A stretch of 64,000 bases of DNA from Abditibacterium sp. (GCA_965199495.1 CBDASK010000003.1:2496001-2560000); one strand, 5' to 3'; positions 1-64,000 are shown, counted from the stretch's first letter. Translations and numbers: made by a program. The notes: generated by a model from the sequence alone, not told the origin.

Positions 1-651
1 ATCGCCGCTCGAAATGCCCAAAAGCCACGCGTCTTTCATCGCGTCCTGCACCACACGCATCAGCAACGCGATGAGTGCGCCCATGATGATTTGGCCGACG
101 AAGCGCGAAAACGCGCCGTCGCCGCCACTGCCGCCCAGCGAGGCCAGACCGTCGAAAACGAAGCCGCCGATGAACCCGCCCAACGCGCCGCCCAACGCGC
201 CGCGCGCGGATTGGAGCATATCGCGGCGCACGAAACCCAATCCCACGCCGACCGCCGCGCCCATCAGCGCCCAGCCGATGCCGCGCGTGATCGAGTTTTG
301 CACAAGCAAATACGAAGTCTGACCGGCCACGCCACCCAAAAACGAGAGCGCGAAAAACAAGGGCAACGCCAACAGCAAATCGCGATGCCATTGGCCGCGC
401 AGACTGCGCAAGTTGTCGTAAATTAAAATCGCCGCGCCAATCGTCAGGCCGATGGCGCCCGACCACAACGCCGAACCGACGATGAGACCGACGAGATCGG
501 TGGCGGGCGCGCCACTGTTGGCGCCCGTGAGCGAGCCGACGAGTTCGCCGACGGGGAACGACAGCAAGCCGCCGCCCGCGCCCGCAAACGCCGCCCATAA
601 ACTGCCCGCCGAAAACGGCGAAACCGCCGTTGAAGTTGTGGTGGTGCCCAT
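1..651 (-). CDS. Multi-pass Gly-rich membrane protein, 3' end outside window (possibly with a C-terminal FHA-type domain)
   Basis: Manual translation from ATG at 651 is open to position 1 (MGTTTTSTAV...GALIALLMRVVQDAMKDAWLLGISSGD) with several hydrophobic helices. Not in the ORF track because it runs off the edge. The FHA suggestion comes from context only. Confidence 0.75.
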   Translation of the reverse strand, partial: MGTTTTSTAVSPFSAGSLWAAFAGAGGGLLSFPVGELVGSLTGANSGAPATDLVGLIVGSALWSGAIGLTIGAAILIYDNLRSLRGQWHRDLLLALPLFFALSFLGGVAGQTSYLLVQNSITRGIGWALMGAAVGVGLGFVRRDMLQSARGALGGALGGFIGGFVFDGLASLGGSGGDGAFSRFVGQIIMGALIALLMRVVQDAMKDAWLLGISSGD

Positions 652-743
652 GAAATTTAGCGTTTTAATTGACGCGTCGGCGTTAAATTTGTGTTCATAA
701 GAATTGCGCGGTTGAAGCCTCAGCCCCGCCGCTACGCAAATTT

Positions 744-2642
744 CTACATCTCGTCATTCAGCCGAATGCGGCAAATATCCACGCTATAATCGCGCGCGCC
801 CGCCGCGATAATATAATCGTGGGGCGCTTGAGTAATCGGCGCGAAACGCAGTTTCTCGATGCGCCCGCGCATCGCCGAACCGCCGGGCGTGCGGCGCAAC
901 GTGTAATTGCGAAACACCGCGCCCCGCGCGGTGCGAATGAAAACCGCGTCGGTTTTGCCGACTGCCACCAGACGGCTATCGGGCGACCACGCCACGCATT
1001 CGGGCAAGCCGCCCATGTCATGCTCCCACGACAGCGTGCCTTGCGCGGCGTGCCAGACGCGCAGCCTCGAATCGGCGCCAGTCGTGGCAATCCACTGCCC
1101 GTCGGGCGACCACGTGACGCCCGTCAGCGCGGCACCGTGCGCGGTGATTTGCCCGATGTCGCTCAAATCGTGGCCGCTCCACAGGCGCAACACTCCGTCC
1201 ATAATGCCCGCGACAGCCAGCGCGTTGCCATCGGGCGACCATGCGATGGCCAGCGCGCCCGGCGTGCGCCGCGCCTTGATGGCGCCCGCATCGGCGTTCC
1301 ACAGCGTCACGGCGCCCGCATCAGCCACAGCGAGTTCGCGGCGCGCCGGACAAAACGCCAAATCGCGCACCACGCCCGCGCAATCGGTCAACTGCGCCAA
1401 AGGTTTGCTGTCGCGGCTGACCAAATTGACGCCGTCCCAAATATCAACGCGCTCATCGCGCCCGCCGCTCGCCAGCAAACTGCCGTCGGGCGCGTAGGCC
1501 AGCGCCAAAACGCCGCCCGCGTGCGCGCTCCACATCGCGCGCGCCGGAGTGATGGTATCGTGCCAGTTCCACTCGCAAATTTTGCTGTCGGCGCCGCCCG
1601 AAATCAGCCGCTTACCGTCGGGCGCAAACGCCAGCGCCAACACTGGCGCGATGTGCCGTTTCATCGTCGAATTGATCAACGCCGCGTGCGTGCCCGCCGC
1701 GTCAACGCCCGCGACATCTGGCGCCGCCATTGGCGCCGTGGCTGCTGTCGAGGCGGCTCCGATTGGCGGCGGCGGGCGGCGCGCGGGCGATTTTTGACCT
1801 TTGAGTTGCGCCTCGAATTCGCCCGCCGATTGCGGGCGGCGCGCGAATTCCATCGCTAACGCGCCCATAATCGCGTCGGTGAGCAAGGGCGTCAAGCCCG
1901 GTCGGAGCGATTCGAGTTTGGGGAGCGGAACGTCGGCGGCGCGGTCGGTGGCGGCGACGGGTTTGGTTCCGCTCAGCGCGTGATAGAGCGTGGCGGCCAG
2001 AGCGTAAATATCGCTGGCCGGGCCGCGTTTGGCGTTGGAGGCGTATTGTTCGAGCGGCGCGTAACCCGGCGTCACGATTTGCGTCATTTTGGTCGCGCTA
2101 TGGTCAAAAGCGCGCGCCGTGCCGAAATCAATCAAAACCGCGCCGCCGCTCCGGCGCAAAATCACGTTATCGGGCTTAATATCGCGATGCAAAACGCCCG
2201 CGCCATGAACAACCGCAAGCGCGCCCGCCAAGCGCGAACCGATGTCGGTCACTTCCCATTCGTCCAATCGCGTTTTGTCCTGGATGCGCGCTTCGAGCGT
2301 CTCGCCCTCGATCCATTCCATCACCATGTAGGCAGTGTTATTTTCTTCAAATGTGCCCGCGACGCCGACGATGCCGGGATGCTGGAAGCGGCCCAAAACG
2401 CGCGCTTCGTTGAGAAATTCGGCGACGCCCCGATGAAGAGCCACGGCGTCGGCCATCACGACATCGCGGCCCTGGCGCAACGCGCCCGCCGGGAAGTATT
2501 CTTTGATGGCGACGTAACGTTTGAGCGCCATATCGCCGCCTTTGTAGGTGATGCCGAAGCCGCCCTGCCCCAAAACTTCGCCGAGGGCATAGGTGCCGTT
2601 GTGAAGTCGAGTGCCGCGAGGCAGGGCGGAAGTGGAAGGCAT
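744..2642 (-). CDS. Hanks-type Ser/Thr protein kinase with C-terminal WD40 beta-propeller
   Basis: GQGGFG loop, VAIKE, HRDIKPDN, DFG and YAPLE motifs, followed by repeats of the type LAFAPDG...SGGAD...W. Confidence 0.95.
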   Translation of the reverse strand: MPSTSALPRGTRLHNGTYALGEVLGQGGFGITYKGGDMALKRYVAIKEYFPAGALRQGRDVVMADAVALHRGVAEFLNEARVLGRFQHPGIVGVAGTFEENNTAYMVMEWIEGETLEARIQDKTRLDEWEVTDIGSRLAGALAVVHGAGVLHRDIKPDNVILRRSGGAVLIDFGTARAFDHSATKMTQIVTPGYAPLEQYASNAKRGPASDIYALAATLYHALSGTKPVAATDRAADVPLPKLESLRPGLTPLLTDAIMGALAMEFARRPQSAGEFEAQLKGQKSPARRPPPPIGAASTAATAPMAAPDVAGVDAAGTHAALINSTMKRHIAPVLALAFAPDGKRLISGGADSKICEWNWHDTITPARAMWSAHAGGVLALAYAPDGSLLASGGRDERVDIWDGVNLVSRDSKPLAQLTDCAGVVRDLAFCPARRELAVADAGAVTLWNADAGAIKARRTPGALAIAWSPDGNALAVAGIMDGVLRLWSGHDLSDIGQITAHGAALTGVTWSPDGQWIATTGADSRLRVWHAAQGTLSWEHDMGGLPECVAWSPDSRLVAVGKTDAVFIRTARGAVFRNYTLRRTPGGSAMRGRIEKLRFAPITQAPHDYIIAAGARDYSVDICRIRLNDEM

Positions 2643-2691
2643 TTTGTGTGCTATAAGTATTGTAAGTTAGATATTGCGCCATTGGCCGGTT

Positions 2692-2852
2692 TGTCATTTC
2701 GAGCGCCGGGTGCCCCCTGGGCGGCAGAAATCTTTTGGCCCCGCGCCAGCGGAAATGATGCAAAAGCCTGAAGGTGAAAACCGCTCCAACTGCGCTGCCG
2801 CGCGGGCGCAAGATTTCTGCCGCCCAGGGGGCACCCGGCGCTCGAAATGACA
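2692..2852. repeat. Intergenic palindromic element (MITE/REPIN-like)
   Basis: Perfect 43-bp inverted arms at 2692-2734 and 2810-2852. Confidence 0.85.
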
Positions 2853-2859
2853 GGCCACT

Positions 2860-3732
2860 TCAACCCGCGCGCCCGTCTTTAACCGTCACTGCGCCCGCGT
2901 TGCGGCTCTCCAACACGCCCTCGAACGGCACCGACTGGTTGGGCGTGTATTTCGGCAACGTCTGCGGCGGCGTCGCATCAAGATCAATCGTCACTTTTAA
3001 AGCGCCTTTGACGTTTTTGCAATTGACAATTAGCGGCCCGGTGGCTGCATTGCCCAGGCTGACGAACTCGCCGCGCCAGTTGATTTTCTTGCCCTGAACC
3101 GAATCCCAGTAAAGCGATTGTTGCTGCGGCGTGCCCGTCGTGAGATTGGCGTAAAGTTCGTCAAATGTCGGCCCGCTTGCAGCCACGGCGCCGGTTGTCG
3201 GTGCGGCAGTCGCGTTTGGCGTTGGTTCGCTTGTCGGCGCCGTCGTCGCTTGCGCGGTTGGCGCGACCGTCGGTTGCGCGGTTGTGGCGGGCACAATCGG
3301 CGCGAGCGCCGTCGTCGCGCTGGGCGTAGGAGCCACGGCGACCGTCGGCGCCGGTTTTTTGCCCAGCAACGCCCACAACGCCATGCCCAGAAGCAACCAT
3401 CCCAAGCCGCCCGCGACCATCGCCCACGCGGGGACTTGCACCTTGTTTTGCGCGCGCTGCGCCATCGTCGGCGCGCCTTTTGGCGTTGGCGATTCAACAA
3501 TCGGCGTCGGTTTCGCTTCGCCCATCGGCGGAATTGCGACGGTTTTGGCGCCCGCATCGGTCGGCGTGGCAGATGGCGCGACGACGGGTTGCGGCGCCGA
3601 CTTTTGGGGCACATCTTTGGGCGCGACATAACCCGGCGCCCACGGCAACGCCGCGCCGCATTTGTAGCATTTCTCGACGTATTTCGAGTTTTTGGCGCCG
3701 CAAACGGCGCACTGGCCGAGATCAACTTTCAT
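2860..3732 (-). CDS. Zn-ribbon, single-TM protein with Pro/Thr/Ala linker and small C-terminal extracytoplasmic domain
   Basis: N-terminal CAVC-x10-CYKC, one TM segment (AWAMVAGGLGWLLLGMALWALLG), PT-rich linker. Confidence 0.8.
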   Translation of the reverse strand: MKVDLGQCAVCGAKNSKYVEKCYKCGAALPWAPGYVAPKDVPQKSAPQPVVAPSATPTDAGAKTVAIPPMGEAKPTPIVESPTPKGAPTMAQRAQNKVQVPAWAMVAGGLGWLLLGMALWALLGKKPAPTVAVAPTPSATTALAPIVPATTAQPTVAPTAQATTAPTSEPTPNATAAPTTGAVAASGPTFDELYANLTTGTPQQQSLYWDSVQGKKINWRGEFVSLGNAATGPLIVNCKNVKGALKVTIDLDATPPQTLPKYTPNQSVPFEGVLESRNAGAVTVKDGRAG

Positions 3733-3754
3733 GATTTTAGTTTAGATTTAACCT

Positions 3755-5590
3755 TCAATAGCCGTTGCCGCCGCTCCCCGAAACGCCGCTCAAAAATGTG
3801 GCGCTGAGCCACAGTCCCCACAAAACCGTGCCGATAATTCCCATAATGCGTCCGGCCTGCACCGTGCCTCGGTCGCCGGGGTCGCTATCGCCGTAGGCCG
3901 CGAGCGCGTTGTTGCCGGTAATCCACGCGACGGGCGCGAAAATGCCGCAACAGAAAAACCCCAAAATGCCATAAGTCAAAACCGTGCCGCCCCGCTTTGC
4001 GATAAACGGCTGCATCGCTGGCGAGTAGCCACCGCCGCCCTGCGGGTGCGGAATCGGCGGCGCATAGGGATTATTTTGTGGATAAACCGGCGCGGGCGCC
4101 ATGCCGACCGACGGATCGGCGGGCAGGTTGCGCAATTCGGTCGTAAGAATTCCGATTAAACGGCGCGTTTCATCTTTGCCGCGTCCGTAATCGCTGACCG
4201 TCATCGAGTTCGACGGGCGCGAATCCACCGTCACCATCACGCCGCGATTGTCCTGCGTGACCTGCCCGCTCACGCTTTGCGAATTGGAGCGTAAGTCCAA
4301 ACCGGTTTTGCCCAAAACACGGTAATTGGGTGCATCAACTTCGGGTTGCAGGATGCCAAATAGTCCAAAGCTGCGCTGAACCGCGAGCAAAACTCTGGTG
4401 GGCGCCGCGTTGGTGAGCAGTTGATTTTCGGAAATCTGCGTCACCGTCGCGCTGCCCGTGGCTGCACCGGGCGCCGGAGCAAACGGTACACTCGTTGGCG
4501 CCCCCGTGCCCCAGCCGCCGCCCATCTGCGTCAGGGCGTTGTCAACGGCGGGCGTCGGCACGAGCGGCGCCGCTTGCGGACGTTTAATCGCGTCCAAAAA
4601 CGCGCCGATGTTTTGCGGGCGTTCGCTGGCTTTCACCTGCATCGCCCACACCAAAGCATCAGAAAAAGTTTTGGAAAGTTTCGGGTTTAACTCGCGCGGC
4701 GCTTTCAGTTCGACGCCCGCCGCCCGGTCGGTCGCTTGGGGCGGAACTTGGCCAGTGACCGCGTGATAAAGCGTGGCTGCGAGCGCATAAATATCGGTAT
4801 ACGCGCCAAAGCGCGCCTGTTGCCCGTATTGTTCGAGCGGCGCGTAACCCGGCGTCAGCATCGTGGTTTGCTTGACGGTTTTGCCGCTCGCAAACGCGCG
4901 CGCCGTGCCAAAATCAATCAAAACCACGCGGCCATCTTTGGTCAGACAGATGTTATCGGGCTTCAAATCGCGATGAATAATGCCCGCGTCGTGAACGACT
5001 TTAAGCGCGACGCCGACTTTCTCGGCAATCGTAACCGCTTCGCTTTCGTCCAACACGGTTTGCTCGATCATGCGTTTGCTCAAAGTCGAACCTTCGAGAA
5101 ATTCCATCACCATGTAAGCGGTGTTATTCTCTTCAAAGACGCCGAAAACGCGCACGATGCCCGGATCGGAAAAGCGCGCCAGAGTGCGCGCCTCCTCGAT
5201 GAATTTGGCTTTGACGTTGGCGTAATCCGCCGCCGACAAAGTCCCGGCAGGTTGCACCGTGGCGTCCTGGCGCGCGCAGCCTTGCGGGAAAAATTCTTTG
5301 ATGGCGACGTAGCGCCGCAAATTCAAATCGCCGCCTTTATAAGTGATGCCGAAACCGCCTTGCCCCAAAACTTCGCCGACGGCGTAATTGCCGTTATTGA
5401 GGCGCACGCCCTTGGGCAATTGCGGCGAATAAGCGGCGGGCGCGATGCCGTGGCTGGATGTGCCACCGGTCTTAATGCCGGGCGTGCCGCTCATCGGCGT
5501 GCCCGTCGCGCTGAGGCCGAGCGCCGCGCCGCACGCGGCGCACGTCAAGGCGTTATCGGGGTTTTGGTGTCCGCAAACTGCGCAAATCAT
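3755..5590 (-). CDS. Ser/Thr protein kinase with N-terminal Zn ribbon and C-terminal DUF4190-like membrane hairpin
   Basis: CAVC-x10-CAAC, intact HRDLKPDN/DFG/YAPLE, C-terminal GILGFFCCGIFAPVAW...AGRIMGIIG. Confidence 0.92.
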   Translation of the reverse strand: MICAVCGHQNPDNALTCAACGAALGLSATGTPMSGTPGIKTGGTSSHGIAPAAYSPQLPKGVRLNNGNYAVGEVLGQGGFGITYKGGDLNLRRYVAIKEFFPQGCARQDATVQPAGTLSAADYANVKAKFIEEARTLARFSDPGIVRVFGVFEENNTAYMVMEFLEGSTLSKRMIEQTVLDESEAVTIAEKVGVALKVVHDAGIIHRDLKPDNICLTKDGRVVLIDFGTARAFASGKTVKQTTMLTPGYAPLEQYGQQARFGAYTDIYALAATLYHAVTGQVPPQATDRAAGVELKAPRELNPKLSKTFSDALVWAMQVKASERPQNIGAFLDAIKRPQAAPLVPTPAVDNALTQMGGGWGTGAPTSVPFAPAPGAATGSATVTQISENQLLTNAAPTRVLLAVQRSFGLFGILQPEVDAPNYRVLGKTGLDLRSNSQSVSGQVTQDNRGVMVTVDSRPSNSMTVSDYGRGKDETRRLIGILTTELRNLPADPSVGMAPAPVYPQNNPYAPPIPHPQGGGGYSPAMQPFIAKRGGTVLTYGILGFFCCGIFAPVAWITGNNALAAYGDSDPGDRGTVQAGRIMGIIGTVLWGLWLSATFLSGVSGSGGNGY

Positions 5591-5600
5591 AATGTAAAAG

Positions 5601-5734
5601 GGGACAGGAAACAGGAGACAAGGGAGACGGGGGAAACGCTACTCTCGCCAGACGCGCCTTAAAAGTCATAGTCACCCGATTGTTGTCATGCTCATTTCCT
5701 GTCTCCTGTTTCCCTCGTTTCCTGTCTCCTGTTC
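5601..5734. repeat. Imperfect inverted repeat built from short GGAAACA/GGAGACA units
   Basis: Purine-rich arm at ~5601-5638 and complementary pyrimidine-rich arm at ~5694-5734. Confidence 0.55.
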
Positions 5735-7140
5735 TACGTTCCCGTCATACGACGAATCTCTTCCGCCGACAAGCCACCGCGCCCGTCGTCGCCGACGACG
5801 GCGGTTTTGATGGTTTTGGTTTTCAGGCCCAACTGAACGGTTTTGGCGGTGCCGACCGAAATCGCGCCACTCGAATTCAGTTCGTCCATCGCGTTGGTCA
5901 GCATTTGCGTCATGGCGGCGTTGCCCAAGCGCTGCGTCATGCCCGCCGCGACTTGTAACGTTTGGCCCGCGCGCGAGGCGTCAATCGTCGCGATGCGCAC
6001 GGCGTCCTCGACCAAACGGCCCACGTTTTTCTGCTGCACGTAGCCGATAATTTCGGCATCAACGGCGGCAATCGCGGCTTCGTCGGTGGTGAACTCGATA
6101 AACAAGTTTTCGGGCGGAAACTCCTGCACGCGGCCCAAACCGGGCGCGTTGGCGACCAAGCCCAACTGCGAAATCCGCACGCGCGAAGGCGGACGCTCGA
6201 CGCCCTCGACCGTCATCTCGAAAATAAAAACGGTGAAATCGCCTTTCTCGATGTTGCCCAAACGCAACGGTTTTTCGCCCGCGTTGACATCGGCCAAATT
6301 GGGATAAACCCGCGTCACCGCGTTGACGCTGACGCCCTTAACGCTCGAAATCGTCGCCTTCAAATCGGTGACGACTTCGTTGATGCCTTTACCGATTTCC
6401 TCTTGCAAGACCGCGCCCATATCGGTGATTTCGCGCACATGATAAGGTCGTCCCTGCGTCGCGTCGGCCATCTGGCGCATCAGTTCGGCGTTGTATTCTT
6501 CGCCAAAACCAATCGAAATAATCGGCGTATTCGATTGCGCAAACGACGGCAAAAGTTCGCTGCACTGTTCTTCGTCAAATGCCGCGCCGTCGGTGAAAAC
6601 GATGGCGCGCTTGGCGGTTTCGGGCGGCAAGCGATTCATTTCGGCCAGAGCGCAGCGAAGTCCCTGCGCCATGCGCGTGCCTCCAGCGAAATCGCGCAAA
6701 CTTTCAATCGCCGAATGCAAATTGCCGCGTTGCGAAACCGGCGTGAGTGGCACCAAAGTGCGCGCTTCGTCATCGAAATGAATAATCGAAATCGTGTCGG
6801 TGGGCGCTAAGCGTTCGTCGTCCACCATGATGTGCGCGGCCTGAATCGCCTGATCTAATAACGTCGGCAAATTCATGTCGTAGGCGGCGTAGTTGCCGCC
6901 GTCCATCGCGCTGTCGCGGCCCTGCGCGCCGATCTGCTGGGCCAGCGTTTTGGCCTCGCTTTGGTCGGCGTACGATTGCATCGAGGCGCTGGTATCAATC
7001 ACGAGCGCGAGCGCGAGCGGCGGGCGCGAGGCGGCGACTTGCGCTTCGGGAATCATTTTAAGCATGGCGAACACTTTTTGCGCGTCGCCCGTGCCCGCTT
7101 TGAGACTGTTGCGGTGCGGCTTCCAGATGATTTTTAACAT
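5734..7140 (-). CDS. von Willebrand factor A (vWA) domain protein
   Basis: MIDAS motif DTSASM ... GGT ... FTDG. Confidence 0.92.
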   Translation of the reverse strand: MLKIIWKPHRNSLKAGTGDAQKVFAMLKMIPEAQVAASRPPLALALVIDTSASMQSYADQSEAKTLAQQIGAQGRDSAMDGGNYAAYDMNLPTLLDQAIQAAHIMVDDERLAPTDTISIIHFDDEARTLVPLTPVSQRGNLHSAIESLRDFAGGTRMAQGLRCALAEMNRLPPETAKRAIVFTDGAAFDEEQCSELLPSFAQSNTPIISIGFGEEYNAELMRQMADATQGRPYHVREITDMGAVLQEEIGKGINEVVTDLKATISSVKGVSVNAVTRVYPNLADVNAGEKPLRLGNIEKGDFTVFIFEMTVEGVERPPSRVRISQLGLVANAPGLGRVQEFPPENLFIEFTTDEAAIAAVDAEIIGYVQQKNVGRLVEDAVRIATIDASRAGQTLQVAAGMTQRLGNAAMTQMLTNAMDELNSSGAISVGTAKTVQLGLKTKTIKTAVVGDDGRGGLSAEEIRRMTGT

Positions 7141-7170
7141 GATTTTAAGTCGTTTGAATTTCTTGTGCTT

Positions 7171-7267
7171 CGTAGAGACACCGACTTGTCGTGTCTAAAA
7201 AGGTCTGATTTGCTTCAACTTTGCGATAGCTCCGACGTTTTAGACACGACAAGTCGGTGTCTCTACG
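7171..7267. repeat. GTAG-type REP doublet (REPIN-like), copy 1
   Basis: Perfect 30-bp arms at 7171-7200 and 7238-7267. Each arm is GTAG plus an internal palindrome (AGACACCGACTTGTCGTGTCT). Confidence 0.88.
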
Positions 7268-7288
7268 GGGCACGATAGAAACCGAAAC

Positions 7289-9238
7289 CTATCCAAAAAC
7301 CGGCGCCGCGCTTTCGTCCAACCGAAACAAAACCAGCGTCGCGTTATCCGGCGCGCCGCGTTGCAACGCCAACTTGAGCAGCGCCCGCGTCGCGCCGCGC
7401 AAATCGTTCCCGCCAATCGCTTCGGACATTTCGCTTTCGACGACCGGCTCCCACAAACCGTCCGAACAGGCCAGCAACACGTCGCCGCTTTGCAAATCCA
7501 AAGTCGGCGTTTGCTTTTGCACCGCCAAAGTGTCAATGAAATAATCGGGTTGCGGATGGCGCTCGCCCAGACTGCGCGTGACTTTGTTGCGGTCGCCGTG
7601 CGTGCGAATTTCCTCAAACGTGATTTCGCCCTGCAACAACAGCGACATCACGAACGAATGATCGCGCGACAAGAGTTCGTATTCGCCATTTCGCAACAAA
7701 TAAAAGCGCCCATCGCCGACATGCGCGATAGACAGGCGTTTTTCGATGACCAAACCGGCGTCGAGCGTGCAGCCACCGCGCGCGCCGCGCGCTTGCATCG
7801 CGTTCACGACGGCGCCGTTCGAGAGCGCCGCCCAATCTTTGACCAACTGCGCTTGCTGCGCGGCGGGCAACGCCGACAAATCCGCGTTATCGGTCGCTCC
7901 GGCCCACGATGACGCGGCGTCCAAAAACGTTTGAACCGCGACTTCACTCGCGACTTCGCCCGCCGCCATGCCGCCCATGCCGTCGGCCACGATAAACGCT
8001 GACCAAGCCAATGGCCCGCTTTCGGTTTCCCACGCGCCGCCAAGCACGCCAAACGCGTCCTGATTGGTGACGCGCGACGGCTCCAAACCAATCGTTGATA
8101 ATCCGCATCCATCGTGCGACACGGTCGGCTTGAGGCGCGCTTTGAGTTTGACGAGCGCCTTATGCAATTCGGACGCGTTGTTAAATCGCGTGTCGGCTTC
8201 GCCCAGCACCCGCCGCAAAATTTGCGGCACGCCCGCCATGACGACGCGCGGCTTCCAACTCAAAAAATCAACGCCGCTTTCGGGCACAGCTTCGCCGGTC
8301 ACGGCGCGATAGAGCAGCGCGCCGACGGCATATAAATCGGAGCGCGCGTCTACTTTGCCGGGCTGCAAAAGTTCGGGCGCCGAATAGCCCGCCAGCGAAA
8401 GCGCCGCTTCGAGCGGTTCGCCAATCGGCGCGGCGAACGAACAATCCAAGATTTGCACCGGTTTGCCCGAAACGATGTCTTCAGGCCGCAACCCCAAATG
8501 CGCGAATCCAACTTCGTGCAAGCGCACCAAGAACGCCGCGACTTGCGTTAAAAGCAACAAAGTCTCGCCCAGAAACTCGGTTTCGCTGGCTTCGCGCTGT
8601 TCGGCGGGCAATGCAGCCACGGCGGCTTCGTGCGCGCTGAAAAACTGGCCAAGCGTCGGCCCACTCGTCGGCATCTCGGTCGCGAGATAAACGCAATTAT
8701 CGCTCGCAAAACCACTAATCACGCGCGGCAACATCGCCAAGCGCGCGGCCTCTTCCCAGTGCGCGCGCCACATCTTTTCGCGGCTCAAGCGCTCGCCCCA
8801 TTCGCCGCTCGCCTGCCGCAAACGCCCGGCTTGTTCTTCGCCATCGCCGCGTTGCCAGCGCGCGCGATAAACGTTCTCGCCGCCGCGCGTCTCCAAATGC
8901 TCTTCGACAATAAAAACGCCATCGAAAGCCCGAATTGGCGCGCCGACTTCCAATATCGGCGGCGCGACCGACGGCAACGGCTCGCTCCATTCTTCGAGTT
9001 CACCATCATCTTCAATTATCGGCGCTATTTCGGTGGAAATTTGCGCTTCGGGCGCGGCGAATTCCACATCGAACTCGGACAAATCGGTTTCGACTTCAGC
9101 GATTGGTTCGAGCGCAATTGGCTCAATAAATTCGGCGATGGGCGCTTCATCGGGCGGCGTGGCTGTTGGCTCGGTAGGCATTTGCGGTTCGGGATTCGAG
9201 GTTTTGCCCGCGCCTTTTAAAATATTGAAGAGGCTCAT
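7289..9238 (-). CDS. Degenerate kinase domain fused to PP2C (PPM) Ser/Thr phosphatase
   Basis: PP2C motifs NQD, VADGMGG, HVGDGR, CSDGLW and DNAT. Kinase-like region has HLGLRPEDI, DCS, YSAPE and SDLYAVG. Confidence 0.9.
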   Translation of the reverse strand: MSLFNILKGAGKTSNPEPQMPTEPTATPPDEAPIAEFIEPIALEPIAEVETDLSEFDVEFAAPEAQISTEIAPIIEDDGELEEWSEPLPSVAPPILEVGAPIRAFDGVFIVEEHLETRGGENVYRARWQRGDGEEQAGRLRQASGEWGERLSREKMWRAHWEEAARLAMLPRVISGFASDNCVYLATEMPTSGPTLGQFFSAHEAAVAALPAEQREASETEFLGETLLLLTQVAAFLVRLHEVGFAHLGLRPEDIVSGKPVQILDCSFAAPIGEPLEAALSLAGYSAPELLQPGKVDARSDLYAVGALLYRAVTGEAVPESGVDFLSWKPRVVMAGVPQILRRVLGEADTRFNNASELHKALVKLKARLKPTVSHDGCGLSTIGLEPSRVTNQDAFGVLGGAWETESGPLAWSAFIVADGMGGMAAGEVASEVAVQTFLDAASSWAGATDNADLSALPAAQQAQLVKDWAALSNGAVVNAMQARGARGGCTLDAGLVIEKRLSIAHVGDGRFYLLRNGEYELLSRDHSFVMSLLLQGEITFEEIRTHGDRNKVTRSLGERHPQPDYFIDTLAVQKQTPTLDLQSGDVLLACSDGLWEPVVESEMSEAIGGNDLRGATRALLKLALQRGAPDNATLVLFRLDESAAPVFG

Positions 9239-9254
9239 AACTTGGGAGAAATTT

Positions 9255-9349
9255 GTAGAGACGCCGATTTATCGCGTCTAAAACGTGAATGAATTCGTGA
9301 AGTTTGCGGGCACTTCCACGTTTTAGACGCGATAAATCGGCGTCTCTAC
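9255..9349. repeat. GTAG-type REP doublet (REPIN-like), copy 2
   Basis: Perfect 33-bp arms at 9255-9287 and 9317-9349 (GTAGAGACGCCGATTTATCGCGTCTAAAACGTG). Confidence 0.88.
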
Positions 9350-9358
9350 GGCATTGCA

Positions 9359-10003
9359 TCAATCCACTCCGAACTCGAAACGCGCGTTGCCCAGCGAAAT
9401 TTCGTCGCCTGCGTTTAATTCCTGTTCGCCGCTCAAACGCGAAAACGCGCCTGCGCCGCCCGCGCGCCAAAAGGTGCCGTTGCTCGATCCCATATCTTTG
9501 ACAAACCATTTGCTGTTGCCACCATCGCGGCGAAACTCGGCGTGATGGCGCGAAACATACGACGCTTCGGGCAAAGGCGCCAAATCTACGTCAACCGGGC
9601 CACTATCGGGATCGAAGCGCCCGACGACGGCGCCGCTGGCAAAACGAAACGTTTCGCTTGTCAAAGCGCCGCCGCGCCGCAACGTGATATGCGCCATCTC
9701 GGTCGCCGTGGCTGCTGTGGGCACAGGCGTTGATGCGATTTGCGATTTATCGAGAACAACTGTCGAATCGGACGGGGAAAATTCGTAATTCGGCGCGTCC
9801 AGATTCATCGGTTCGGCGGCGTTATCGCCGCCGAATTCGTTGCCAAAGTCAACGGTATAACCGGCGCCGTCGTTGCCGCCGCTTGCAATGGGCGCGATTT
9901 GCGGCGCGTTGGCGGCGGGAACGGACTCGAATTCCATGCCGCAGTCGGGACAGACATCGGCATCGTCGGCGACGCTGGCGCCGCAGGTTAAACAGGTTTT
10001 CAT
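9359..10003 (-). CDS. Zn-ribbon plus FHA domain protein
   Basis: CLTC-x10-CPDC; FHA motifs VGR, VSRHHA, DMGSSNGT. Start could alternatively be 10012. Confidence 0.9.
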   Translation of the reverse strand: MKTCLTCGASVADDADVCPDCGMEFESVPAANAPQIAPIASGGNDGAGYTVDFGNEFGGDNAAEPMNLDAPNYEFSPSDSTVVLDKSQIASTPVPTAATATEMAHITLRRGGALTSETFRFASGAVVGRFDPDSGPVDVDLAPLPEASYVSRHHAEFRRDGGNSKWFVKDMGSSNGTFWRAGGAGAFSRLSGEQELNAGDEISLGNARFEFGVD

Positions 10004-10050
10004 AGGACGCATTCTATTTTAGTTGATTCGGTGGACAAATTCGCCAAATA

Positions 10051-11247
10051 TTAACCCAACTTATTCACCCACATCATCGGAATCGCGTAGCTCATGCCGG
10101 TGCCCTCGACGCCGCTCGAAATGACACCGACGACCTCGCCGCGATTATTTACAACCGGCCCGCCCGAATTGCCGTGTGTGACTGAGCCGCCCAACTGAAT
10201 CACCGAAACCGCGCCACTTTTGTCGGTTTGCAAACGTTCGACGCGCACGGCTTTCACCGAAACCGAAGGCAAATCGCCATCGAGCGTTAAAGTTTGCACG
10301 CCAAGCGGAAAGCCGACGACGTAAACCTCGTCGGTTTCTTGCAGCGCTTCGGAACGGCCCGCCGAAAGCGCCGGAGATTGCCCGGCGTCGAGCGTGATTG
10401 TGGCCAAATCGTCCTGAAAGTCGGCGCCCTGCGTTTGGGGCGCGACGCGGATGCTCGAAGCAGCCACGGCGACGCTTCGTTCGCGCGGCGTGCCCGCATC
10501 GAAGATCAAACGGCAAGGGGCGACGCTGCCATCGGCGTTGACGACGACATGGCGATTGGTCACGATGCGGCGCGCATCGCCCAGCGCGAACCCCGAACCC
10601 ATCGCCCACGCGTTGCCGTCGCGGTGCGCGATTAACACTGTCGCGGCTTTGACATTTTGCAACGCGGCGGGCGCCAATTTGCCGCCGACCGGTTCGACGC
10701 CGGGCGCCAGTTGCGTTTGAGAGGCGTCCACATTTGTCGGCGCGGCGGGCACTTTGGGCAAATTCTCGACGCGGGCGCTGGGCGCCGTGGCTGCATCGGG
10801 CGCGCCCTGTCCGCGCAGTCCTATGACGCCCAGCACCAGCACAATCGCCGCCGTGCCCGCGATGCCCCCTTTTTGCGGCGCGCCCAATGCGTGCCATCTG
10901 TTCAGTTTTTGCTTGGCGTTACTTTTAACCTCGCTCGCAGACGATTTTCGCGATGACGGCAATTGCACCGTCGCGTTGAAATCGCCCAGTTGGATTTGGT
11001 CGCCGTCGCGCAAGTTGGCTTTGTCCACTTTCTTGCCGTTGACCAGCAAACCGTTGGTGGAGTGTTCATCGCTGACCGACAAAGTTTTGCCGTCCCAACC
11101 GAAGCGCGCGTGACGTCGCGAAACGCGTTGATAACCGCTCAGTTCCAGATCGCAATCGGCGGCGCGCCCGATGAATTGCGTGCCGGTGAGAGCCAGCGTG
11201 CGGCCCGTCATTGGGCCGCTTTGAACGAGAAGCGTAGGGAAATTCAT
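10051..11247 (-). CDS. FHA domain, TM segment and trypsin-like serine protease
   Basis: FHA motifs IGR/VSRRHA/STNG, one TM segment, trypsin triad motifs TNRHVV, DDLA and HGNSGGP. Start chosen at MNFPTLL. Confidence 0.9.
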   Translation of the reverse strand: MNFPTLLVQSGPMTGRTLALTGTQFIGRAADCDLELSGYQRVSRRHARFGWDGKTLSVSDEHSTNGLLVNGKKVDKANLRDGDQIQLGDFNATVQLPSSRKSSASEVKSNAKQKLNRWHALGAPQKGGIAGTAAIVLVLGVIGLRGQGAPDAATAPSARVENLPKVPAAPTNVDASQTQLAPGVEPVGGKLAPAALQNVKAATVLIAHRDGNAWAMGSGFALGDARRIVTNRHVVVNADGSVAPCRLIFDAGTPRERSVAVAASSIRVAPQTQGADFQDDLATITLDAGQSPALSAGRSEALQETDEVYVVGFPLGVQTLTLDGDLPSVSVKAVRVERLQTDKSGAVSVIQLGGSVTHGNSGGPVVNNRGEVVGVISSGVEGTGMSYAIPMMWVNKLG

Positions 11248-11314
11248 CGGAGCAAACGCACCAGAGTCGCGCGCTGGAAGTATGAAATAATTCGAGATGA
11301 GTTGACGAAAAACC

Positions 11315-11351
11315 AAAAACGCCCACCGAAAGTCAATCGGCGGGCGTTTTT
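11315..11351 (-). terminator. Intrinsic terminator after tRNA-Pro
   Basis: Hairpin AAAAACGCCC...GGGCGTTTTT immediately 3' of the tRNA. Confidence 0.75.
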
Positions 11352-11361
11352 AAATTGCAAT

Positions 11362-11435
11362 TCGGGATAGCCGGATTTGAACCGACGACCTCTTGACCCC
11401 CAGTCAAGCGCGCTACCAAGCTGCGCCATATCCCG
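11362..11435 (-). tRNA. tRNA-Pro (GGG)
   Basis: Reverse complement CGGGATATGGCGCAGCTTGGTAGCGCGCTTGACTGGGGGTCAAGAGGTCGTCGGTTCAAATCCGGCTATCCCGA folds as a cloverleaf with anticodon GGG. CCA is not encoded. Confidence 0.96.
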
Positions 11436-11899
11436 CGAAAAGCGAACTCTATCTTACCGCGTTTTCGCGCGCGCGTCAAGCGAACGCTTTATTTTCTGCG
11501 TTGCCGATTGCACGCGCACTATAAGCGGAACTTCTCGTCTGAATAACTCCCGCCGCCCTTCAACCTTTGAAGCTCTGTTTTGGATTGCCGTTATCGGCCA
11601 TTTAGAGGATGCGTAGAGAAGAGTTGCTCCCCAGACTTTGAGAGTGGTTTTTCTTTGAAAGTTCTCTTAATTCTGTTCGGCAACCCCAAAGAAAAGAGGC
11701 GGGTTTTCCCTGCGATTTTTAGCCGAAGTCTTTAATCCCGACCTTTATGCGAGGGATTAGCAAAACGCTGCTGATGCGCTGTGCCCGTTGCGCTCATACT
11801 TTGATCGCCCCATTTCGCGCCCGAATTTTCTGGTAAGCTGCAATTGGTTTTGCGCTGTTGCGTTTGTTGGTCACTCTTTTCAAGGACGCTGCATTTCTC

Positions 11900-13849
11900 A
11901 TGTCCGTTTTTACGCCCTCTGCCTCGACGCAGGCCGATTTGCAAAACGCAAGTCAGCCCGTCGGTTCGCCTAATGGTTCGCCCGCCGCGTCGCTTTCGCG
12001 CGGGCAACGCCGCTTCGCGAAATACGGTTGGTTTCTGCTGGCCTATATGCTGGCGGCCATCGTGTGGGGCGTGTTCTTGCGAGCGACCGGTTCGGGCGAC
12101 GGTTGCGGCGCGCACTGGCCCTTATGCGACGGCGTGCTGATTCCCAATAACGGCTCGATGCTCAAGGCGTATATCGAAAGCATTCACCGCATCAGCACCG
12201 AGCTTTTGGGATTGTTCGTGATTATTCAGTTGGTGTGGGCGTTTCGCGCGTTTCCCAAAAAACATTTGGTTCGACTGGGTGCCATCGCGACTTTGTTTTT
12301 CACCCTGACCGAGGGTTGGTTGGGCGCGAAATTGGTTTTGCTGAAATTAGTCGCCTACTCGGACGCGCCGCAACGCATTTACTGGTTCGCCGGACATTCG
12401 GTCAACACGTTCTGTCTGGTCGGCGCGCTGGCTTTAACCGCGTGGTGGGCGACGACCAATCGGCGCTTGCAGTTGAAGAATCAAGGCCCGTTATTGGCGT
12501 TGGGATTGGCGGCGATTGTCGCGACTGTGGGATTATCGGTCACCGGTTCGATTTCGGCGTTGGGCGATACGCTTTATCCCGCGTCGAGCCATCTCGAAGT
12601 GATGAGCCAATCGTTGTTGCCGACCGCCACTTTCGTGATGAAAGCGCGTCCGGTTCATCCGTATACGGCGGTTGTTGTGGCGATGTTTTTGGCTCTCATG
12701 GCGGGCTTGCTTAACCATCTGCGGCCCTCGCCCAACACGCGGCGCTTCACGTTGTGGCTGTGGTTTATGCTGGGCGCGCAAATGGTGATTGGTCTGCTTA
12801 ACGTCGGCTTGCTGGCGCCGATTACTATGCAGTTGATTCATTTGGCATCGGCGCAACTGTTGTGGATTTCCTTAATTTTGCTATTTGCCTCGGCGTTTGC
12901 CGTGGGCGTGCCGCAAGTCGAAATGCAGCATATTCCGCGTGCGGTGTTGGACGGCGCGCGCGGCGGCATCAAAGATTATGTGGCGCTCACCAAGCCGCGC
13001 GTAATTTCGCTGTTGTGGTTCACCACGATGACGGGAATGTTCATCGCGGCGGGCGGTTGGCCGGGCGGCAGTTTTCTGAGCGGGCTGTGGCTGTTAGCAG
13101 CCACGGGCGCCGGGTTGTATGCGGCGGCGGGCAGTTCCAACGCGATTAATATGGTTTGCGAGCGCGACTTGGATGTGCGCATGGAGCGCACGGCTTCGCG
13201 CCCGACGGTGACCGAGCGCATTCATCCGCGCACGGCGCTGTGGTTTGCGTTTGGCCTCGAAGCGTTTTCGTTTGGGTTGTTGTGGTGGAGTTCCAATCTA
13301 TTGGCTGCCACGTTGGCTTTGGCGGGATTGGTGGTCTACGTCAACGTTTATACTCTGCTGCTGAAGCGCCGGACTTGGAGCAATATCGTCATTGGCGGCG
13401 CGGCGGGGGCGTTTCCCCCTCTTGTCGGATATGCTGCTGTCGCCAATACTCTGTCGCCGTTGGCGTGGCTGCTGTTCGCTCTGGTCTTTGTATGGACGCC
13501 GGTTCACTTCTGGGCCTTAGCGATTATGATCAAAGACGATTACGCCAAAGCCGGAGTGCCGATGCTGCCCGTCGTCAAGGGCAACCGTTATACTGTCGCC
13601 CAAATCGGGCTGTATGGCGTAATTACAGTAATCTGTTCGATTGTGCCGCTATGGTTTGGTTTGGGCTGGCTTTACGCGATTGCGGCGGTCGCATTGAACG
13701 TGTTGCTCGCCCGTGGCTGCTGGTTGTTGTGGCGTAATATAGATGATCGCAAGCGCGCATCGGGCTTGTTTCATTATTCGATGATTTATCTGGCGCTGCT
13801 GTTTTTGGCGATGGCGATTGATAAATCGATTCCGTTTGGGAAAATGTAA
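11900..13849 (+). CDS. ctaA-ctaB: Fused heme A synthase (CtaA/COX15) and heme O synthase (protoheme IX farnesyltransferase)
   Basis: N-half has GSGDGCGAHWPLC, ESIHR and HL motifs. C-half has LTKPRVISL, NMVCERDLDVRMERTASRP and WTPVHFWALA. Confidence 0.9.
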   Translation: MSVFTPSASTQADLQNASQPVGSPNGSPAASLSRGQRRFAKYGWFLLAYMLAAIVWGVFLRATGSGDGCGAHWPLCDGVLIPNNGSMLKAYIESIHRISTELLGLFVIIQLVWAFRAFPKKHLVRLGAIATLFFTLTEGWLGAKLVLLKLVAYSDAPQRIYWFAGHSVNTFCLVGALALTAWWATTNRRLQLKNQGPLLALGLAAIVATVGLSVTGSISALGDTLYPASSHLEVMSQSLLPTATFVMKARPVHPYTAVVVAMFLALMAGLLNHLRPSPNTRRFTLWLWFMLGAQMVIGLLNVGLLAPITMQLIHLASAQLLWISLILLFASAFAVGVPQVEMQHIPRAVLDGARGGIKDYVALTKPRVISLLWFTTMTGMFIAAGGWPGGSFLSGLWLLAATGAGLYAAAGSSNAINMVCERDLDVRMERTASRPTVTERIHPRTALWFAFGLEAFSFGLLWWSSNLLAATLALAGLVVYVNVYTLLLKRRTWSNIVIGGAAGAFPPLVGYAAVANTLSPLAWLLFALVFVWTPVHFWALAIMIKDDYAKAGVPMLPVVKGNRYTVAQIGLYGVITVICSIVPLWFGLGWLYAIAAVALNVLLARGCWLLWRNIDDRKRASGLFHYSMIYLALLFLAMAIDKSIPFGKM

Positions 13850-13894
13850 GTGAAGGACGCAAGTTAATCTGACCGTAAAGGTTTTTAATTTTTC

Positions 13895-14584
13895 ATGGCT
13901 CAACTGTTTCATCCAGCCAGCAACACCCTCGCCAAGCTGTCCATCGTCAGCGGCGTTTTGGGTGTGCCGCTTCTCATCGGCGCGGGCTACGCGATCAACA
14001 TGACTTACGGTTATGCGGTCTACAAACCCGTGGTTCAGCCGGTGCAGTTTTCGCATAAACATCACAACTGGGACGACGGCATTGACTGCCGTTATTGCCA
14101 TACTTCGGTCGAGAAATCCACTTCGGCGGGTATGCCCGATACGCACACCTGTATGTCGTGCCACTCGCAGATTTGGAGCGATTCGCCCGAACTTGCGCCG
14201 GTGCGCGCGTCCTACGTTTCGGGCCAGCCCATCGAGTGGAACCGCGTTCACGATTTGCCCGACTTCGTTTATTTCAACCACTCTTTGCACATCAACAAAG
14301 GCGTGGGCTGCGAATCGTGTCATGGTCGCATTGATCAGGCGCCGCTGGCGATGAAGGTTCATACTTTTTCGATGCAGTGGTGTTTGGATTGCCATCGCCA
14401 TCCCGAAAAATTCCTGCGCCCCAAAGAGGCCGTGTGGACGATGGGCTGGACGGCTGCCGACGCGGGCACAAACCCCGATACCGGCAAGCCCTTTACCCAG
14501 CGCGAATTGGGCACCAAGCTCGTCACCGAATATAAAATCGGCCACGAGCGTTATCTGACGGATTGTTACACCTGCCACGGTTAA
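13895..14584 (+). CDS. actA: Alternative complex III pentaheme cytochrome c
   Basis: N-terminal TM anchor and five CxxCH motifs (CRYCH, CMSCH, CESCH, CLDCH, CYTCH); operon order. Confidence 0.92.
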   Translation: MAQLFHPASNTLAKLSIVSGVLGVPLLIGAGYAINMTYGYAVYKPVVQPVQFSHKHHNWDDGIDCRYCHTSVEKSTSAGMPDTHTCMSCHSQIWSDSPELAPVRASYVSGQPIEWNRVHDLPDFVYFNHSLHINKGVGCESCHGRIDQAPLAMKVHTFSMQWCLDCHRHPEKFLRPKEAVWTMGWTAADAGTNPDTGKPFTQRELGTKLVTEYKIGHERYLTDCYTCHG

Positions 14585-14600
14585 AGCGGCGCAAATCATA

Positions 14601-17600
14601 ATGAGTCAACTGATTCACATTACCGACAAAAAGGGTTCTCGCATTGAGGACAAGCCGCTCGATCTCGACGACGTGCGCGCCAAACTCGCCGAAACCAACG
14701 GCAAGACCTATTGGCGTTCGCTCGATGAGCTGTCGCAAAAGCCCGGCTTCACCGAAATGCTGCGGCGCGAGTTTCCCGGTCAGGCGCCCAAAGATTGGGC
14801 GCCGCTTCCGCGTCGCGACTTTCTGAAATTGATGGGCGCGTCACTCGCGCTCGCCGGTTTGAGCGGTTGCGCGTTTCAGCCCAACGAGAAAATCGTTCCC
14901 TACGTCAATCAGCCGGAATCGGTCGTGCCGGGCATCGCCTCTTACTATGCCACGGCGATGCCGTTTTCGGGTTACGCGTTGGGACTTTTGGCCAAAAGCA
15001 CCGATGGTCGCCCGGTCAAAGTCGAGGGCAACCCCGATCATCCGACTTCGGGCGGCGTTTCGCAGTTTGCTTCGGCCAACGGCAAACCGACGCTGAAAAA
15101 ACGCGGCTCGACCGATGTTTTCGCGCAGGCTTCGCTTTTGACAATGTATGACCCGGAGCGCTCGCAATCCATTCGCCGCAGCGGCGCTTCGAGCAACTGG
15201 GACACGTTCGTCGGCGAAATCACGCAGCAAATTCAGAATTCGCGCCGCACCAGCAAAGGCGCCGATTTCGCGATCATTACCGATACCATCACGTCGCCGA
15301 CCCAAATCGGTTTGATGAACGATTTGCGCGATTTGATGCCGGAGTTGCGCTGGGTTTCTTACGAGCCAGTCAACCGCGATAACGTCACGGCGGGCACGCG
15401 TTTGGCGTTTGGGCGCGACTTGCATCCGGTCTATCATTTCGATAGGGCCGACGTTATCGTTTCGCTCGATTGCGACTTCATGCTCGAAGAGCCGGGCCGC
15501 GTGGCTCATGCGCGCGAGTTCATTGATGGTCGCCGCGTTACCGACAAAAGCGCGCGCCAGAAGATGAATCGGCTTTATGTGATCGAGTCCACGCCGACCA
15601 TCACCGGCGCGCAAGCGGATCATCGTTTCCCGGTCAAAGCCGCGCAAGTTGACGGCATCGCGCGCTCTCTGGCGCAAGCGGTCGGCGTGCAGGGCGGCGC
15701 GGGCGCGCAACAGGTGACAGCAGACCAGAACAAATGGGTTCAGGAAATCGCCAAAGACTTGAACTCGAACGCGGGCAAAGTCATCGTCGTCGCGGGTGCG
15801 CATCAGCCACCGGCGGTTCACGCACTGGCGATGGCGATGACGGAAGGCTTGAAAGGCGTGAATGACAGATTGCCCGCTCCTGACAGCGCGACCATCACTT
15901 ATCATGCGCCGATCGAGGGCGCGCCGGTTCCGCATTTGGCGGGCTTGGCGTCGGTTGTGGACGAGATGAAGGCGGGCAAAATCAAGACGGTTTTGGTGAT
16001 GGGCACCAACCCGGCTTATAGCGCGCCGCGCGATTTGGATTTTGCGGCGGCGTTCAACAAAGTTCCGTTTCGCGCGCACGTTGGGCTTTACGAAGACGAG
16101 ACCAGCAACCTTTGCACCTGGCACGTTCCCGAATCGCACTATCTGGAACAGTGGAGCGATGCGCGCGCCATTGATGGCACGGTTTCTATTGTGCAGCCGA
16201 TTATCATGCCGCTTTACGAAGCGTGCAAATCGCCGCTCGAAGTGCTGGCGATGATGGCGGGCAACGTCAACTCGTCGGGCTACGACATCGTGCGCGGCAA
16301 CTGGGCGCGCACCAAAAGTCTGGTCAACGACGGCACCTTAGCGGCGGCGAGCAATCAGGGCGAACTGGCGAAAAACTCGACTTTGACGCAGAGCGGCGCG
16401 AGCGGTTTGAACAGTCAGGGCATTAATAATGGCGCGGCGCAGGGCTTGAGCAACGGCCCGATGACGGGCGCGCAGGGCAGCAACGCGAGTAATGGTTCTG
16501 GGATTGTTGCCGTCAAGAACAGCAAAACTGGGTTAGTTGGCACTGAGGATGTCAACAACGGCACCATCAACGGCGGCGCGATGAACGGCGTCACGCCGAT
16601 GAAACCCGCGCCCAACGGCGTGACGCGCAACAGCGCGCGCGGCGTTGGCCCTGGGAATAATATCTTCTATGCCGATGGTCATGTAAAACCGAAAACTGGC
16701 GGTCAGCAAGTCGGCGCCGCCGCAACGACAACCGGCGATGCGTTTGCTTTCGACCGATTCTGGCAGGAAGCCGTTCACTCCGGCGTTATCGCTGGCACGG
16801 CGGCTCCGGCGATTAACGTGACGGCGGGCGCTTTGAATTTGCCCGCGCAAACGGTTATTGGGCAGGGCATCGAAGTCAACTTCCGGCCCGACCCGACGAT
16901 TTGGGACGGACGCTTCGCCAACAACGGTTGGTTGCAGGAATGTCCCAAGCCGCTCACCAAATTGACGTGGGACAACGCGATTCTGGTCTCGCCCAACACG
17001 GCGCACAAGAACGGTTGGAATAACGACGATGAAGTCGAGTTGACGCTTAATGGCGGCAAAGTCAAGGGCGCGATTTTCATGTTGCCCGGCCAGCCCGACG
17101 ACGCGTTGACAATTAATCTGGGTTATGGCCGCGCGCAGGTTGGCAAAATCGGCACGGGCGCCGGATTCGACGCCAATCAACTGCGCACGGTTGATGCTCC
17201 GTGGATGGCTTATGGCGTGAAAACGGCCAAGTTAGGCACGGTCTACAAATTGGCAGCCACGGCGCACCATAACCTGATCGCGCCGAGCGGTAAAGACACG
17301 ACTTTCGTCGAAGCGTTCGTCGGCGGCGATGACGCCAAGACCAAAGTCATTGACGACATGGTCACGCCCGAAACGCGCGGCAAAGATATTGACGGCACGC
17401 ACGGGCGCGACCTGATTCGCAGCGGCACCTTCGCGCAGATGCAAAAGGGTGAACTGCCCGTCGTGGAAGAAGACAAAATCGGCGTGCCGATTTCGTGGCC
17501 GCGCAATCCCACTCCGGCTTTGGCGGGCAAAGCGATGCCCACCAGAGACAGCAACGGTTTTGCGCAGGGCGATGGATTGGTTTCGACCGAAGAAGATGGC

Positions 17601-18572
17601 CGCCCACTCGCCGATGATCGCGAGTTGGCGGGCAGCCCATCGTTTTATCCGCGCGAATCGGATTATGAGGCTTCGACGCCGCTCCGTTCGGTCGTGGCGG
17701 AAAAAGATTTGGAAGCCAAGTCGGCGGCGCTGGGTCGCACCAACGTGACGCAGCAGTGGGGCATGAGCGTGGATTTGCAATCGTGCGTCGGCTGTAACGC
17801 GTGCGTCGTGGGTTGCCAATCGGAGAATAATTCGGCGATTGTCGGCAAAGATCAGGTCTTAATGGGCCGCGAAATGCACTGGATTCGCATTGATGCCTAC
17901 ATGAGCGGCTCTTACGAAAACCCCGAAGTTTATTTCGAGCCGATGATGTGCCAGCACTGCGAAAAGGCGCCGTGCGCGCCGGTTTGTCCGTTCAACGCGG
18001 TTATGGAATCGCCGGGCGGCATCAACGAACAGATTTACAATCGTTGCGTCGGCACCAAATACTGCGAGAACAACTGCCCTTATAAAGTGCGCCGTTTCAA
18101 CTTCCTGCAATATTCGGATCAGATTTCGCCGACGATTCAGTTGATGGCCAACCCCAGCGTGACCGTGCGCAGTCGCGGCGTGATGGAAAAATGCACCTAT
18201 TGCATTCAGCGCGTCAAGGCCGCGCAGTGGCAGGCTGAAAAAGAAGATCGTTTCATTGCGGACGGCGACATCATTACCGCGTGCCAACAGGCGTGTCCGA
18301 CCAACGCGATTGTGTTTGGCGATATCAACGATCCGAACTCGCAGGTCAGCAAACTCAAGCGCGGCGACTTGACGTTCGGAATTTTGACGCACTTGAATAC
18401 CGGGCCGCGCACTTCGTATACCGCGAAGATTCGCAATCCCAATCCGGCCCTCGTTGCGCTCAATCCGAAGGTTTATGGCACCGAAGTGCGCGAAGGCGAA
18501 CACGCCGAGGGCGCCGAGCATACGACGGAAAATCAGGCGTTCGTTGAAAGCAAGGGCGAGGCGAAACACTAA
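14601..18572 (+). CDS. actB: Alternative complex III subunit B (molybdopterin-oxidoreductase-like fold plus Fe-S domain)
   Basis: YWRSLDEL, Tat signal RRDFLK with LSGC lipobox, GRPVKVEGNPDHP, and C-terminal CVGCNAC, CQHC, CVGTKYCENNCPY, MEKCTYC. Confidence 0.93.
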   Translation: MSQLIHITDKKGSRIEDKPLDLDDVRAKLAETNGKTYWRSLDELSQKPGFTEMLRREFPGQAPKDWAPLPRRDFLKLMGASLALAGLSGCAFQPNEKIVPYVNQPESVVPGIASYYATAMPFSGYALGLLAKSTDGRPVKVEGNPDHPTSGGVSQFASANGKPTLKKRGSTDVFAQASLLTMYDPERSQSIRRSGASSNWDTFVGEITQQIQNSRRTSKGADFAIITDTITSPTQIGLMNDLRDLMPELRWVSYEPVNRDNVTAGTRLAFGRDLHPVYHFDRADVIVSLDCDFMLEEPGRVAHAREFIDGRRVTDKSARQKMNRLYVIESTPTITGAQADHRFPVKAAQVDGIARSLAQAVGVQGGAGAQQVTADQNKWVQEIAKDLNSNAGKVIVVAGAHQPPAVHALAMAMTEGLKGVNDRLPAPDSATITYHAPIEGAPVPHLAGLASVVDEMKAGKIKTVLVMGTNPAYSAPRDLDFAAAFNKVPFRAHVGLYEDETSNLCTWHVPESHYLEQWSDARAIDGTVSIVQPIIMPLYEACKSPLEVLAMMAGNVNSSGYDIVRGNWARTKSLVNDGTLAAASNQGELAKNSTLTQSGASGLNSQGINNGAAQGLSNGPMTGAQGSNASNGSGIVAVKNSKTGLVGTEDVNNGTINGGAMNGVTPMKPAPNGVTRNSARGVGPGNNIFYADGHVKPKTGGQQVGAAATTTGDAFAFDRFWQEAVHSGVIAGTAAPAINVTAGALNLPAQTVIGQGIEVNFRPDPTIWDGRFANNGWLQECPKPLTKLTWDNAILVSPNTAHKNGWNNDDEVELTLNGGKVKGAIFMLPGQPDDALTINLGYGRAQVGKIGTGAGFDANQLRTVDAPWMAYGVKTAKLGTVYKLAATAHHNLIAPSGKDTTFVEAFVGGDDAKTKVIDDMVTPETRGKDIDGTHGRDLIRSGTFAQMQKGELPVVEEDKIGVPISWPRNPTPALAGKAMPTRDSNGFAQGDGLVSTEEDGRPLADDRELAGSPSFYPRESDYEASTPLRSVVAEKDLEAKSAALGRTNVTQQWGMSVDLQSCVGCNACVVGCQSENNSAIVGKDQVLMGREMHWIRIDAYMSGSYENPEVYFEPMMCQHCEKAPCAPVCPFNAVMESPGGINEQIYNRCVGTKYCENNCPYKVRRFNFLQYSDQISPTIQLMANPSVTVRSRGVMEKCTYCIQRVKAAQWQAEKEDRFIADGDIITACQQACPTNAIVFGDINDPNSQVSKLKRGDLTFGILTHLNTGPRTSYTAKIRNPNPALVALNPKVYGTEVREGEHAEGAEHTTENQAFVESKGEAKH

Positions 18573-18581
18573 GGTTGAGGT

Positions 18582-18756
18582 GGGCGGTAAGTTTTCCCTC
18601 ACCCTAACCCTCTCCCGGAGGGAGAAGGAACACCTTGCCGGAAAGTAAAACTTGCTTCAACTAACTCAATAAGAAAGTTGAAGTAACTTACAGCTTCCGG
18701 CAAATCGTTCCTTCTTCCTCCGGGAGAGGGTTAGGGTGAGGGAAAACTTACTGCCC
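18582..18756. repeat. Long palindromic element between actB and actC
   Basis: ~50-bp near-perfect arms at 18582-18631 and 18707-18756 containing CCCTCACCCTAACCCTCTCCC, with further internal complementarity. Confidence 0.85.
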
Positions 18757-18814
18757 TTCGATAAATTGATAATTAAACCAACCGGCATCGCATCGCCGGA
18801 ACAATTGACACACT

Positions 18815-20323
18815 ATGGCTGCAATTACACCACGAGGAATTACGCGACGGTTACCCACACCGCCCGTTGATGCCGACGAGACTTTCGATGTCATCGGCAA
18901 AGGGAACTCGCTCGCCAGCGTTTCGGCGCGGATTTCGGACGTCGTTTTGCGCGACCGTTTGCGTCCAGGCTGGGTTTTATTCCTGATTTTCGCGCTGATG
19001 CTGCTGGCGACGCTGGCCGTTTCGGTCGTTTATCTGGGCGCGATGGGCGTGGGCATCTGGGGCATCAACAACGCTGTGGCGTGGGGTTTCGACATCATCA
19101 ACTTCGTTTGGTGGATCGGTATCGGCCACGCCGGAACGTTGATTTCGGCGGTTCTGCTGCTCTTCCATCAGAACTGGCGCACTTCGATTAACCGCTTCGC
19201 CGAAGCGATGACGATTTTCGCCGTTTTCTGCGCGGGCCTTTACGTGCTTTCGCATCTGGGGCGCCACCAATATGCTTACTGGTTGTTCCCGTTGCCCAAC
19301 TCGATGGGCATGTGGCCCAACTTCCGTTCGCCACTCGAATGGGACGTGTTCGCGGTTTCGACCTACATGACGGTTTCGATCTTGTTCTGGTATGTCGGTT
19401 TGATTCCCGATTTGGCGACGTTGCGCGACCGCGCGGTTCGTCCGCTCATCAAGCGCCTTTACGGTATTGCATCGCTCGGCTGGCGTGGCTCCAATCAGCA
19501 CTGGCATCGCTACATGGCGGTCTACCTGATTTTGGCGGGCATCTCGACGCCGCTCGTTTTGTCGGTTCACTCGACCATCTCGTTCGACTTCGCGTTTTCG
19601 CAGAATCCGGGCTGGCACACGACGATTTTTCCGCCTTACTTTGTGGCGGGCGCTCTGGTCGGCGGCTTCGCGATGGTTTTGATCCTCGCGATTCCGATGC
19701 GCCAGATTTTCCAGTTGAAAGATATGATCACGATGCGCCATCTGGAAAACTGCGCCAAGATCATTCTGGCGACGGCGATTTTTGTGGCCTATGGTTACGG
19801 CATGGAAGTTTTCATGGCCTACTATTCGGGCGAAACCTACGAGCGTTTCATGACGGTCAACCGCTTCTTCGGGCCTTACGGCTGGAGCTATTGGGCGCTG
19901 ATGAGTTGTAACGTGCTGATTCCTCAACTGTTCTGGTTCAGGAAAATCCGCACCAGCTTGATCTGGCAGTTCGTGATTTCGATCATGGTCTCGATTGGCA
20001 TGTGGCTGGAGCGTTTCGTGATTATCGCCGTTCCTCTGACGCGCACCTTTTTGCCATCGTCGTGGCACACCTACGTGCCGACGGGTTGGGACTGGGCGCA
20101 GTATTGCGGATCGTTCGGCTTGTTCCTGACCTGCTTTTTGCTGTTTTGCCGCATGTTGCCAGTGATCGCGATGGCCGAAATGCGCGAACTCGTTCACCAC
20201 GAAGCGCATCACGGCCACGGCGCCGATCATGGCGCGGGCGGTCATGCGCACAGCGGCGAGGGCGGCGAACCCAACGCGGGCTTTTCGGGCAGCGACCCGT
20301 CGGTCGCGGCGGCGCGAGGTTAG
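18815..20323 (+). CDS. actC: Alternative complex III quinol-oxidising membrane subunit (NrfD/PsrC family)
   Basis: WGFDIINFVWWIGIGHAGTLIS, SPLEWDVFAV, LVLSVHS, GWHTTIFPPYFV. Confidence 0.93.
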   Translation: MAAITPRGITRRLPTPPVDADETFDVIGKGNSLASVSARISDVVLRDRLRPGWVLFLIFALMLLATLAVSVVYLGAMGVGIWGINNAVAWGFDIINFVWWIGIGHAGTLISAVLLLFHQNWRTSINRFAEAMTIFAVFCAGLYVLSHLGRHQYAYWLFPLPNSMGMWPNFRSPLEWDVFAVSTYMTVSILFWYVGLIPDLATLRDRAVRPLIKRLYGIASLGWRGSNQHWHRYMAVYLILAGISTPLVLSVHSTISFDFAFSQNPGWHTTIFPPYFVAGALVGGFAMVLILAIPMRQIFQLKDMITMRHLENCAKIILATAIFVAYGYGMEVFMAYYSGETYERFMTVNRFFGPYGWSYWALMSCNVLIPQLFWFRKIRTSLIWQFVISIMVSIGMWLERFVIIAVPLTRTFLPSSWHTYVPTGWDWAQYCGSFGLFLTCFLLFCRMLPVIAMAEMRELVHHEAHHGHGADHGAGGHAHSGEGGEPNAGFSGSDPSVAAARG

Positions 20324-20331
20324 GCTGAATT

Positions 20332-20359
20332 GCGAGGAATTAGCGCGCTAATTCCTCGC
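20332..20359. repeat. Perfect 28-bp palindrome between actC and actD
   Basis: GCGAGGAATTAGCGCGCTAATTCCTCGC is self-complementary and has no U-tract. Confidence 0.75.
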
Positions 20360-20384
20360 GTTATGAGTTGGAGGCAATCATATC

Positions 20385-21053
20385 ATGGCAGAAATTGACA
20401 TCCAAAAATCCGGCGCCGCGATCATCGAGAAACCGACGGTTGCGCGTGGCCCGCAAGAACTGATTTCGGGCAACAATCGCGGGCGCGATTTGCGCGCGGC
20501 GGAAGTCGCGCGCGCTCAGGGCAAGCACGAAGTCTGGGGCATCACGGCGGAATTCGACGAAACCGACCCGATTATCAACGCGGCGCGTCAGGCGCGCCAG
20601 TCCGGCTACACGCGCATGGATTCCTATACGCCGATGCCGGTCGAAGGGTTGAGCGAGGCGAGCGGTTATCGCAACAAGCAGATGCCCGCGCTGATGTTCA
20701 TGGGCGGCTTATTGGGTTGCTCGGCGGGCTACTGGATGCAGTGGTATGCCAACACGCAATCCTACGTTCTCAACGTCGGCGGGCGACCTTATCATACGTG
20801 GCCGAACTTTATCGTTATCACCTTCGAGGCGACGGTTTTGCTGACGGCGTTTATGGGCGTCTTTGGTATGCTGGCGCTCAACGGTTTGCCGACGCTTTAT
20901 CATCCGATGTTTGGCGTGGACGGATTCGACCGCGCTTCGCAAGATCGCTTCTTTTTTACCATTGAATCGCGCGACCCGGAGTTTGACTTCGATAAAACGT
21001 TGGCGTTTATGCAGAGTTTGGGAGCGCTTCGCGTTCAAGTTGTGGAAAAATAA
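20385..21053 (+). CDS. actD: Alternative complex III subunit D (DUF3341)
   Basis: YTPMPVEGL, NVGGRP, FIVITFE, RASQDRFF; operon position. Confidence 0.88.
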   Translation: MAEIDIQKSGAAIIEKPTVARGPQELISGNNRGRDLRAAEVARAQGKHEVWGITAEFDETDPIINAARQARQSGYTRMDSYTPMPVEGLSEASGYRNKQMPALMFMGGLLGCSAGYWMQWYANTQSYVLNVGGRPYHTWPNFIVITFEATVLLTAFMGVFGMLALNGLPTLYHPMFGVDGFDRASQDRFFFTIESRDPEFDFDKTLAFMQSLGALRVQVVEK

Positions 21054-21055
21054 AG

Positions 21056-21982
21056 ATGAAACTTAAATTTCTTGTGTTGGCGCCTCTGGCGTTGGGCGTT
21101 TTGAGCGGTTGCACACGTCAGGGCAAATTTCAGCCGGTTGACATGTGGAACGGTGCGCGCCTGAAACCTTACGAGGGCTTTCATTTTTTCGCCAACAACT
21201 CCGAGGCGCAGACGCCGCCTGCGGGCACCGTCGCGCGTTCGCAAAACCGCACCGACGAGCCGCTTTATTACGGCACACAAAACGGTACGCTGATTACCTA
21301 TAACCCGCTGATTAAGAACGCGAAAAATCCCGAACAGCGTTTGGCGATACTTCAGCGCGGCCAAGAGCGCTACCAAATTTATTGCCAGCCGTGTCACGGT
21401 TTGGGCGGTTATGGCGATGGTTTGATCGTCAAGCGCGGATTATCTGCGCCGCCTTCGTATCATCTGGATCGTCTGCGCAACGCCGCCGATGGGCATATTT
21501 ACGATGTTATCGCCAACGGTTACGGCTCGATGTATTCCTATGGTTCACGCGTGCCGACTCAAGATCGTTGGGCGATTGTGGCCTACATTCGCGCTTTGCA
21601 GCGTTCGCAAAACGCCATGCCGGGCGACGTTCCGGCGGGCAAAGATTTGAGCAAACCCGAAGTTGTGCCGCCAGTCAACAACGAGCGCAAATATCAGGGC
21701 GGGACGGGTGGGCACGCTTACAACCGCGCCAAAAATGGCAACGATAGCGACGTGGCTGATGGAACGGAAGATTTGCCGATGGTTGGCACGCAGCAGAACG
21801 ATTTGAATTACGGCAATATCCCCAGCGCGCAGTTGGGCCAGCCGAGCCGCGCGCCGGTTTCACCGCAGCAGAATTCGTCGCCTTCGCCGAGCATGAACGA
21901 ACCCGACAGTTCGCATTTGTTGGCGCCCAGTCGGGGCGAGGCCCAAGCGAAATCTTCGGCGACTTCGCCCGCCGCGCGCTAA
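21056..21982 (+). CDS. actE: Alternative complex III monoheme cytochrome c lipoprotein
   Basis: LSGC lipobox, CQPCH, GYGSMYSY, DRWAIVAYIRALQ. Confidence 0.9.
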   Translation: MKLKFLVLAPLALGVLSGCTRQGKFQPVDMWNGARLKPYEGFHFFANNSEAQTPPAGTVARSQNRTDEPLYYGTQNGTLITYNPLIKNAKNPEQRLAILQRGQERYQIYCQPCHGLGGYGDGLIVKRGLSAPPSYHLDRLRNAADGHIYDVIANGYGSMYSYGSRVPTQDRWAIVAYIRALQRSQNAMPGDVPAGKDLSKPEVVPPVNNERKYQGGTGGHAYNRAKNGNDSDVADGTEDLPMVGTQQNDLNYGNIPSAQLGQPSRAPVSPQQNSSPSPSMNEPDSSHLLAPSRGEAQAKSSATSPAAR

Positions 21983-22006
21983 AGATCGAGAGTGAAATTA
22001 AGTAAC

Positions 22007-23386
22007 ATGGCAGAAATCAACATCGAACACACCGAAGAAGGCGGCGGGCACTCGCATGACGAGGGCGCGCGCGCGATTCCCACGGTCAACGAACTTATCG
22101 GGCCGCGCTTGACGGCGCTCATCGCCAAAGCGCCCATTTATATGACGGTTGGCGGTGTGCTGACGCTCGCCGGTTTGCTCTTGTCGCCCAAATCGTTCTT
22201 CCAATCCTATCTGTTCGCCTATATGTTTTGGTTCGGCATCACGCTCGGCTCGACGGCGTGGCTGATGGCGCATCACGTTGTCGGCGGCGGCTGGGGCTTT
22301 TTGATGCGTCGCCCGCTCGAAGCGGCCACGCGCGTGTGGCCATTGACGCTGGCGCTCTTCGTGCCGCTCGCCATCGCGATGTTTTTGTCCATGACCAACG
22401 GGCACGCGATGGGCGCGCTTTATCACTGGGCCGATCCGCACGTCGTGGCTGCCGATGCCAGTCTGATCAAAAAAGCGGGTTATCTCAATCCTTTGGGCTG
22501 GCTGATTCGCGCGGGCGTCTGCTTCGCGATCTGGTTTGGACTGTCTTATCTGCTCAACAAATGGTCGCGCGAGGAAGACACTTCGCCTTCGCCGATTCCG
22601 CGCCACAGGCTCAGCATGTGGTCGGCGTTTGGTCTGGTCATCTTTCTATTTACCGTTACCATCGCTTCGGTGGATTGGGTAATGTCCATCGAGCCGCACT
22701 GGTATTCTGCGCTGTGGGGCGCGATTTTCTTGGTCGGCGAAGCATTGTCCACGCTCTCGATTATGGTCGTCATCATCTATAACATGATGAAGGGCACGAC
22801 GCTGTTCAAAAGCATCGAAACGCGCTATTTTCGCGATATCGGCAACTTGATGTTGGCCTTCACGATTTTTTGGGCCTACACCAACTATTCGCAGTTCATG
22901 ATCCAGTATTCGGGCAACCTGGCCGAAGAAGCGACGTGGCAACTGCACCGCACGACGCACGGCTGGCAGTTCTTTGGCGCCGTCAATATCGTGTTGCACT
23001 TCGCGTTGCCGTTCTTGTTCGCTTTGATGTCGATCACCAAAGTCAACATGGGCAACCTGCGCAAACTGGCGATGTTCTTGATTTTCGCGCGCTTCGTTGA
23101 TTTGTTCTTTTACGTGGTGCCGACGTTTCGCGTTAGCCCGCTCGATGGATTGCCCGGTGGCGCTTATCCGTTCGCGTTTCTGGCCGACATCGGTTTGCCG
23201 ATTTTGCTGGGCGGATTGTGGCTCTGGGCATGGGCGACGCAGATGAAGAAAGTCAACGCGCCGATTGTGCCGCTTTTCGACCCGCGCATCGGCGACGACG
23301 CGTGGCCGCTCCAGGCGGCGGAAACGACCGCAGCGAACACGGGTTCGAGCGGACGCACTTTGAAGGAGGCAACAATCAATGGCTGA
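22007..23386 (+). CDS. actF: Alternative complex III membrane subunit F
   Basis: ~10 TM segments; DWVMSIEPHWYS, FWAYTNYSQFM, GNLAEE. Confidence 0.88.
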   Translation: MAEINIEHTEEGGGHSHDEGARAIPTVNELIGPRLTALIAKAPIYMTVGGVLTLAGLLLSPKSFFQSYLFAYMFWFGITLGSTAWLMAHHVVGGGWGFLMRRPLEAATRVWPLTLALFVPLAIAMFLSMTNGHAMGALYHWADPHVVAADASLIKKAGYLNPLGWLIRAGVCFAIWFGLSYLLNKWSREEDTSPSPIPRHRLSMWSAFGLVIFLFTVTIASVDWVMSIEPHWYSALWGAIFLVGEALSTLSIMVVIIYNMMKGTTLFKSIETRYFRDIGNLMLAFTIFWAYTNYSQFMIQYSGNLAEEATWQLHRTTHGWQFFGAVNIVLHFALPFLFALMSITKVNMGNLRKLAMFLIFARFVDLFFYVVPTFRVSPLDGLPGGAYPFAFLADIGLPILLGGLWLWAWATQMKKVNAPIVPLFDPRIGDDAWPLQAAETTAANTGSSGRTLKEATING

Positions 23387-24056
23387 TCACAAACCACAGG
23401 GCACACAACAATACGCCGTCGAATCGGGCTACGAATCGGGCGACGCCAACGTCAAATCCATCGTCACCGGGCTTTCGATAATTTTAGTTTCGACCGGCGT
23501 TGTTATGGCGGCGATGTTCGGTATGTTCAACGTGTTGAACGGACGCATCAACGACGAGCAGGAGAAAACTCCTGCCGCAATGTCGCAGGTCGTCGTTCCG
23601 CCGCAGCCACGCCTGTTTCCGTCGCCCTACACTGATACGGCGCCCGAAGCCTACCAATATAAGCAGTCAGCGCCCGATTTATATCCGTGGGATGTGCGCA
23701 ACGTCGAAATCGAGAATCAATACGACGAAACCAACGTTTACGCCAAAGACGCGAAAAGCGATACGCGCATTCCCATCGCCGATGCGATGGCTTTGGAAGC
23801 GGGCATAAATCCCAATTCCAAAACTGGCCCGAATGGAACACCTGCCGTGATGTCATGGCAACCGGAATATCCGATTTTGATGGCGGGTAAAACTGGGCCG
23901 ACGATGAATTTATCGTATGGCTCCACAAAGGTAAGCGAAGAGATTTTCGATTTGCGGCCCAAATATTGGGAAACGCAGGACGAAAAGTTCACCGTCGAGT
24001 CGTCGGGCGGACGCACATTGGTCGAAGGCAACGACGTGGCTGATGTCAGCCGGTAG
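23379..24056 (+). CDS. Single-TM protein, ActG-like
   Basis: GYESGDANVK, TM segment, PPQPRL and RIPIADAM; sits between actF and sco. Confidence 0.65.
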   Translation: MADHKPQGTQQYAVESGYESGDANVKSIVTGLSIILVSTGVVMAAMFGMFNVLNGRINDEQEKTPAAMSQVVVPPQPRLFPSPYTDTAPEAYQYKQSAPDLYPWDVRNVEIENQYDETNVYAKDAKSDTRIPIADAMALEAGINPNSKTGPNGTPAVMSWQPEYPILMAGKTGPTMNLSYGSTKVSEEIFDLRPKYWETQDEKFTVESSGGRTLVEGNDVADVSR

Positions 24057-24195
24057 AGATTTGGTGATGTAAGAAACCTCTTTTGGTGCAGCATCTCTTG
24101 CCACTGCGACAAGTGATAAGCAACGCCGGGCGCGCCGCCGGTTCGTCAAACTCTTACTTGTTCCGCTTCTCGTGTGAAACGGGGAAAGTCGTATC

Positions 24196-25194
24196 ATGTT
24201 CAACACGCAACGCTCTCGCACTTTCTGGCCCGCGCTTCTCTTAATGGGATGCGCGTCGCTTCTCGCTCACGCTCCGGCGCGCGCGCAATCTCAAACCGCG
24301 CCTGCCGGGCTGGTGCCGATTGCCCCGCAGGGCGATCTGGGTTCCAATCACGCGGGCAAAGATGGGCAGAACATCTTCGATACCACCGCGCCCAACGGCG
24401 GCGCGCCCGCCGATTTGGTGAGTCGCGTTGGCATTGATCAGAATCTCGACGCCAAAATTCCGCTCGATTTGCAGTTCAAAGACGAAGACGGCAAAACGGT
24501 GGAACTGGCCGATTACTTCGGCAAAAAGCCGGTGCTGATCACGATGTTGCAGTTGACCTGCGACCAAGTCTGTTCGGCGCAGTTTGGCGCGATGAATACG
24601 GCGTTTAAAGACCCGAAATTTGGTTTTACGCCCGGCAAAGAGTTCGAGATTTTGACGGTTTCGATTGATCCGAAAGAAACGCCGATGATCGCCAAAGACG
24701 TTCAGGACGAGCGTATCAAAGATTTGGGTAAGCCCGAAGCGCGCGAGGGTTGGCATTTTCTGACCGGCACCAAAGAAAACACCAGGGCTTTGGCCAAAGC
24801 TCTGGGCATCAAATATATCTGGGAAGAGAAGAACGGGCAGTTCATTCATCCCGACGGGATTGTGATGGCGACGCCAGATGGTCATGTGTCGCGCTACTTC
24901 ATGCGTTTGGATTACGATCCGCGCGCTATGCGTTACAGCATTGTCGAGGCGTCCAAAGATCGGGTCGGCACCATCATTGACCAAATCGCGTTGTCGTGTT
25001 TTCACTACAATCCGACGACCGGCAAATATACGTTGCAATTTATGCTGGTGCTGCGTTTATTGGGCGGCGCGTTTGTGCTGGGAAGCGTAGGCGCGATTGC
25101 GTTTGCATTGATGCGCGAAAAGCGCGGGCCAAAGCCCGGCGCAGCAGCCACGACGGGCGCGGCGGGCAACAACAAGAAAGTTAAAACGGCTTAA
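24196..25194 (+). CDS. sco: SCO1/SenC family copper chaperone
   Basis: CDQVC (CxxxC), VSIDP, WHFLTG, conserved His in FIHP. Confidence 0.9.
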   Translation: MFNTQRSRTFWPALLLMGCASLLAHAPARAQSQTAPAGLVPIAPQGDLGSNHAGKDGQNIFDTTAPNGGAPADLVSRVGIDQNLDAKIPLDLQFKDEDGKTVELADYFGKKPVLITMLQLTCDQVCSAQFGAMNTAFKDPKFGFTPGKEFEILTVSIDPKETPMIAKDVQDERIKDLGKPEAREGWHFLTGTKENTRALAKALGIKYIWEEKNGQFIHPDGIVMATPDGHVSRYFMRLDYDPRAMRYSIVEASKDRVGTIIDQIALSCFHYNPTTGKYTLQFMLVLRLLGGAFVLGSVGAIAFALMREKRGPKPGAAATTGAAGNNKKVKTA

Positions 25195-25227
25195 ACTGAA
25201 GTTTAGGTCTCATCTGACGTATTTCAA

Positions 25228-26754
25228 ATGGAACAACTTTTTCCTTATCTCCTGCCGCAGGCGTCGAGTTTCGCGCAGGGCATTGACTCCGTTTACTGGG
25301 TAATCACGGGGATTAGCTTCGCGTTTTTTCTGGGCGTGGCGTTCTTCTTGCTGCTCTTCGTGACGCGCTATAAACAGGGCACTAAAGTCAACCGCGTGTT
25401 GCCCGCACACGAAGGTATCGCGCTCGAACTGATCTGGACGGTCATTCCTCTGTGTATCGCGCTGTGCCTGTTTCTCTATTCGACTATCGTCTATTTTCAG
25501 ACGGTGCGCGCGCCGCGCGATGCCACCGAAATTTTCGTGGTTGGCAAACAGTGGATGTGGAAAATTCAGCATCCCAACGGTCGTTGGGAGATGAACGAAA
25601 TCCATATTCCTGTCGGCAAGCCGGTCAAGTTGACGATGATTTCGGAAGACGTGATTCACGACTTCGGTCTGCCCGCGTTTCGTCTGAACATGGACGTTGT
25701 GCCCGGTCGCTACACGCAGATGTGGTTTAACCCAACGCGCGTTGGCCGTTATCATTTGTTCTGCGCGCAATATTGTGGCACCAACCACGCGATTATGGGC
25801 GGCTACGTCACCGTGATGGAGCCGAACGATTTCGAGAAGTGGATGCAGACCGGCAACGTGTCGGCTTCGTTGGCTTCGCAGGGCGAGACCCTGTTCCGCG
25901 AACAGGGCTGCACCGGTTGTCACGGCCCGATGGCGAACGTGCGCGCGCCTTCTTTGGCGGGTATTTACGGAAAAGACATCGCCGTGCAAATTCCCGGCTC
26001 GCAGCCGTGGAACGCCAATATTCCGGCTCAAACCGTGAAAGCCGATTATCGGTATTTGCACGATTCGATTATCGTTCCAGCCAAGGAAGTCGCGGCGGGC
26101 TATAAACCGATTATGCCCTCTTATCAGGGCCGTTTGACCGAAGAGCAAGTTTTGCAATTGGTGGACTACATCAAAACATTAGCCACGTCGAACGGCACCT
26201 CAAATGGCGCGGCGACGGGTTATCAGCCTTATCCGGGACAGGAGACTGGCGGCAACGCGGTGGGGCGCAGCGAATCGGGCGATTATAAAACTGGCAAAGA
26301 GCAAGTCGGCAACTCGACCGGCGATATGTCGGACAACATAGACCGCGAGGCGACTTATCGCAAGCCGTTCACTTTGACAACGCGCGGTGACCCCGAAAGC
26401 GGTATTTTGGGCACGGGTAACGCGACCGGCGATATGTCGAATAACGTGGATCGCGAGAATATCTTTAAAGGCGGCGGCGCGGTTTCCAATACGGCGACCA
26501 TTGATCGCGCGGCGGGCAGTATGCAGGGCAAAAATTATCAGGGACGTGGCGGTTTGAGCGTTTACTCGACCGATAACTACGAGCAATCGAGCGCCAAAGC
26601 GTTTACTGGCGGCGTGGGTTCGGCGCCGATTCAAGGCGGACGCAATTCGGGGAGCCAATATGGCGGCAAGCACGTTTCGGGCGCGGGCAATGCGGGTGTG
26701 CGTGGCGGCGGCGACGCGGCCAGCCTGACGAGCGGCGGAGCGACCGCGCGATAA
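25228..26754 (+). CDS. coxB: Cytochrome c oxidase subunit II with fused cytochrome c (caa3 type) and long C-terminal tail
   Basis: LELIWTVIP, KQWMW, SEDVIH, CuA motif CAQYCGTNHAIM, heme c motif CTGCH. Confidence 0.93.
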   Translation: MEQLFPYLLPQASSFAQGIDSVYWVITGISFAFFLGVAFFLLLFVTRYKQGTKVNRVLPAHEGIALELIWTVIPLCIALCLFLYSTIVYFQTVRAPRDATEIFVVGKQWMWKIQHPNGRWEMNEIHIPVGKPVKLTMISEDVIHDFGLPAFRLNMDVVPGRYTQMWFNPTRVGRYHLFCAQYCGTNHAIMGGYVTVMEPNDFEKWMQTGNVSASLASQGETLFREQGCTGCHGPMANVRAPSLAGIYGKDIAVQIPGSQPWNANIPAQTVKADYRYLHDSIIVPAKEVAAGYKPIMPSYQGRLTEEQVLQLVDYIKTLATSNGTSNGAATGYQPYPGQETGGNAVGRSESGDYKTGKEQVGNSTGDMSDNIDREATYRKPFTLTTRGDPESGILGTGNATGDMSNNVDRENIFKGGGAVSNTATIDRAAGSMQGKNYQGRGGLSVYSTDNYEQSSAKAFTGGVGSAPIQGGRNSGSQYGGKHVSGAGNAGVRGGGDAASLTSGGATAR

Positions 26755-26840
26755 AGTCGAATTGGTAAAGGCGCGTTGCCTTACTATTTCGCAAAAGGAC
26801 AGTTCCAACATCCTCGAAGTTTGAGGAAACTAAAGTCACA

Positions 26841-28769
26841 ATGAAGTTGAACAATCCCAACGAACAACCCGAAAACGCCACCGGCGGTTCTATCGGCCCA
26901 CAAGGCCCGATGGAGCATGGCGCGGGCGCGGCGCAGGCCGCCAACGGCGCGCAGGTCGAAGTGGCCACGGTCAATCGCGGCACCGCCGCCAATGGCGCCT
27001 CGATCTACACTCAGACGCAGGAAGCCTCCGATCCGCACAATATTGGTGTGCCGTTCGAGTCGTATCTCAATAACGATTTCTCGTGGAAGTCGTGGATTTA
27101 CACCTTAGATCACAAACGCATCTGCATGATGTATTTGGCGTTTATCTCGGTGATGTTTTTGCTCGGCGGCGCGGCGGCGTCGTTGATTCGCTATAACCTC
27201 ATCGAGCCGCAGGGCATGCTGGGCGCCGAAGCCTACAACCGCGCGTTTTCGGCTCACGGCATCATCATGGTGTTCTTCTTTCTGGTGCCGTCTATTCCGG
27301 CGACGCTGGGCAACTTTTTGGTGCCGCTGATGATCGGCGCCAAAGACGTGGCTTTTCCGAAGTTGAACATGTTGTCGTTTTACCTTTATGCGGCGGGCGC
27401 TCTTTTGGCGCTCTTCGCGATGGTCGCGGGCGGCGTTGATACCGGTTGGACATTTTATGCGCCGCTCTCTTCGACGTTTAGCAATGGTATGGTGACATGG
27501 GTCATCATGGGCGTGTTCTTGGCGGGCTTTTCGTCCATCTTGACCGGCCTGAACTTCATCGTCACCATTCACAAAATGCGCGCGCCGGGCATGACGTGGT
27601 TTCGCATGCCGCTCTTTATGTGGTCAATGTATGCGACTTCGTTGATTCAGGTTTTGGGCACGCCCGTCGTGGCTATCACTCTGGTCTGCATCATCGTCGA
27701 GAAATCGCTGGGCGTTGGCATCTTCGATCCCAAACTCGGCGGCGATCCGGTATTGTTCCAGCACATGTTCTGGTTCTATTCGCATCCCGCCGTTTACATC
27801 ATGTTGCTGCCGGGCATGGCGGTTATTTCGGAAGTTATCGCTTGTTTCTCGCGCAAGCCGATTTATGGTTACAAGTTCGTGGCGTTCTCGTCGCTGGCCA
27901 TCGCGATTTTTGGCTTCTTAGTGTGGGGACATCATATGTTCGTTTCGAGCCAGTCGCCTTACGCGGGCATGGTCTTCTCGCTGATTTCGTTTCTGGTGGC
28001 GATTCCTTCGGCGGTTAAAACGTTTAACTGGACGGCGACGCTTTACAAAGGCTCGATTCGCCTCGACACGCCGATGATTTATGCGTTGGGCTTCATCGGC
28101 CTGTTCGCCATCGGCGGGCTGACGGGTTTGCACCTTGCGGCGCTGGCGACCGATGTTTATCTGCACGACACCTACTTCGTCATCGCTCACTTTCACTACG
28201 TGATGGTTGGCGGCACCTTATCGGCTTACCTGGCGGGGCTGCACTTCTGGTGGCCCAAGATGACCGGCAAAATGTATAACGAGACGTGGGGCAGGGTCTC
28301 GGCACTCATTTTGTTCATTGGCTTCAACCTGACGTTCTTCCCGCAGTTCTTGCTGGGTATGTGGGGCATGCACCGTCGCTATCATGCGTATCCGCCGGAA
28401 ATGCAGTTCCTCAACATCATGTCGAGCGCGGGCGCGAGCGTTTTGGCTTTGGGCTTCCTTTTGCCAGCGTTCTATCTGACTTGGAGCCTGAAATACGGAA
28501 AGCAAGCGCCAGCCAATCCGTTTGGCGCGACCGGTTTGGAATGGCAGACGACTTCACCGCCGCCGTTGACTAACTTTGAAGTGATTCCAATTGTGACGAC
28601 CGGCCCTTACGCCTATGACGCCGTTGAGTCAGAGCGTATTTACGAGAAGACCGAAGCGATCACCGCAGAGGTTCGCCAACGAGTTGCCGCCGCCGAACGC
28701 GAACGCGACGTGGCTTTAACTGTCGAACGCGAGGGTTTGGGAGCGCACGAAGAGAAAACACATGTCTAA
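26841..28769 (+). CDS. coxA: Cytochrome c oxidase subunit I, type A2
   Basis: [20 protein letters not shown] (YS motif of type A2), VWGHH, HFHY. Confidence 0.96.
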
Positions 28770-29742
28770 TATCGCCATCGAACCTATCGAGCGGCCCGCC
28801 GCCGTCGAACACAGCCACGCCGCGCACGGACACGATGCGCATGGCGATGGGCATCACGGCCCGGCGTTCCTGCATCACCATTTCACCGATGTCGCGCAAC
28901 AGCGCGAGTCGAACCAATTGGGCATGTGGGTTTTCATGGTCACCGAGATCATGACGTTCGGCGCGCTGTTTTTCGTTTATACGCTCTATCGCCATCTCTA
29001 CGATGTTCAGGCGTTTCAAAACGGAATGATTTCGCCTTACGGCACTGGCTCGCATCTGCTCAACAATAATCTGGGTTTTACCAACACTCTGGTGCTGCTC
29101 ACTTCTTCGCTGACGGTCGCCGCCGCCGTTCATTACGCGGGGCTTAAAGATAGGAAGAAGTTGATCGCATTGATGGGCGTAACCTGGATTTTGGGTTTCA
29201 TATTCTTGGGCATTAAAGCCGTCGAATGGCACGCCGATTACGAAGAAGGTTTGGTGCCCGGCCTCAGTTGGAATCCGCGCAATGTTTTGGCGGAACACGG
29301 GTTCGTTTTGGCGACGCCGACTGGCGTGCAGGGCGAAGCATATTTGCCCGGTTTGAACGGAAATCCTCCGGCTGCGGTCGTGACCGAAGATAACGGCAAA
29401 GCGATGTATGAGCATACGCTACAAAGCATTAAAGCCGACGAAGCGGCGAGTGGCGCGGAAGCCGGACACGCCGAAGAAGCGGAACACGTGTATCGCGGCG
29501 TGGTGAACGGCAATCACATGCAGATGTTCTTCGTGATTTACTTCACCATGACCGGTCTGCACGCGATTCACATGATCATCGGTCTTTTCTTGTTGGCGAT
29601 TTACATTGTTCATGCGCGCAATGGAATGTTTACCGCCGAAGCCAACGATCAGCCGGTCGAAATTTTCGGATTGTATTGGCACTTTGTTGACATCGTCTGG
29701 GTGTTCCTTTATCCATTGCTCTATCTGGCCACCGTGCAGTAA
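28762..29742 (+). CDS. coxC: Cytochrome c oxidase subunit III
   Basis: [36 protein letters not shown]. Confidence 0.93.
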
Positions 29743-29817
29743 GGACAGCTTAAAAGGTAAAAATTCTTTGACCTGTTTTTATCCTTCATCGCTTATCCTT
29801 CCATTCTTTCTAAAATC

Positions 29818-30267
29818 ATGGCAAATCCTACAGACCAAAGATTAACCGCTCAACTGGAGCGCCCCGAAACCGTCGCGGGTAACGTCGGCCACGCTGGAAG
29901 CGGCATCGGGCCGGACAGTGGCCCGCACGAACATAATCAAGACCATATGGACGAACATACTCATCACGTTTCGATGGGGACGTATTATGTCGTTTTCGCG
30001 TTTTTGATGGTGATGCTGATGCTCACCGTCGGCGCATGGTGGATTGACGAATACAAATTCCCGCTCGGCCATTGGAGCATCCCGATTGCCGTCGGCATCG
30101 CCATCGTTAAAGCGGTCGCGATTGTGCTGATTTTCATGCACGTCAAGTTCTCTAGCCGCCTGGTGCAAATTTTCGCTTGCACCGGCATTGTGTTTATGGG
30201 CATCATGTTCGTCTTGACGTTTAACGATTACTTCACGCGCGGCTGGGTGCCGATTGCGGGACACTAA
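29818..30267 (+). CDS. Cytochrome c oxidase subunit IV family (caa3 CtaF/CoxD)
   Basis: Three TM segments; IAIVKAVAIVLIFMHVK. Confidence 0.85.
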   Translation: MANPTDQRLTAQLERPETVAGNVGHAGSGIGPDSGPHEHNQDHMDEHTHHVSMGTYYVVFAFLMVMLMLTVGAWWIDEYKFPLGHWSIPIAVGIAIVKAVAIVLIFMHVKFSSRLVQIFACTGIVFMGIMFVLTFNDYFTRGWVPIAGH

Positions 30268-30279
30268 AACAGACAACTA

Positions 30280-30315
30280 AAAAAGGCGCGACTTCTTCGG
30301 AAGTCGCGCCTTTTT
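30280..30315 (+). terminator. Intrinsic terminator of the respiratory operon
   Basis: AAAAAGGCGCGACTTC-TTCG-GAAGTCGCGCCTTTTT. Confidence 0.88.
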
Positions 30316-30351
30316 CGCCTCTTAAAACGCGATTTTTCGCATACTTCTGGT

Positions 30352-31086
30352 ATGCTCGACTTACACTGTCATATTTTGCCCGCTTTGGATGACGGGCCAA
30401 AAACGTTGGAGGAATCGCTCGAACTCGCTCGCTTTGCCGTCGCCGATGGCATCACGCATATTGTAGCCACGCCGCATTGCCATCACATGACGCACCTACT
30501 GCGTGCCGATATTCTGCCGCGCGTGAGGCAGTTTCAAACCGCATTAGACGCCGCGCAAATCCCGCTCACAATTTTTCCCGGTTCGGAAATTCGCACCAGC
30601 GACATCGCACTTTTTCGGCGCGAATACGATGAAGAATTGTTGTGCCATCTGGGTGACGATCCGGCCTATTCGCTACTCGAATTTTCATGGCGCGAACCCG
30701 AATATCCCGGCCATGCGCCCGAACATATTCGCTGGCTGTTGGAGCGCGGCACGCAACCGATAATCGCGCATCCCGAACGCCACAGCTTTTTCACGCACGA
30801 CCGCGCGCGCTTGCACGAATTGGTCGAGGCGGGCGCGTGGCTGCAAATTACCGTGGACTCGTTGCTGGGCAATAACGGCGAACGCCCGCAACGCGCCGCC
30901 GAAGATTATTTGTTGTTTTATCCCAACTGCGTGTTGTCCACCGACGCGCACCGCATGTCGCGCTGTTCGGGCATGGCGCGTGGCTACGAACTGGTGCGCG
31001 AACAATTGGGCGACGGACGCGCCGACGATTTGCTCGAAAGATCGGATGCCGTATTGGCGCATATACAATCGGTTTGCGCGCGTTGA
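30352..31086 (+). CDS. PHP-family protein-tyrosine phosphatase (CpsB/CapC/YwqE-like)
   Basis: DLHCHILPALDDG, ATPH, IAHPER, STDAH. Confidence 0.9.
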   Translation: MLDLHCHILPALDDGPKTLEESLELARFAVADGITHIVATPHCHHMTHLLRADILPRVRQFQTALDAAQIPLTIFPGSEIRTSDIALFRREYDEELLCHLGDDPAYSLLEFSWREPEYPGHAPEHIRWLLERGTQPIIAHPERHSFFTHDRARLHELVEAGAWLQITVDSLLGNNGERPQRAAEDYLLFYPNCVLSTDAHRMSRCSGMARGYELVREQLGDGRADDLLERSDAVLAHIQSVCAR

Positions 31087-31136
31087 GAGGCAAAATGTGG
31101 TCTATCGCCCTTCTTATTCAGAAGACTACAACTCTC

Positions 31137-31212
31137 GGCGGGGCTTGCGCCTCCTTCCAATTGGTATTCTTTCGAGAATCTCCGATGATTGGAAGGAGGC
31201 GCAAGCCCCGCC
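31137..31212. repeat. Palindromic element next to the IS left end
   Basis: Perfect 25-bp arms at 31137-31161 and 31188-31212. Confidence 0.8.
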
Positions 31213-31230
31213 AGTGTAACCTCTGCTATC

Positions 31231-32096
31231 TAACCAATGGTGCGGGTGTGCGAAGGAGTCATCGGGACGGCAAACTTTGAGGTTGACCAAAACACCAAAG
31301 AGCCTCCCCGATGACCACAATTGATTTTACCATTGCCCTGTTTTGCCGTGTCGATGATGGGTTATTCGACCAAGAGAAACACCCGTTTTCCCTGCTTCAT
31401 CCCAGCGAAGTTGTGACACTGGCGATGCTGCAAGTGCTGCGCGGCGAAGGCAATCGCGCCTTTGATCGCTGGGTGCGGCGCGAGTTAGGCCCGCTCTTTC
31501 CCCGGCTGCCCGAACGCACACGCCTGTTCCGTTTGTTCGTGACTTATCAGGAACTTTGCCAACGCTTTCTGGTAAAGGCCACGCTCTTTGGCATCGTGGA
31601 CTCCTATGGCATCGAGCTGGTGCATCCGTGGCGCGAGCGGCGCACGCAGCGCCAAGTCGCGCGCAAAGGCAAGAGCCTGCACCGCTGGATTGTCGGAGCC
31701 AAAGTGTGCGTATTGACCGACAATCTGGGGCGCATCGTGGGCTTTCGCGTGGATGGGGCGGGCGTGCATGACAGCGCCTTCCATCCGCTCATCGAGTCTG
31801 TGAAAGAATAGACGATTGTGTTTGGAGATGGGGGCTTTCACGCCCGTGAGGGCGACCCGGAAAACCTCAAAATCTGTCGTAAGGGACAGTGGAACGACCG
31901 CATGATCGTCGAAACGCTCTTCTCTTTGTTCACAACCGTCTTGAGGATGAAGAAGCTCGCCCATCGGCTGCTTGAACCGCTCAAAGCCCGATTGGCTTAT
32001 ACCTGCGCGGTTTGCAATCTCTGCTTCGACTGGAGCGGAGAAACACAACTGTGTTTGGCCCAGTTTAAGCTCTAAACCCATCCGCACCATTGGTTA
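31231..32096 (+). mobile_element. IS982-family insertion sequence
   Basis: 18-bp terminal inverted repeats with one mismatch (TAACCAATGGTGCGGGTG / CATCCGCACCATTGGTTA) enclosing a DDE transposase. Confidence 0.82.
31311..32075 (+). pseudogene. IS982-family transposase interrupted by an in-frame TAG
   Basis: LPERTRLFR, IVDSYGIE, FGDGGFH and RMIVETLFS all lie in one frame, with TAG at 31809-31811. Confidence 0.82.
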
Positions 32097-32222
32097 ACCA
32101 ATGCGCTGGCTGCTGCAAATCGCCCTAAAATTTGCTCATAAGTTGAAGCTCCGCCGAAATGTGGTAAAATCGCCGTGAGCTTTTTCGCGTTTAATCTGTC
32201 AAACTCTGGTCGCGCTACTCCC

Positions 32223-33542
32223 ATGAAACTCTTATCCAATCGCCGCGCTGTGCGCTCTGCTTTGTTGATGTTGGCCTTTGCGCCCGCCGCCATGAACGTG
32301 GCGCAGGCGCAGATGCCCGCCTTACCGCCCGCACCAATCAATCAGCCGTTGCCCCAAAGCCCAAATGTTGACCAAGCCGCGTTTTTGGTGAACGAAGCCT
32401 ACAATATCGCTGGCAGCAACGCGGCGGCGCGTGCGGTCGCGGTCAAAACTTCGGCTTCGTTGCTGGCGCGGTTGCCCGAATCGAACCGCGAAGTGGGCCG
32501 CGAACAGCTCACCGCGCGTTTCTTCAAATACGCGCAAAGCGGCGACGTTTCCGATGCGGTGCGCACCGATGCGCTTTCGTCGTTTTTCGATGCGGCTTCC
32601 AAAGCCGATCCCGATTATGCGTTGCGTTGGGCGATGGCGACCAAAGATGACGCCGCACGCGCGGGCGCATTGCTCGCGGTTTCGCGCGCTTTGCCCGACG
32701 CGCAGTGGGCGCGCGCCGATTCGCTGGCCGCCGATGCCGCGCGCGCCGCGCGTCAGGAACCCGACGAATTGCGCCGCGCCCGCGCCCTCGTTTATGTCGC
32801 CGACCGCATGACCGAGTTTTCGCCCGCGCGCGCACAGGATTCCATCGCCGAGGCGCGCCGCGAAATCGCCCAGTTGGGCGATTCGTCCGAACAAGACAAC
32901 CTCACGTCGGATTTGATTCCCGCCGTGGCTCGCTACGATGTGAACATGGCGCGCACAATGGTGAATGGTATTGGCGATGCCGACTTGAAAAATTTGGCGG
33001 GCGCGCGCGTCAACCTCGCTGAGGCTTCGCTTTCGACAGTCACTACGCGCACCAAAGATCGCGTGCAGGTCTTGGCAACCGCCGCCGCGCCCTACGACAA
33101 TCGCGCCCTGCCGCTTTTGGTGAAGTTGCCGCCCGAACCATCGGTTTTAAAAGCGATTTCCGAAACGCTCCCGCCGGTTTACGCCTCGGCGCGTCCGGCG
33201 ATTGACGTAGATCGTTTACAATCGCTGTGGGATTATAGCCAGAAAGCGCCCGAAGGCGTCTATCGCGACCAATTGCAATCGCGCTTGGCGCGCCTGATGG
33301 TGACGCAAGACCTGTGGCGCGGACGCGATTGGGGCAAACAATTGGCGTGGAAAGGAGGGCGCGTTCAAGTCGGCGCGTTTTTGAAAGACGTGCTGGCCTA
33401 TCGTTCGTCGCAACTCAAAGTGGCCACGCTACAAGATGTCGCGCAGGGCGATGTCAATGCGGCTTTGGTGCAAGCGCGCACGCTGGGGCCGGTCGAGCGC
33501 ACCGAGGCACTTTTGCTGTTGGCCGGACAGATTTTGGCGTAA
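32223..33542 (+). CDS. Secreted alpha-helical hypothetical protein
   Basis: Signal peptide ending AQA/Q; Ala-rich helical body; native codon usage. Confidence 0.75.
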   Translation: MKLLSNRRAVRSALLMLAFAPAAMNVAQAQMPALPPAPINQPLPQSPNVDQAAFLVNEAYNIAGSNAAARAVAVKTSASLLARLPESNREVGREQLTARFFKYAQSGDVSDAVRTDALSSFFDAASKADPDYALRWAMATKDDAARAGALLAVSRALPDAQWARADSLAADAARAARQEPDELRRARALVYVADRMTEFSPARAQDSIAEARREIAQLGDSSEQDNLTSDLIPAVARYDVNMARTMVNGIGDADLKNLAGARVNLAEASLSTVTTRTKDRVQVLATAAAPYDNRALPLLVKLPPEPSVLKAISETLPPVYASARPAIDVDRLQSLWDYSQKAPEGVYRDQLQSRLARLMVTQDLWRGRDWGKQLAWKGGRVQVGAFLKDVLAYRSSQLKVATLQDVAQGDVNAALVQARTLGPVERTEALLLLAGQILA

Positions 33543-33628
33543 ATCAGATTGTTCGTAGAACAAACGCTTCGCTCTTCGTGAGCGGGGCGTTTGTTGTTTG
33601 CGGCCACGATTTGCCCCACCGATACGCT

Positions 33629-34552
33629 ATGACTCCGCTTATTCTCGTCGCCGGATTTTTAGGCGCAGGCAAAACCACGTTTCTGCGCCATATTTTGCTC
33701 GACGCGCGCGCGAAAAATTTGAACATCGGCGTGATTATCAACGAGTTCGGCGCCATTGACGTGGACAGCGAAATTTTGCGCGATAAGGCACAAAATCTGG
33801 CGAGCGTCGCTGGAGGTTGCGCCTGTTGCGCTGGACAAGACGATTTCGTCGAAGCCGTCGAAAATATGAGCCACGTCGGGTTCGATGCAATTGTCGTCGA
33901 AGCGTCGGGTTTGGCCGATTCGCTGATTTTGCTGGAAACGCTCGCCGCGCCCGATTTATTGAAACGTGTGCAAACCGCGCAAATTGTGTGCGTGGCCGAC
34001 GCTTCCAATTGGAACGCGACGGCGGGCGCGTTGGGGCCGCTACTTCGACGACAATTAATGTTAGCCGATACCATCGTTCTCAACAAAATTGATTTGGTCA
34101 GCCCAGCCGCCGTGGCTGCATTGCGTGGCAAGGTCGCCGAATTGAATCCGAACGCAAGCGTGCGAACTGCGAGCGAAGGCGAAACCGAATTCGATTGGAA
34201 TCTTGGCTCGCGCGCCGCGACAAAACTCGATTTACCAATCGCGCCGCACGCCGATTCTCATATGATTTGGATTGCATTGCCGCATCCACTTGAACGCTCA
34301 GCTTTGGAGCGCGCGCTATCCGAGTTGGACGAAAATATCTGGCGCGCCAAAGGCTTCGTGCGCGTGCGCGGCGAAAGCGGTTTGCAATTGGTTCAACTCA
34401 GCGGCGGCATGGACGGCAATCGCACGCGCATCGCGCCTTTCGCGATTCCGTTTGGCGCCGATGAACCGCAATTGGGTTTGGTTTTTATCGGCGCGGGCTT
34501 CGACGGCGCGTGGGTGAAGCGCGCGTTTGAATCGCTCAACCCGACGTTTTAA
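33629..34552 (+). CDS. COG0523/CobW family metallochaperone GTPase
   Basis: GFLGAGKTT, INEFG, GCACC, EASG, NKID, WRAKG. Confidence 0.9.
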   Translation: MTPLILVAGFLGAGKTTFLRHILLDARAKNLNIGVIINEFGAIDVDSEILRDKAQNLASVAGGCACCAGQDDFVEAVENMSHVGFDAIVVEASGLADSLILLETLAAPDLLKRVQTAQIVCVADASNWNATAGALGPLLRRQLMLADTIVLNKIDLVSPAAVAALRGKVAELNPNASVRTASEGETEFDWNLGSRAATKLDLPIAPHADSHMIWIALPHPLERSALERALSELDENIWRAKGFVRVRGESGLQLVQLSGGMDGNRTRIAPFAIPFGADEPQLGLVFIGAGFDGAWVKRAFESLNPTF

Positions 34553-34604
34553 CGCGTCGTTCGCAGAGCTATGCCACTGCTAATAAGTGCATTAAACTGC
34601 GGGC

Positions 34605-35906
34605 GTGAAACTCTCAACTCGCGAAAAGAAATTTTTTGTGTTTTGCACTCTCGTCATCGCGTTGCCGTTGGGCGTTGGGTTGTATATCAACCATCTCAAC
34701 GCGGCGTCGAACGCGCCCATTCCGGCGTATCCGCGCGCGCCCAATCCCAATGGCTATGACCTTTATGTCGCAGCAGAGGCGGCGATGACGCGCGCGACGC
34801 CAAGCGTCGATCCCAACAGCGACGCCCGCCCGCCAACCGATGCCAAAGCGCGCGCGGCGCGTTATTCGCTGGCGCGGCGCAACGCGTGGTTGGGGCAAAA
34901 TGGCAAAACGTTCGCGTTGTTTAATCAGGCGATGAAAACGCCGTCGCTGGCGCCGCCGAGCCGCTCGATTGCCAATACCAACCCGACTTACGCGCGGTTG
35001 CGCGAGTTGGCGCGCGCCAAAGCCGCCCAGAGCAACACGCTGTGGATGCGCCGCGATTACAACGGCGCGCTGCAAAGCGGTTTGGATACGATTCAGATGG
35101 GCCACGATATGCGGCACGGCACGCAGATCATCGGCAGTCTGGTCGGCATGGCCATCGGCGCCATTGGGGGCCGCGCGACCAACGACACCATCGAGCGCGT
35201 GAACGCGGCGCAGGCCAAAAGCGCGGCCAAGCGTCTGGAAAAAATGCTGCAAACGCGCTGGAATCTCGACCAAACGCTAACCGAAGAAAAATACGCGAAC
35301 CAGACGTTCATGGTGCCGCTCGTCAAAGCGGGCACCTGGCGGTTATCGAGCGCGCCGTGGATGCTGAGCGGCACGGTGCCTTCGCTGTCCGAGCGTGTGC
35401 ATCTGGCGACTTTGCCGACGAGCCAAATCTTGCGCGACATCGAAAACGAACATAACCGTCAAATCGCCAACGCGAAGTTGCCTTACGCCAACGTGGGGCA
35501 AGCGCGTCCCAATTATAGCGATCCGTTCGTGCCGCAGGAATTCAAGCGTTTGCCCATCAACAACGCGCGCGATTTGGCGCGCGACCGTTTTCTGATGCTG
35601 CGTCTGGCGTTGCGCGCTTACCGTTTGGAGCAGGGCGTTTATCCGCCGAATTTAAACGCGCTCGTGCCCGCTTATTTAAGCGCCGTGCCCGCCGATCCGT
35701 TCGGCGGCGGCGAAGCGATGCGTTATAAATTGAGCGGCGCCAAATACGTTTTGTGGAGCATTGGGCCGGACGGCGCAGACGATGGCGGCAAACCGGTTCC
35801 GTTTCTCAAACCGGCGCCCACAACTTACGCGGGCGAGCGCCCCGTCGAACGCCTATTCACCGATTTCAACGGCAAAGGCGATGTTGTCGCGGGCGTGAAC
35901 GGCTAA
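34605..35906 (+). CDS. Membrane-anchored hypothetical protein, tandem paralogue 1
   Basis: N-terminal TM segment; C-terminal LALRAY...GVYPPNLNALVPAYLSAVPADPF...WSIGPDGADDGG; GTG start. Confidence 0.8.
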   Translation: MKLSTREKKFFVFCTLVIALPLGVGLYINHLNAASNAPIPAYPRAPNPNGYDLYVAAEAAMTRATPSVDPNSDARPPTDAKARAARYSLARRNAWLGQNGKTFALFNQAMKTPSLAPPSRSIANTNPTYARLRELARAKAAQSNTLWMRRDYNGALQSGLDTIQMGHDMRHGTQIIGSLVGMAIGAIGGRATNDTIERVNAAQAKSAAKRLEKMLQTRWNLDQTLTEEKYANQTFMVPLVKAGTWRLSSAPWMLSGTVPSLSERVHLATLPTSQILRDIENEHNRQIANAKLPYANVGQARPNYSDPFVPQEFKRLPINNARDLARDRFLMLRLALRAYRLEQGVYPPNLNALVPAYLSAVPADPFGGGEAMRYKLSGAKYVLWSIGPDGADDGGKPVPFLKPAPTTYAGERPVERLFTDFNGKGDVVAGVNG

Positions 35907-35916
35907 AATTAAACGC

Positions 35917-37224
35917 ATGAAATTCAAATCCGGCGAAAAGAAAATGCTGGCGTTTTTCGTCGTCGCCATCGCGCTGCCCCTGAGCGTTGGGCTGTTTCTC
36001 AATCGCATCAACGCGACGCCAACTGTCAACATTCCGGCGCCCGCGCCGCGCCCGAAACCCAATGGCTACGATTTATATGTCGCGGCAGCCACGGCGATGA
36101 CGCGCGTCAAACCTGAAACCGATCCGGCCAGCGATACGACGTTTGTAACCGATCCAAAAGTGTGGGCGCAACGTTATTCGCTGGCGCGCCGCACGGCGTG
36201 GCTGAACGCGAACGCGAAGTCTTTCGCTTTGTTCGATCAGGCGCTTCAAACGCCGACGATGGCGCCACTTTCACGCTCTTTCAGCGGAAATAGCTTCGGT
36301 TCCTACGCCAAACTGCGACAAATGGCGCGCGATAAATCGGCGCAGAGCAACACGCTATGGATGCGCGGCGATTACAACGGCGCGCTGCAAAGTAATCTCG
36401 ATACAATTCAAATGGGCCAAGATATGCGGCATGGCGGCGTTCTCATTACTCAGTTGGTTGGCATCGCCATCGGCGCCATCGGGCGCGGTAACACGGGCGG
36501 AACAATCGAACATTTGGACGCCGCGCAGTGCAAAAGCGCGGCGCGGCGCATGGAGAAAATGTTAGCGAATCGTTGGCGCTTAGATCAAGTTCTGACCGAA
36601 GAAAAATGGGCGACGGAAGCGGCGCTTATGGAAAGTTTCGGGCAAAAAAACTGGCGCACTGGATTCTTCGGCAAAGAGATGACTCCGTTGAAGCGTTGGC
36701 GCATTTATACGATTTCCAAACAGCAAATCATCGATAATGTCGGCGCCAGTTACGATCAGCAAATCGCCAATGCGCGTTTGCCCTACACGCAAAAAGGCGC
36801 ATCAATTCAAGCCGACGATCCCTTTTTGGAAATTTTAGTCGCCAACGGTGACCGCGCGCGCATCAATGAAGCGCGCGGTTTGATGGGCGACGACACTTTA
36901 ATGCTGCAACTCGCTTTGCGCGCTTATAATTTGGAAAATGGCGTTTATCCGCCGAATTTGAAAGCGCTCGTGCCCAATTATCTGGGGGCCGTGCCCGCCG
37001 ATCCGTTTGGCGGCGGCGAAGCGTTGCGCTACAAAATCAGCGGCAAAACTTACGCGTTGTGGAGCATCGGCCCCGACGGCAAAGATGACGGTGGCAAACC
37101 GATTCCGCCGCGTAATGGCATTCGGCACACGAAACCTTTCCCCGGTCAGCGCCCGCGTGGGCCGCGTTCGTTTGTCGAATTCGAGGGCAAAGGCGATGTC
37201 GTGGCGGGCGTGAATACTGGATAG
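35917..37224 (+). CDS. Membrane-anchored hypothetical protein, tandem paralogue 2
   Basis: Colinear similarity to 34605..35906. Confidence 0.8.
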   Translation: MKFKSGEKKMLAFFVVAIALPLSVGLFLNRINATPTVNIPAPAPRPKPNGYDLYVAAATAMTRVKPETDPASDTTFVTDPKVWAQRYSLARRTAWLNANAKSFALFDQALQTPTMAPLSRSFSGNSFGSYAKLRQMARDKSAQSNTLWMRGDYNGALQSNLDTIQMGQDMRHGGVLITQLVGIAIGAIGRGNTGGTIEHLDAAQCKSAARRMEKMLANRWRLDQVLTEEKWATEAALMESFGQKNWRTGFFGKEMTPLKRWRIYTISKQQIIDNVGASYDQQIANARLPYTQKGASIQADDPFLEILVANGDRARINEARGLMGDDTLMLQLALRAYNLENGVYPPNLKALVPNYLGAVPADPFGGGEALRYKISGKTYALWSIGPDGKDDGGKPIPPRNGIRHTKPFPGQRPRGPRSFVEFEGKGDVVAGVNTG

Positions 37225-37308
37225 TCGGACTACGGATCTCAAATATCGGATGGGTTGAAGAGAGTTGAACGAAACTGAACTCTCTTCGTATCATCCGACA
37301 TCCGCTAC

Positions 37309-38403
37309 TCAAACCGAGAACCGGAAGTTCATCAAGTCGCCGTCTTTGACGATGTAATCTTTGCCTTCCAATCGCATTTTGCCCGCCGCTTTCGCGCCTT
37401 TTTCGCCCTTCAACTCGATATAATCGCCGAACGAAATCACTTCGGCGCGAATAAAACCGCGCTCGAAGTCGGTGTGAATCACGCCCGCCGCTTGCGGCGC
37501 CGTGGCTCCAACTTTGATTTCCCACGCGCGCACCTCTTTTTCGCCCGCCGTGAAATAAGTTTGAAGTCCGAGCAAAGCATAACCAGCGCGAATCACGCGA
37601 TTTAAACCCGGCTCCGATAATCCGATTTCGGCCAAAAATTCGAGTTTTTCTTCGTCACTCATGTCCATAATTTCGGCTTCGAGCGAAGCGCACACCGGCA
37701 CAACGATGGAATTCTCTTTGGCCGCATATTCTACGACTGCTTGCAAATGCGGGTTGTCTTCCAAGTTGCCCGCGTCAGCCACGTTGGCGACATACATCGT
37801 CGGCTTGAGCGTGAGCAGGTTGAAACTCTTGATCGCCGCGCGCTCGTCGTCGGTTAAATCGAGCGAGCGCACGGCATTGCCCTCATTCAAACATTCGAGC
37901 GCGCGTTCCAAAACCGGGACTTGTTGATTCGCCAATTTGTCGCCGCTTTTAGCGGCTTTGCGCGCGCGGTCAATAGCTTTTTCCACGCTGGTCAAATCGG
38001 CCAGAGCCAATTCCGTGTTGATCACTTCGATGTCCGAAACCGGATCAACTTTGCCCGCGACGTGAACGACATCATCATTCTCGAAGCAGCGCACGACGTG
38101 CGCGATGGCGTCGCATTCGCGGATGTTAGCCAAGAATTTATTGCCCAGACCTTCGCCTTTGCTGGCGCCCGCGACCAAACCGGCGATGTCCACAAATTCG
38201 GTCACCGCGTTCAAAACGCGTTGCGGATTGACGATTGCGGCGAGTTCCGCCAACCGTTCATCGGGCACGGGCACGATGCCGACGTTGGGTTCGATGGTGC
38301 AAAACGGATAGTTTTCGGCGGCGATTTCGGCGCGCGTGAGGGCATTAAACAAGGTCGATTTGCCGACGTTTGGCAAACCCACGATTCCACATTGAAGACT
38401 CAT
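37309..38403 (-). CDS. ychF: Ribosome-binding ATPase YchF
   Basis: [52 protein letters not shown]. Confidence 0.97.
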
Positions 38404-38423
38404 AATCAACCAAACAGTATGAC

Positions 38424-38572
38424 GATTAGCCACAGAGGACACAGAGAACGCACAGAAAAACACAGAAAGAACGAAGAAACCAAAGATATACAAAAGCACT
38501 TTCTTTTTCGATTTATTCTCTTCCTTCTCTCTGTGTTTTTCTGTGCGTTCTCTGTGTCCTCTGTGGCTAATC
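38424..38572. repeat. TTAGCCACAGAG-family palindromic element, copy 1
   Basis: Perfect 43-bp arms at 38424-38466 and 38530-38572. Confidence 0.88.
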
Positions 38573-39619
38573 CCAGACAATCGCCACTTTTCCGCTCTGG
38601 CCCGAATCGAAAATTTCATACGCTTCTTTCGCTTCGTCTAACGTAAATTTGTGCGTCACGATGCAATCGGGATGCAAATCCCACGCGACCAATTTCTCGA
38701 CTAACTCTTCCATTTGGCCAATCGAGCAAACCCACGAACCGTGCAACGTCAACTGTTTGTGCAGCAACAACGGCGACGGCTCGAACGTCACATCGCCGCC
38801 TTCGCCGACGAAAACCACACGGCCCCAATCGCGCGCGGCTTCCAGACACAAATGGCGCGCGGCTGAGGCGCCCGAACAATCAATAGCGACTTCAAAGCCT
38901 TTGCCGCCATTTAAATCCATCAAATGTTCCAACGCGTTTTCGCCGGGCGCGACGATGTTTTCAAAGCCCAAATCATTGGCCAATTTCACGCGGTCGGCGT
39001 TGCCCTCGACAGCAGCCACGCGCGCGCCCAGCGCGCGGGCGAGCAGGGCGGCGCCCAGTCCGACCGGGCCAAGGCCGGTAATCAAAACTTCGTCGCGCCC
39101 CGAAATCTGCGCGCGCAAACAGGCCGCGTAAACCGTCCCAAACCCGCACGCGACCATCGCGCCATCGAGATACGTCAGCTCATCGGGCAAAAGCACGAGC
39201 GTGCGTTCCTCGGCCAACATAAACGGCGCGTGGCCGCCGTTGCGTTGCCAACCGTAAGCCTCGCGCGCGGGCGAGTGGCAACCGATCATCCAACCGCTAC
39301 GGCACGCCTCGCACACGCCGCAACCCGCGATATGATAAGCCACAACGCGGTCGCCGACCTGAAAGCGCGAAACATCTTCGCCGACCGCGACGATTTGTCC
39401 GCACGGCTCGTGCCCGGCGATGACGCCGCGATAGGCTTCGGGGCCGCTACCTTGATCGTGGGGGCGATAAATCGCGCGCAAATCGGAGCCGCACAAACTG
39501 GAGGCTTTAATCTGAATCAAAACTTCGCGCGCGCCGGGCGTTGGAACGTTGAACTCGCGAATTTCGAGTTGGCGGTCGCCGGGCAAAACGACGCCGGGCA
39601 TAGTCTGGGGAAGGGACAT
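38567..39619 (-). CDS. Zinc-dependent (MDR) alcohol/polyol dehydrogenase
   Basis: [21 protein letters not shown]...C, GLGPVG. Confidence 0.92.
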
Positions 39620-39693
39620 GAATCGAAGTTTAAGTGAGCCGAGTTCGGAGGCGCTTGTGTGTTGGGCGGGACTAATTTATAATAGAAATTGAA

Positions 39694-40851
39694 ATGAATC
39701 CGCAAATTCGTCTGCTGTTGCCCATCGGTGCGCTCGCGCTTGTCGTGGGCGGGCTTCTCGTCTGGAGCGACACGCGATTGAAGAAAATTGCGCCTTCCCC
39801 TGGCGGCGTGGCTGCTTATGCAGTGTGGGCGCCCGATACGGTTTGGCCGTGGCCAAACGCCCATACCAAAACGCTGGCGCCGGGCGTGACGCAGATTTCC
39901 AAAATTTCATCGGATGGCACGATGCTCGACTTATTCGACTTCGATTTTGGCGCCAACCCGCGTTTGCGCTGGGAAATTTTCGATCAGGACGAAGACGACG
40001 CCAAACCATTGGATAATCACGTCGCGTATTGGGATCGTAACGTCGCGCAAATGACGAAACAACTCGATGGCGCCAAAGGGCGCGGCCCGGTTTTGGTGGC
40101 GTGGAACGGCGCGTTTTTCGGCTACGATAACCACACCGTAACCGAAGACGCCTTTCACGTTTCGCCGGTTGTTTTGCGCGGCAAAGTTTATTTTTATACC
40201 GCGCAACATCGCTGGACTTTCGGCGTGAAGAACACAGCCACGGGGCCGGTGTGGAAAACGTTTTTCGAGCCAAGTCGCGCCACGATGGAGCGCGAATTCG
40301 ACTGGGCGGCGGGTAGCGTGCAATGTCTAATTAAAGACGGCAAACCGCTCAAAATCGAACCGTTCCCGCCCGTTGGCGGCGCTTTCAAATCGCAGCCAGT
40401 GCCTTCGACCGACAAAGAAGCCGGGCACATTCCCTATTTCGATCACATGAAAACTTGCCGCGCTTCGATTGGCTGGAGCCGCGATAACAAGCATTTGTAT
40501 TTTCTGGCGGTCAAAGAACCCGACGACGAAAGCTCATCGAGCGTGGCTTTGTCGTTCGCGGTGCGCGGCGAGCCGATTCCCGCCAATACGTCGCTTGCCG
40601 GTGGCTGGAGCGTGGCCGATGTCGGCAAGTTCTGGCAAAGTATGGGCGTGTGGGGCGCGATTAATTCCGACGCGGGCGGCGTGATGCAGTGGATCGCGCG
40701 CAAACCCGATAACGCCGGTTGGGAAATAGTGCCAGCGCACCAATCGTCGAACCAAATGCGCGTGCAAATCGCGCCGAATTGGGACGGCGAAATCAAGGGC
40801 GGCGGTTCGATTATGTATTTCTTCGTGCGCGAAATCGGGCAAACTAAGTAG
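39694..40851 (+). CDS. Secreted protein, phosphodiester glycosidase (NAGPA)-like
   Basis: N-terminal TM/signal, WNGAFF, RASIG, AINSDAGG. Confidence 0.6.
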   Translation: MNPQIRLLLPIGALALVVGGLLVWSDTRLKKIAPSPGGVAAYAVWAPDTVWPWPNAHTKTLAPGVTQISKISSDGTMLDLFDFDFGANPRLRWEIFDQDEDDAKPLDNHVAYWDRNVAQMTKQLDGAKGRGPVLVAWNGAFFGYDNHTVTEDAFHVSPVVLRGKVYFYTAQHRWTFGVKNTATGPVWKTFFEPSRATMEREFDWAAGSVQCLIKDGKPLKIEPFPPVGGAFKSQPVPSTDKEAGHIPYFDHMKTCRASIGWSRDNKHLYFLAVKEPDDESSSSVALSFAVRGEPIPANTSLAGGWSVADVGKFWQSMGVWGAINSDAGGVMQWIARKPDNAGWEIVPAHQSSNQMRVQIAPNWDGEIKGGGSIMYFFVREIGQTK

Positions 40852-40852
40852 C

Positions 40853-41251
40853 ATGGAAATTCCCCTCGCAGCTAAACCAGAACCTGGCCCGACGATTTAC
40901 GAAAAGGCGGGCGGACAAGAAATGTTCTTCAAACTCGCCGCGCACTTTTACGATGCCGTGAGCCACGACGCGGTTTTGCGCCCGCATTATCCCGAAGATT
41001 TGAGCGACAACGCGTGGTGGCTGGCGCTGTTTCTGATTCAGTATTGCGGCGGCCCGGACGATTATTCGCGCCAAAAAGGTCACCCGCGTTTGCGTATGCG
41101 TCACGCGCCCTTCGCCATCGGCGTGGCCGAGCGCGACGCGTGGATGAATAATATGCGCCGCGCCGTCGAAGCGCATGTCGAAAACGAGGAAGTCAAAGCG
41201 TATTTGCTGGATTATTTCGAGACGACGGCGACGTTTTTGATTAACACGTAA
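40853..41251 (+). CDS. Group II truncated haemoglobin
   Basis: YEKAGG, FY, QYCGGP, GHPRLRMRH, ERDAW. Confidence 0.9.
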   Translation: MEIPLAAKPEPGPTIYEKAGGQEMFFKLAAHFYDAVSHDAVLRPHYPEDLSDNAWWLALFLIQYCGGPDDYSRQKGHPRLRMRHAPFAIGVAERDAWMNNMRRAVEAHVENEEVKAYLLDYFETTATFLINT

Positions 41252-41256
41252 TTTGG

Positions 41257-41357
41257 CCCGTAGGGACACCGACTTGTCGTGTCTAAAACGTGGATGAACG
41301 CCGCAAAGTTGAAGCAAATCCGACGTTTTAGACACGATAAATCGGTGTCTCTACGGG
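41257..41357. repeat. GTAG-type REP doublet (REPIN-like), copy 3
   Basis: 35-bp arms with 3 mismatches. The spacer contains the reverse complement of the TTTGCTTCAACTTTGCG segment of copy 1. Confidence 0.85.
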
Positions 41358-41378
41358 AGCATCGAAAACGCCAAAAAC

Positions 41379-41407
41379 TTGCGCCACATTCCAATCCGTT
41401 TTATAAT
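41379..41407 (+). promoter_or_regulatory. Sigma70-type promoter of cimA
   Basis: TTGCGC (41379-41384), 17-bp spacer, TATAAT (41402-41407). Confidence 0.7.
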
Positions 41408-41417
41408 CAATAGCACA

Positions 41418-41544
41418 ATGTTTCCATTTAGCGCGCGAATTATCACCTGTGCGGGCCGCCATTACCTTGGCTCCCGACGCGGATAAATTCGCGCGTCATG
41501 CAGCCCGCCCCGATTATTTCATCAATCGCGGCGGGCTTTTTTTT
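41418..41544 (+). promoter_or_regulatory. Putative leader peptide and attenuator upstream of cimA
   Basis: 22-aa ORF at 41418-41486 (MFPFSARIITCAGRHYLGSRRG) and a terminator hairpin at 41502-41537 with an 8-T run, all before the cimA ATG. Confidence 0.65.
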
Positions 41545-41558
41545 GCTTTTTTAATTCC

Positions 41559-43127
41559 ATGAATCATCCCAAAGTTGAACTCTACGACACGACGCTCCGC
41601 GACGGCGCGCAGGCCGAAGGCGTCTCGTTTTCCGTCCTCGACAAACTCAAAATCGCGCGTCGTTTGGACGAATTCGGCATTCATTACATCGAAGGCGGCT
41701 GGCCCGGCTCCAATCCCAAAGACGAAGAGTTTTTCGCGCTCGCCCAAAAAGAAAAGTTTCGCAACGCGCAATTATGCGCTTTCTCTATGACGCGGCGCGC
41801 GAACATCGAACCGCAAGACGACGCCAATTTGCAGACCATCGTCGCCGCGCAAACGCCCGTCGTGATGCTCGTCGGCAAATCGTGGGATTTTCATGTCACT
41901 GAAGCCTTGAAAGTTCCGCTCGACGAAAATTTGCGCATGATCGAAAGCAGCGTGCGCTGGGTAAAATCGCAGGGGCGCCGCGTGTTTTTCATCGCCGAAC
42001 ATTTTTTCGATGCGCTGCAAAAATCGCCCGAATACGCGATGAAAACGCTCGAAGCCGCCGCCAACGGCGGCGCCGAATTGCTGGCTTTGCCTGATACCAA
42101 CGGCGGCGCTTTGCCCGCGCATATCAGCCACGGCGTGAGGCAAGTGTTGGAAATGTTCGATTTGCCGGTCGGAATTCACACGCACAACGACTGCGAACTC
42201 GCCGTGGCTAATGCTCTGGCTGGCGTCGAAGCGGGCGCGACGCAGGTGCAGGGCGTCATCAACGGGTTCGGCGAGCGTTGCGGCAATTGTAATCTGGTTT
42301 CGGTGATCGGCAATTTGCAGCTTAAAATGGATCGGCCCGTTGTCAGCGCTGAAAAATTGAAAGGCTTGACGGCGCTCAGTCATTACGTCGCCGAAATCGC
42401 CAATATGACGCCCAACGAGCGCCAGCCGTTCGTCGGGCGCGCCTGTTTCGCGCACAAAGGCGGCATGCACGTTGACGCCGTGCAAAAAGCGGGCGGCGCC
42501 GCCTACGAACATATCGAGCCGCAGAGCGTGGGCAACGAACGGCGCATTTTGATTTCGGATTATTCGGGCACTTCCAACGTGCGCGAAGTCGCCTCCGATT
42601 TGGGCTATGAATTGCCCAAAGGAAGCCCCGAAGCCACGGCGATTCTGCGCGAAGTGAAGCGATTGGAAAATCAAGGCTACGAATTCGAGAGCGCCGACGC
42701 CAGTTTCGCGCTCTTAATCCAGCGCGCGCTGGGCCGCGAAGAGAAAAAATTCGAGTTGTTGAGCGTGCGCGTTATCAACGAATTTCGCCCCGGCCTAACC
42801 GAATGGATTACCGAAGCGACGCTCAAAATCCGCGTCGGCGACGAAATTCAGCACACTGTCGCCGAAGGAGATGGCCCAGTTCACGCGCTCGATAACGCGT
42901 TGCGGCTGGCGCTTCGCGGCGCTTATCCGCAGTTGGACGAAATTCGCCTCGCCGATTTCAAAGTCAGAGTCGTGAATACAAGCGAAGGCACGGCGGCCAA
43001 AGTGCGCGTTTCGATTGATTCGGGAAGCGGCGAAAAAACTTGGGGAACCGTCGGCGTTTCGACTAACGTTATCGAGGCGAGCTGGCAGGCTTTGACCGAA
43101 GCGATTGAATTTGGATTGGAAAATTAG
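41559..43127 (+). CDS. cimA: (R)-citramalate synthase (LeuA/CimA family)
   Basis: YDTTLRDGAQAEG, IEGGWPGSNPKD, GKSWDFHV, FAHKGGMH, GYEFESADASF and the C-terminal regulatory domain. Confidence 0.9.
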   Translation: MNHPKVELYDTTLRDGAQAEGVSFSVLDKLKIARRLDEFGIHYIEGGWPGSNPKDEEFFALAQKEKFRNAQLCAFSMTRRANIEPQDDANLQTIVAAQTPVVMLVGKSWDFHVTEALKVPLDENLRMIESSVRWVKSQGRRVFFIAEHFFDALQKSPEYAMKTLEAAANGGAELLALPDTNGGALPAHISHGVRQVLEMFDLPVGIHTHNDCELAVANALAGVEAGATQVQGVINGFGERCGNCNLVSVIGNLQLKMDRPVVSAEKLKGLTALSHYVAEIANMTPNERQPFVGRACFAHKGGMHVDAVQKAGGAAYEHIEPQSVGNERRILISDYSGTSNVREVASDLGYELPKGSPEATAILREVKRLENQGYEFESADASFALLIQRALGREEKKFELLSVRVINEFRPGLTEWITEATLKIRVGDEIQHTVAEGDGPVHALDNALRLALRGAYPQLDEIRLADFKVRVVNTSEGTAAKVRVSIDSGSGEKTWGTVGVSTNVIEASWQALTEAIEFGLEN

Positions 43128-43260
43128 CCACAGAGAACTCAGAGAACGCTCAGAAAAACACAGAGGGAATGAAGAAATTTGAGCTTTGAAGTTGTAAATT
43201 AACCTTCAGTTTTTATTCTCTGTGTTTTTCTGGGCGTTCTCTGAGTTCTCTGTGGCTAAT
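43123..43260. repeat. TTAGCCACAGAG-family palindromic element, copy 2
   Basis: 43-bp arms at 43123-43165 and 43218-43260 with one mismatch. Confidence 0.88.
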
Positions 43261-43475
43261 CCGATTTCGGTTTCCCAATCGTCGCCCCAAATCTCACGTT
43301 TCTGCTTTTCGCTTAAGAAAACGCCGTGCGAATAGTCATCTTTGTCGTGTTCGTTGGTGCTTTGCATTTGCAACAACCATGCGTTCCAGACGGCGATGCG
43401 TTCGGGCCAATCGAGGTTGCCGATGTCGAGGTCTTCTTCGCTGAGAAATTCGTCACGGTCTTGAAAATTGAACAT
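43206..43475 (-). CDS. Small acidic hypothetical protein
   Basis: ATG lies 1 nt after the upstream gene's stop; the C-terminus is encoded by the palindromic element. Confidence 0.65.
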   Translation of the reverse strand: MFNFQDRDEFLSEEDLDIGNLDWPERIAVWNAWLLQMQSTNEHDKDDYSHGVFLSEKQKREIWGDDWETEIGLATENSENAQKNTENKN

Positions 43476-43476
43476 T

Positions 43477-44271
43477 TTAGAGAACCTCTGCGGGCAAAAA
43501 TTGCGCCCGTTCGACGACGATTTGGTGAGCTTCTCGAAGTGGCAAACCTTCGATGTCGCGTTTAAGTTTGGGCCACTGTTCTAACCATTGAACCGACGCT
43601 CTCGTGTAAGCGGCTAATCGCTGCGCGTCAGCTTTTTTTAAATTTCGACGCTCAGCATCCAACTGTGCTTCGAGAGCATCGGAGCCTTGTGAGACGTAAC
43701 TCAAAAGCGGGCGTTGTTGCGCGAGTTGTTTCACCAAATCAGGGTGTTCTCGCGCCAACTGGATGATTTCGCGCGGACTACGACTCCACAGCAACTGCTC
43801 GCGCACATCAGGCAAAAGACGCGCAATTTCGGCGATGAACGAGTAATCGCGCTCGCGCTTGGTCTCTTTAAGTAGGGCCAGACGACGCAGATCAATCGTC
43901 GCAACAGGAAACCCGGTTTGGTTTTCCTGCTCGTTCCACATTTGCGCCAAATCTTCGGGCGACACGCGCGGTGGACGGGTAACGAAGTCGGTGCGCGCGC
44001 GATAGCTATCCAACTCGAACTCGAAATGACTGCTCCACCCCCCGGCAAGCCAGCGCACATCGAGCGGCGCACCCAAACGGTAACTCGCGCCGTAACTTTC
44101 TAATACGCCCAAAATATGATCGAGAGATTCCGCATCTTCTCGGATAATCCAATCTCCGTCTTTGGAAGAAAGCGCCAGTCCATGCATTACAACCGCTTGC
44201 CCAGAAGACAAAACCGCGCGTAATTTTCCTTCGTTAAATCGGTTCGTCAATTCTAAATAAATGTTGGACAT
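43477..44271 (-). CDS. Putative nucleotidyltransferase-fold protein (AbiEii/MNT-like)
   Basis: SGQAVVMHG...SKDGDW (G-x-DxD type motif) and LALLKETKRERDY. Start taken at MSNIYLEL. Confidence 0.6.
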   Translation of the reverse strand: MSNIYLELTNRFNEGKLRAVLSSGQAVVMHGLALSSKDGDWIIREDAESLDHILGVLESYGASYRLGAPLDVRWLAGGWSSHFEFELDSYRARTDFVTRPPRVSPEDLAQMWNEQENQTGFPVATIDLRRLALLKETKRERDYSFIAEIARLLPDVREQLLWSRSPREIIQLAREHPDLVKQLAQQRPLLSYVSQGSDALEAQLDAERRNLKKADAQRLAAYTRASVQWLEQWPKLKRDIEGLPLREAHQIVVERAQFLPAEVL

Positions 44272-44309
44272 CCGTTTAACAATCGCAAATTCAACTCCCC
44301 TCGCCAACA

Positions 44310-44337
44310 CGCCGTGGCTACTTATGCAGCCACGGCG
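44310..44337. terminator. Hairpin formed by an inverted pair of CGCCGTGGCT
   Basis: CGCCGTGGCT-ACTTATGC-AGCCACGGCG, ~26 nt past the stop of the esterase gene. Confidence 0.55.
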
Positions 44338-44363
44338 CTTTGAGTATTTAGATCGTTCGCAAC

Positions 44364-45455
44364 TTACATCATACCAAACGCCGATTTGAGGCCGCTCGCC
44401 ACGAAATTCTGCGCATCGTCGGCTTGCGGAACCGTGCCGCTCATGCCGAAGAATTCGTGCGTCACGCCTTGAAAATAACGATAACGGACGGGGATTCCGG
44501 CTTGCTTGAGTTTGGTCGCGTAATCCTGACCTTCCGAGTGCAATACGTCGATTTCGTCGGTAATGACCGTCGCGGGTGGCAAGCCGCGCAATTGCGCTGT
44601 CGTCGCTTTGATCGGCTCTTGATAACGCAACGGGTCTTTGGCGGTGATTTTTCCGGGATAATATTTCCAAAACCACTGTCCCGCGCCTTTGCCCAACGGC
44701 ACGGCGTCTTCGTTGATTTTGTAGGACGGATAACGGCGGAACAGCGTAGCGTCGCTCAACTTGAGCGAATTCATGATATACGGATAAACCAGAACTTGAT
44801 GAATCGGCATCGCGCCGCCGCGATCTTTGGCCATCATGCAGACAGTTGTGGCGAGATTGCCGCCCGCGCTTTCGCCCATGACGGCGATTTTCTTCGGGTC
44901 GGCGCCAACGTATTGGGCGTTTTTGGTCAGATATTGCAGCGCGGCATAGGACGCTTCGGGCGCGGCGGGAAACGGATTTTCAGGCGCGAGCGGATAAGCG
45001 ACGCTGGCGACGATGACGCCCGCTTTGTTGGCGATGGCGCGGCACGACGGCGCGTAAACGTCCAAATTGGCGATGACGAAACCGCCACCGTGGAAATAAA
45101 CCACCATCGGCAAAGGTTCATTGCCCGCGTTGGCGGGCTTGAAAAAGCGTACCAACGTTTGGCCTTTGCCCATCGCGCCGGGAATCGCGCGATGAAAAAT
45201 TTGCGTTTTCGGAAAAATATCAGCGCCGCTTTGATCTGTAACTTCGAGGTAAGCGCGCTGAATCGGCGCCTGATTGCGCGCGTTGGCGGGCGTCAATTTG
45301 GGCAACGGAACCGGGCCGTATTTTTTGAATTGATCCAAAACTTTCTTCATGCCCGCGTCGGGCGCCGGGGCGGCAAAGGTCGGAGCGGCAATGGTTGCGG
45401 ATAGGGAAAGGACGGCGCCGAACGTCGCGGTGCGAGCGAATAGTTGAGTTTGCAT
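44364..45455 (-). CDS. Secreted alpha/beta hydrolase (HSL-family esterase/lipase)
   Basis: Signal peptide, HGGGF, GESAGG, D (IDVL), H (THEF). Confidence 0.92.
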   Translation of the reverse strand: MQTQLFARTATFGAVLSLSATIAAPTFAAPAPDAGMKKVLDQFKKYGPVPLPKLTPANARNQAPIQRAYLEVTDQSGADIFPKTQIFHRAIPGAMGKGQTLVRFFKPANAGNEPLPMVVYFHGGGFVIANLDVYAPSCRAIANKAGVIVASVAYPLAPENPFPAAPEASYAALQYLTKNAQYVGADPKKIAVMGESAGGNLATTVCMMAKDRGGAMPIHQVLVYPYIMNSLKLSDATLFRRYPSYKINEDAVPLGKGAGQWFWKYYPGKITAKDPLRYQEPIKATTAQLRGLPPATVITDEIDVLHSEGQDYATKLKQAGIPVRYRYFQGVTHEFFGMSGTVPQADDAQNFVASGLKSAFGMM

Positions 45456-45605
45456 AAAACGAAGATTTGTCTGTCAACTTTCGTTTAAGCAAATGAAATT
45501 CCAAAAGCATTTAATTTTTCCCGAAATTAGGAAATTCGGGGGAATTTACCCAACAAAAAGCGCCCCGCGAAATCCGCAGGGCGCTGCTCTTAAATAAAGC
45601 TAAAT

Positions 45606-46352
45606 CTATAAGCGCGCCAATCTTCCCGCGTCCACGGGAATGACGCTGCCGGTGATGAACTGCGCCTCGCGCGAGGCCAGAAAACAGATGGTTTTGGCGA
45701 CCGACTCGCTCGAAGCCACGGCGCCTTCGAGCTTTTCTTCGCCCGACTGCAAATTGGGATTCGTCCACAAAAGCGGCGTGTCCACCGCGCCCGGCGCGAC
45801 GGCGTTGACGCGCACATGAAGCGGCTCGGCTTCGATGGACAAAGCGCGCGTGAACGCTTCGAGGCCGCCTTTGCTGGCGGCGTAGGCCGACACGTTGCGC
45901 GTGGTGGCCTGCGCGTGAACGCTCGAAACGTTGACGATTGAACCACCTTTGCGTCCGTCTTCGTGGCGAAAATGCGGTAGTGCGTATTTGCTAAACAAAA
46001 ACGCCGCGCGCAAATTCACGCTCATCACCCGATCCCAATCGGCTTCGGCCAAATCAATCACCGGCTGAAAACGCATGATACCCGCGTTGTTGATGAGAAC
46101 TTCGATGCGGCCCCACCTTTCGACGACGTGATTGACGACGCCTTGTACATCGGCGCTTTGCGAAACGTCGGCGTAAAGATAGATGGCCGATCCACCGTCG
46201 CGCTCGATTTGAGCAACGGCTTTGCAGCCCGCCTCACGGTCAATATCCACGATGGCGACTTTGGCACCCTCGCGGGCGAGTTGGAGGCTGGTGGCCAAGC
46301 CGATGCCGGAGCCACCGCCGGTCACGATTGCGATGTGATTGGGAAAATTCAC
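45606..46352 (-). CDS. Short-chain dehydrogenase/reductase
   Basis: TGGGSGIG, NNAG, YAASK. GTG start is assumed. Confidence 0.9.
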   Translation of the reverse strand: MNFPNHIAIVTGGGSGIGLATSLQLAREGAKVAIVDIDREAGCKAVAQIERDGGSAIYLYADVSQSADVQGVVNHVVERWGRIEVLINNAGIMRFQPVIDLAEADWDRVMSVNLRAAFLFSKYALPHFRHEDGRKGGSIVNVSSVHAQATTRNVSAYAASKGGLEAFTRALSIEAEPLHVRVNAVAPGAVDTPLLWTNPNLQSGEEKLEGAVASSESVAKTICFLASREAQFITGSVIPVDAGRLARL

Positions 46353-46645
46353 GGGGTAATACCTTGTCGCCTTCAGGGAATTGGCGACTTTTCTAACGGA
46401 AATACTCTCTGGCAAAGGGGACGCCTAAAAATCCATAATAAAACGTTTAATTCAAGTTTTAGTAATGAGTTGAAATCGGGTTTTTTCGAGCTTATATCGC
46501 GAATGTAAAAATGAGATTAACGATGCGTCGCGGCGCGGTTAAAACCCCTATTGCTGTGAACTTCGCGCGCGCGAAACGATGTTTATCGTTTGAGCGTCTT
46601 GCCATTAAACGCCCGCGAAACGAAAAGTTCCCGGCGCCATTTAAA

Positions 46646-47941
46646 ATGACTGGAACAACCATTGGCACTTTCTGGAATCGTCAAATCGAAGCCGCAGGTT
46701 TGGCCGACATCGCCGAAAAAACCGAAAACGGCGAACGCCTTTCCGCCGACGACGGAATGCGACTTTATGGGTCGCCGCATCTCAACGTCGTCGGTTATCT
46801 CGCCAACCGTGTTCGCGAGCGCAAAAACGGCAACGTGGCTTATTGGGTGCGTAATCAGCACGTCAATTACACCAACATTTGTAACAAAGGGTGTCTGTTC
46901 TGTTCGTTCTACGCCAACCCCAAAGACGACGCGCGCGCCTATTGCATGACGCCGCAACAGGCCGCGCAGAAAGTCACCAATTATGGCGACGTGCCGATTT
47001 CCGAGATTCACGTCGTCGGCGGCGTCAATCCGAAGTTGCCTTACTCGTATTATGTCGAGTTGTTGCAGGCCATCAAAGCCGCGCGACCCGATGCGCATAT
47101 CAAGGCGTTCACGATGGTCGAAATTGACCAAATCGTGCGCGCGGCCAAACGCGTCGGGTTGGAAACGCCCGCGCAGGTTTTCGAGGATTTGAAGCGCGCT
47201 GGCCTCGACGCTTTGCCCGGCGGCGGCGCCGAAGTAATGAGCGAACGCGTTCACGAAGATTTGTTTTATGCCAAACCCGACGCCGCGCGCTGGCTGGAAT
47301 TGGCGCGCGCGGCGCATTTGTCGGGGCTGAAAACCAACGCGACGCTTTTATACGGCCACGTCGAGCAGACGCCGGAGAAAATCGAGCATTTTCTCAAACT
47401 GCGCGAATTGCAAGACGAAACCGGTGGCTTTTTAACGTTCATTCCGCTTTCGTGGCATCCCGAAAAAACGGCTTTGGAAGAATTGCGCCCGCCGACGGGC
47501 GTCGAAGATTTGCGCGAGATCGCTGTGGCTCGTTTGATGCTGGATAATTTCCCGCACATCAAAACGTTCTGGATTATGAACACGGCGCCGGTTTCACAAA
47601 GCGCGCTGTGGTATGGCGCCGACGATATGGACGGGACGATCATGGAATACGAAATTATCCGCGACCCATCGCGCGACCGCAAACAGGTTTTGACTTCGCG
47701 CGAAATGGTTGAGATGATTCTCGAAGCGGGCCGCGAACCGCTCGAACGCGACCCGTTCTACCACGTTTTGTCGCGCGGATTGGAAAGCGTGACTGATGTC
47801 GAAACTTTATTGAGCGAACAAAGCGCCGATTTGATTCAGCCGACGGCGAATCTGGGCATTACGCAACGCGCGGGTATTACGACGGCGGCGCAGGCGCATC
47901 TGGAAAAAGGCCGCAAATTGATTGCGCTCGAAGCGCGCTGA
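46646..47941 (+). CDS. mqnE: Aminofutalosine synthase (radical SAM, CofH/MqnE family)
   Basis: NYTNICNKGCLFCSF, EIHVVGG, HIKAFTMVEI, PGGGAE, NATLLYGHVE, LDNFPHIK. Confidence 0.85.
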   Translation: MTGTTIGTFWNRQIEAAGLADIAEKTENGERLSADDGMRLYGSPHLNVVGYLANRVRERKNGNVAYWVRNQHVNYTNICNKGCLFCSFYANPKDDARAYCMTPQQAAQKVTNYGDVPISEIHVVGGVNPKLPYSYYVELLQAIKAARPDAHIKAFTMVEIDQIVRAAKRVGLETPAQVFEDLKRAGLDALPGGGAEVMSERVHEDLFYAKPDAARWLELARAAHLSGLKTNATLLYGHVEQTPEKIEHFLKLRELQDETGGFLTFIPLSWHPEKTALEELRPPTGVEDLREIAVARLMLDNFPHIKTFWIMNTAPVSQSALWYGADDMDGTIMEYEIIRDPSRDRKQVLTSREMVEMILEAGREPLERDPFYHVLSRGLESVTDVETLLSEQSADLIQPTANLGITQRAGITTAAQAHLEKGRKLIALEAR

Positions 47942-48622
47942 CAATTGGATTATGGAAACCAAGAACATCTACCGAGCCGCCTCGATGGGGGATGAAGAAT
48001 CTCTTTTAAAGTTGATAAGGAAAGGGGCGGATGTAAACGCCAAAGATGAGCAACAGCTTCCGCCATTACATTACGCCGCCTATAGAGGTCGGAGCAATAC
48101 GTTGCAAATTCTGTTGGATCATGGAGCCGAAGTGAACACTTCTAATGGTATCGGTTACACGCCGCTTATGGTTGCTTCGCGCGAAGGCAGAACGGATGCC
48201 GTGCGCCTATTGCTGGAATACGGCGCCGCAGTAAACGCCACTTCGATCTCCGGGCAAATGGCCCTATCTTTTGCGGCGACTTATGCACATTCTGGCGTCG
48301 TGCAACTGCTTTTAGAGCATGGCGCAACCGTAAAGGGAAAAGGGGCCGAGTCCGCTTTGCTGGGAGCCGCATTGAACGGTAACAGCGACAATGTGCACCT
48401 CTTGTTGGTTGCCGGTGTTGACTTTCGTGCCACCAATAACGGTGGGAAAACCGCTCTGGATTTGGCATCCGAACCGGGCCGAGCCGAAATAGGAAGGGCC
48501 ACCGTGCGTCAACTACTCCAAGACGCGGATGCAGGCCGCTGATAACAATCGTTGCTACGCGTGTGAGCACGTCGGATAAAGCGTAGAAGTAACCGCTTTA
48601 ATAGGATTGCGCTCGAAGCGCG
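47920..48622. mobile_element. Inserted cassette bounded by an 18-bp direct repeat of the mqnE 3' end
   Basis: GATTGCGCTCGAAGCGCG at 47920-47937 and 48605-48622. Confidence 0.65.
47952..48542 (+). CDS. Ankyrin repeat protein
   Basis: Repeated PLHYAA/TPLMVAS...LLEYGAAVN motifs; atypical codons (AGG, AGA, GGA, ATA). Confidence 0.92.
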   Translation: METKNIYRAASMGDEESLLKLIRKGADVNAKDEQQLPPLHYAAYRGRSNTLQILLDHGAEVNTSNGIGYTPLMVASREGRTDAVRLLLEYGAAVNATSISGQMALSFAATYAHSGVVQLLLEHGATVKGKGAESALLGAALNGNSDNVHLLLVAGVDFRATNNGGKTALDLASEPGRAEIGRATVRQLLQDADAGR

Positions 48623-48663
48623 TTTGCAGTTACGATAATTCGATTCTCAAAAAGCCTAATTTT

Positions 48664-48715
48664 ACATTTGGATTGCCTCCGGCCTTTTTCACGCCGGAGG
48701 CAATCCAAATGTTTT
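48664..48715. terminator. Hairpin/terminator between convergent genes
   Basis: 20-bp arms ACATTTGGATTGCCTCCGGC / GCCGGAGGCAATCCAAATGT followed by TTT. Confidence 0.75.
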
Positions 48716-48749
48716 CGCAGCCCAATTTCACAATTGTTAGGCGCTGATT

Positions 48750-49208
48750 TTACCAATCGAGCGTGGTTTCAAAACTGTTATTATCTTCGTTGCTTTCCTT
48801 AATGCGTTGCACATCATCAACGACGGCGCGAATCGTGTGTTTGCCGGGCGTAATTTTCCACGTCGCGCTGCCGTTGGGGCCGCCATTCGAGCGCAGAATC
48901 GCGAATTGGCCGGGCTTCAAATCCTGACGGTAAGTATCCGACCATGCGACGAATTCGCCGTCCACGTAAAACGCGACGCCGTGAGCCACATCTTTTTTGG
49001 TGGCAGCAGCGCCGTGATTTTCGATGCGCGCGATCAAATGCGCATTGGTGCCGACTTGACCTTCGCTTTCTGTAACACCGACGCTGGTGACAACTAAATC
49101 GGGTAAATTATTCATCGAATTGGTCGTGGGTTGCGCTGTAACGCTTTGGCTCAGCGCGACGGAAAGACTGGCACCGACGAGTAAAAGAGCGGGTAAAAGA
49201 AGTTTCAT
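48750..49208 (-). CDS. Secreted stand-alone CARDB (Ig-like) domain protein
   Basis: Signal peptide; LPDLVVT...G.HTIRAVVD...IKESNEDNN. Confidence 0.85.
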   Translation of the reverse strand: MKLLLPALLLVGASLSVALSQSVTAQPTTNSMNNLPDLVVTSVGVTESEGQVGTNAHLIARIENHGAAATKKDVAHGVAFYVDGEFVAWSDTYRQDLKPGQFAILRSNGGPNGSATWKITPGKHTIRAVVDDVQRIKESNEDNNSFETTLDW

Positions 49209-49455
49209 ACTTGGTTTGGAGCATCCTGTGCTTCTCAAAGTTTTGCGGGCGAGTTTACTTCTCGTCTGAGGAAAAAGCTCGTGAATTAGGCGGGCTTGAA
49301 GCGCATCGATAGTTAGACCTTTGCATCAATGAGGAGATGAGTAGGAAGCCGTAGAGTAACAAAATGGAAGATTTCTTGCAAGCTAAAGCCGTGCTGATTT
49401 ATGCGCAAAGAACGTTTCTTTATCTCGACCAATAACGCTCTTTGGGTTGCAAACA

Positions 49456-49941
49456 ATGAAGACTAACTCAGAGTTACAAATTCAGCAACGTTTATCGGAC
49501 AGTTCGTGTTCTGATGCGCTGCTGGCCGAATCGCCATTGGTATCGCCACGCGATGCGAACGCGCGTCCCGTCTGGCCCGCATTGCTACGCTTTGTGGTGG
49601 GTGGTGGCACCTGCTTCATGGTTAATCTGGCGATATTGTGGGTTGCCACCGAAAAGTGGAAGTGGCATTATTTGATCGCAATGGCTCTGGGGTGGAGTGT
49701 GGTGTTTGTTTTAGGATTTTTCCTGCATCGTCACTGGACTTTTGAATCGCACTCTTCGAGCGTTCTGGGGGCGGCTCGACGTTACTTCGTGGTGAATCTG
49801 GGGCAGACGCTGGTTTCCACGGGTTTGTTAATTCTTTTGGTTTCGGGATTCGGTCTGGCTCCTTGGTTCGCCAGCATCCTCCTCGGCGCGTCGTTCATGG
49901 TTTTTAGTTTTCTGCTGCACCGGAACTGGAGTTTCGCGTGA
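49456..49941 (+). CDS. GtrA family membrane protein
   Basis: LRFVVGGG, FFLHRHWTF, four TM segments. Confidence 0.85.
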   Translation: MKTNSELQIQQRLSDSSCSDALLAESPLVSPRDANARPVWPALLRFVVGGGTCFMVNLAILWVATEKWKWHYLIAMALGWSVVFVLGFFLHRHWTFESHSSSVLGAARRYFVVNLGQTLVSTGLLILLVSGFGLAPWFASILLGASFMVFSFLLHRNWSFA

Positions 49942-51110
49942 CCCAACCAATGCAGAAACGGGCGCGGCGCGTGTTGGTTGTCACGAATTATTTTTCGACT
50001 CATTTGGGCGGTATTCAGTTGGTGGCGCACCAACTGGTGCGACATTTGGCCGCGCAACATCCCGATTGGCGGTTCGACTGGTGCGCCAGCGCGAGCGATG
50101 CGTTGCCCGATGTCGCGCCCGCCGTGCGCTGTCACGCAATGAGCGGTTGGAACGGCATCGAAGAGCGTTCGGGTTTTCCCTATCCCTTGTGGTCTCCGGG
50201 CGCCGTGCTGCGATTGTGGCATTTGGTTGGGCGCTGCGACGTGGCTCACTTGCACGACTTCGCCTATATGGGAAATATTGTCGCCGCATTATTTTGTGTT
50301 TTGCGCGGCAAACCTTACGTGGTGACGCAACATACCGGTTGGGTGCCCTATGACAATTTGGCGATGCGCGCGATATTGAGGACGGCGATTAAAACCGTGG
50401 GCCGCGCGGTTTTGCGAAACGCACGGCGCGTGGTTTTCGTGTCGGATACGGTCAACGGTTTTTTTTCGGGTCGCATGAAGTTGCGCCGCCAAACGCTGGC
50501 CAACGGTGTGGATACCCAATTGTTCGTGCCGGTTGATGCAACCACGCGCGCGCGCTTGCGGCGCGAGAACGGATTGGACGAAGCGGCGCCCGTCGCGATT
50601 TTTGTCGGTCGTTTCGTCGAGCGCAAAGGTTTTCCTCTGATTTTGGAGATGGCCGCGCGAACGCCCGATGTGCAGTGGATTGTCATGGGCAGTGGCCCAT
50701 TAGATCCGGGCGAAAATGTGCCGCCCAATGTGCGCGTGTGGCGCGGGCGGCGCGGCGCTCAAGTCGCGCAGGCGATGCAGCTCGCGGATGCGTTGGTCTT
50801 ACCCTCGCAAAACGAAGGTTTTCCGCTTGTTGTGCAAGAAGCTCTGGCGTGCGGAACGCCGGTTCTCTTTGAAACGAATTTAGCGCAGGCGCTGCCCGGC
50901 GTCGCCGCTCGGCTCACGACTCAAGCGTTGGGCACGCCCGACGATGCCGCGCTCTGGAGCGCTCGTCTGCGCGCGGTTTTGGACGCGCACGAAACGCAGT
51001 CGCAGCGCGAAAAGCGTGCGAATTGGGCGCGTCAGACCTGGAATTGGGATGTTTGCGCTCGCCAATATGGCGAACTGCTCGAAGCCGTGATGCTTGAGGC
51101 GCGCTCGTGA
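49938..51110 (+). CDS. Glycosyltransferase family 4
   Basis: HLGGIQ, ANGVD, FVGRFVERKG, EGFPLVVQEALACGTP. Confidence 0.92.
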   Translation: MTQPMQKRARRVLVVTNYFSTHLGGIQLVAHQLVRHLAAQHPDWRFDWCASASDALPDVAPAVRCHAMSGWNGIEERSGFPYPLWSPGAVLRLWHLVGRCDVAHLHDFAYMGNIVAALFCVLRGKPYVVTQHTGWVPYDNLAMRAILRTAIKTVGRAVLRNARRVVFVSDTVNGFFSGRMKLRRQTLANGVDTQLFVPVDATTRARLRRENGLDEAAPVAIFVGRFVERKGFPLILEMAARTPDVQWIVMGSGPLDPGENVPPNVRVWRGRRGAQVAQAMQLADALVLPSQNEGFPLVVQEALACGTPVLFETNLAQALPGVAARLTTQALGTPDDAALWSARLRAVLDAHETQSQREKRANWARQTWNWDVCARQYGELLEAVMLEARS

Positions 51111-52891
51111 AACGCATCTCTCGTATCCATAAAGACGAAGCATCGTCGCTCGCAAAGAGCGCCGGGCGCGTTATGCTGGCCAGTTCGTTCTGGTGGTTGG
51201 TGGCGCTGATGTTTTTGGCGGGCGTCGGCTTAATGATTCCCGCGAAAATAAAAATGCCCTTCTGGGTGTTGATGCGCGATACCGATCCGGCAGCCGGATG
51301 GGTTGGCGTCGTCGTTTTGGCGGGCGCGTGGGCGCCATACTCGCGCGTTTCGTGGGATTTCGCGCGCATTTCCTCTTGGATCGAGCGCCATTTGCTCGCG
51401 TTATGTCTGGGAGCGTTCGCGCTTTATGCGGGACTTTCGTTTTGGCCTTATCATCATTATCCGTTGGCGATGGACGAATACGGGCCTTTCATGCAGAGCC
51501 GCGCCTTTGCCGCCGGGCAACTCAGCGCGTGGGTGCCGCCCGATTTGTTGGATTGGGTCATCAGTCATGGATTTCGCGGCGAATTTTTTTCGGTCTCCGA
51601 AAGTAGCGGGCGTTACGTGTCGGTTTATTGGCCCGGTCTGGCGATTTCGCAGGTGCCGTTCGCGCTCATTCATGCGACGTGGCTGTGCAATCCGGCGTGG
51701 GGCGCGCTGGGACTGTGGGGCGTTCACCGGTTGACCAAACGTTTGACGGGTTCGAGCGAAGCGGCGGCCTGGGCGGGGGCGTTGATGTTGGCCTCGCCCG
51801 TCATCGCGATAAATTCCGCCAGCCTTTACGCGATGCCCGCGCATCTGACGTGCAACATTTTTTATTGTCTGTTGTTGCTGCGGGGCGAACGACGCAGCGC
51901 ATTTTGGGCGGGCGTTGTGGGCGGGTTTGCCTTGGTGCTGCACAATCCGGTGCCGCACGCGGCGTTCGCGTTGCCGTGGATCGTTCTCATCGCGCGCAAA
52001 GAGCGGCGTTTGCTGGGGCCGCTGCTGTTGGGCTATTTGGTGCTGGCCCTTCCGCTGGGATTGGGCTGGAGCCTTTTCCTCAAAGACAATTTCGATGCCA
52101 GCAAATTCGCTCATCTGGCGCCATCAAGCGGAGCGTTATCGCCGTTTGCCGAAATCTTGGGTCGCTTGGCGATGTTCGTGAAATGGCCCGATTTTCTATT
52201 GATTATGGCGCGTCTGACCGGAGTTGCCAAAACCGTCATCTGGGCCGTGCCGGGACTTTTAGTGGTGGCGTGGCAGGGCTGGCGCGGCTTGAAAACGGGG
52301 GCGCCCGACGCCAAAATCGACGCGCGCGGATTGCGTTTATTGGCGCTCTCGTTGTTTTGGACTTTCCTGATTTATTGGCTGGTGCCATTCGATCAGGGAC
52401 ACGGTTGGGGATTTCGTTACGTTCATTCCGCGTGGTTTGCTCTTGTCGTTCTGGGCGCGTTATTTATTTCTCGCGCGCCAGAAAAAAGCGCGCTTCGCCC
52501 GTTTTTCGCGGCGCTGTGTGCGCTCAGTTTCGCGGTTCTGTTGCCGTTACGCGCCGGGCAATCCGAAAATTTCATCGCGCTCCATCTCTCGCAAGTGCCC
52601 ACTGCGCCCACTACAGCCACGGCGAACGCCTCGATCACTTTCATTGACCTCAAACACGGTTGGCTGACTTCGGATTTGGTGCAAAACGATCCGTTTTTGC
52701 GCAACGACGATTGGCGCCTCATCAGCCACGGAGAGGCGCGCAACGCACAATTGGCGCGCGAGTATTTAGTGAATCCCAAGCGTGAACAAAACGGCGAGTG
52801 GGGCGAAATCTGGGCGGGTAGCGCATTGCGGCATCCGACAAAAATTAGCCACAGAGTTCCCAGAGAAACACGGAGAGGACGAAGAAATTAA
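51107..52891 (+). CDS. Multi-pass membrane protein, probable GT-C fold glycosyltransferase
   Basis: MDEY acidic motif after the first helices, ~12 TM segments, GWGFRY; adjacent to GtrA and GT2. Confidence 0.65.
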   Translation: MKRISRIHKDEASSLAKSAGRVMLASSFWWLVALMFLAGVGLMIPAKIKMPFWVLMRDTDPAAGWVGVVVLAGAWAPYSRVSWDFARISSWIERHLLALCLGAFALYAGLSFWPYHHYPLAMDEYGPFMQSRAFAAGQLSAWVPPDLLDWVISHGFRGEFFSVSESSGRYVSVYWPGLAISQVPFALIHATWLCNPAWGALGLWGVHRLTKRLTGSSEAAAWAGALMLASPVIAINSASLYAMPAHLTCNIFYCLLLLRGERRSAFWAGVVGGFALVLHNPVPHAAFALPWIVLIARKERRLLGPLLLGYLVLALPLGLGWSLFLKDNFDASKFAHLAPSSGALSPFAEILGRLAMFVKWPDFLLIMARLTGVAKTVIWAVPGLLVVAWQGWRGLKTGAPDAKIDARGLRLLALSLFWTFLIYWLVPFDQGHGWGFRYVHSAWFALVVLGALFISRAPEKSALRPFFAALCALSFAVLLPLRAGQSENFIALHLSQVPTAPTTATANASITFIDLKHGWLTSDLVQNDPFLRNDDWRLISHGEARNAQLAREYLVNPKREQNGEWGEIWAGSALRHPTKISHRVPRETRRGRRN

Positions 52892-52967
52892 AAAAAACAG
52901 AAAGCGATGACTTTCCCCTTTTAATTTCTTCGTCCTCTCCGTGTTTCTCTGGGAACTCTGTGGCTAA
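52845..52967. repeat. TTAGCCACAGAG-family palindromic element, copy 3
   Basis: Perfect 49-bp arms at 52845-52893 and 52919-52967. Confidence 0.88.
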
Positions 52968-52969
52968 AA

Positions 52970-54109
52970 TTATTCGCTCGAAAGCAAATTTAAGATAAAC
53001 GCGTTGAACATCAGCGTCAAACCCATTTCCATCGCCGACGTGGCCACGAACGCCGGATGAACCGTGTTTTCCATCGAAGCGCCCATGTGACCGAGCCAAT
53101 AAGCCAAAATGCCGCCGTCAATCGCCAGCCCGACCAAGAATAAACCTAATCCGCTCACCAACTGTTTTTCCAACGATAATTCGGCGACCCACGCGCCGAC
53201 GCGCGTCTGGGCAAGCCTCGGATGCTTGCGCATCACCACGCGTTTGCCCAACAGCCACAGCATTAACACGTTCCAGCCCAGCATCGCCATCAAACAGGCC
53301 AGCGCCAAAAAGTGTGCGCCCAGATAAAAACCGTTGACGATCTGCGGCCCACTCGCGAGCAACGCCATCAGCAGAAGTCCGGGCAACAAAAGCAACATCG
53401 CTGGCGCCAACAACAGATGGTCGGGCGCATAAGACAAAATGAATTTGAGATGGCGCCAGCCGTCGCGCCACGAGCGCAGATGCGGCGGGCGATTGCGTTT
53501 GTCGGGATAGAGTTTGGTCGGGATTTCGGCGATTTTGAGGCCGTTGCGCGCGGCGCTAATTACCATTTCGGAGGCGAACTCCATGCCCGAAGTTTGCAAC
53601 TTCATGCGTCCATAACCTTCGCGCGTAAAGGCGCGCATGCCGCAGTGAAAATCGCCAATCGGCGCGCGCGAAACGCCGCGTGCGATGAACGACAAAACCG
53701 GATTGCCCAGATAACGATGATGAATCGGCATCGCGCCCGGCTCGATGCCGCCCCTGAAACGGTTGCCCATCACCAAGTCGTTGCCTTCCTGCACTTTGCC
53801 GACGAATTCGCCGATGCAACCCCAATCGTAAGAATCGTCGGCGTCGCCCATCACCACGATTTCGCCGCGCGCGCCTTCGATGCCCGCTTTGAGCGCCGCG
53901 CCATAACCTTTTTCGGGCGCATTGACCACGCGCGCGCCCAGACTTTGCGCGATTTCGACCGAATTATCGGTCGAGCCATTATCAGCCACGACGACTTCGC
54001 CAACGATGCCCAATTGGATAAACGCGTCCTGCGCCTTGCGCACGCACAGCGCCAAAGTTTCTTCTTCGTTCAAACACGGAATAACGGCGGAAACCAAAAT
54101 AGAAGTCAT
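52970..54109 (-). CDS. Glycosyltransferase family 2 (polyprenol-phosphate glycosyltransferase-like)
   Basis: IPCLNEE, VADNGSTD, MGDADDSY, DFHCGMR, C-terminal TM segments. Confidence 0.92.
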   Translation of the reverse strand: MTSILVSAVIPCLNEEETLALCVRKAQDAFIQLGIVGEVVVADNGSTDNSVEIAQSLGARVVNAPEKGYGAALKAGIEGARGEIVVMGDADDSYDWGCIGEFVGKVQEGNDLVMGNRFRGGIEPGAMPIHHRYLGNPVLSFIARGVSRAPIGDFHCGMRAFTREGYGRMKLQTSGMEFASEMVISAARNGLKIAEIPTKLYPDKRNRPPHLRSWRDGWRHLKFILSYAPDHLLLAPAMLLLLPGLLLMALLASGPQIVNGFYLGAHFLALACLMAMLGWNVLMLWLLGKRVVMRKHPRLAQTRVGAWVAELSLEKQLVSGLGLFLVGLAIDGGILAYWLGHMGASMENTVHPAFVATSAMEMGLTLMFNAFILNLLSSE

Positions 54110-54269
54110 GAGTGAAATTCTCCTTGCGACTCAGCTTGATATTTTGGTATTTCCACGTTGTTGCCAAACGCTATTTCTCGGCGGCGCGCCGCTTGGGCGC
54201 AAGGAACAAAGGCGCCATTCGCGACGAGCAAAGCGGGCGCAAAAGATGCGGTTGAGCGCGTATCGCGAA

Positions 54270-56330
54270 TCAGGGTTTGATCTCGATTTTCGTTTCGAGC
54301 GCGTTGTTGCCCTCGTCCGATTCTTTGATGCGATTCACATCGTCGGCCAGCGCGCTAATCGTGTGCTGGCCCGCCACGACTTTCCAAGTCGCGCTGCCTT
54401 TTGGCCCATTGTTCGACCTAACCACGACCGATTGGCCCGGCGCGAGTGGCCCACGAAACTCATCCGACCAACAGATGAATTCGCCGTCTACAGTAAACGC
54501 GACGCCATGCGTCAAGTCGGGCGGCGTGGCTGCATTGCCAGCGTTGCGAATCGTCGCCTCGAAATGCGCGTTTTGTCCCATAACATCTTCGCCCGCTACG
54601 AAGCCCACTTTGGTCACGACCAAATCGGCGAACTCGTTTTTGGTTGTCGCGATAATTGTCGCGGGCATCGAGATATTGCCCGCGTTGTCGAAGGCGCGCA
54701 CTTCGTAGGGAGTGCCAGTCGCCGGCGTTAGTTTGTCGTCGGCGAAACTGGTGTTTTGCGCGCGCCCCAATTGCTGACCCAATCGCGAGACGAAATAACC
54801 AGCCACGTCGGCATCAGGCGAGGCTTTCCACGAAATTTTCGCGCTGGTGCCGGTCGTCGTCGCGCTCAAATTTGTTGGAGGAGCGGGCGCGGTGCGATCC
54901 AAATTTGTGCCTGCGGGCGGCAAGGGCGGCACGATGTGAAGCGCGACAATTTCGTCGGGCACATCGAGCGTAAACGAAGCCGCTCTGGAACGAAACAGTC
55001 TGCCGATGATGGGGATTCCGCCCAGATCGAGCGGATTGGGCATTTTCTGCTCGCTCGAAATCAATGGAATCTCACCCAAATTCGGCGTTTTTTGCATAAT
55101 CGGCGGCGCTGATTCGATGATTTGATTATCGCTGATGCGAGTGGCAGAAATCCTCACTTTTTCGCGCGAAAAATTCACCGTCACGCGCGCGGGCGCGTTT
55201 TCGATGGGCGTTTGCGTCGCGGTATTGTAGCTCGAAACTTCGCGCCACAGCAATAAATAAAATGTGCCATCGGCTTTCTGCAATAACGTCGAGCGCACGT
55301 CTTTGGTATCGCCGCTCAAATCGTAATCTAAAGCGCGCGTCGTGAAGTTGGGCGCCGGTTTGTCCCACGTTTTGGCTTGCGCATTCCACCGGGCCTCGCT
55401 TAAAAGCGCGATCAAATTTTTGATGGCGAGATACGCCGGTTTGGGCGTGAAATCGCGACGCACCAAGCCAAAACTCGCTTCGGCGTTGGTGGCTTCATCG
55501 GGGAATTCATCCAGAAATTCGTAGGTAAATGTGCGTTTGATTCCCGCGTTCCAATACGCGGCGAAGTGGCGCGGGAAGTATTTGGCGCCGGTCGCTTCCG
55601 AGATTCCGGGTTGCACGCCCGCGATGGTCTTGTCGGCGCCAGTCGCGGTGTGATAGCCCGATTCGGTGACGACGATGCGCTTGGCAATTTCGCCCGTGCT
55701 TTGCAGACCGCGCGCGTTGACGATGTTGTTATTGATGTCGCCTTCCAGCGAAACCGAGGGCATCTGGCCGCCCGCGTAAGAGTGCATCACCAGAAAATCG
55801 TAGGCATCGAGCGGTTTGAGTTTGCGGTTGGAATCGACGCGCGCCGTCGAGGGCGCGATCACTGGAATGTCGCGCGTCAGAGCGTCGGCCTGGAGCGCGG
55901 CGTAAAGATCGTTTTGATACAATCGCGGGCCATCGGGAAAACCTTTGCCCCGATATTGCGCACTGTTTGGAAAAATATCGACTTCGTTTGGGCCTTCGAT
56001 CATCGCGATCCATTGGCGGCTACTTTTGATCTGCTCGACTTGAGCGGCCACGTCGCCCGGCCCGAAAAGCGTTGTCGTCCTAATCCCATATTTTTCCCAC
56101 AATTCGCGCTCGCGCGGCTGCAAATCGTCGCGCACATGGCGCACGCCCAGTTCGTTTAACAAAGGCGCGGCGCGTTCAAAATCGCCATAAGGCGTGTCGA
56201 GATAGCCCCAATGGGTGGCGACGCCGATGGCATCCACGAAATCGTCGGCGCGTCCGGCGGGAGTTGGCGCGGCCTGAGCGATTTGAATGAGGGCGATTGA
56301 GAGCAAAAGCGCGGATAGAGCGAATTTCAT
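54270..56330 (-). CDS. Secreted clan GH-A-like glycoside hydrolase with FN3 and CARDB domains
   Basis: Signal peptide, IEGPNE and VTESGY catalytic-type motifs, FGLVRRDFTPKPAY, FN3 (VRAFDNAGN), C-terminal CARDB. Confidence 0.75.
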   Translation of the reverse strand: MKFALSALLLSIALIQIAQAAPTPAGRADDFVDAIGVATHWGYLDTPYGDFERAAPLLNELGVRHVRDDLQPRERELWEKYGIRTTTLFGPGDVAAQVEQIKSSRQWIAMIEGPNEVDIFPNSAQYRGKGFPDGPRLYQNDLYAALQADALTRDIPVIAPSTARVDSNRKLKPLDAYDFLVMHSYAGGQMPSVSLEGDINNNIVNARGLQSTGEIAKRIVVTESGYHTATGADKTIAGVQPGISEATGAKYFPRHFAAYWNAGIKRTFTYEFLDEFPDEATNAEASFGLVRRDFTPKPAYLAIKNLIALLSEARWNAQAKTWDKPAPNFTTRALDYDLSGDTKDVRSTLLQKADGTFYLLLWREVSSYNTATQTPIENAPARVTVNFSREKVRISATRISDNQIIESAPPIMQKTPNLGEIPLISSEQKMPNPLDLGGIPIIGRLFRSRAASFTLDVPDEIVALHIVPPLPPAGTNLDRTAPAPPTNLSATTTGTSAKISWKASPDADVAGYFVSRLGQQLGRAQNTSFADDKLTPATGTPYEVRAFDNAGNISMPATIIATTKNEFADLVVTKVGFVAGEDVMGQNAHFEATIRNAGNAATPPDLTHGVAFTVDGEFICWSDEFRGPLAPGQSVVVRSNNGPKGSATWKVVAGQHTISALADDVNRIKESDEGNNALETKIEIKP

Positions 56331-56420
56331 CGGGAGTTTGGAGCGAAAAAACGACGTGAAGTTCTATCGAGAAAAAAGTTGGGAACAAAAAATTAGCATC
56401 GCGCGGTCAGAGCTTCCAAT

Positions 56421-57092
56421 ATGCAGTCAAATAACTTAATTCCGCTCGAAGCGATTCAAATCGCCCAACCGTGCCGCGCCGATTGGCACCGTATGACTGG
56501 CGACGAGCGCGCCCGCTTTTGCGGCAGTTGCCACAAAAATGTCTACGATATTTCGCAAATGACGCGCGACGAAGCCTACGATCTCATCGCCGAAAAAGAG
56601 GGCAATTTATGCTTGCGCTTGCACCGCCGTCCCGATGGAACGGTGATCACTTCGGATTGTCCGGTCGGCATTGCAGCCACGCCGCGTCCGTTGTGGTTCG
56701 GCGTGGCTGCACTGGTGGCCCTGATCGGTTCGGGACTGGCCGGATGTGCCACGCAGAGCGAGACGATGGGCGACATCGCGCCGGTCGCCGCGCTCGACAA
56801 TCGAAAATTGGAAACTCCGCCCGTCGCGCCGGTAAAAGTCGAGACGCCGCGGATGAATTTCGGCAACGTCGAATCGGTGCCTTTTACCAACGGTTCGTCG
56901 AATGAACATTCGAGCGTAACTATGGGCGCGCCGATGATGCCGCAACCGACGCCGAAAAGCACGCCAAAACCGCAACCGACCGATGAGCCGCTGATGGGCA
57001 AACCGACGATGGGCGAGCCGACTTTTCCTCATGCTGCCAATCAAACGACAACGATGGGCGACAGCGCGCCGGTTTATCCGGATGCGCGCTGA
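56421..57092 (+). CDS. Hypothetical protein with Cys-rich N-terminal domain, TM segment and Pro-rich tail
   Basis: PCRADWHRMTGDERARFCGSCHKNVYD...CLR...TSDCP, TM segment, repeated (T/L)MG units. Confidence 0.75.
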   Translation: MQSNNLIPLEAIQIAQPCRADWHRMTGDERARFCGSCHKNVYDISQMTRDEAYDLIAEKEGNLCLRLHRRPDGTVITSDCPVGIAATPRPLWFGVAALVALIGSGLAGCATQSETMGDIAPVAALDNRKLETPPVAPVKVETPRMNFGNVESVPFTNGSSNEHSSVTMGAPMMPQPTPKSTPKPQPTDEPLMGKPTMGEPTFPHAANQTTTMGDSAPVYPDAR

Positions 57093-57192
57093 AATTGGTG
57101 TGGCGATTGGAGAAAACAATCAAAACACAACATTGCCGCAATTAGGGCAAACTCTCCGCGTTTGGGGCGTCCCTTGACGCGGAGAATTTTTT

Positions 57193-58323
57193 ATGCCCGC
57201 TCTTCTCGAAAATCCCGTAACTCGAAATATTGACGACATCGCCGACCGCGTTTTCGCCGGAGAACGCCTGACCCGCGAAGACGGTTTGCGTTTGTTCGCG
57301 CATCCCAATCTGGCCGAACTCTCGATGCTCGCCGATCACGTTCGCCAGCGCCAGAATCCCGGCAACGTCGTGACTTATATCGCCGGGCGCAACATCAATT
57401 ATTCCAACGTTTGCTGGGTGCAATGCAAGTTCTGCGCGTTCTACGATTTGCCCGCCTCGAATCAGGGTTATACGCACGGCAAAGAAATTATTTTTCAGAA
57501 AGTGCAGGAAATGGTGGATTTGGGCGGCATCGAAATTCTGCTGCAAGGCGGTTTGAATCCGAAACTCAAGATTGATTATTACGAGGATTTATTCGCTTCG
57601 ATTATGGCAAAGTTTCCCAGCGTGTGGATTCACGGTTTGAGCGTCGCCGAAATTTTATATATCGCCAAAATCTCGCGCATTTCGACCGAAGAGTGTTTGA
57701 TTCGATTGCGCAATGCGGGCCTCAAAACGATTCCGGGCGCGGGCGCCGAAATGCTCGTTGATCGCGTGCGCAAAATCATCGCGCCCTATAAAGATACGAC
57801 GACCGAATGGCTCGACACGATGAAATTGTGGCACCGTCTGGGCGGTTTTTCGACGGTGACGATGATGTATGGCACGGTTGAGACACAAGCCGAGCGTTTG
57901 GAACATATGCTCGCCACGCGCGCCGCGCAGGACGAGTCGTTGGCCAACACAACGGGCGGCTTTACCGCGTTTATCGCGTGGAATTTTCAGCCCGATGGCA
58001 CACCTTTGGGCGACGAAATTCTCGCTGGTAATCCGCACTGGCGCAAAGCGACGGGCTACGATTATCTGCGCACAATCGCCGTCGGGCGTTTGATTTTGGA
58101 TAACATTCCGCATCATCAGGCGAGTTGGGTGACGCAGGGGCCGAAAATTGCGCAAATCGGTTTGGGTTATGGCTTGGATGATTTCGGTTCGACGATGATG
58201 GAAGAAAACGTCGTCTCGGCGACGGGCACCGATTACGTGATGCCGATTTCGGAAATCGAACGGTTAATTTCCGAGGCCGGATACCAGCCACGGCGCCGCG
58301 ATACGTTATATCGGTTGGTTTAA
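57193..58323 (+). CDS. mqnC: Cyclic dehypoxanthinyl futalosine synthase (radical SAM)
   Basis: RNINYSNVCWVQCKFCAF, ILLQGG, TMMYG, FTAFIAW, QASWVTQG, DFGSTMMEENVV. Confidence 0.9.
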   Translation: MPALLENPVTRNIDDIADRVFAGERLTREDGLRLFAHPNLAELSMLADHVRQRQNPGNVVTYIAGRNINYSNVCWVQCKFCAFYDLPASNQGYTHGKEIIFQKVQEMVDLGGIEILLQGGLNPKLKIDYYEDLFASIMAKFPSVWIHGLSVAEILYIAKISRISTEECLIRLRNAGLKTIPGAGAEMLVDRVRKIIAPYKDTTTEWLDTMKLWHRLGGFSTVTMMYGTVETQAERLEHMLATRAAQDESLANTTGGFTAFIAWNFQPDGTPLGDEILAGNPHWRKATGYDYLRTIAVGRLILDNIPHHQASWVTQGPKIAQIGLGYGLDDFGSTMMEENVVSATGTDYVMPISEIERLISEAGYQPRRRDTLYRLV

Positions 58324-58397
58324 AGCGCGCTCTTTTTGGTGGTTTTCGGGACTTGAGTTGTGTTTCGGGAGCGCGCTTTGCAAGTTGTGCGGCTCTC

Positions 58398-59396
58398 ATG
58401 GAATATAATAATCTCGGCGGAAGCGACCTCAAGGTTTCCGCGATTTCTTTCGGCTGTTGGACGATGGGCGGCCTCAACTTTGTGGACGGCAACCCCAACG
58501 GTTGGGCCGATGTAGACGAAGACGAAGTCACGGCGGGCGTGCGCGCCGGTTTGGATGCGGGCGTCACGCACTTCGACAATGCCGACGTTTACGGCAATGG
58601 GCGCGCCGAACGAATGCTGGCGCGCGTTTTCGACAAACTGGGCGTCGCGCCCGATTCCGTGACAGTCGCCACCAAAGTCGGCCATTTTCCCGGCACCGCG
58701 CCACACGCTTACGACGCGCTCCACGTTCGCGGTCAAGCCGAGCAATCGTTGGCGAATCTCAATCGCGAAAGCCTTGACCTCTATTATTTTCATCACGGCA
58801 ACTTTGGCGATGACGATCAATATTTGGAAGGCGCCGTGACAGAAGTGCAGAAAATGGTGGACGAAGGCAAAATTCGCTACGCCGGTTTGTCGGCTTACAG
58901 CGCTGACGATTTCGAGCGCTTGGTGCCGAAAATCAAAAACATCGCGCCCAATTTTCCCCTTGTCGCACTGCAAAGTTGGGCCAACGCGCTCGATTACGAT
59001 TTCATTAAACCCGGCAGTCGCGTGCAAAACGTGATGGACGAGCATAATCTCAGTTACGTCGCGTTTAGCCCGCTCGCGCAGGGACGATTGTTGGACAAGT
59101 TCAACCCCGATAATCCGCCGCAATTCGAGCCGGGCGATCATCGCAAAGGCAGCGACGCTTTCAAGGCCGAAGCGATTGCGAAGTTGCAGCCGAAGTTGGC
59201 GAAACTCAAAGAGCGTTTCGGCGATTCGACGCAGGATTTGGCGAGCATGGCGCTGGGCTTCATTCTGGCGCAACCGCGCGTGGGTTGCGCCATTCCCGGT
59301 TTTCGCAACGAGCGTCAGGCCAAATGCAACGTCGCGGGCGACGGCAAAGCGCTATCGAGCGAAGACGCGCAATTTGTGATTGAGACGCTGAGTTAA
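58398..59396 (+). CDS. Aldo/keto reductase
   Basis: LGGSDLKVSAISFGCW, FDNADVYGNG, ATKVG, DLYYFH, FSPLAQG, IPG. Confidence 0.92.
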   Translation: MEYNNLGGSDLKVSAISFGCWTMGGLNFVDGNPNGWADVDEDEVTAGVRAGLDAGVTHFDNADVYGNGRAERMLARVFDKLGVAPDSVTVATKVGHFPGTAPHAYDALHVRGQAEQSLANLNRESLDLYYFHHGNFGDDDQYLEGAVTEVQKMVDEGKIRYAGLSAYSADDFERLVPKIKNIAPNFPLVALQSWANALDYDFIKPGSRVQNVMDEHNLSYVAFSPLAQGRLLDKFNPDNPPQFEPGDHRKGSDAFKAEAIAKLQPKLAKLKERFGDSTQDLASMALGFILAQPRVGCAIPGFRNERQAKCNVAGDGKALSSEDAQFVIETLS

Positions 59397-59408
59397 TTTT
59401 GGACGCCC

Positions 59409-59442
59409 AAGGCGGCGTGGCTGGTAGCAGCCACGCCGCCTT
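59409..59442. terminator. Hairpin between convergent genes, formed by an inverted pair of CGGCGTGGCT
   Basis: AAGGCGGCGTGGCT-GGTAGC-AGCCACGCCGCCTT. Confidence 0.7.
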
Positions 59443-60562
59443 ATTTAATGCGCCACAGAGTGATTTTGTTCTGTGCAGCGACGGCGAGCGTGTTTCCATC
59501 GGGCGCAAACGCGACCGATTGTGGCACCGGAATCAATTTTGAGTCGCTGGGAAAACTTCGTTCGAGGGCGCCCAATTTCAAATTCATCAATAGAGCTTGA
59601 CCGTCATATGTGCCCAACGCCAACTGCCCGCTATCGGGCGAATAAGAAACGTTAATTATGCCCTGTGTCTGCTCCAAATCCACGATTTGAGACCAAGAAC
59701 AGATCAATTTGCCGCTCTGCGCATCGTGGACATACAGAAATTCGTGATTGCGTGGTTTACCCGCAGGACTATAGGTTTGAACGAAAGCGTGCCCTCCATA
59801 AATTGCCAGCGTTTTGCCATCGGGCGACCAGCGAACGTTCGGCGACCATTGGGCCGCATCTCTATAAGACGGTTGCGCCGTAGCAAATTTTCGCCGCAAC
59901 TTTCCGGTTTGCGCATCTATAAACAAGACGCGGTTTTCTCCAACAATCGCCAACTCGCGATTGTTGGGCGAAAAGGCCAACGCGTTGACTTTGCGCACGC
60001 CAGTGTCAAAATCGGCGTCGGCAATAACGGTTGCCGAGCTGCCCAAATGCACGATTTGATTGGGCAAACCCGTCAAACCGTCATCCCAGGCGGCGCGCTG
60101 ACTATCGGACGAAATGACCCAGTTATAGGACTGCGAATGAAAATTCCATTGTTGCTGCTCGCCGGGCATCGCCCCGATGATACCGTGAGCCGCGCCCGCT
60201 TCCACGTCCCAAAAATCGTGCAATCTCGTTGACGGAAACTGCTCTCTTTTGGTAACGATGGCCGCCGTCTTTCCATTCGCGTCGAGCGACACTCGCCACG
60301 CATTAACAGCGCGCACAGTGAGCGACTCACCGTCCCAATTGCGCGTCTCGAACGGGCCTTTCCATACCACGGAATCGGCACGCGCCAAAAATAAACCGTT
60401 GGGACACCAGAACAAATCGCGATTTCTATTTTGCTGTCCCACTTTTTGAGTCGTCGGCAGATCAATAAAGTGAGGTTGCCACGAACGCAACGCGCGCAGC
60501 GGAATAATCAACGCGAGCGGCAACGCAACGGTGAGAGCGATGAGAATTTTGCGGCGATTCAT
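59441..60562 (-). CDS. Membrane-anchored WD40 repeat protein
   Basis: N-terminal TM segment; LAFSPN, WSPDGKTLA, YSPDS and FAPDGNTLA repeats. Confidence 0.85.
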   Translation of the reverse strand: MNRRKILIALTVALPLALIIPLRALRSWQPHFIDLPTTQKVGQQNRNRDLFWCPNGLFLARADSVVWKGPFETRNWDGESLTVRAVNAWRVSLDANGKTAAIVTKREQFPSTRLHDFWDVEAGAAHGIIGAMPGEQQQWNFHSQSYNWVISSDSQRAAWDDGLTGLPNQIVHLGSSATVIADADFDTGVRKVNALAFSPNNRELAIVGENRVLFIDAQTGKLRRKFATAQPSYRDAAQWSPNVRWSPDGKTLAIYGGHAFVQTYSPAGKPRNHEFLYVHDAQSGKLICSWSQIVDLEQTQGIINVSYSPDSGQLALGTYDGQALLMNLKLGALERSFPSDSKLIPVPQSVAFAPDGNTLAVAAQNKITLWRIK

Positions 60563-60564
60563 CT

Positions 60565-61323
60565 TCACAAATTTAACACTTTCTGCCGATACGCCTCGGC
60601 GTTCCAACCGGCGATATATTCGACTTGGTCGTCCGACAAAAACGTCGGGCCGCCCAACGCCGCCGCGCCCAGCCAGATGTGCGCGGCTTTTTCGGCCATT
60701 AACGTCGTCGCCAAAACCGCGTCGGGCGTCTTGCCTAAAGCGATTATTCCGTGATTACCCAGCAAAATCAGACGCGGCACTTGATTCCACTTTTGGCGAA
60801 ACGCCTCGACTTCCTCGCGAATTTTGCGCGCGAGCGGCACGCCCGGATTGATGGTGGGCACCCAAACTGATTGCGCGCCGCAACAGACGATTTCGTCGGG
60901 AAACAATCGCTTGCTCGCAAATTCAGATGCGCGCGGGCTGCAAACGATGGCGTTGACGGCGATGGGATGCGTGTGGCCGACGAAATGAACATCGGGCAAA
61001 CCCAATAAATAGGCGTGAAATAGCGCTTCGGTCGAAGGTTTGCGATCTGATTCAAAAGCGCGCGAGGCTAACAACGCGGTTTCGATTTCGTCATCGGAGA
61101 ATTCGGGATGCTCAAATAATTCCGTAACTTGGGCGCGCCGACAACGAGCCACGCCGCCCGCGTCGAGTGTGGAAAGCGAACTGCCGCTGGCTTTGACGGC
61201 GAACAAATCGTTGTCCAAACGCATCGAGGTGTTGCCCTCGCCCAAAATGGCGAGGCCGCGTTTTTCTTCGCCCAGTTGGTGCGAAAGGTCGAGCAGAGAT
61301 TGAATATTGGATAAGTTCTTCAT
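60565..61323 (-). CDS. Class II aldolase/adducin family protein
   Basis: GEGNTS, KASG, KPSTEALFH, HTHP, LGNHG. Confidence 0.9.
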   Translation of the reverse strand: MKNLSNIQSLLDLSHQLGEEKRGLAILGEGNTSMRLDNDLFAVKASGSSLSTLDAGGVARCRRAQVTELFEHPEFSDDEIETALLASRAFESDRKPSTEALFHAYLLGLPDVHFVGHTHPIAVNAIVCSPRASEFASKRLFPDEIVCCGAQSVWVPTINPGVPLARKIREEVEAFRQKWNQVPRLILLGNHGIIALGKTPDAVLATTLMAEKAAHIWLGAAALGGPTFLSDDQVEYIAGWNAEAYRQKVLNL

Positions 61324-61566
61324 TGAATGTAGAGACGCACCATCAGACGTTTTGTCGCCCGCAAATCGGCGGCACTAATAAATCCTCTCCAAAATATTTA
61401 CAAATGAGAAACACATCCGAAATATTTAAAGCGTAAAGTTGTGTGCAACACGAAGTCGAATCGCGAAACCCTTGCGCCGGGCGGTTTTGGTGGCAACATG
61501 GATACACCAGAAACAAGCGGGGCGAAAAAGCGCGCGTTGAATTCGTGAAATTCTCGGAGAAACATA

Positions 61567-62358
61567 TTGAACAATCTGAAAAAATTAGTCGCCGCCGGAG
61601 TGGCCGCGACCGCCATCCTCGGCGTCGCGGGTATTAAACCCGCCGCCGCCACGCCCGCCACGCTGGGCTTTTATCCCGCGACCGATATTTATGGAGATCA
61701 AGTCTTCCATCTCGACGTTGACCGTTATAGCATTGACGATTTCAAAGGTTCGGGCAACGCCGATACTTATGGTCTGACTTACGGCATCGGCGACAAGGGC
61801 GGCGTGGCTGGACGCAACGAAATCGGGTTCGATTACTACTCGAATTCGGGTGTGAACTTGGGCAAATCGCTCTACTTTAACGGCAAAACCCAGTTGTATG
61901 ACGATGCCGCCAAAGGCGTGCGCGTCGTGGGCGGTTTGTGGCTGGCGGGCAGCACCGATAACGCGTTGGTTTCCAATACCGGTTATTTGCTGGCTTCCAA
62001 ATCGTTCAAATTCGGTCGCATTCATGCGGGCGTGGCTCATGCGTTCAGCGACAAAAATATCGGTGGCAACGCCGCCGATACGACCTTTTTGCAACTGGGC
62101 TACGACCGCGCCATCACGCCCAAAGTCTTGTTCGTCGCCGATTATTACAGCGGCAAATCGCTGATTTCGGGCGTGCAGCCGACGCTTTATTACTCGGTCA
62201 ACTCGCAGGCCAGCTTTGGTCTGGGCTACTTTTTCTGTAACGAACCCAAAGGCACCGGCTTCAACAACGACCAGTTGTATTTGTGCTTCGACTACAACTT
62301 CGGTGGCCGCAAAGCCGCTCCACCAGCCGAAGGTACGCCCGGCGCGCCCGGCGCCTGA
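61567..62358 (+). CDS. Secreted protein, probable outer-membrane beta-barrel
   Basis: Signal peptide, alternating aromatic beta strands, LCFDYNF near the C-terminus; TTG start. Confidence 0.65.
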   Translation: MNNLKKLVAAGVAATAILGVAGIKPAAATPATLGFYPATDIYGDQVFHLDVDRYSIDDFKGSGNADTYGLTYGIGDKGGVAGRNEIGFDYYSNSGVNLGKSLYFNGKTQLYDDAAKGVRVVGGLWLAGSTDNALVSNTGYLLASKSFKFGRIHAGVAHAFSDKNIGGNAADTTFLQLGYDRAITPKVLFVADYYSGKSLISGVQPTLYYSVNSQASFGLGYFFCNEPKGTGFNNDQLYLCFDYNFGGRKAAPPAEGTPGAPGA

Positions 62359-62643
62359 TGATTTGACGATGCTCGCTTGCCAACATGAGCGGGTGTCGTC
62401 GCTCCCTTTCATCGCGACAACGCGAAACCAACAAATCGCTTAAAAACGAGCCGCGCGAGTTAGACCGCGTGGCTCGTTCGTCTGTGTCATTCGATTTGGC
62501 TGATGCTCTAAAGCTGTGTGAGAATAAATTGCGACAGAACGAAGCGTCAGCCTCGCTCCCCTCGTTTTATCGCAATTGCCAAATCAAATTCGGCGCGCCA
62601 CTTGCCACCGACATTACCTCTAAATTTTCGTCTTTAATCTCCG

Positions 62644-64000
62644 ATGCCCACCCCCGATGCTTTCGATGCCTTTTATGCGCCCGACGATGCCGCCGCCAGC
62701 GATGAATCTCCGTCCGAACCCGATGTGCAAAACGAGCATGAACATGATAACATCGAATATGTCTTGCGCATGGCGCGCGACCGCAAAGTCAAGTTCGTGC
62801 GCCTGTGGTTCACCGATATTTTGGGCATCCTGAAAAGTGTGGCGATTATCGCCGACGAACTGGAAACCGCTCTCCACGAAGGCATTACTTTCGATGGCGC
62901 GGCCATCGAAGGGTTTTCGCGCGAAACCGAAAGCGATATGATCGCTTTGCCCGATCCGGAAACTTTCGTGCTGCTGCCGTTTGCCGACGACGAAGGCGCC
63001 GTGGCTCGTCTGTTTTGCGATATTATCCGCCCCGACGGTTCGCCCTCACAAACCGATCCGCGCCACATTCTCAAAACGCAATTGAAGGCGGCGGGCAAAC
63101 TGGGCTTTACGTTTTATGTTGGCCCCGAAGTCGAATACTTCTACTTCAAAACGATGCCCGACAACCAGCCACGGCGCCCCGAACCGCTCGATCACGGCGG
63201 CTATTTCGATTTAACGCCGCACGATTTGGCCTCGCCACTCCGCCGCAAAACCGCTTTAACCTTGGAAAAAATGGACATCGGCGTCGAGTCGAGCCATCAC
63301 GAAGGCGCGCCGTCGCAGCACGAAATAGACCTGCGCTACACCGACGCTTTAACGATGGCCGATTCGTTAATGACGTTTCGTCTGGTCGTCAAAGAAATCG
63401 CGGCGGAAAACGGCGTGTTCGCCACCTTCATGCCCAAGCCTTCGGTTCATTACAACGGTTCGGGCATGCACATCAACATGAGTTTGTTCAAGGGCGGCAA
63501 AAACGCGTTTTACGACCCGAAAAAGCCCGACGAAATGTCGGCGACCGCGCGCTATTTTCTGGCCGGTTTGCTCAAGCATTCGGCGGAACTGACGCTGTTT
63601 ACCAACCAGTGGGTCAACTCCTATAAGCGTCTGGTGCCCGGTTTCGAGGCGCCGACGCGCGCGACCTGGGCGATGCGCAGTCGCGACGATTTGGTGCGCG
63701 TGCCGGCGTTCAAGCCGGGCCGCGAGAGCAGTCGTCGCGTCGAATATCGCTCGCCCGACGCCGCGTGCAATCCGTATTTAGTTTTCGCATTATTATTGGC
63801 GGCGGGTTTGGACGGCATCCGCAACAAAATGCCGTTGGACGAAGAAAGCAACGAGGCCGCGACCGAACTCCCGACCAGCCTGGGCGAAGCGATTCGCGCG
63901 TCGCAAAACTCCAAGTTGGCGCGCGCGGTTTTGGGCGATTTGTTATTCGAGAAAGTTTTGGCCAACAAACGCGCCGAATGGGAAAATTATCGCGCGCAGG
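62644..64000 (+). CDS. glnA: Glutamine synthetase type I family protein, 3' end outside window
   Basis: Manual translation: FVRLWFTDILG, FDGAAIEGF, GPEVEY, HHEGAPSQHE, FMPKP, NGSGMH, NSYKRLVPGFEAP, EYRSPDAACNPY. Confidence 0.9.
   Translation, partial: MPTPDAFDAFYAPDDAAASDESPSEPDVQNEHEHDNIEYVLRMARDRKVKFVRLWFTDILGILKSVAIIADELETALHEGITFDGAAIEGFSRETESDMIALPDPETFVLLPFADDEGAVARLFCDIIRPDGSPSQTDPRHILKTQLKAAGKLGFTFYVGPEVEYFYFKTMPDNQPRRPEPLDHGGYFDLTPHDLASPLRRKTALTLEKMDIGVESSHHEGAPSQHEIDLRYTDALTMADSLMTFRLVVKEIAAENGVFATFMPKPSVHYNGSGMHINMSLFKGGKNAFYDPKKPDEMSATARYFLAGLLKHSAELTLFTNQWVNSYKRLVPGFEAPTRATWAMRSRDDLVRVPAFKPGRESSRRVEYRSPDAACNPYLVFALLLAAGLDGIRNKMPLDEESNEAATELPTSLGEAIRASQNSKLARAVLGDLLFEKVLANKRAEWENYRAQ

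What the first reader, a model, noticed from the sequence alone, without database searches (positions are those of the whole stretch)
1734..63176. Highly iterated non-palindromic 10-mer CGNCGTGGCT(GC): candidate DNA uptake sequence
Seen in sequence: I count about 48 exact CGNCGTGGCT/AGCCACGNCG copies by hand, roughly 1 per 1.3 kb. Twenty-two are CGCCGTGGCT: forward at 1734, 9704, 10783, 32921, 34108, 37498, 42200, 44310, 62997; reverse at 2439, 3181, 3331, 8615, 10462, 17255, 36087, 42126, 44328, 45714, 52615, 58286, 63167. About 13 are CGGCG-, 8 CGACG- and 5 CGTCG- variants. A rough base-composition estimate expects about 1 copy, or a few more allowing for CG richness. The motif sits inside genes in at least five reading frames (A-A-T-A, A-V-A, A-W-L, Q-P-R, S-H-G) and shows no clear strand bias. 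It forms inverted pairs at gene ends. I saw none in the foreign-looking IS982, ankyrin cassette or NTase gene. Established: this combination of density, frame independence, terminator pairs and depletion in acquired DNA characterises Neisseriaceae DUS and Pasteurellaceae USS. Inference: this may be an independent self-DNA uptake signal in an unrelated lineage, or another genome-wide protein-binding or recombination signal.
Basis: partly seen in the sequence, partly recalled or inferred. Interest (0 to 1): 0.88.

Follow-up and report, generated by a model that had tools for sequence, protein, structure and literature searches.

The report
Genome-wide iterated DNA word CGNCGTGGCT
A ten-base DNA word is written about 2,900 times into the chromosome of this Abditibacteriales bacterium, mostly by silent codon changes, much like the 'self' tags by which Haemophilus and Neisseria recognise their own DNA, in a phylum where I found no such tag described.

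Summary
The window has 49 exact CGNCGTGGCT copies against about 1.2 expected. The chromosome has 2,913 copies, and this is its commonest 10-mer and 12-mer. Enrichment is 20-fold over a synonymous-codon shuffle and 8-fold over a dinucleotide-preserving shuffle. There is no strand or replichore polarity. The two small contigs and the ICE, prophage and defence islands almost lack the word.

The word arises in place by synonymous changes: 30% of all [AGDV]-Val-Ala contexts carry it, against 0.6% expected. Only the three closest of 13 genus genomes have it. One of them uses a dialect with the same core, CGTGGCTG, and different flanks.

Copies on the same strand avoid each other below about 1 kb, while opposite-strand copies do not. 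A Pasteurellaceae-type control (recalled USS core) shows the same pattern over about 400 bp. A Neisseria-type control shows it only below 100 bp.

My best reading is a USS-like uptake or recombination self-tag (about 0.4). A Chi-like signal read directionally is the main rival (about 0.2). ComEC, ComEA, DprA, ComM, secretins and pilus ATPases are present but do not discriminate. No reader protein was identified and function is untested. This scan has noted comparable iterated words in other genomes.

The parts
1734..63176 (.). 49 exact copies of CGNCGTGGCT. Forward starts: 1734, 9155, 9704, 10783, 21748, 22254, 22441, 24032, 27665, 28706, 32921, 34108, 36194, 37498, 39804, 42200, 44310, 50237, 51675, 54522, 56699, 59413, 61800, 62997. 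Reverse starts: 2439, 3181, 3331, 8615, 10462, 17255, 25146, 26181, 28813, 30465, 33869, 36087, 40961, 42126, 42632, 44328, 45714, 52615, 53984, 54801, 56675, 58286, 59429, 61147, 63167.
   Evidence: 49 matches; 0 of 100 shuffles reach 49 (mean 1.21). The genome-wide logo is [C>G]-G-V-CGTGGCT-G-C-(T).
44310..44337 (.). Convergent pair forming a hairpin (two 10-mers, starts 18 bp apart) in the spacer just 3' of the minus-strand alpha/beta-hydrolase gene (44364-45455).
   Evidence: listed there as C3 2540310, '+-', spacing 18, intergenic.
59413..59438 (.). Convergent pair forming a hairpin in the 45-bp spacer between convergent genes: aldo/keto reductase (58353-59396, +) and a WD40 protein (59441-60607, -).
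   Evidence: C3 2555413, '+-', spacing 16, intergenic.
56675..56708 (.). Divergent (tail-to-tail) pair, starts 24 bp apart, inside ORF 56421-57092 (+), which has no Pfam match.
   Evidence: C3 2552675, '-+', genic.
42126..42209 (.). Opposite-strand pair 74 bp apart inside the LeuA/HMGL-like gene (41559-43127, +).
45724..50236 (.). Longest word-free stretch of the window (4.5 kb). It covers a radical-SAM gene, the ankyrin-repeat gene (47922-48542) and a CARDB gene. GC falls to 0.51 at 48-50 kb.

Best explanation
The word [C>G]G-V-CGTGGCT-G-C is a short 'self' tag read by a protein on the DNA of the resident chromosome.

Shown: it arises in place, one base at a time and mostly at silent codon positions. 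It is then kept far better than its surroundings. It is missing from recently acquired DNA.

Inferred: its spread is a molecular drive coupled to recombination with DNA of the same kind. The most likely form is an uptake signal for natural transformation that works like the Pasteurellaceae USS. A DNA receptor on the uptake machinery (type IV pilus, secretin, ComEA, ComEC) would prefer fragments that carry the word. Such fragments would recombine more often, so any mutation that creates the word is over-transmitted. A new copy would gain little when a copy already lies on the same strand within about 1 kb, which would give the observed even, strand-wise spacing.
For: Abundance:
- C3 carries 2913 copies. 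The word is the commonest 10-mer and 12-mer of the genome.
- Genes hold 2659 copies against 132 +/- 10 after synonymous shuffling and 327 +/- 13 after a dinucleotide-preserving third-position shuffle.
- 1237 of 4160 [AGDV]-Val-Ala contexts carry the full word against 26 expected. This is despite GCT being a rare Ala codon, at 10% of Ala codons.

The signal is at the DNA level:
- The same flank preferences appear at 351 intergenic core sites and on the antisense strand.

No polarity:
- 508 forward and 506 reverse copies in one skew arc, 936 and 963 in the other.

Foreign DNA lacks it:
- Contigs C1 and C2 hold 1 and 2 copies, against about 15 and 40 expected at chromosomal density.
- The largest word-free gaps hold serine recombinases, a TrwB-like coupling protein and relaxase, Mrr, TIR, an Eco57I-type methylase, DndB, and phage capsid and portal genes.

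Orthologous sites:
- 98 of 144 G000 sites are perfectly kept in G011 at 85% nucleotide identity, against 24% expected.
- In outgroups only 2 of 33 and 1 of 31 sites are kept. The differences sit at motif positions 0, 3, 6 and 9, which are third codon positions in the dominant reading frame, and there are no indels.

Dialect:
- G004 uses T-a-GGA-CGTGGCT-GGTGTC, at the same core density of about 0.9 per kb.

Likeness to a Pasteurellaceae-type (USS-rich) control genome, G785 (426 kb, 261 copies of the recalled USS core):
- At 30-400 bp there are 5 same-strand pairs and 20 opposite-strand pairs, with 29 expected of each.
- G000 shows 77 and 323, with 333 expected of each.
- One-off variants are barely enriched in G785, in the DUS-type control and in G000 alike.

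Machinery present: ComEC, DprA, 8 secretin-domain matches, ComEA-type HHH_3, 8 T2SSE ATPase matches and ComM.
Against: - No uptake or transformation data exist. I found no paper linking Abditibacteria to competence: 10 papers hold both words, none in title or abstract, and I saw the listing only.
- ComEC is in 13 of 13 genus genomes, yet the word is enriched in only 3. The machinery therefore does not explain the distribution, and no receptor was identified.
- The word is denser in genes (0.66 per kb) than in spacers (0.34 per kb).
- Hairpin pairs at gene ends are rare. About 16 intergenic close pairs were found genome-wide. The Neisseria-type control has 97 opposite-strand pairs closer than 30 bp in 400 kb.
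- Same-strand exclusion reaches about 1 kb, further than in either control. It leaves opposite-strand pairs untouched, which an orientation-blind receptor does not obviously predict.
- The controls are samples of about 400 kb from one genome each. They were identified only by their counts of DUS and USS cores that I recalled from memory.
- Gene calls are from my own crude ORF caller.
Confidence: 0.4

Rival explanations
1. Chi-like self marker. The word would be read on one strand by a translocating helicase-nuclease, or another directional machine. It would stop degradation or start recombination on broken or incoming DNA. Each orientation would serve one direction of travel, and chromosomes rich in the word would be spared while foreign DNA is not.
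For: - Exclusion is strictly same-strand below about 1 kb, while opposite-strand pairs stay at the Poisson level. At 30-400 bp the counts are 77 and 323 against 333 expected of each.
- Same-strand gaps are more regular than exponential at both tails.
- 14 other frequent 8-mers show no such exclusion.
- Specificity for the 7-bp core is sharp.
- Islands and the small contigs lack the word.
- A 1420-aa PD-(D/E)XK plus SF1B helicase-nuclease is present in G000 and G004 (86% identity). It was not found in the 10 motif-poor genus genomes (G001-G003, G005-G010, G012) or in the 8 more distant relatives searched (G013, G014, G025-G030).
Against: - There is no replichore polarity at all, unlike the known Chi sites as I recall them.
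- No RecC was found and no AddAB-type protein.
- The word is 10-18 nt long, against 5-8 nt for known Chi sites (recalled).
- The candidate helicase-nuclease is truncated in motif-rich G011. Only residues 679-1421 remain, with a frameshift, and the nuclease half is gone although synteny is kept.
- It is not syntenic in G004.
- A 45%-identical homologue sits in G016, whose 169-kb sample has no iterated word.
- The three motif-rich genomes are each other's closest kin, so the co-occurrence is a single event.
- The USS control also shows same-strand exclusion, so that feature is not specific to this reading.
Confidence: 0.2
2. A non-palindromic counterpart of cyanobacterial HIP1. The word would be the target of a DNA methyltransferase or a sequence-specific repair activity, and biased short-patch repair would convert near-matches into the word.
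For: - The 7-bp core is sharp and asymmetric, and of the length typical for Type IIG, Type III or BREX-type recognition (recalled).
- Some near-cognates are depleted. CGNCGTGGCG is seen 279 times against 480 expected, and CGNCGCGGCT 184 times against 315.
- G000 has an Eco57I-type methylase with an SNF2 helicase in an island.
Against: - A Vsr endonuclease is found above the family cut-off only in G004 among the three motif-rich genomes. G000 has just a sub-threshold 24.5-bit fragment.
- The Eco57I-type methylase lies in a word-free island, so it is probably a recent arrival.
- Repair bias does not predict same-strand spacing or the dialect with changed flanks.
- The methylome could not be examined. 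Only assembled contigs of public runs are available.
Confidence: 0.12
3. An architectural or nucleoid signal. An abundant DNA-binding protein would bind the word in an oriented way to organise or compact the chromosome, and selection would space the sites evenly.
For: - Spacing per strand is even.
- Position within genes is uniform.
- The core genome is covered while islands are not.
Against: - A housekeeping architectural system restricted to 3 of 13 genus genomes, with flanks that have already shifted between them, is unexpected.
- Selection on each of about 2,900 sites would be very weak without a drive.
- No candidate protein was identified.
Confidence: 0.12
4. A by-product of coding: a favoured peptide, codon pair or dicodon.
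For: 79% of genic copies (2102 of 2657) fall in two frames, encoding [AGDV]-V-A or A-T-[APST].
Against: - The word is 20-fold and 8-fold above nulls that keep the protein and codon or dinucleotide content.
- It uses the rare GCT codon.
- The same word with the same flanks appears at intergenic sites and in antisense.
- Outgroups encode the same residues with other codons.
Confidence: 0.02
5. Copies of a small mobile element (REP, REPIN or MITE).
For: In G004 the extended form sits mostly in spacers (81 of 133 copies). There it forms about 21-bp inverted arms around a short loop, with 41 such doublets in 400 kb, and it begins with GTAGGA as REP heads do (recalled).
Against: - In G000 2657 of 2913 copies are inside genes.
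- Flanks beyond about +/-4 carry no information.
- Orthologous sites differ by substitutions only.
- Y1 transposases are spread through the genus (11 of 12 other genomes) without regard to the word.
Confidence: 0.02

Closest known systems
Uptake signal sequences (USS) of Pasteurellaceae (core AAGTGCGGT, recalled)
   Same: - Thousands of copies, about one per 1.6 kb, equal on both strands and without replichore polarity.
- Mostly inside genes, in a few tolerant reading frames.
- Made by point substitutions.
- Few terminator pairs.
- One-off variants barely enriched.
- Same-strand copies avoid each other while opposite-strand copies much less so.
- Even spacing was noted for USS by Karlin et al., as cited in PMC1939737 (passages read).
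   Different: - The sequence is unrelated and the phylum is different.
- No AT-rich flanking segments.
- Exclusion reaches about 1 kb rather than about 400 bp.
- Restricted to three sister species rather than a whole family.
- Uptake preference and receptor are unknown. For USS a minor pilin has been predicted as receptor (PMC12616744, abstract seen in the listing).
DNA uptake sequences (DUS) of Neisseriaceae and their dialects (PMC3630211, abstract seen in the listing)
   Same: - A 10-12 nt non-palindromic word with a conserved core and lineage-specific flanks (dialects).
- Depleted in mobile elements. That use of DUS is described in PMC7371117 (abstract seen in the listing).
- Equal on both strands.
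   Different: - In the Neisseria-type control, 97 opposite-strand pairs lie closer than 30 bp in 400 kb, out of 440 copies. That is up to 194 copies, or about 44%, in such pairs.
- In that control, spacing at 100-400 bp is depleted for both orientations alike.
- In G000 close pairs are a small minority (132 of 2913 copies are removed when close pairs are dropped), the word is denser in genes than in spacers, and exclusion is strand-specific.
HIP1 (GCGATCGC) of cyanobacteria
   Same: A hyper-abundant short word, about one per kb, written into genes against codon habits, kept at orthologous sites, with function unknown (recalled; also the comparison made by earlier notes of this scan).
   Different: HIP1 is a palindrome linked to a cognate methyltransferase (recalled). 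This word is asymmetric, so strand and orientation matter, and they visibly do.
Chi sites of RecBCD/AddAB (E. coli GCTGGTGG, recalled)
   Same: An over-represented asymmetric word that marks self DNA, with sharp specificity and an orientation-dependent reading. That would fit the strand-wise spacing.
   Different: Chi is 5-8 nt, strongly skewed to the leading strand, and read by RecBCD or AddAB (recalled). Here the word is 10-18 nt, has no skew, and no RecC or AddAB-type protein was found. The G004 dialect contains GCTGGTG, which is 7 of the 8 Chi letters. I take this as probably chance.

Membership tests
DNA uptake sequences (DUS/USS type) | Hyper-abundance beyond composition, codon and dinucleotide nulls | tested here: met
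   49 copies against 1.2 expected; 2659 against 132 and 327 under the two nulls; commonest 10-mer and 12-mer of the genome.
DNA uptake sequences (DUS/USS type) | Both orientations equal, no replichore polarity | tested here: met
   1444 forward and 1469 reverse, balanced in 20 of 20 bins; 508/506 and 936/963 in the two skew arcs.
DNA uptake sequences (DUS/USS type) | Depleted in recently acquired DNA | tested here: met
   C1 has 1 copy and C2 has 2 copies, against about 15 and 40 expected; the word-free gaps are ICE, prophage and defence islands.
DNA uptake sequences (DUS/USS type) | Related lineages carry the same word or dialects of it | tested here: met
   enriched in 3 of 13 genus genomes. 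G004 has the same core with different flanks; G011 has the same word as G000. No word was found in samples of G006, G012, G016 or G019.
DNA uptake sequences (DUS/USS type) | Inverted pairs serving as terminators at gene ends | tested here: inconclusive
   66 opposite pairs under 30 bp against 27 expected; only about 16 close pairs are intergenic. This is far fewer than in the Neisseria-type control and similar to the USS control (12 against 2.4 expected).
DNA uptake sequences (DUS/USS type) | Complete transformation machinery in the genome | tested here: met
   ComEC, DprA, secretins, ComM, ComEA-type HHH_3 and T2SSE ATPases. This does not discriminate: ComEC is in 13 of 13 genus genomes.
DNA uptake sequences (DUS/USS type) | Preferential uptake or transformation by DNA carrying the word | not testable with these tools
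   Needs uptake or competition assays.
DNA uptake sequences (DUS/USS type) | A dedicated receptor (a minor pilin in Neisseria; one predicted in Pasteurellaceae) | not tested
   No candidate was singled out. One protein with a prepilin N-methylation motif plus DUF1559 was seen; I recall that such proteins are numerous in this phylum.
Chi sites | Skew towards the leading strand | tested here: not met
   no skew in any bin or arc.
Chi sites | RecBCD or AddAB reader present | tested here: not met
   no RecC; the only long PDDEXK_1 protein is a nuclease plus SF1B helicase of no named family.
HIP-type iterated palindromes | Palindromic word | tested here: not met
   The sequence itself: CGNCGTGGCT differs from its reverse complement AGCCACGNCG.
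REP/REPIN elements | Extragenic, palindromic units spread by a RAYT transposase | tested here: not met
   2657 of 2913 copies are genic in G000; substitutions only. Y1 transposases do not track the word. The extended G004 form does look REP-like.

The most novel reading that the evidence does not exclude
The word is not an uptake tag but a strand-read stop or 'self' signal for a directional DNA-processing machine that appeared within this genus. One candidate is the clade-restricted PD-(D/E)XK plus SF1B helicase-nuclease. That would make it a Chi-like self/non-self system with a 10-18 nt word, no replication polarity and no RecBCD or AddAB. The same-strand spacing seen here, and in the USS control, would then point to a single-strand or directional reading step also in classical uptake systems.
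Probability: 0.12. Interest if true: 0.9.

Novelty: new variant of a known kind. Interest (0 to 1): 0.68.

Why it matters
If this is an uptake or recombination self-tag, it arose independently of the Neisseriaceae and Pasteurellaceae systems, in Armatimonadota/Abditibacteriota. No transformation has been reported for that lineage in the papers I could search.

It is also young. Three sister species have it and ten genus mates do not. The flank preference has already shifted in one species. That makes the unknown reader findable by a simple contrast of gene content, which the old, family-wide DUS and USS systems do not allow.

The strand-wise spacing rule is a new quantitative constraint on how such words are read. 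I found no report of it in the searches I ran. It also appears in the USS-rich control.

This scan has now met comparable words in several phyla, so the phenomenon may be general.

Tried and rejected
Candidate readers:
- Y1/RAYT transposases: found in 11 of 12 other genus genomes, so they do not track the word.
- Vsr: above the family cut-off only in G004 among the motif-rich genomes; G000 has a sub-threshold fragment.
- RecC: none found.
- AddAB-type: none found.
- The 1420-aa helicase-nuclease looked promising, being present in G000 and G004 and absent from the 10 motif-poor genus genomes. However, it is truncated in G011, not syntenic in G004, and has a 45% homologue in G016, whose sample has no word. 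PADLOC and NCBIfam give only helicase-core likeness. I keep it as a weak lead.

Dialects in more distant kin: none found in the samples fetched, namely G012 (200 kb), G006 (200 kb), G016 (169 kb) and G019 (110 kb). These are samples, not whole genomes.

Public sequencing runs: no RNA holder is listed, and all 7 runs are kept only as assembled contigs. Read ends, nicks and modification could not be examined, and read laying was not used.

Literature:
- No paper links Abditibacteria to competence (listing only).
- The word itself appears only as chance matches, apparently within longer primer or gene sequences (8 of 110 listed; listing only).
- No report of orientation-specific spacing of uptake sequences was found (listings; PMC1939737 passages).

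Technical misses:
- One search was a parameter error, corrected.
A smaller request was answered.
- timed out and was rewritten.
- The pattern carried a needless run of N plus W, which halved the counts but still singled out G785.

Full report
**Observation.** The window holds 49 exact copies of CGNCGTGGCT or its complement. Dinucleotide-preserving shuffles give a mean of 1.21 and a largest count of 5, and 0 of 100 reach 49. The window is G000:C3:2496001-2560000 in a 4.81-Mb assembly of three contigs.

Genome-wide, AGCCACGGCG is the commonest of all 10-mers (1374 copies) and CGCCGTGGCTGC the commonest 12-mer (690 copies). Chromosome C3 carries 1444 forward and 1469 reverse copies, balanced in each of 20 bins. 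The small contigs C1 (24.7 kb) and C2 (64.6 kb) carry 1 and 2.

The logo is [C>G]-G-V-CGTGGCT-G-C-(T), and no information lies further out. The same flanks are seen at 351 core sites that lie in spacers.

**Organism.** The cytochrome oxidase subunit I of the window is 97% identical to a record titled 'MAG: Abditibacteriales bacterium'. The gene content fits such a lineage: Ser/Thr kinases with WD40, FHA and PP2C domains, alternative complex III, a caa3 oxidase and futalosine-type radical-SAM genes.

**Not a coding artefact.** I used my own crude ORF caller, which gave 3586 genes and 85% coding. With it, 2657 copies are genic (0.66 per kb), 247 are intergenic (0.34 per kb) and 9 span a boundary.

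All six frames occur, but two dominate. Sense xxC-GNC-GTG-GCT accounts for 1236 copies and antisense xxA-GCC-ACG-NCG for 866.

Shuffling synonymous codons within genes leaves 132 +/- 10 copies. A third-position shuffle that preserves every dinucleotide leaves 327 +/- 13. The observed count is 2659.

Of 4160 [AGDV]-Val-Ala contexts, 1237 (29.7%) carry the full word against 26 expected from codon usage, although GCT makes up only 10% of Ala codons.

**No polarity.** The two arcs defined by the weak cumulative GC skew hold 508/506 and 936/963 forward/reverse copies. Copies are spread uniformly along genes, and sense to antisense is 1471 to 1193.

**Foreign DNA lacks it.** Four of 235 20-kb windows hold two copies or fewer, against a mean of 12.3. 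The largest gaps encode:
- serine recombinases, a TrwB-like coupling protein and a relaxase;
- Mrr and a pentapeptide-TIR protein;
- an Eco57I-type methylase with an SNF2 helicase;
- DndB and queuosine-type genes;
- an ImuB-DnaE2-LexA cassette;
- phage capsid and portal proteins.

**Distribution and dialect.** I searched 41 genomes, G000 among them. CGNCGTGGCTG is enriched only in G000 (2180), G011 (1838) and G004 (739). The other ten genomes of the genus have 17-59 copies, like the reversed-pattern control.

These three are also each other's closest kin. G011 is about 87% and G004 about 80% identical in DNA to G000, and the rest about 75%.

G011 uses the same word. G004 uses T-a-GGA-CGTGGCT-GGTGTC. 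GGACGTGGCTGGTGT occurs 105 times in 400 kb of G004 and 3 times in all of G000, while the core CGTGGCT is equally dense in both, at 897 and 960 per Mb.

In G004 the extended form is mostly intergenic (81 of 133 copies). It often forms long hairpins, with 41 doublets in 400 kb. G004 also keeps the G000-type word inside genes in the same frames (64 of 66 copies).

Samples of G012, G006, G016 and G019 (110-200 kb each) show no comparable word.

**How copies arise.**
- In 204 kb aligned between G000 and G011 (85.3% identity), 98 of 144 G000 sites are perfectly kept, against 24% expected. Seen from G011, 98 of 123 of its sites are shared.
- Against G004 (80% identity), 24 of 144 G000 sites are kept. 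Seen from G004, 24 of 38 of its sites are shared with G000.
- In G012 and G006 only 2 of 33 and 1 of 31 sites are kept.

The differences sit at motif positions 0, 3, 6 and 9, which are third codon positions in the dominant reading frame, and no indels are involved. T at position 9 is found in only 22-24% of outgroup sites. The word is therefore written in place by silent substitutions and is then conserved.

**Spacing.** Neighbouring copies alternate in orientation more often than chance: +- 900 and -+ 899, against ++ 544 and -- 569. The ratio of observed to expected same-strand pairs rises smoothly with distance:

| Distance (bp) | Observed / expected |
|---|---|
| 0-30 | 0.04 |
| 30-100 | 0.14 |
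| 100-200 | 0.21 |
| 200-400 | 0.27 |
| 400-700 | 0.46 |
| 700-1000 | 0.74 |
| 1000-1500 | 0.87 |

Opposite-strand pairs stay at expectation, apart from an excess below 30 bp (66 against 27).

The effect holds both within and between genes. It is repeated in G011, where at 30-700 bp there are 13 same-strand and 33 opposite-strand pairs. It is absent for 14 other frequent 8-mers. Same-strand gaps are more regular than exponential at both tails.

**Controls with real uptake sequences.** I found two genomes by their counts of the recalled DUS 12-mer and USS core:
- G094, 1.83 Mb, with 1437 copies of the DUS 12-mer.
- G785, 2.0 Mb, with 1273 copies of the USS core.

I fetched 400 kb and 426 kb of them. 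Pair counts at 30-400 bp:

| Genome | Same-strand | Opposite-strand | Expected of each |
|---|---|---|---|
| G094 (DUS) | 46 | 50 | 89.5 |
| G785 (USS) | 5 | 20 | 29.3 |
| G000 | 77 | 323 | 333 |

In G094 both orientations are depleted alike, and same-strand avoidance is specific only below 100 bp (2 against 15). G094 also has 97 opposite-strand pairs closer than 30 bp. In G785 the binomial p for the same-strand deficit is 0.002, and there is no difference beyond 400 bp.

So the strand-wise rule is shared with the mostly intragenic USS, over a shorter range. It does not by itself argue against an uptake signal.

One-off variants are barely enriched in all three systems: 1.2-fold for USS, 1.8-fold for DUS and 1.1-fold for the G000 core.

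To my knowledge the USS observation is not in print: two searches and the passages of PMC1939737 mention only even spacing and orientation-independent uptake.

**Machinery.** G000 has the following:
- ComEC and DprA;
- eight secretin-domain matches;
- a ComEA-type HHH_3 protein;
- eight T2SSE ATPase matches;
- ComM.

ComEC is in 13 of 13 genus genomes, so none of this explains why only three carry the word.

No RecC and no AddAB-type protein were found. Y1 transposases and Vsr do not track the word.

A 1420-aa protein with an N-terminal PD-(D/E)XK nuclease and a C-terminal SF1B helicase is present in G000 and G004. It was not found in G001-G003, G005-G010 or G012-G014. However, G011 keeps only its helicase half, with a frameshift, in conserved synteny. 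The G004 copy lies elsewhere in the genome. A 45% homologue sits in G016, whose sample has no word. It matches no named family. I treat it as a lead only.

**Reading.**
- Shown: a short asymmetric word, read at the DNA level with sharp specificity, accumulates by silent substitutions. It is conserved, marks resident against acquired DNA, is spaced evenly per strand, and has begun to diverge in its flanks between sister species.
- Inferred: a protein reads it, and a drive linked to recombination spreads it.

Its anatomy is closest to the Pasteurellaceae USS, so I put an uptake-type self-tag first (about 0.4). A Chi-like directional self marker comes second (about 0.2). A methylation or repair-driven HIP-like word, or an architectural signal, come after (about 0.12 each). 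Coding bias and mobile-element origin are contradicted for G000.

**Novelty.** I found no paper on this word, or on competence in Abditibacteria, in the library searched. Earlier notes of this scan describe comparable iterated words in other phyla. This is therefore one more, independent case of a recurring and still unexplained class. It stands out for its recent birth within a genus and for the strand-wise spacing rule.

Noticed in passing
window 18592-18746: A roughly 155-bp palindromic, MITE-like repeat lies between the ActB-like gene and the NrfD-like gene. The same stretch matches dozens of places on both strands in G011 and G004 (78-84% identity).
   Followed up: partly
G000:C3:2766476-2882794 (outside the window): There are 132 copies of a CRISPR-type repeat word with a median spacing of 66 bp, spread over 116 kb. 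This suggests one very large array or several arrays.
   Followed up: partly
G004:C8:1900001-2300000 (L102-L121): REP-like intergenic hairpins occur as 41 doublets in 400 kb. Each has two roughly 21-bp arms carrying the extended dialect of the word (CGACACCAGCCACGTCCTACG, a loop of about 10 nt, then the complement). The arm begins with GTAGGA, like REP heads (recalled). The dialect also contains GCTGGTG, which is 7 of the 8 letters of E. coli Chi (recalled).
   Followed up: partly
G785 (L224-L248), a USS-rich control genome: Copies of the recalled USS core on the same strand avoid each other at 30-400 bp: 5 pairs against 20 opposite-strand pairs, with 29 expected of each. I did not find this property of a classical uptake sequence in the papers searched.
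   Followed up: partly
G000:C3:4111365-4115630 (L193:5365-9627:-): A 1420-aa nuclease-helicase (N-terminal PD-(D/E)XK, C-terminal SF1B) of no named family lies next to a bacterial topoisomerase IB. It is present in G000 and G004, truncated to the helicase half in G011, and was not found in the 10 motif-poor genus genomes or in 8 more distant relatives searched.
   Followed up: yes
window 744-11316: A cluster of eukaryote-like signalling genes on the minus strand: two Ser/Thr kinases (one fused to WD40 repeats), a VWA protein, a kinase-PP2C fusion, an FHA protein with a zinc ribbon, and an FHA-trypsin protease fusion.
   Followed up: no
G000:C3:1160001-1260000 (L184-L188): A roughly 100-kb stretch poor in the word holds three large serine recombinases, an Eco57I-type methylase with an SNF2 helicase, an ImuB-DnaE2-LexA mutagenesis cassette, and DndB- and TGT-like genes suggestive of a DNA-modification defence system.
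   Followed up: partly
G000:C3:4229001-4269000 (L189-L190): A prophage-like region has capsid and portal genes together with QueC-QueF, GTP cyclohydrolase I and a radical-SAM gene. This suggests 7-deazaguanine modification of phage DNA. An IS605 OrfB/TnpB-type gene lies at one edge.
   Followed up: no
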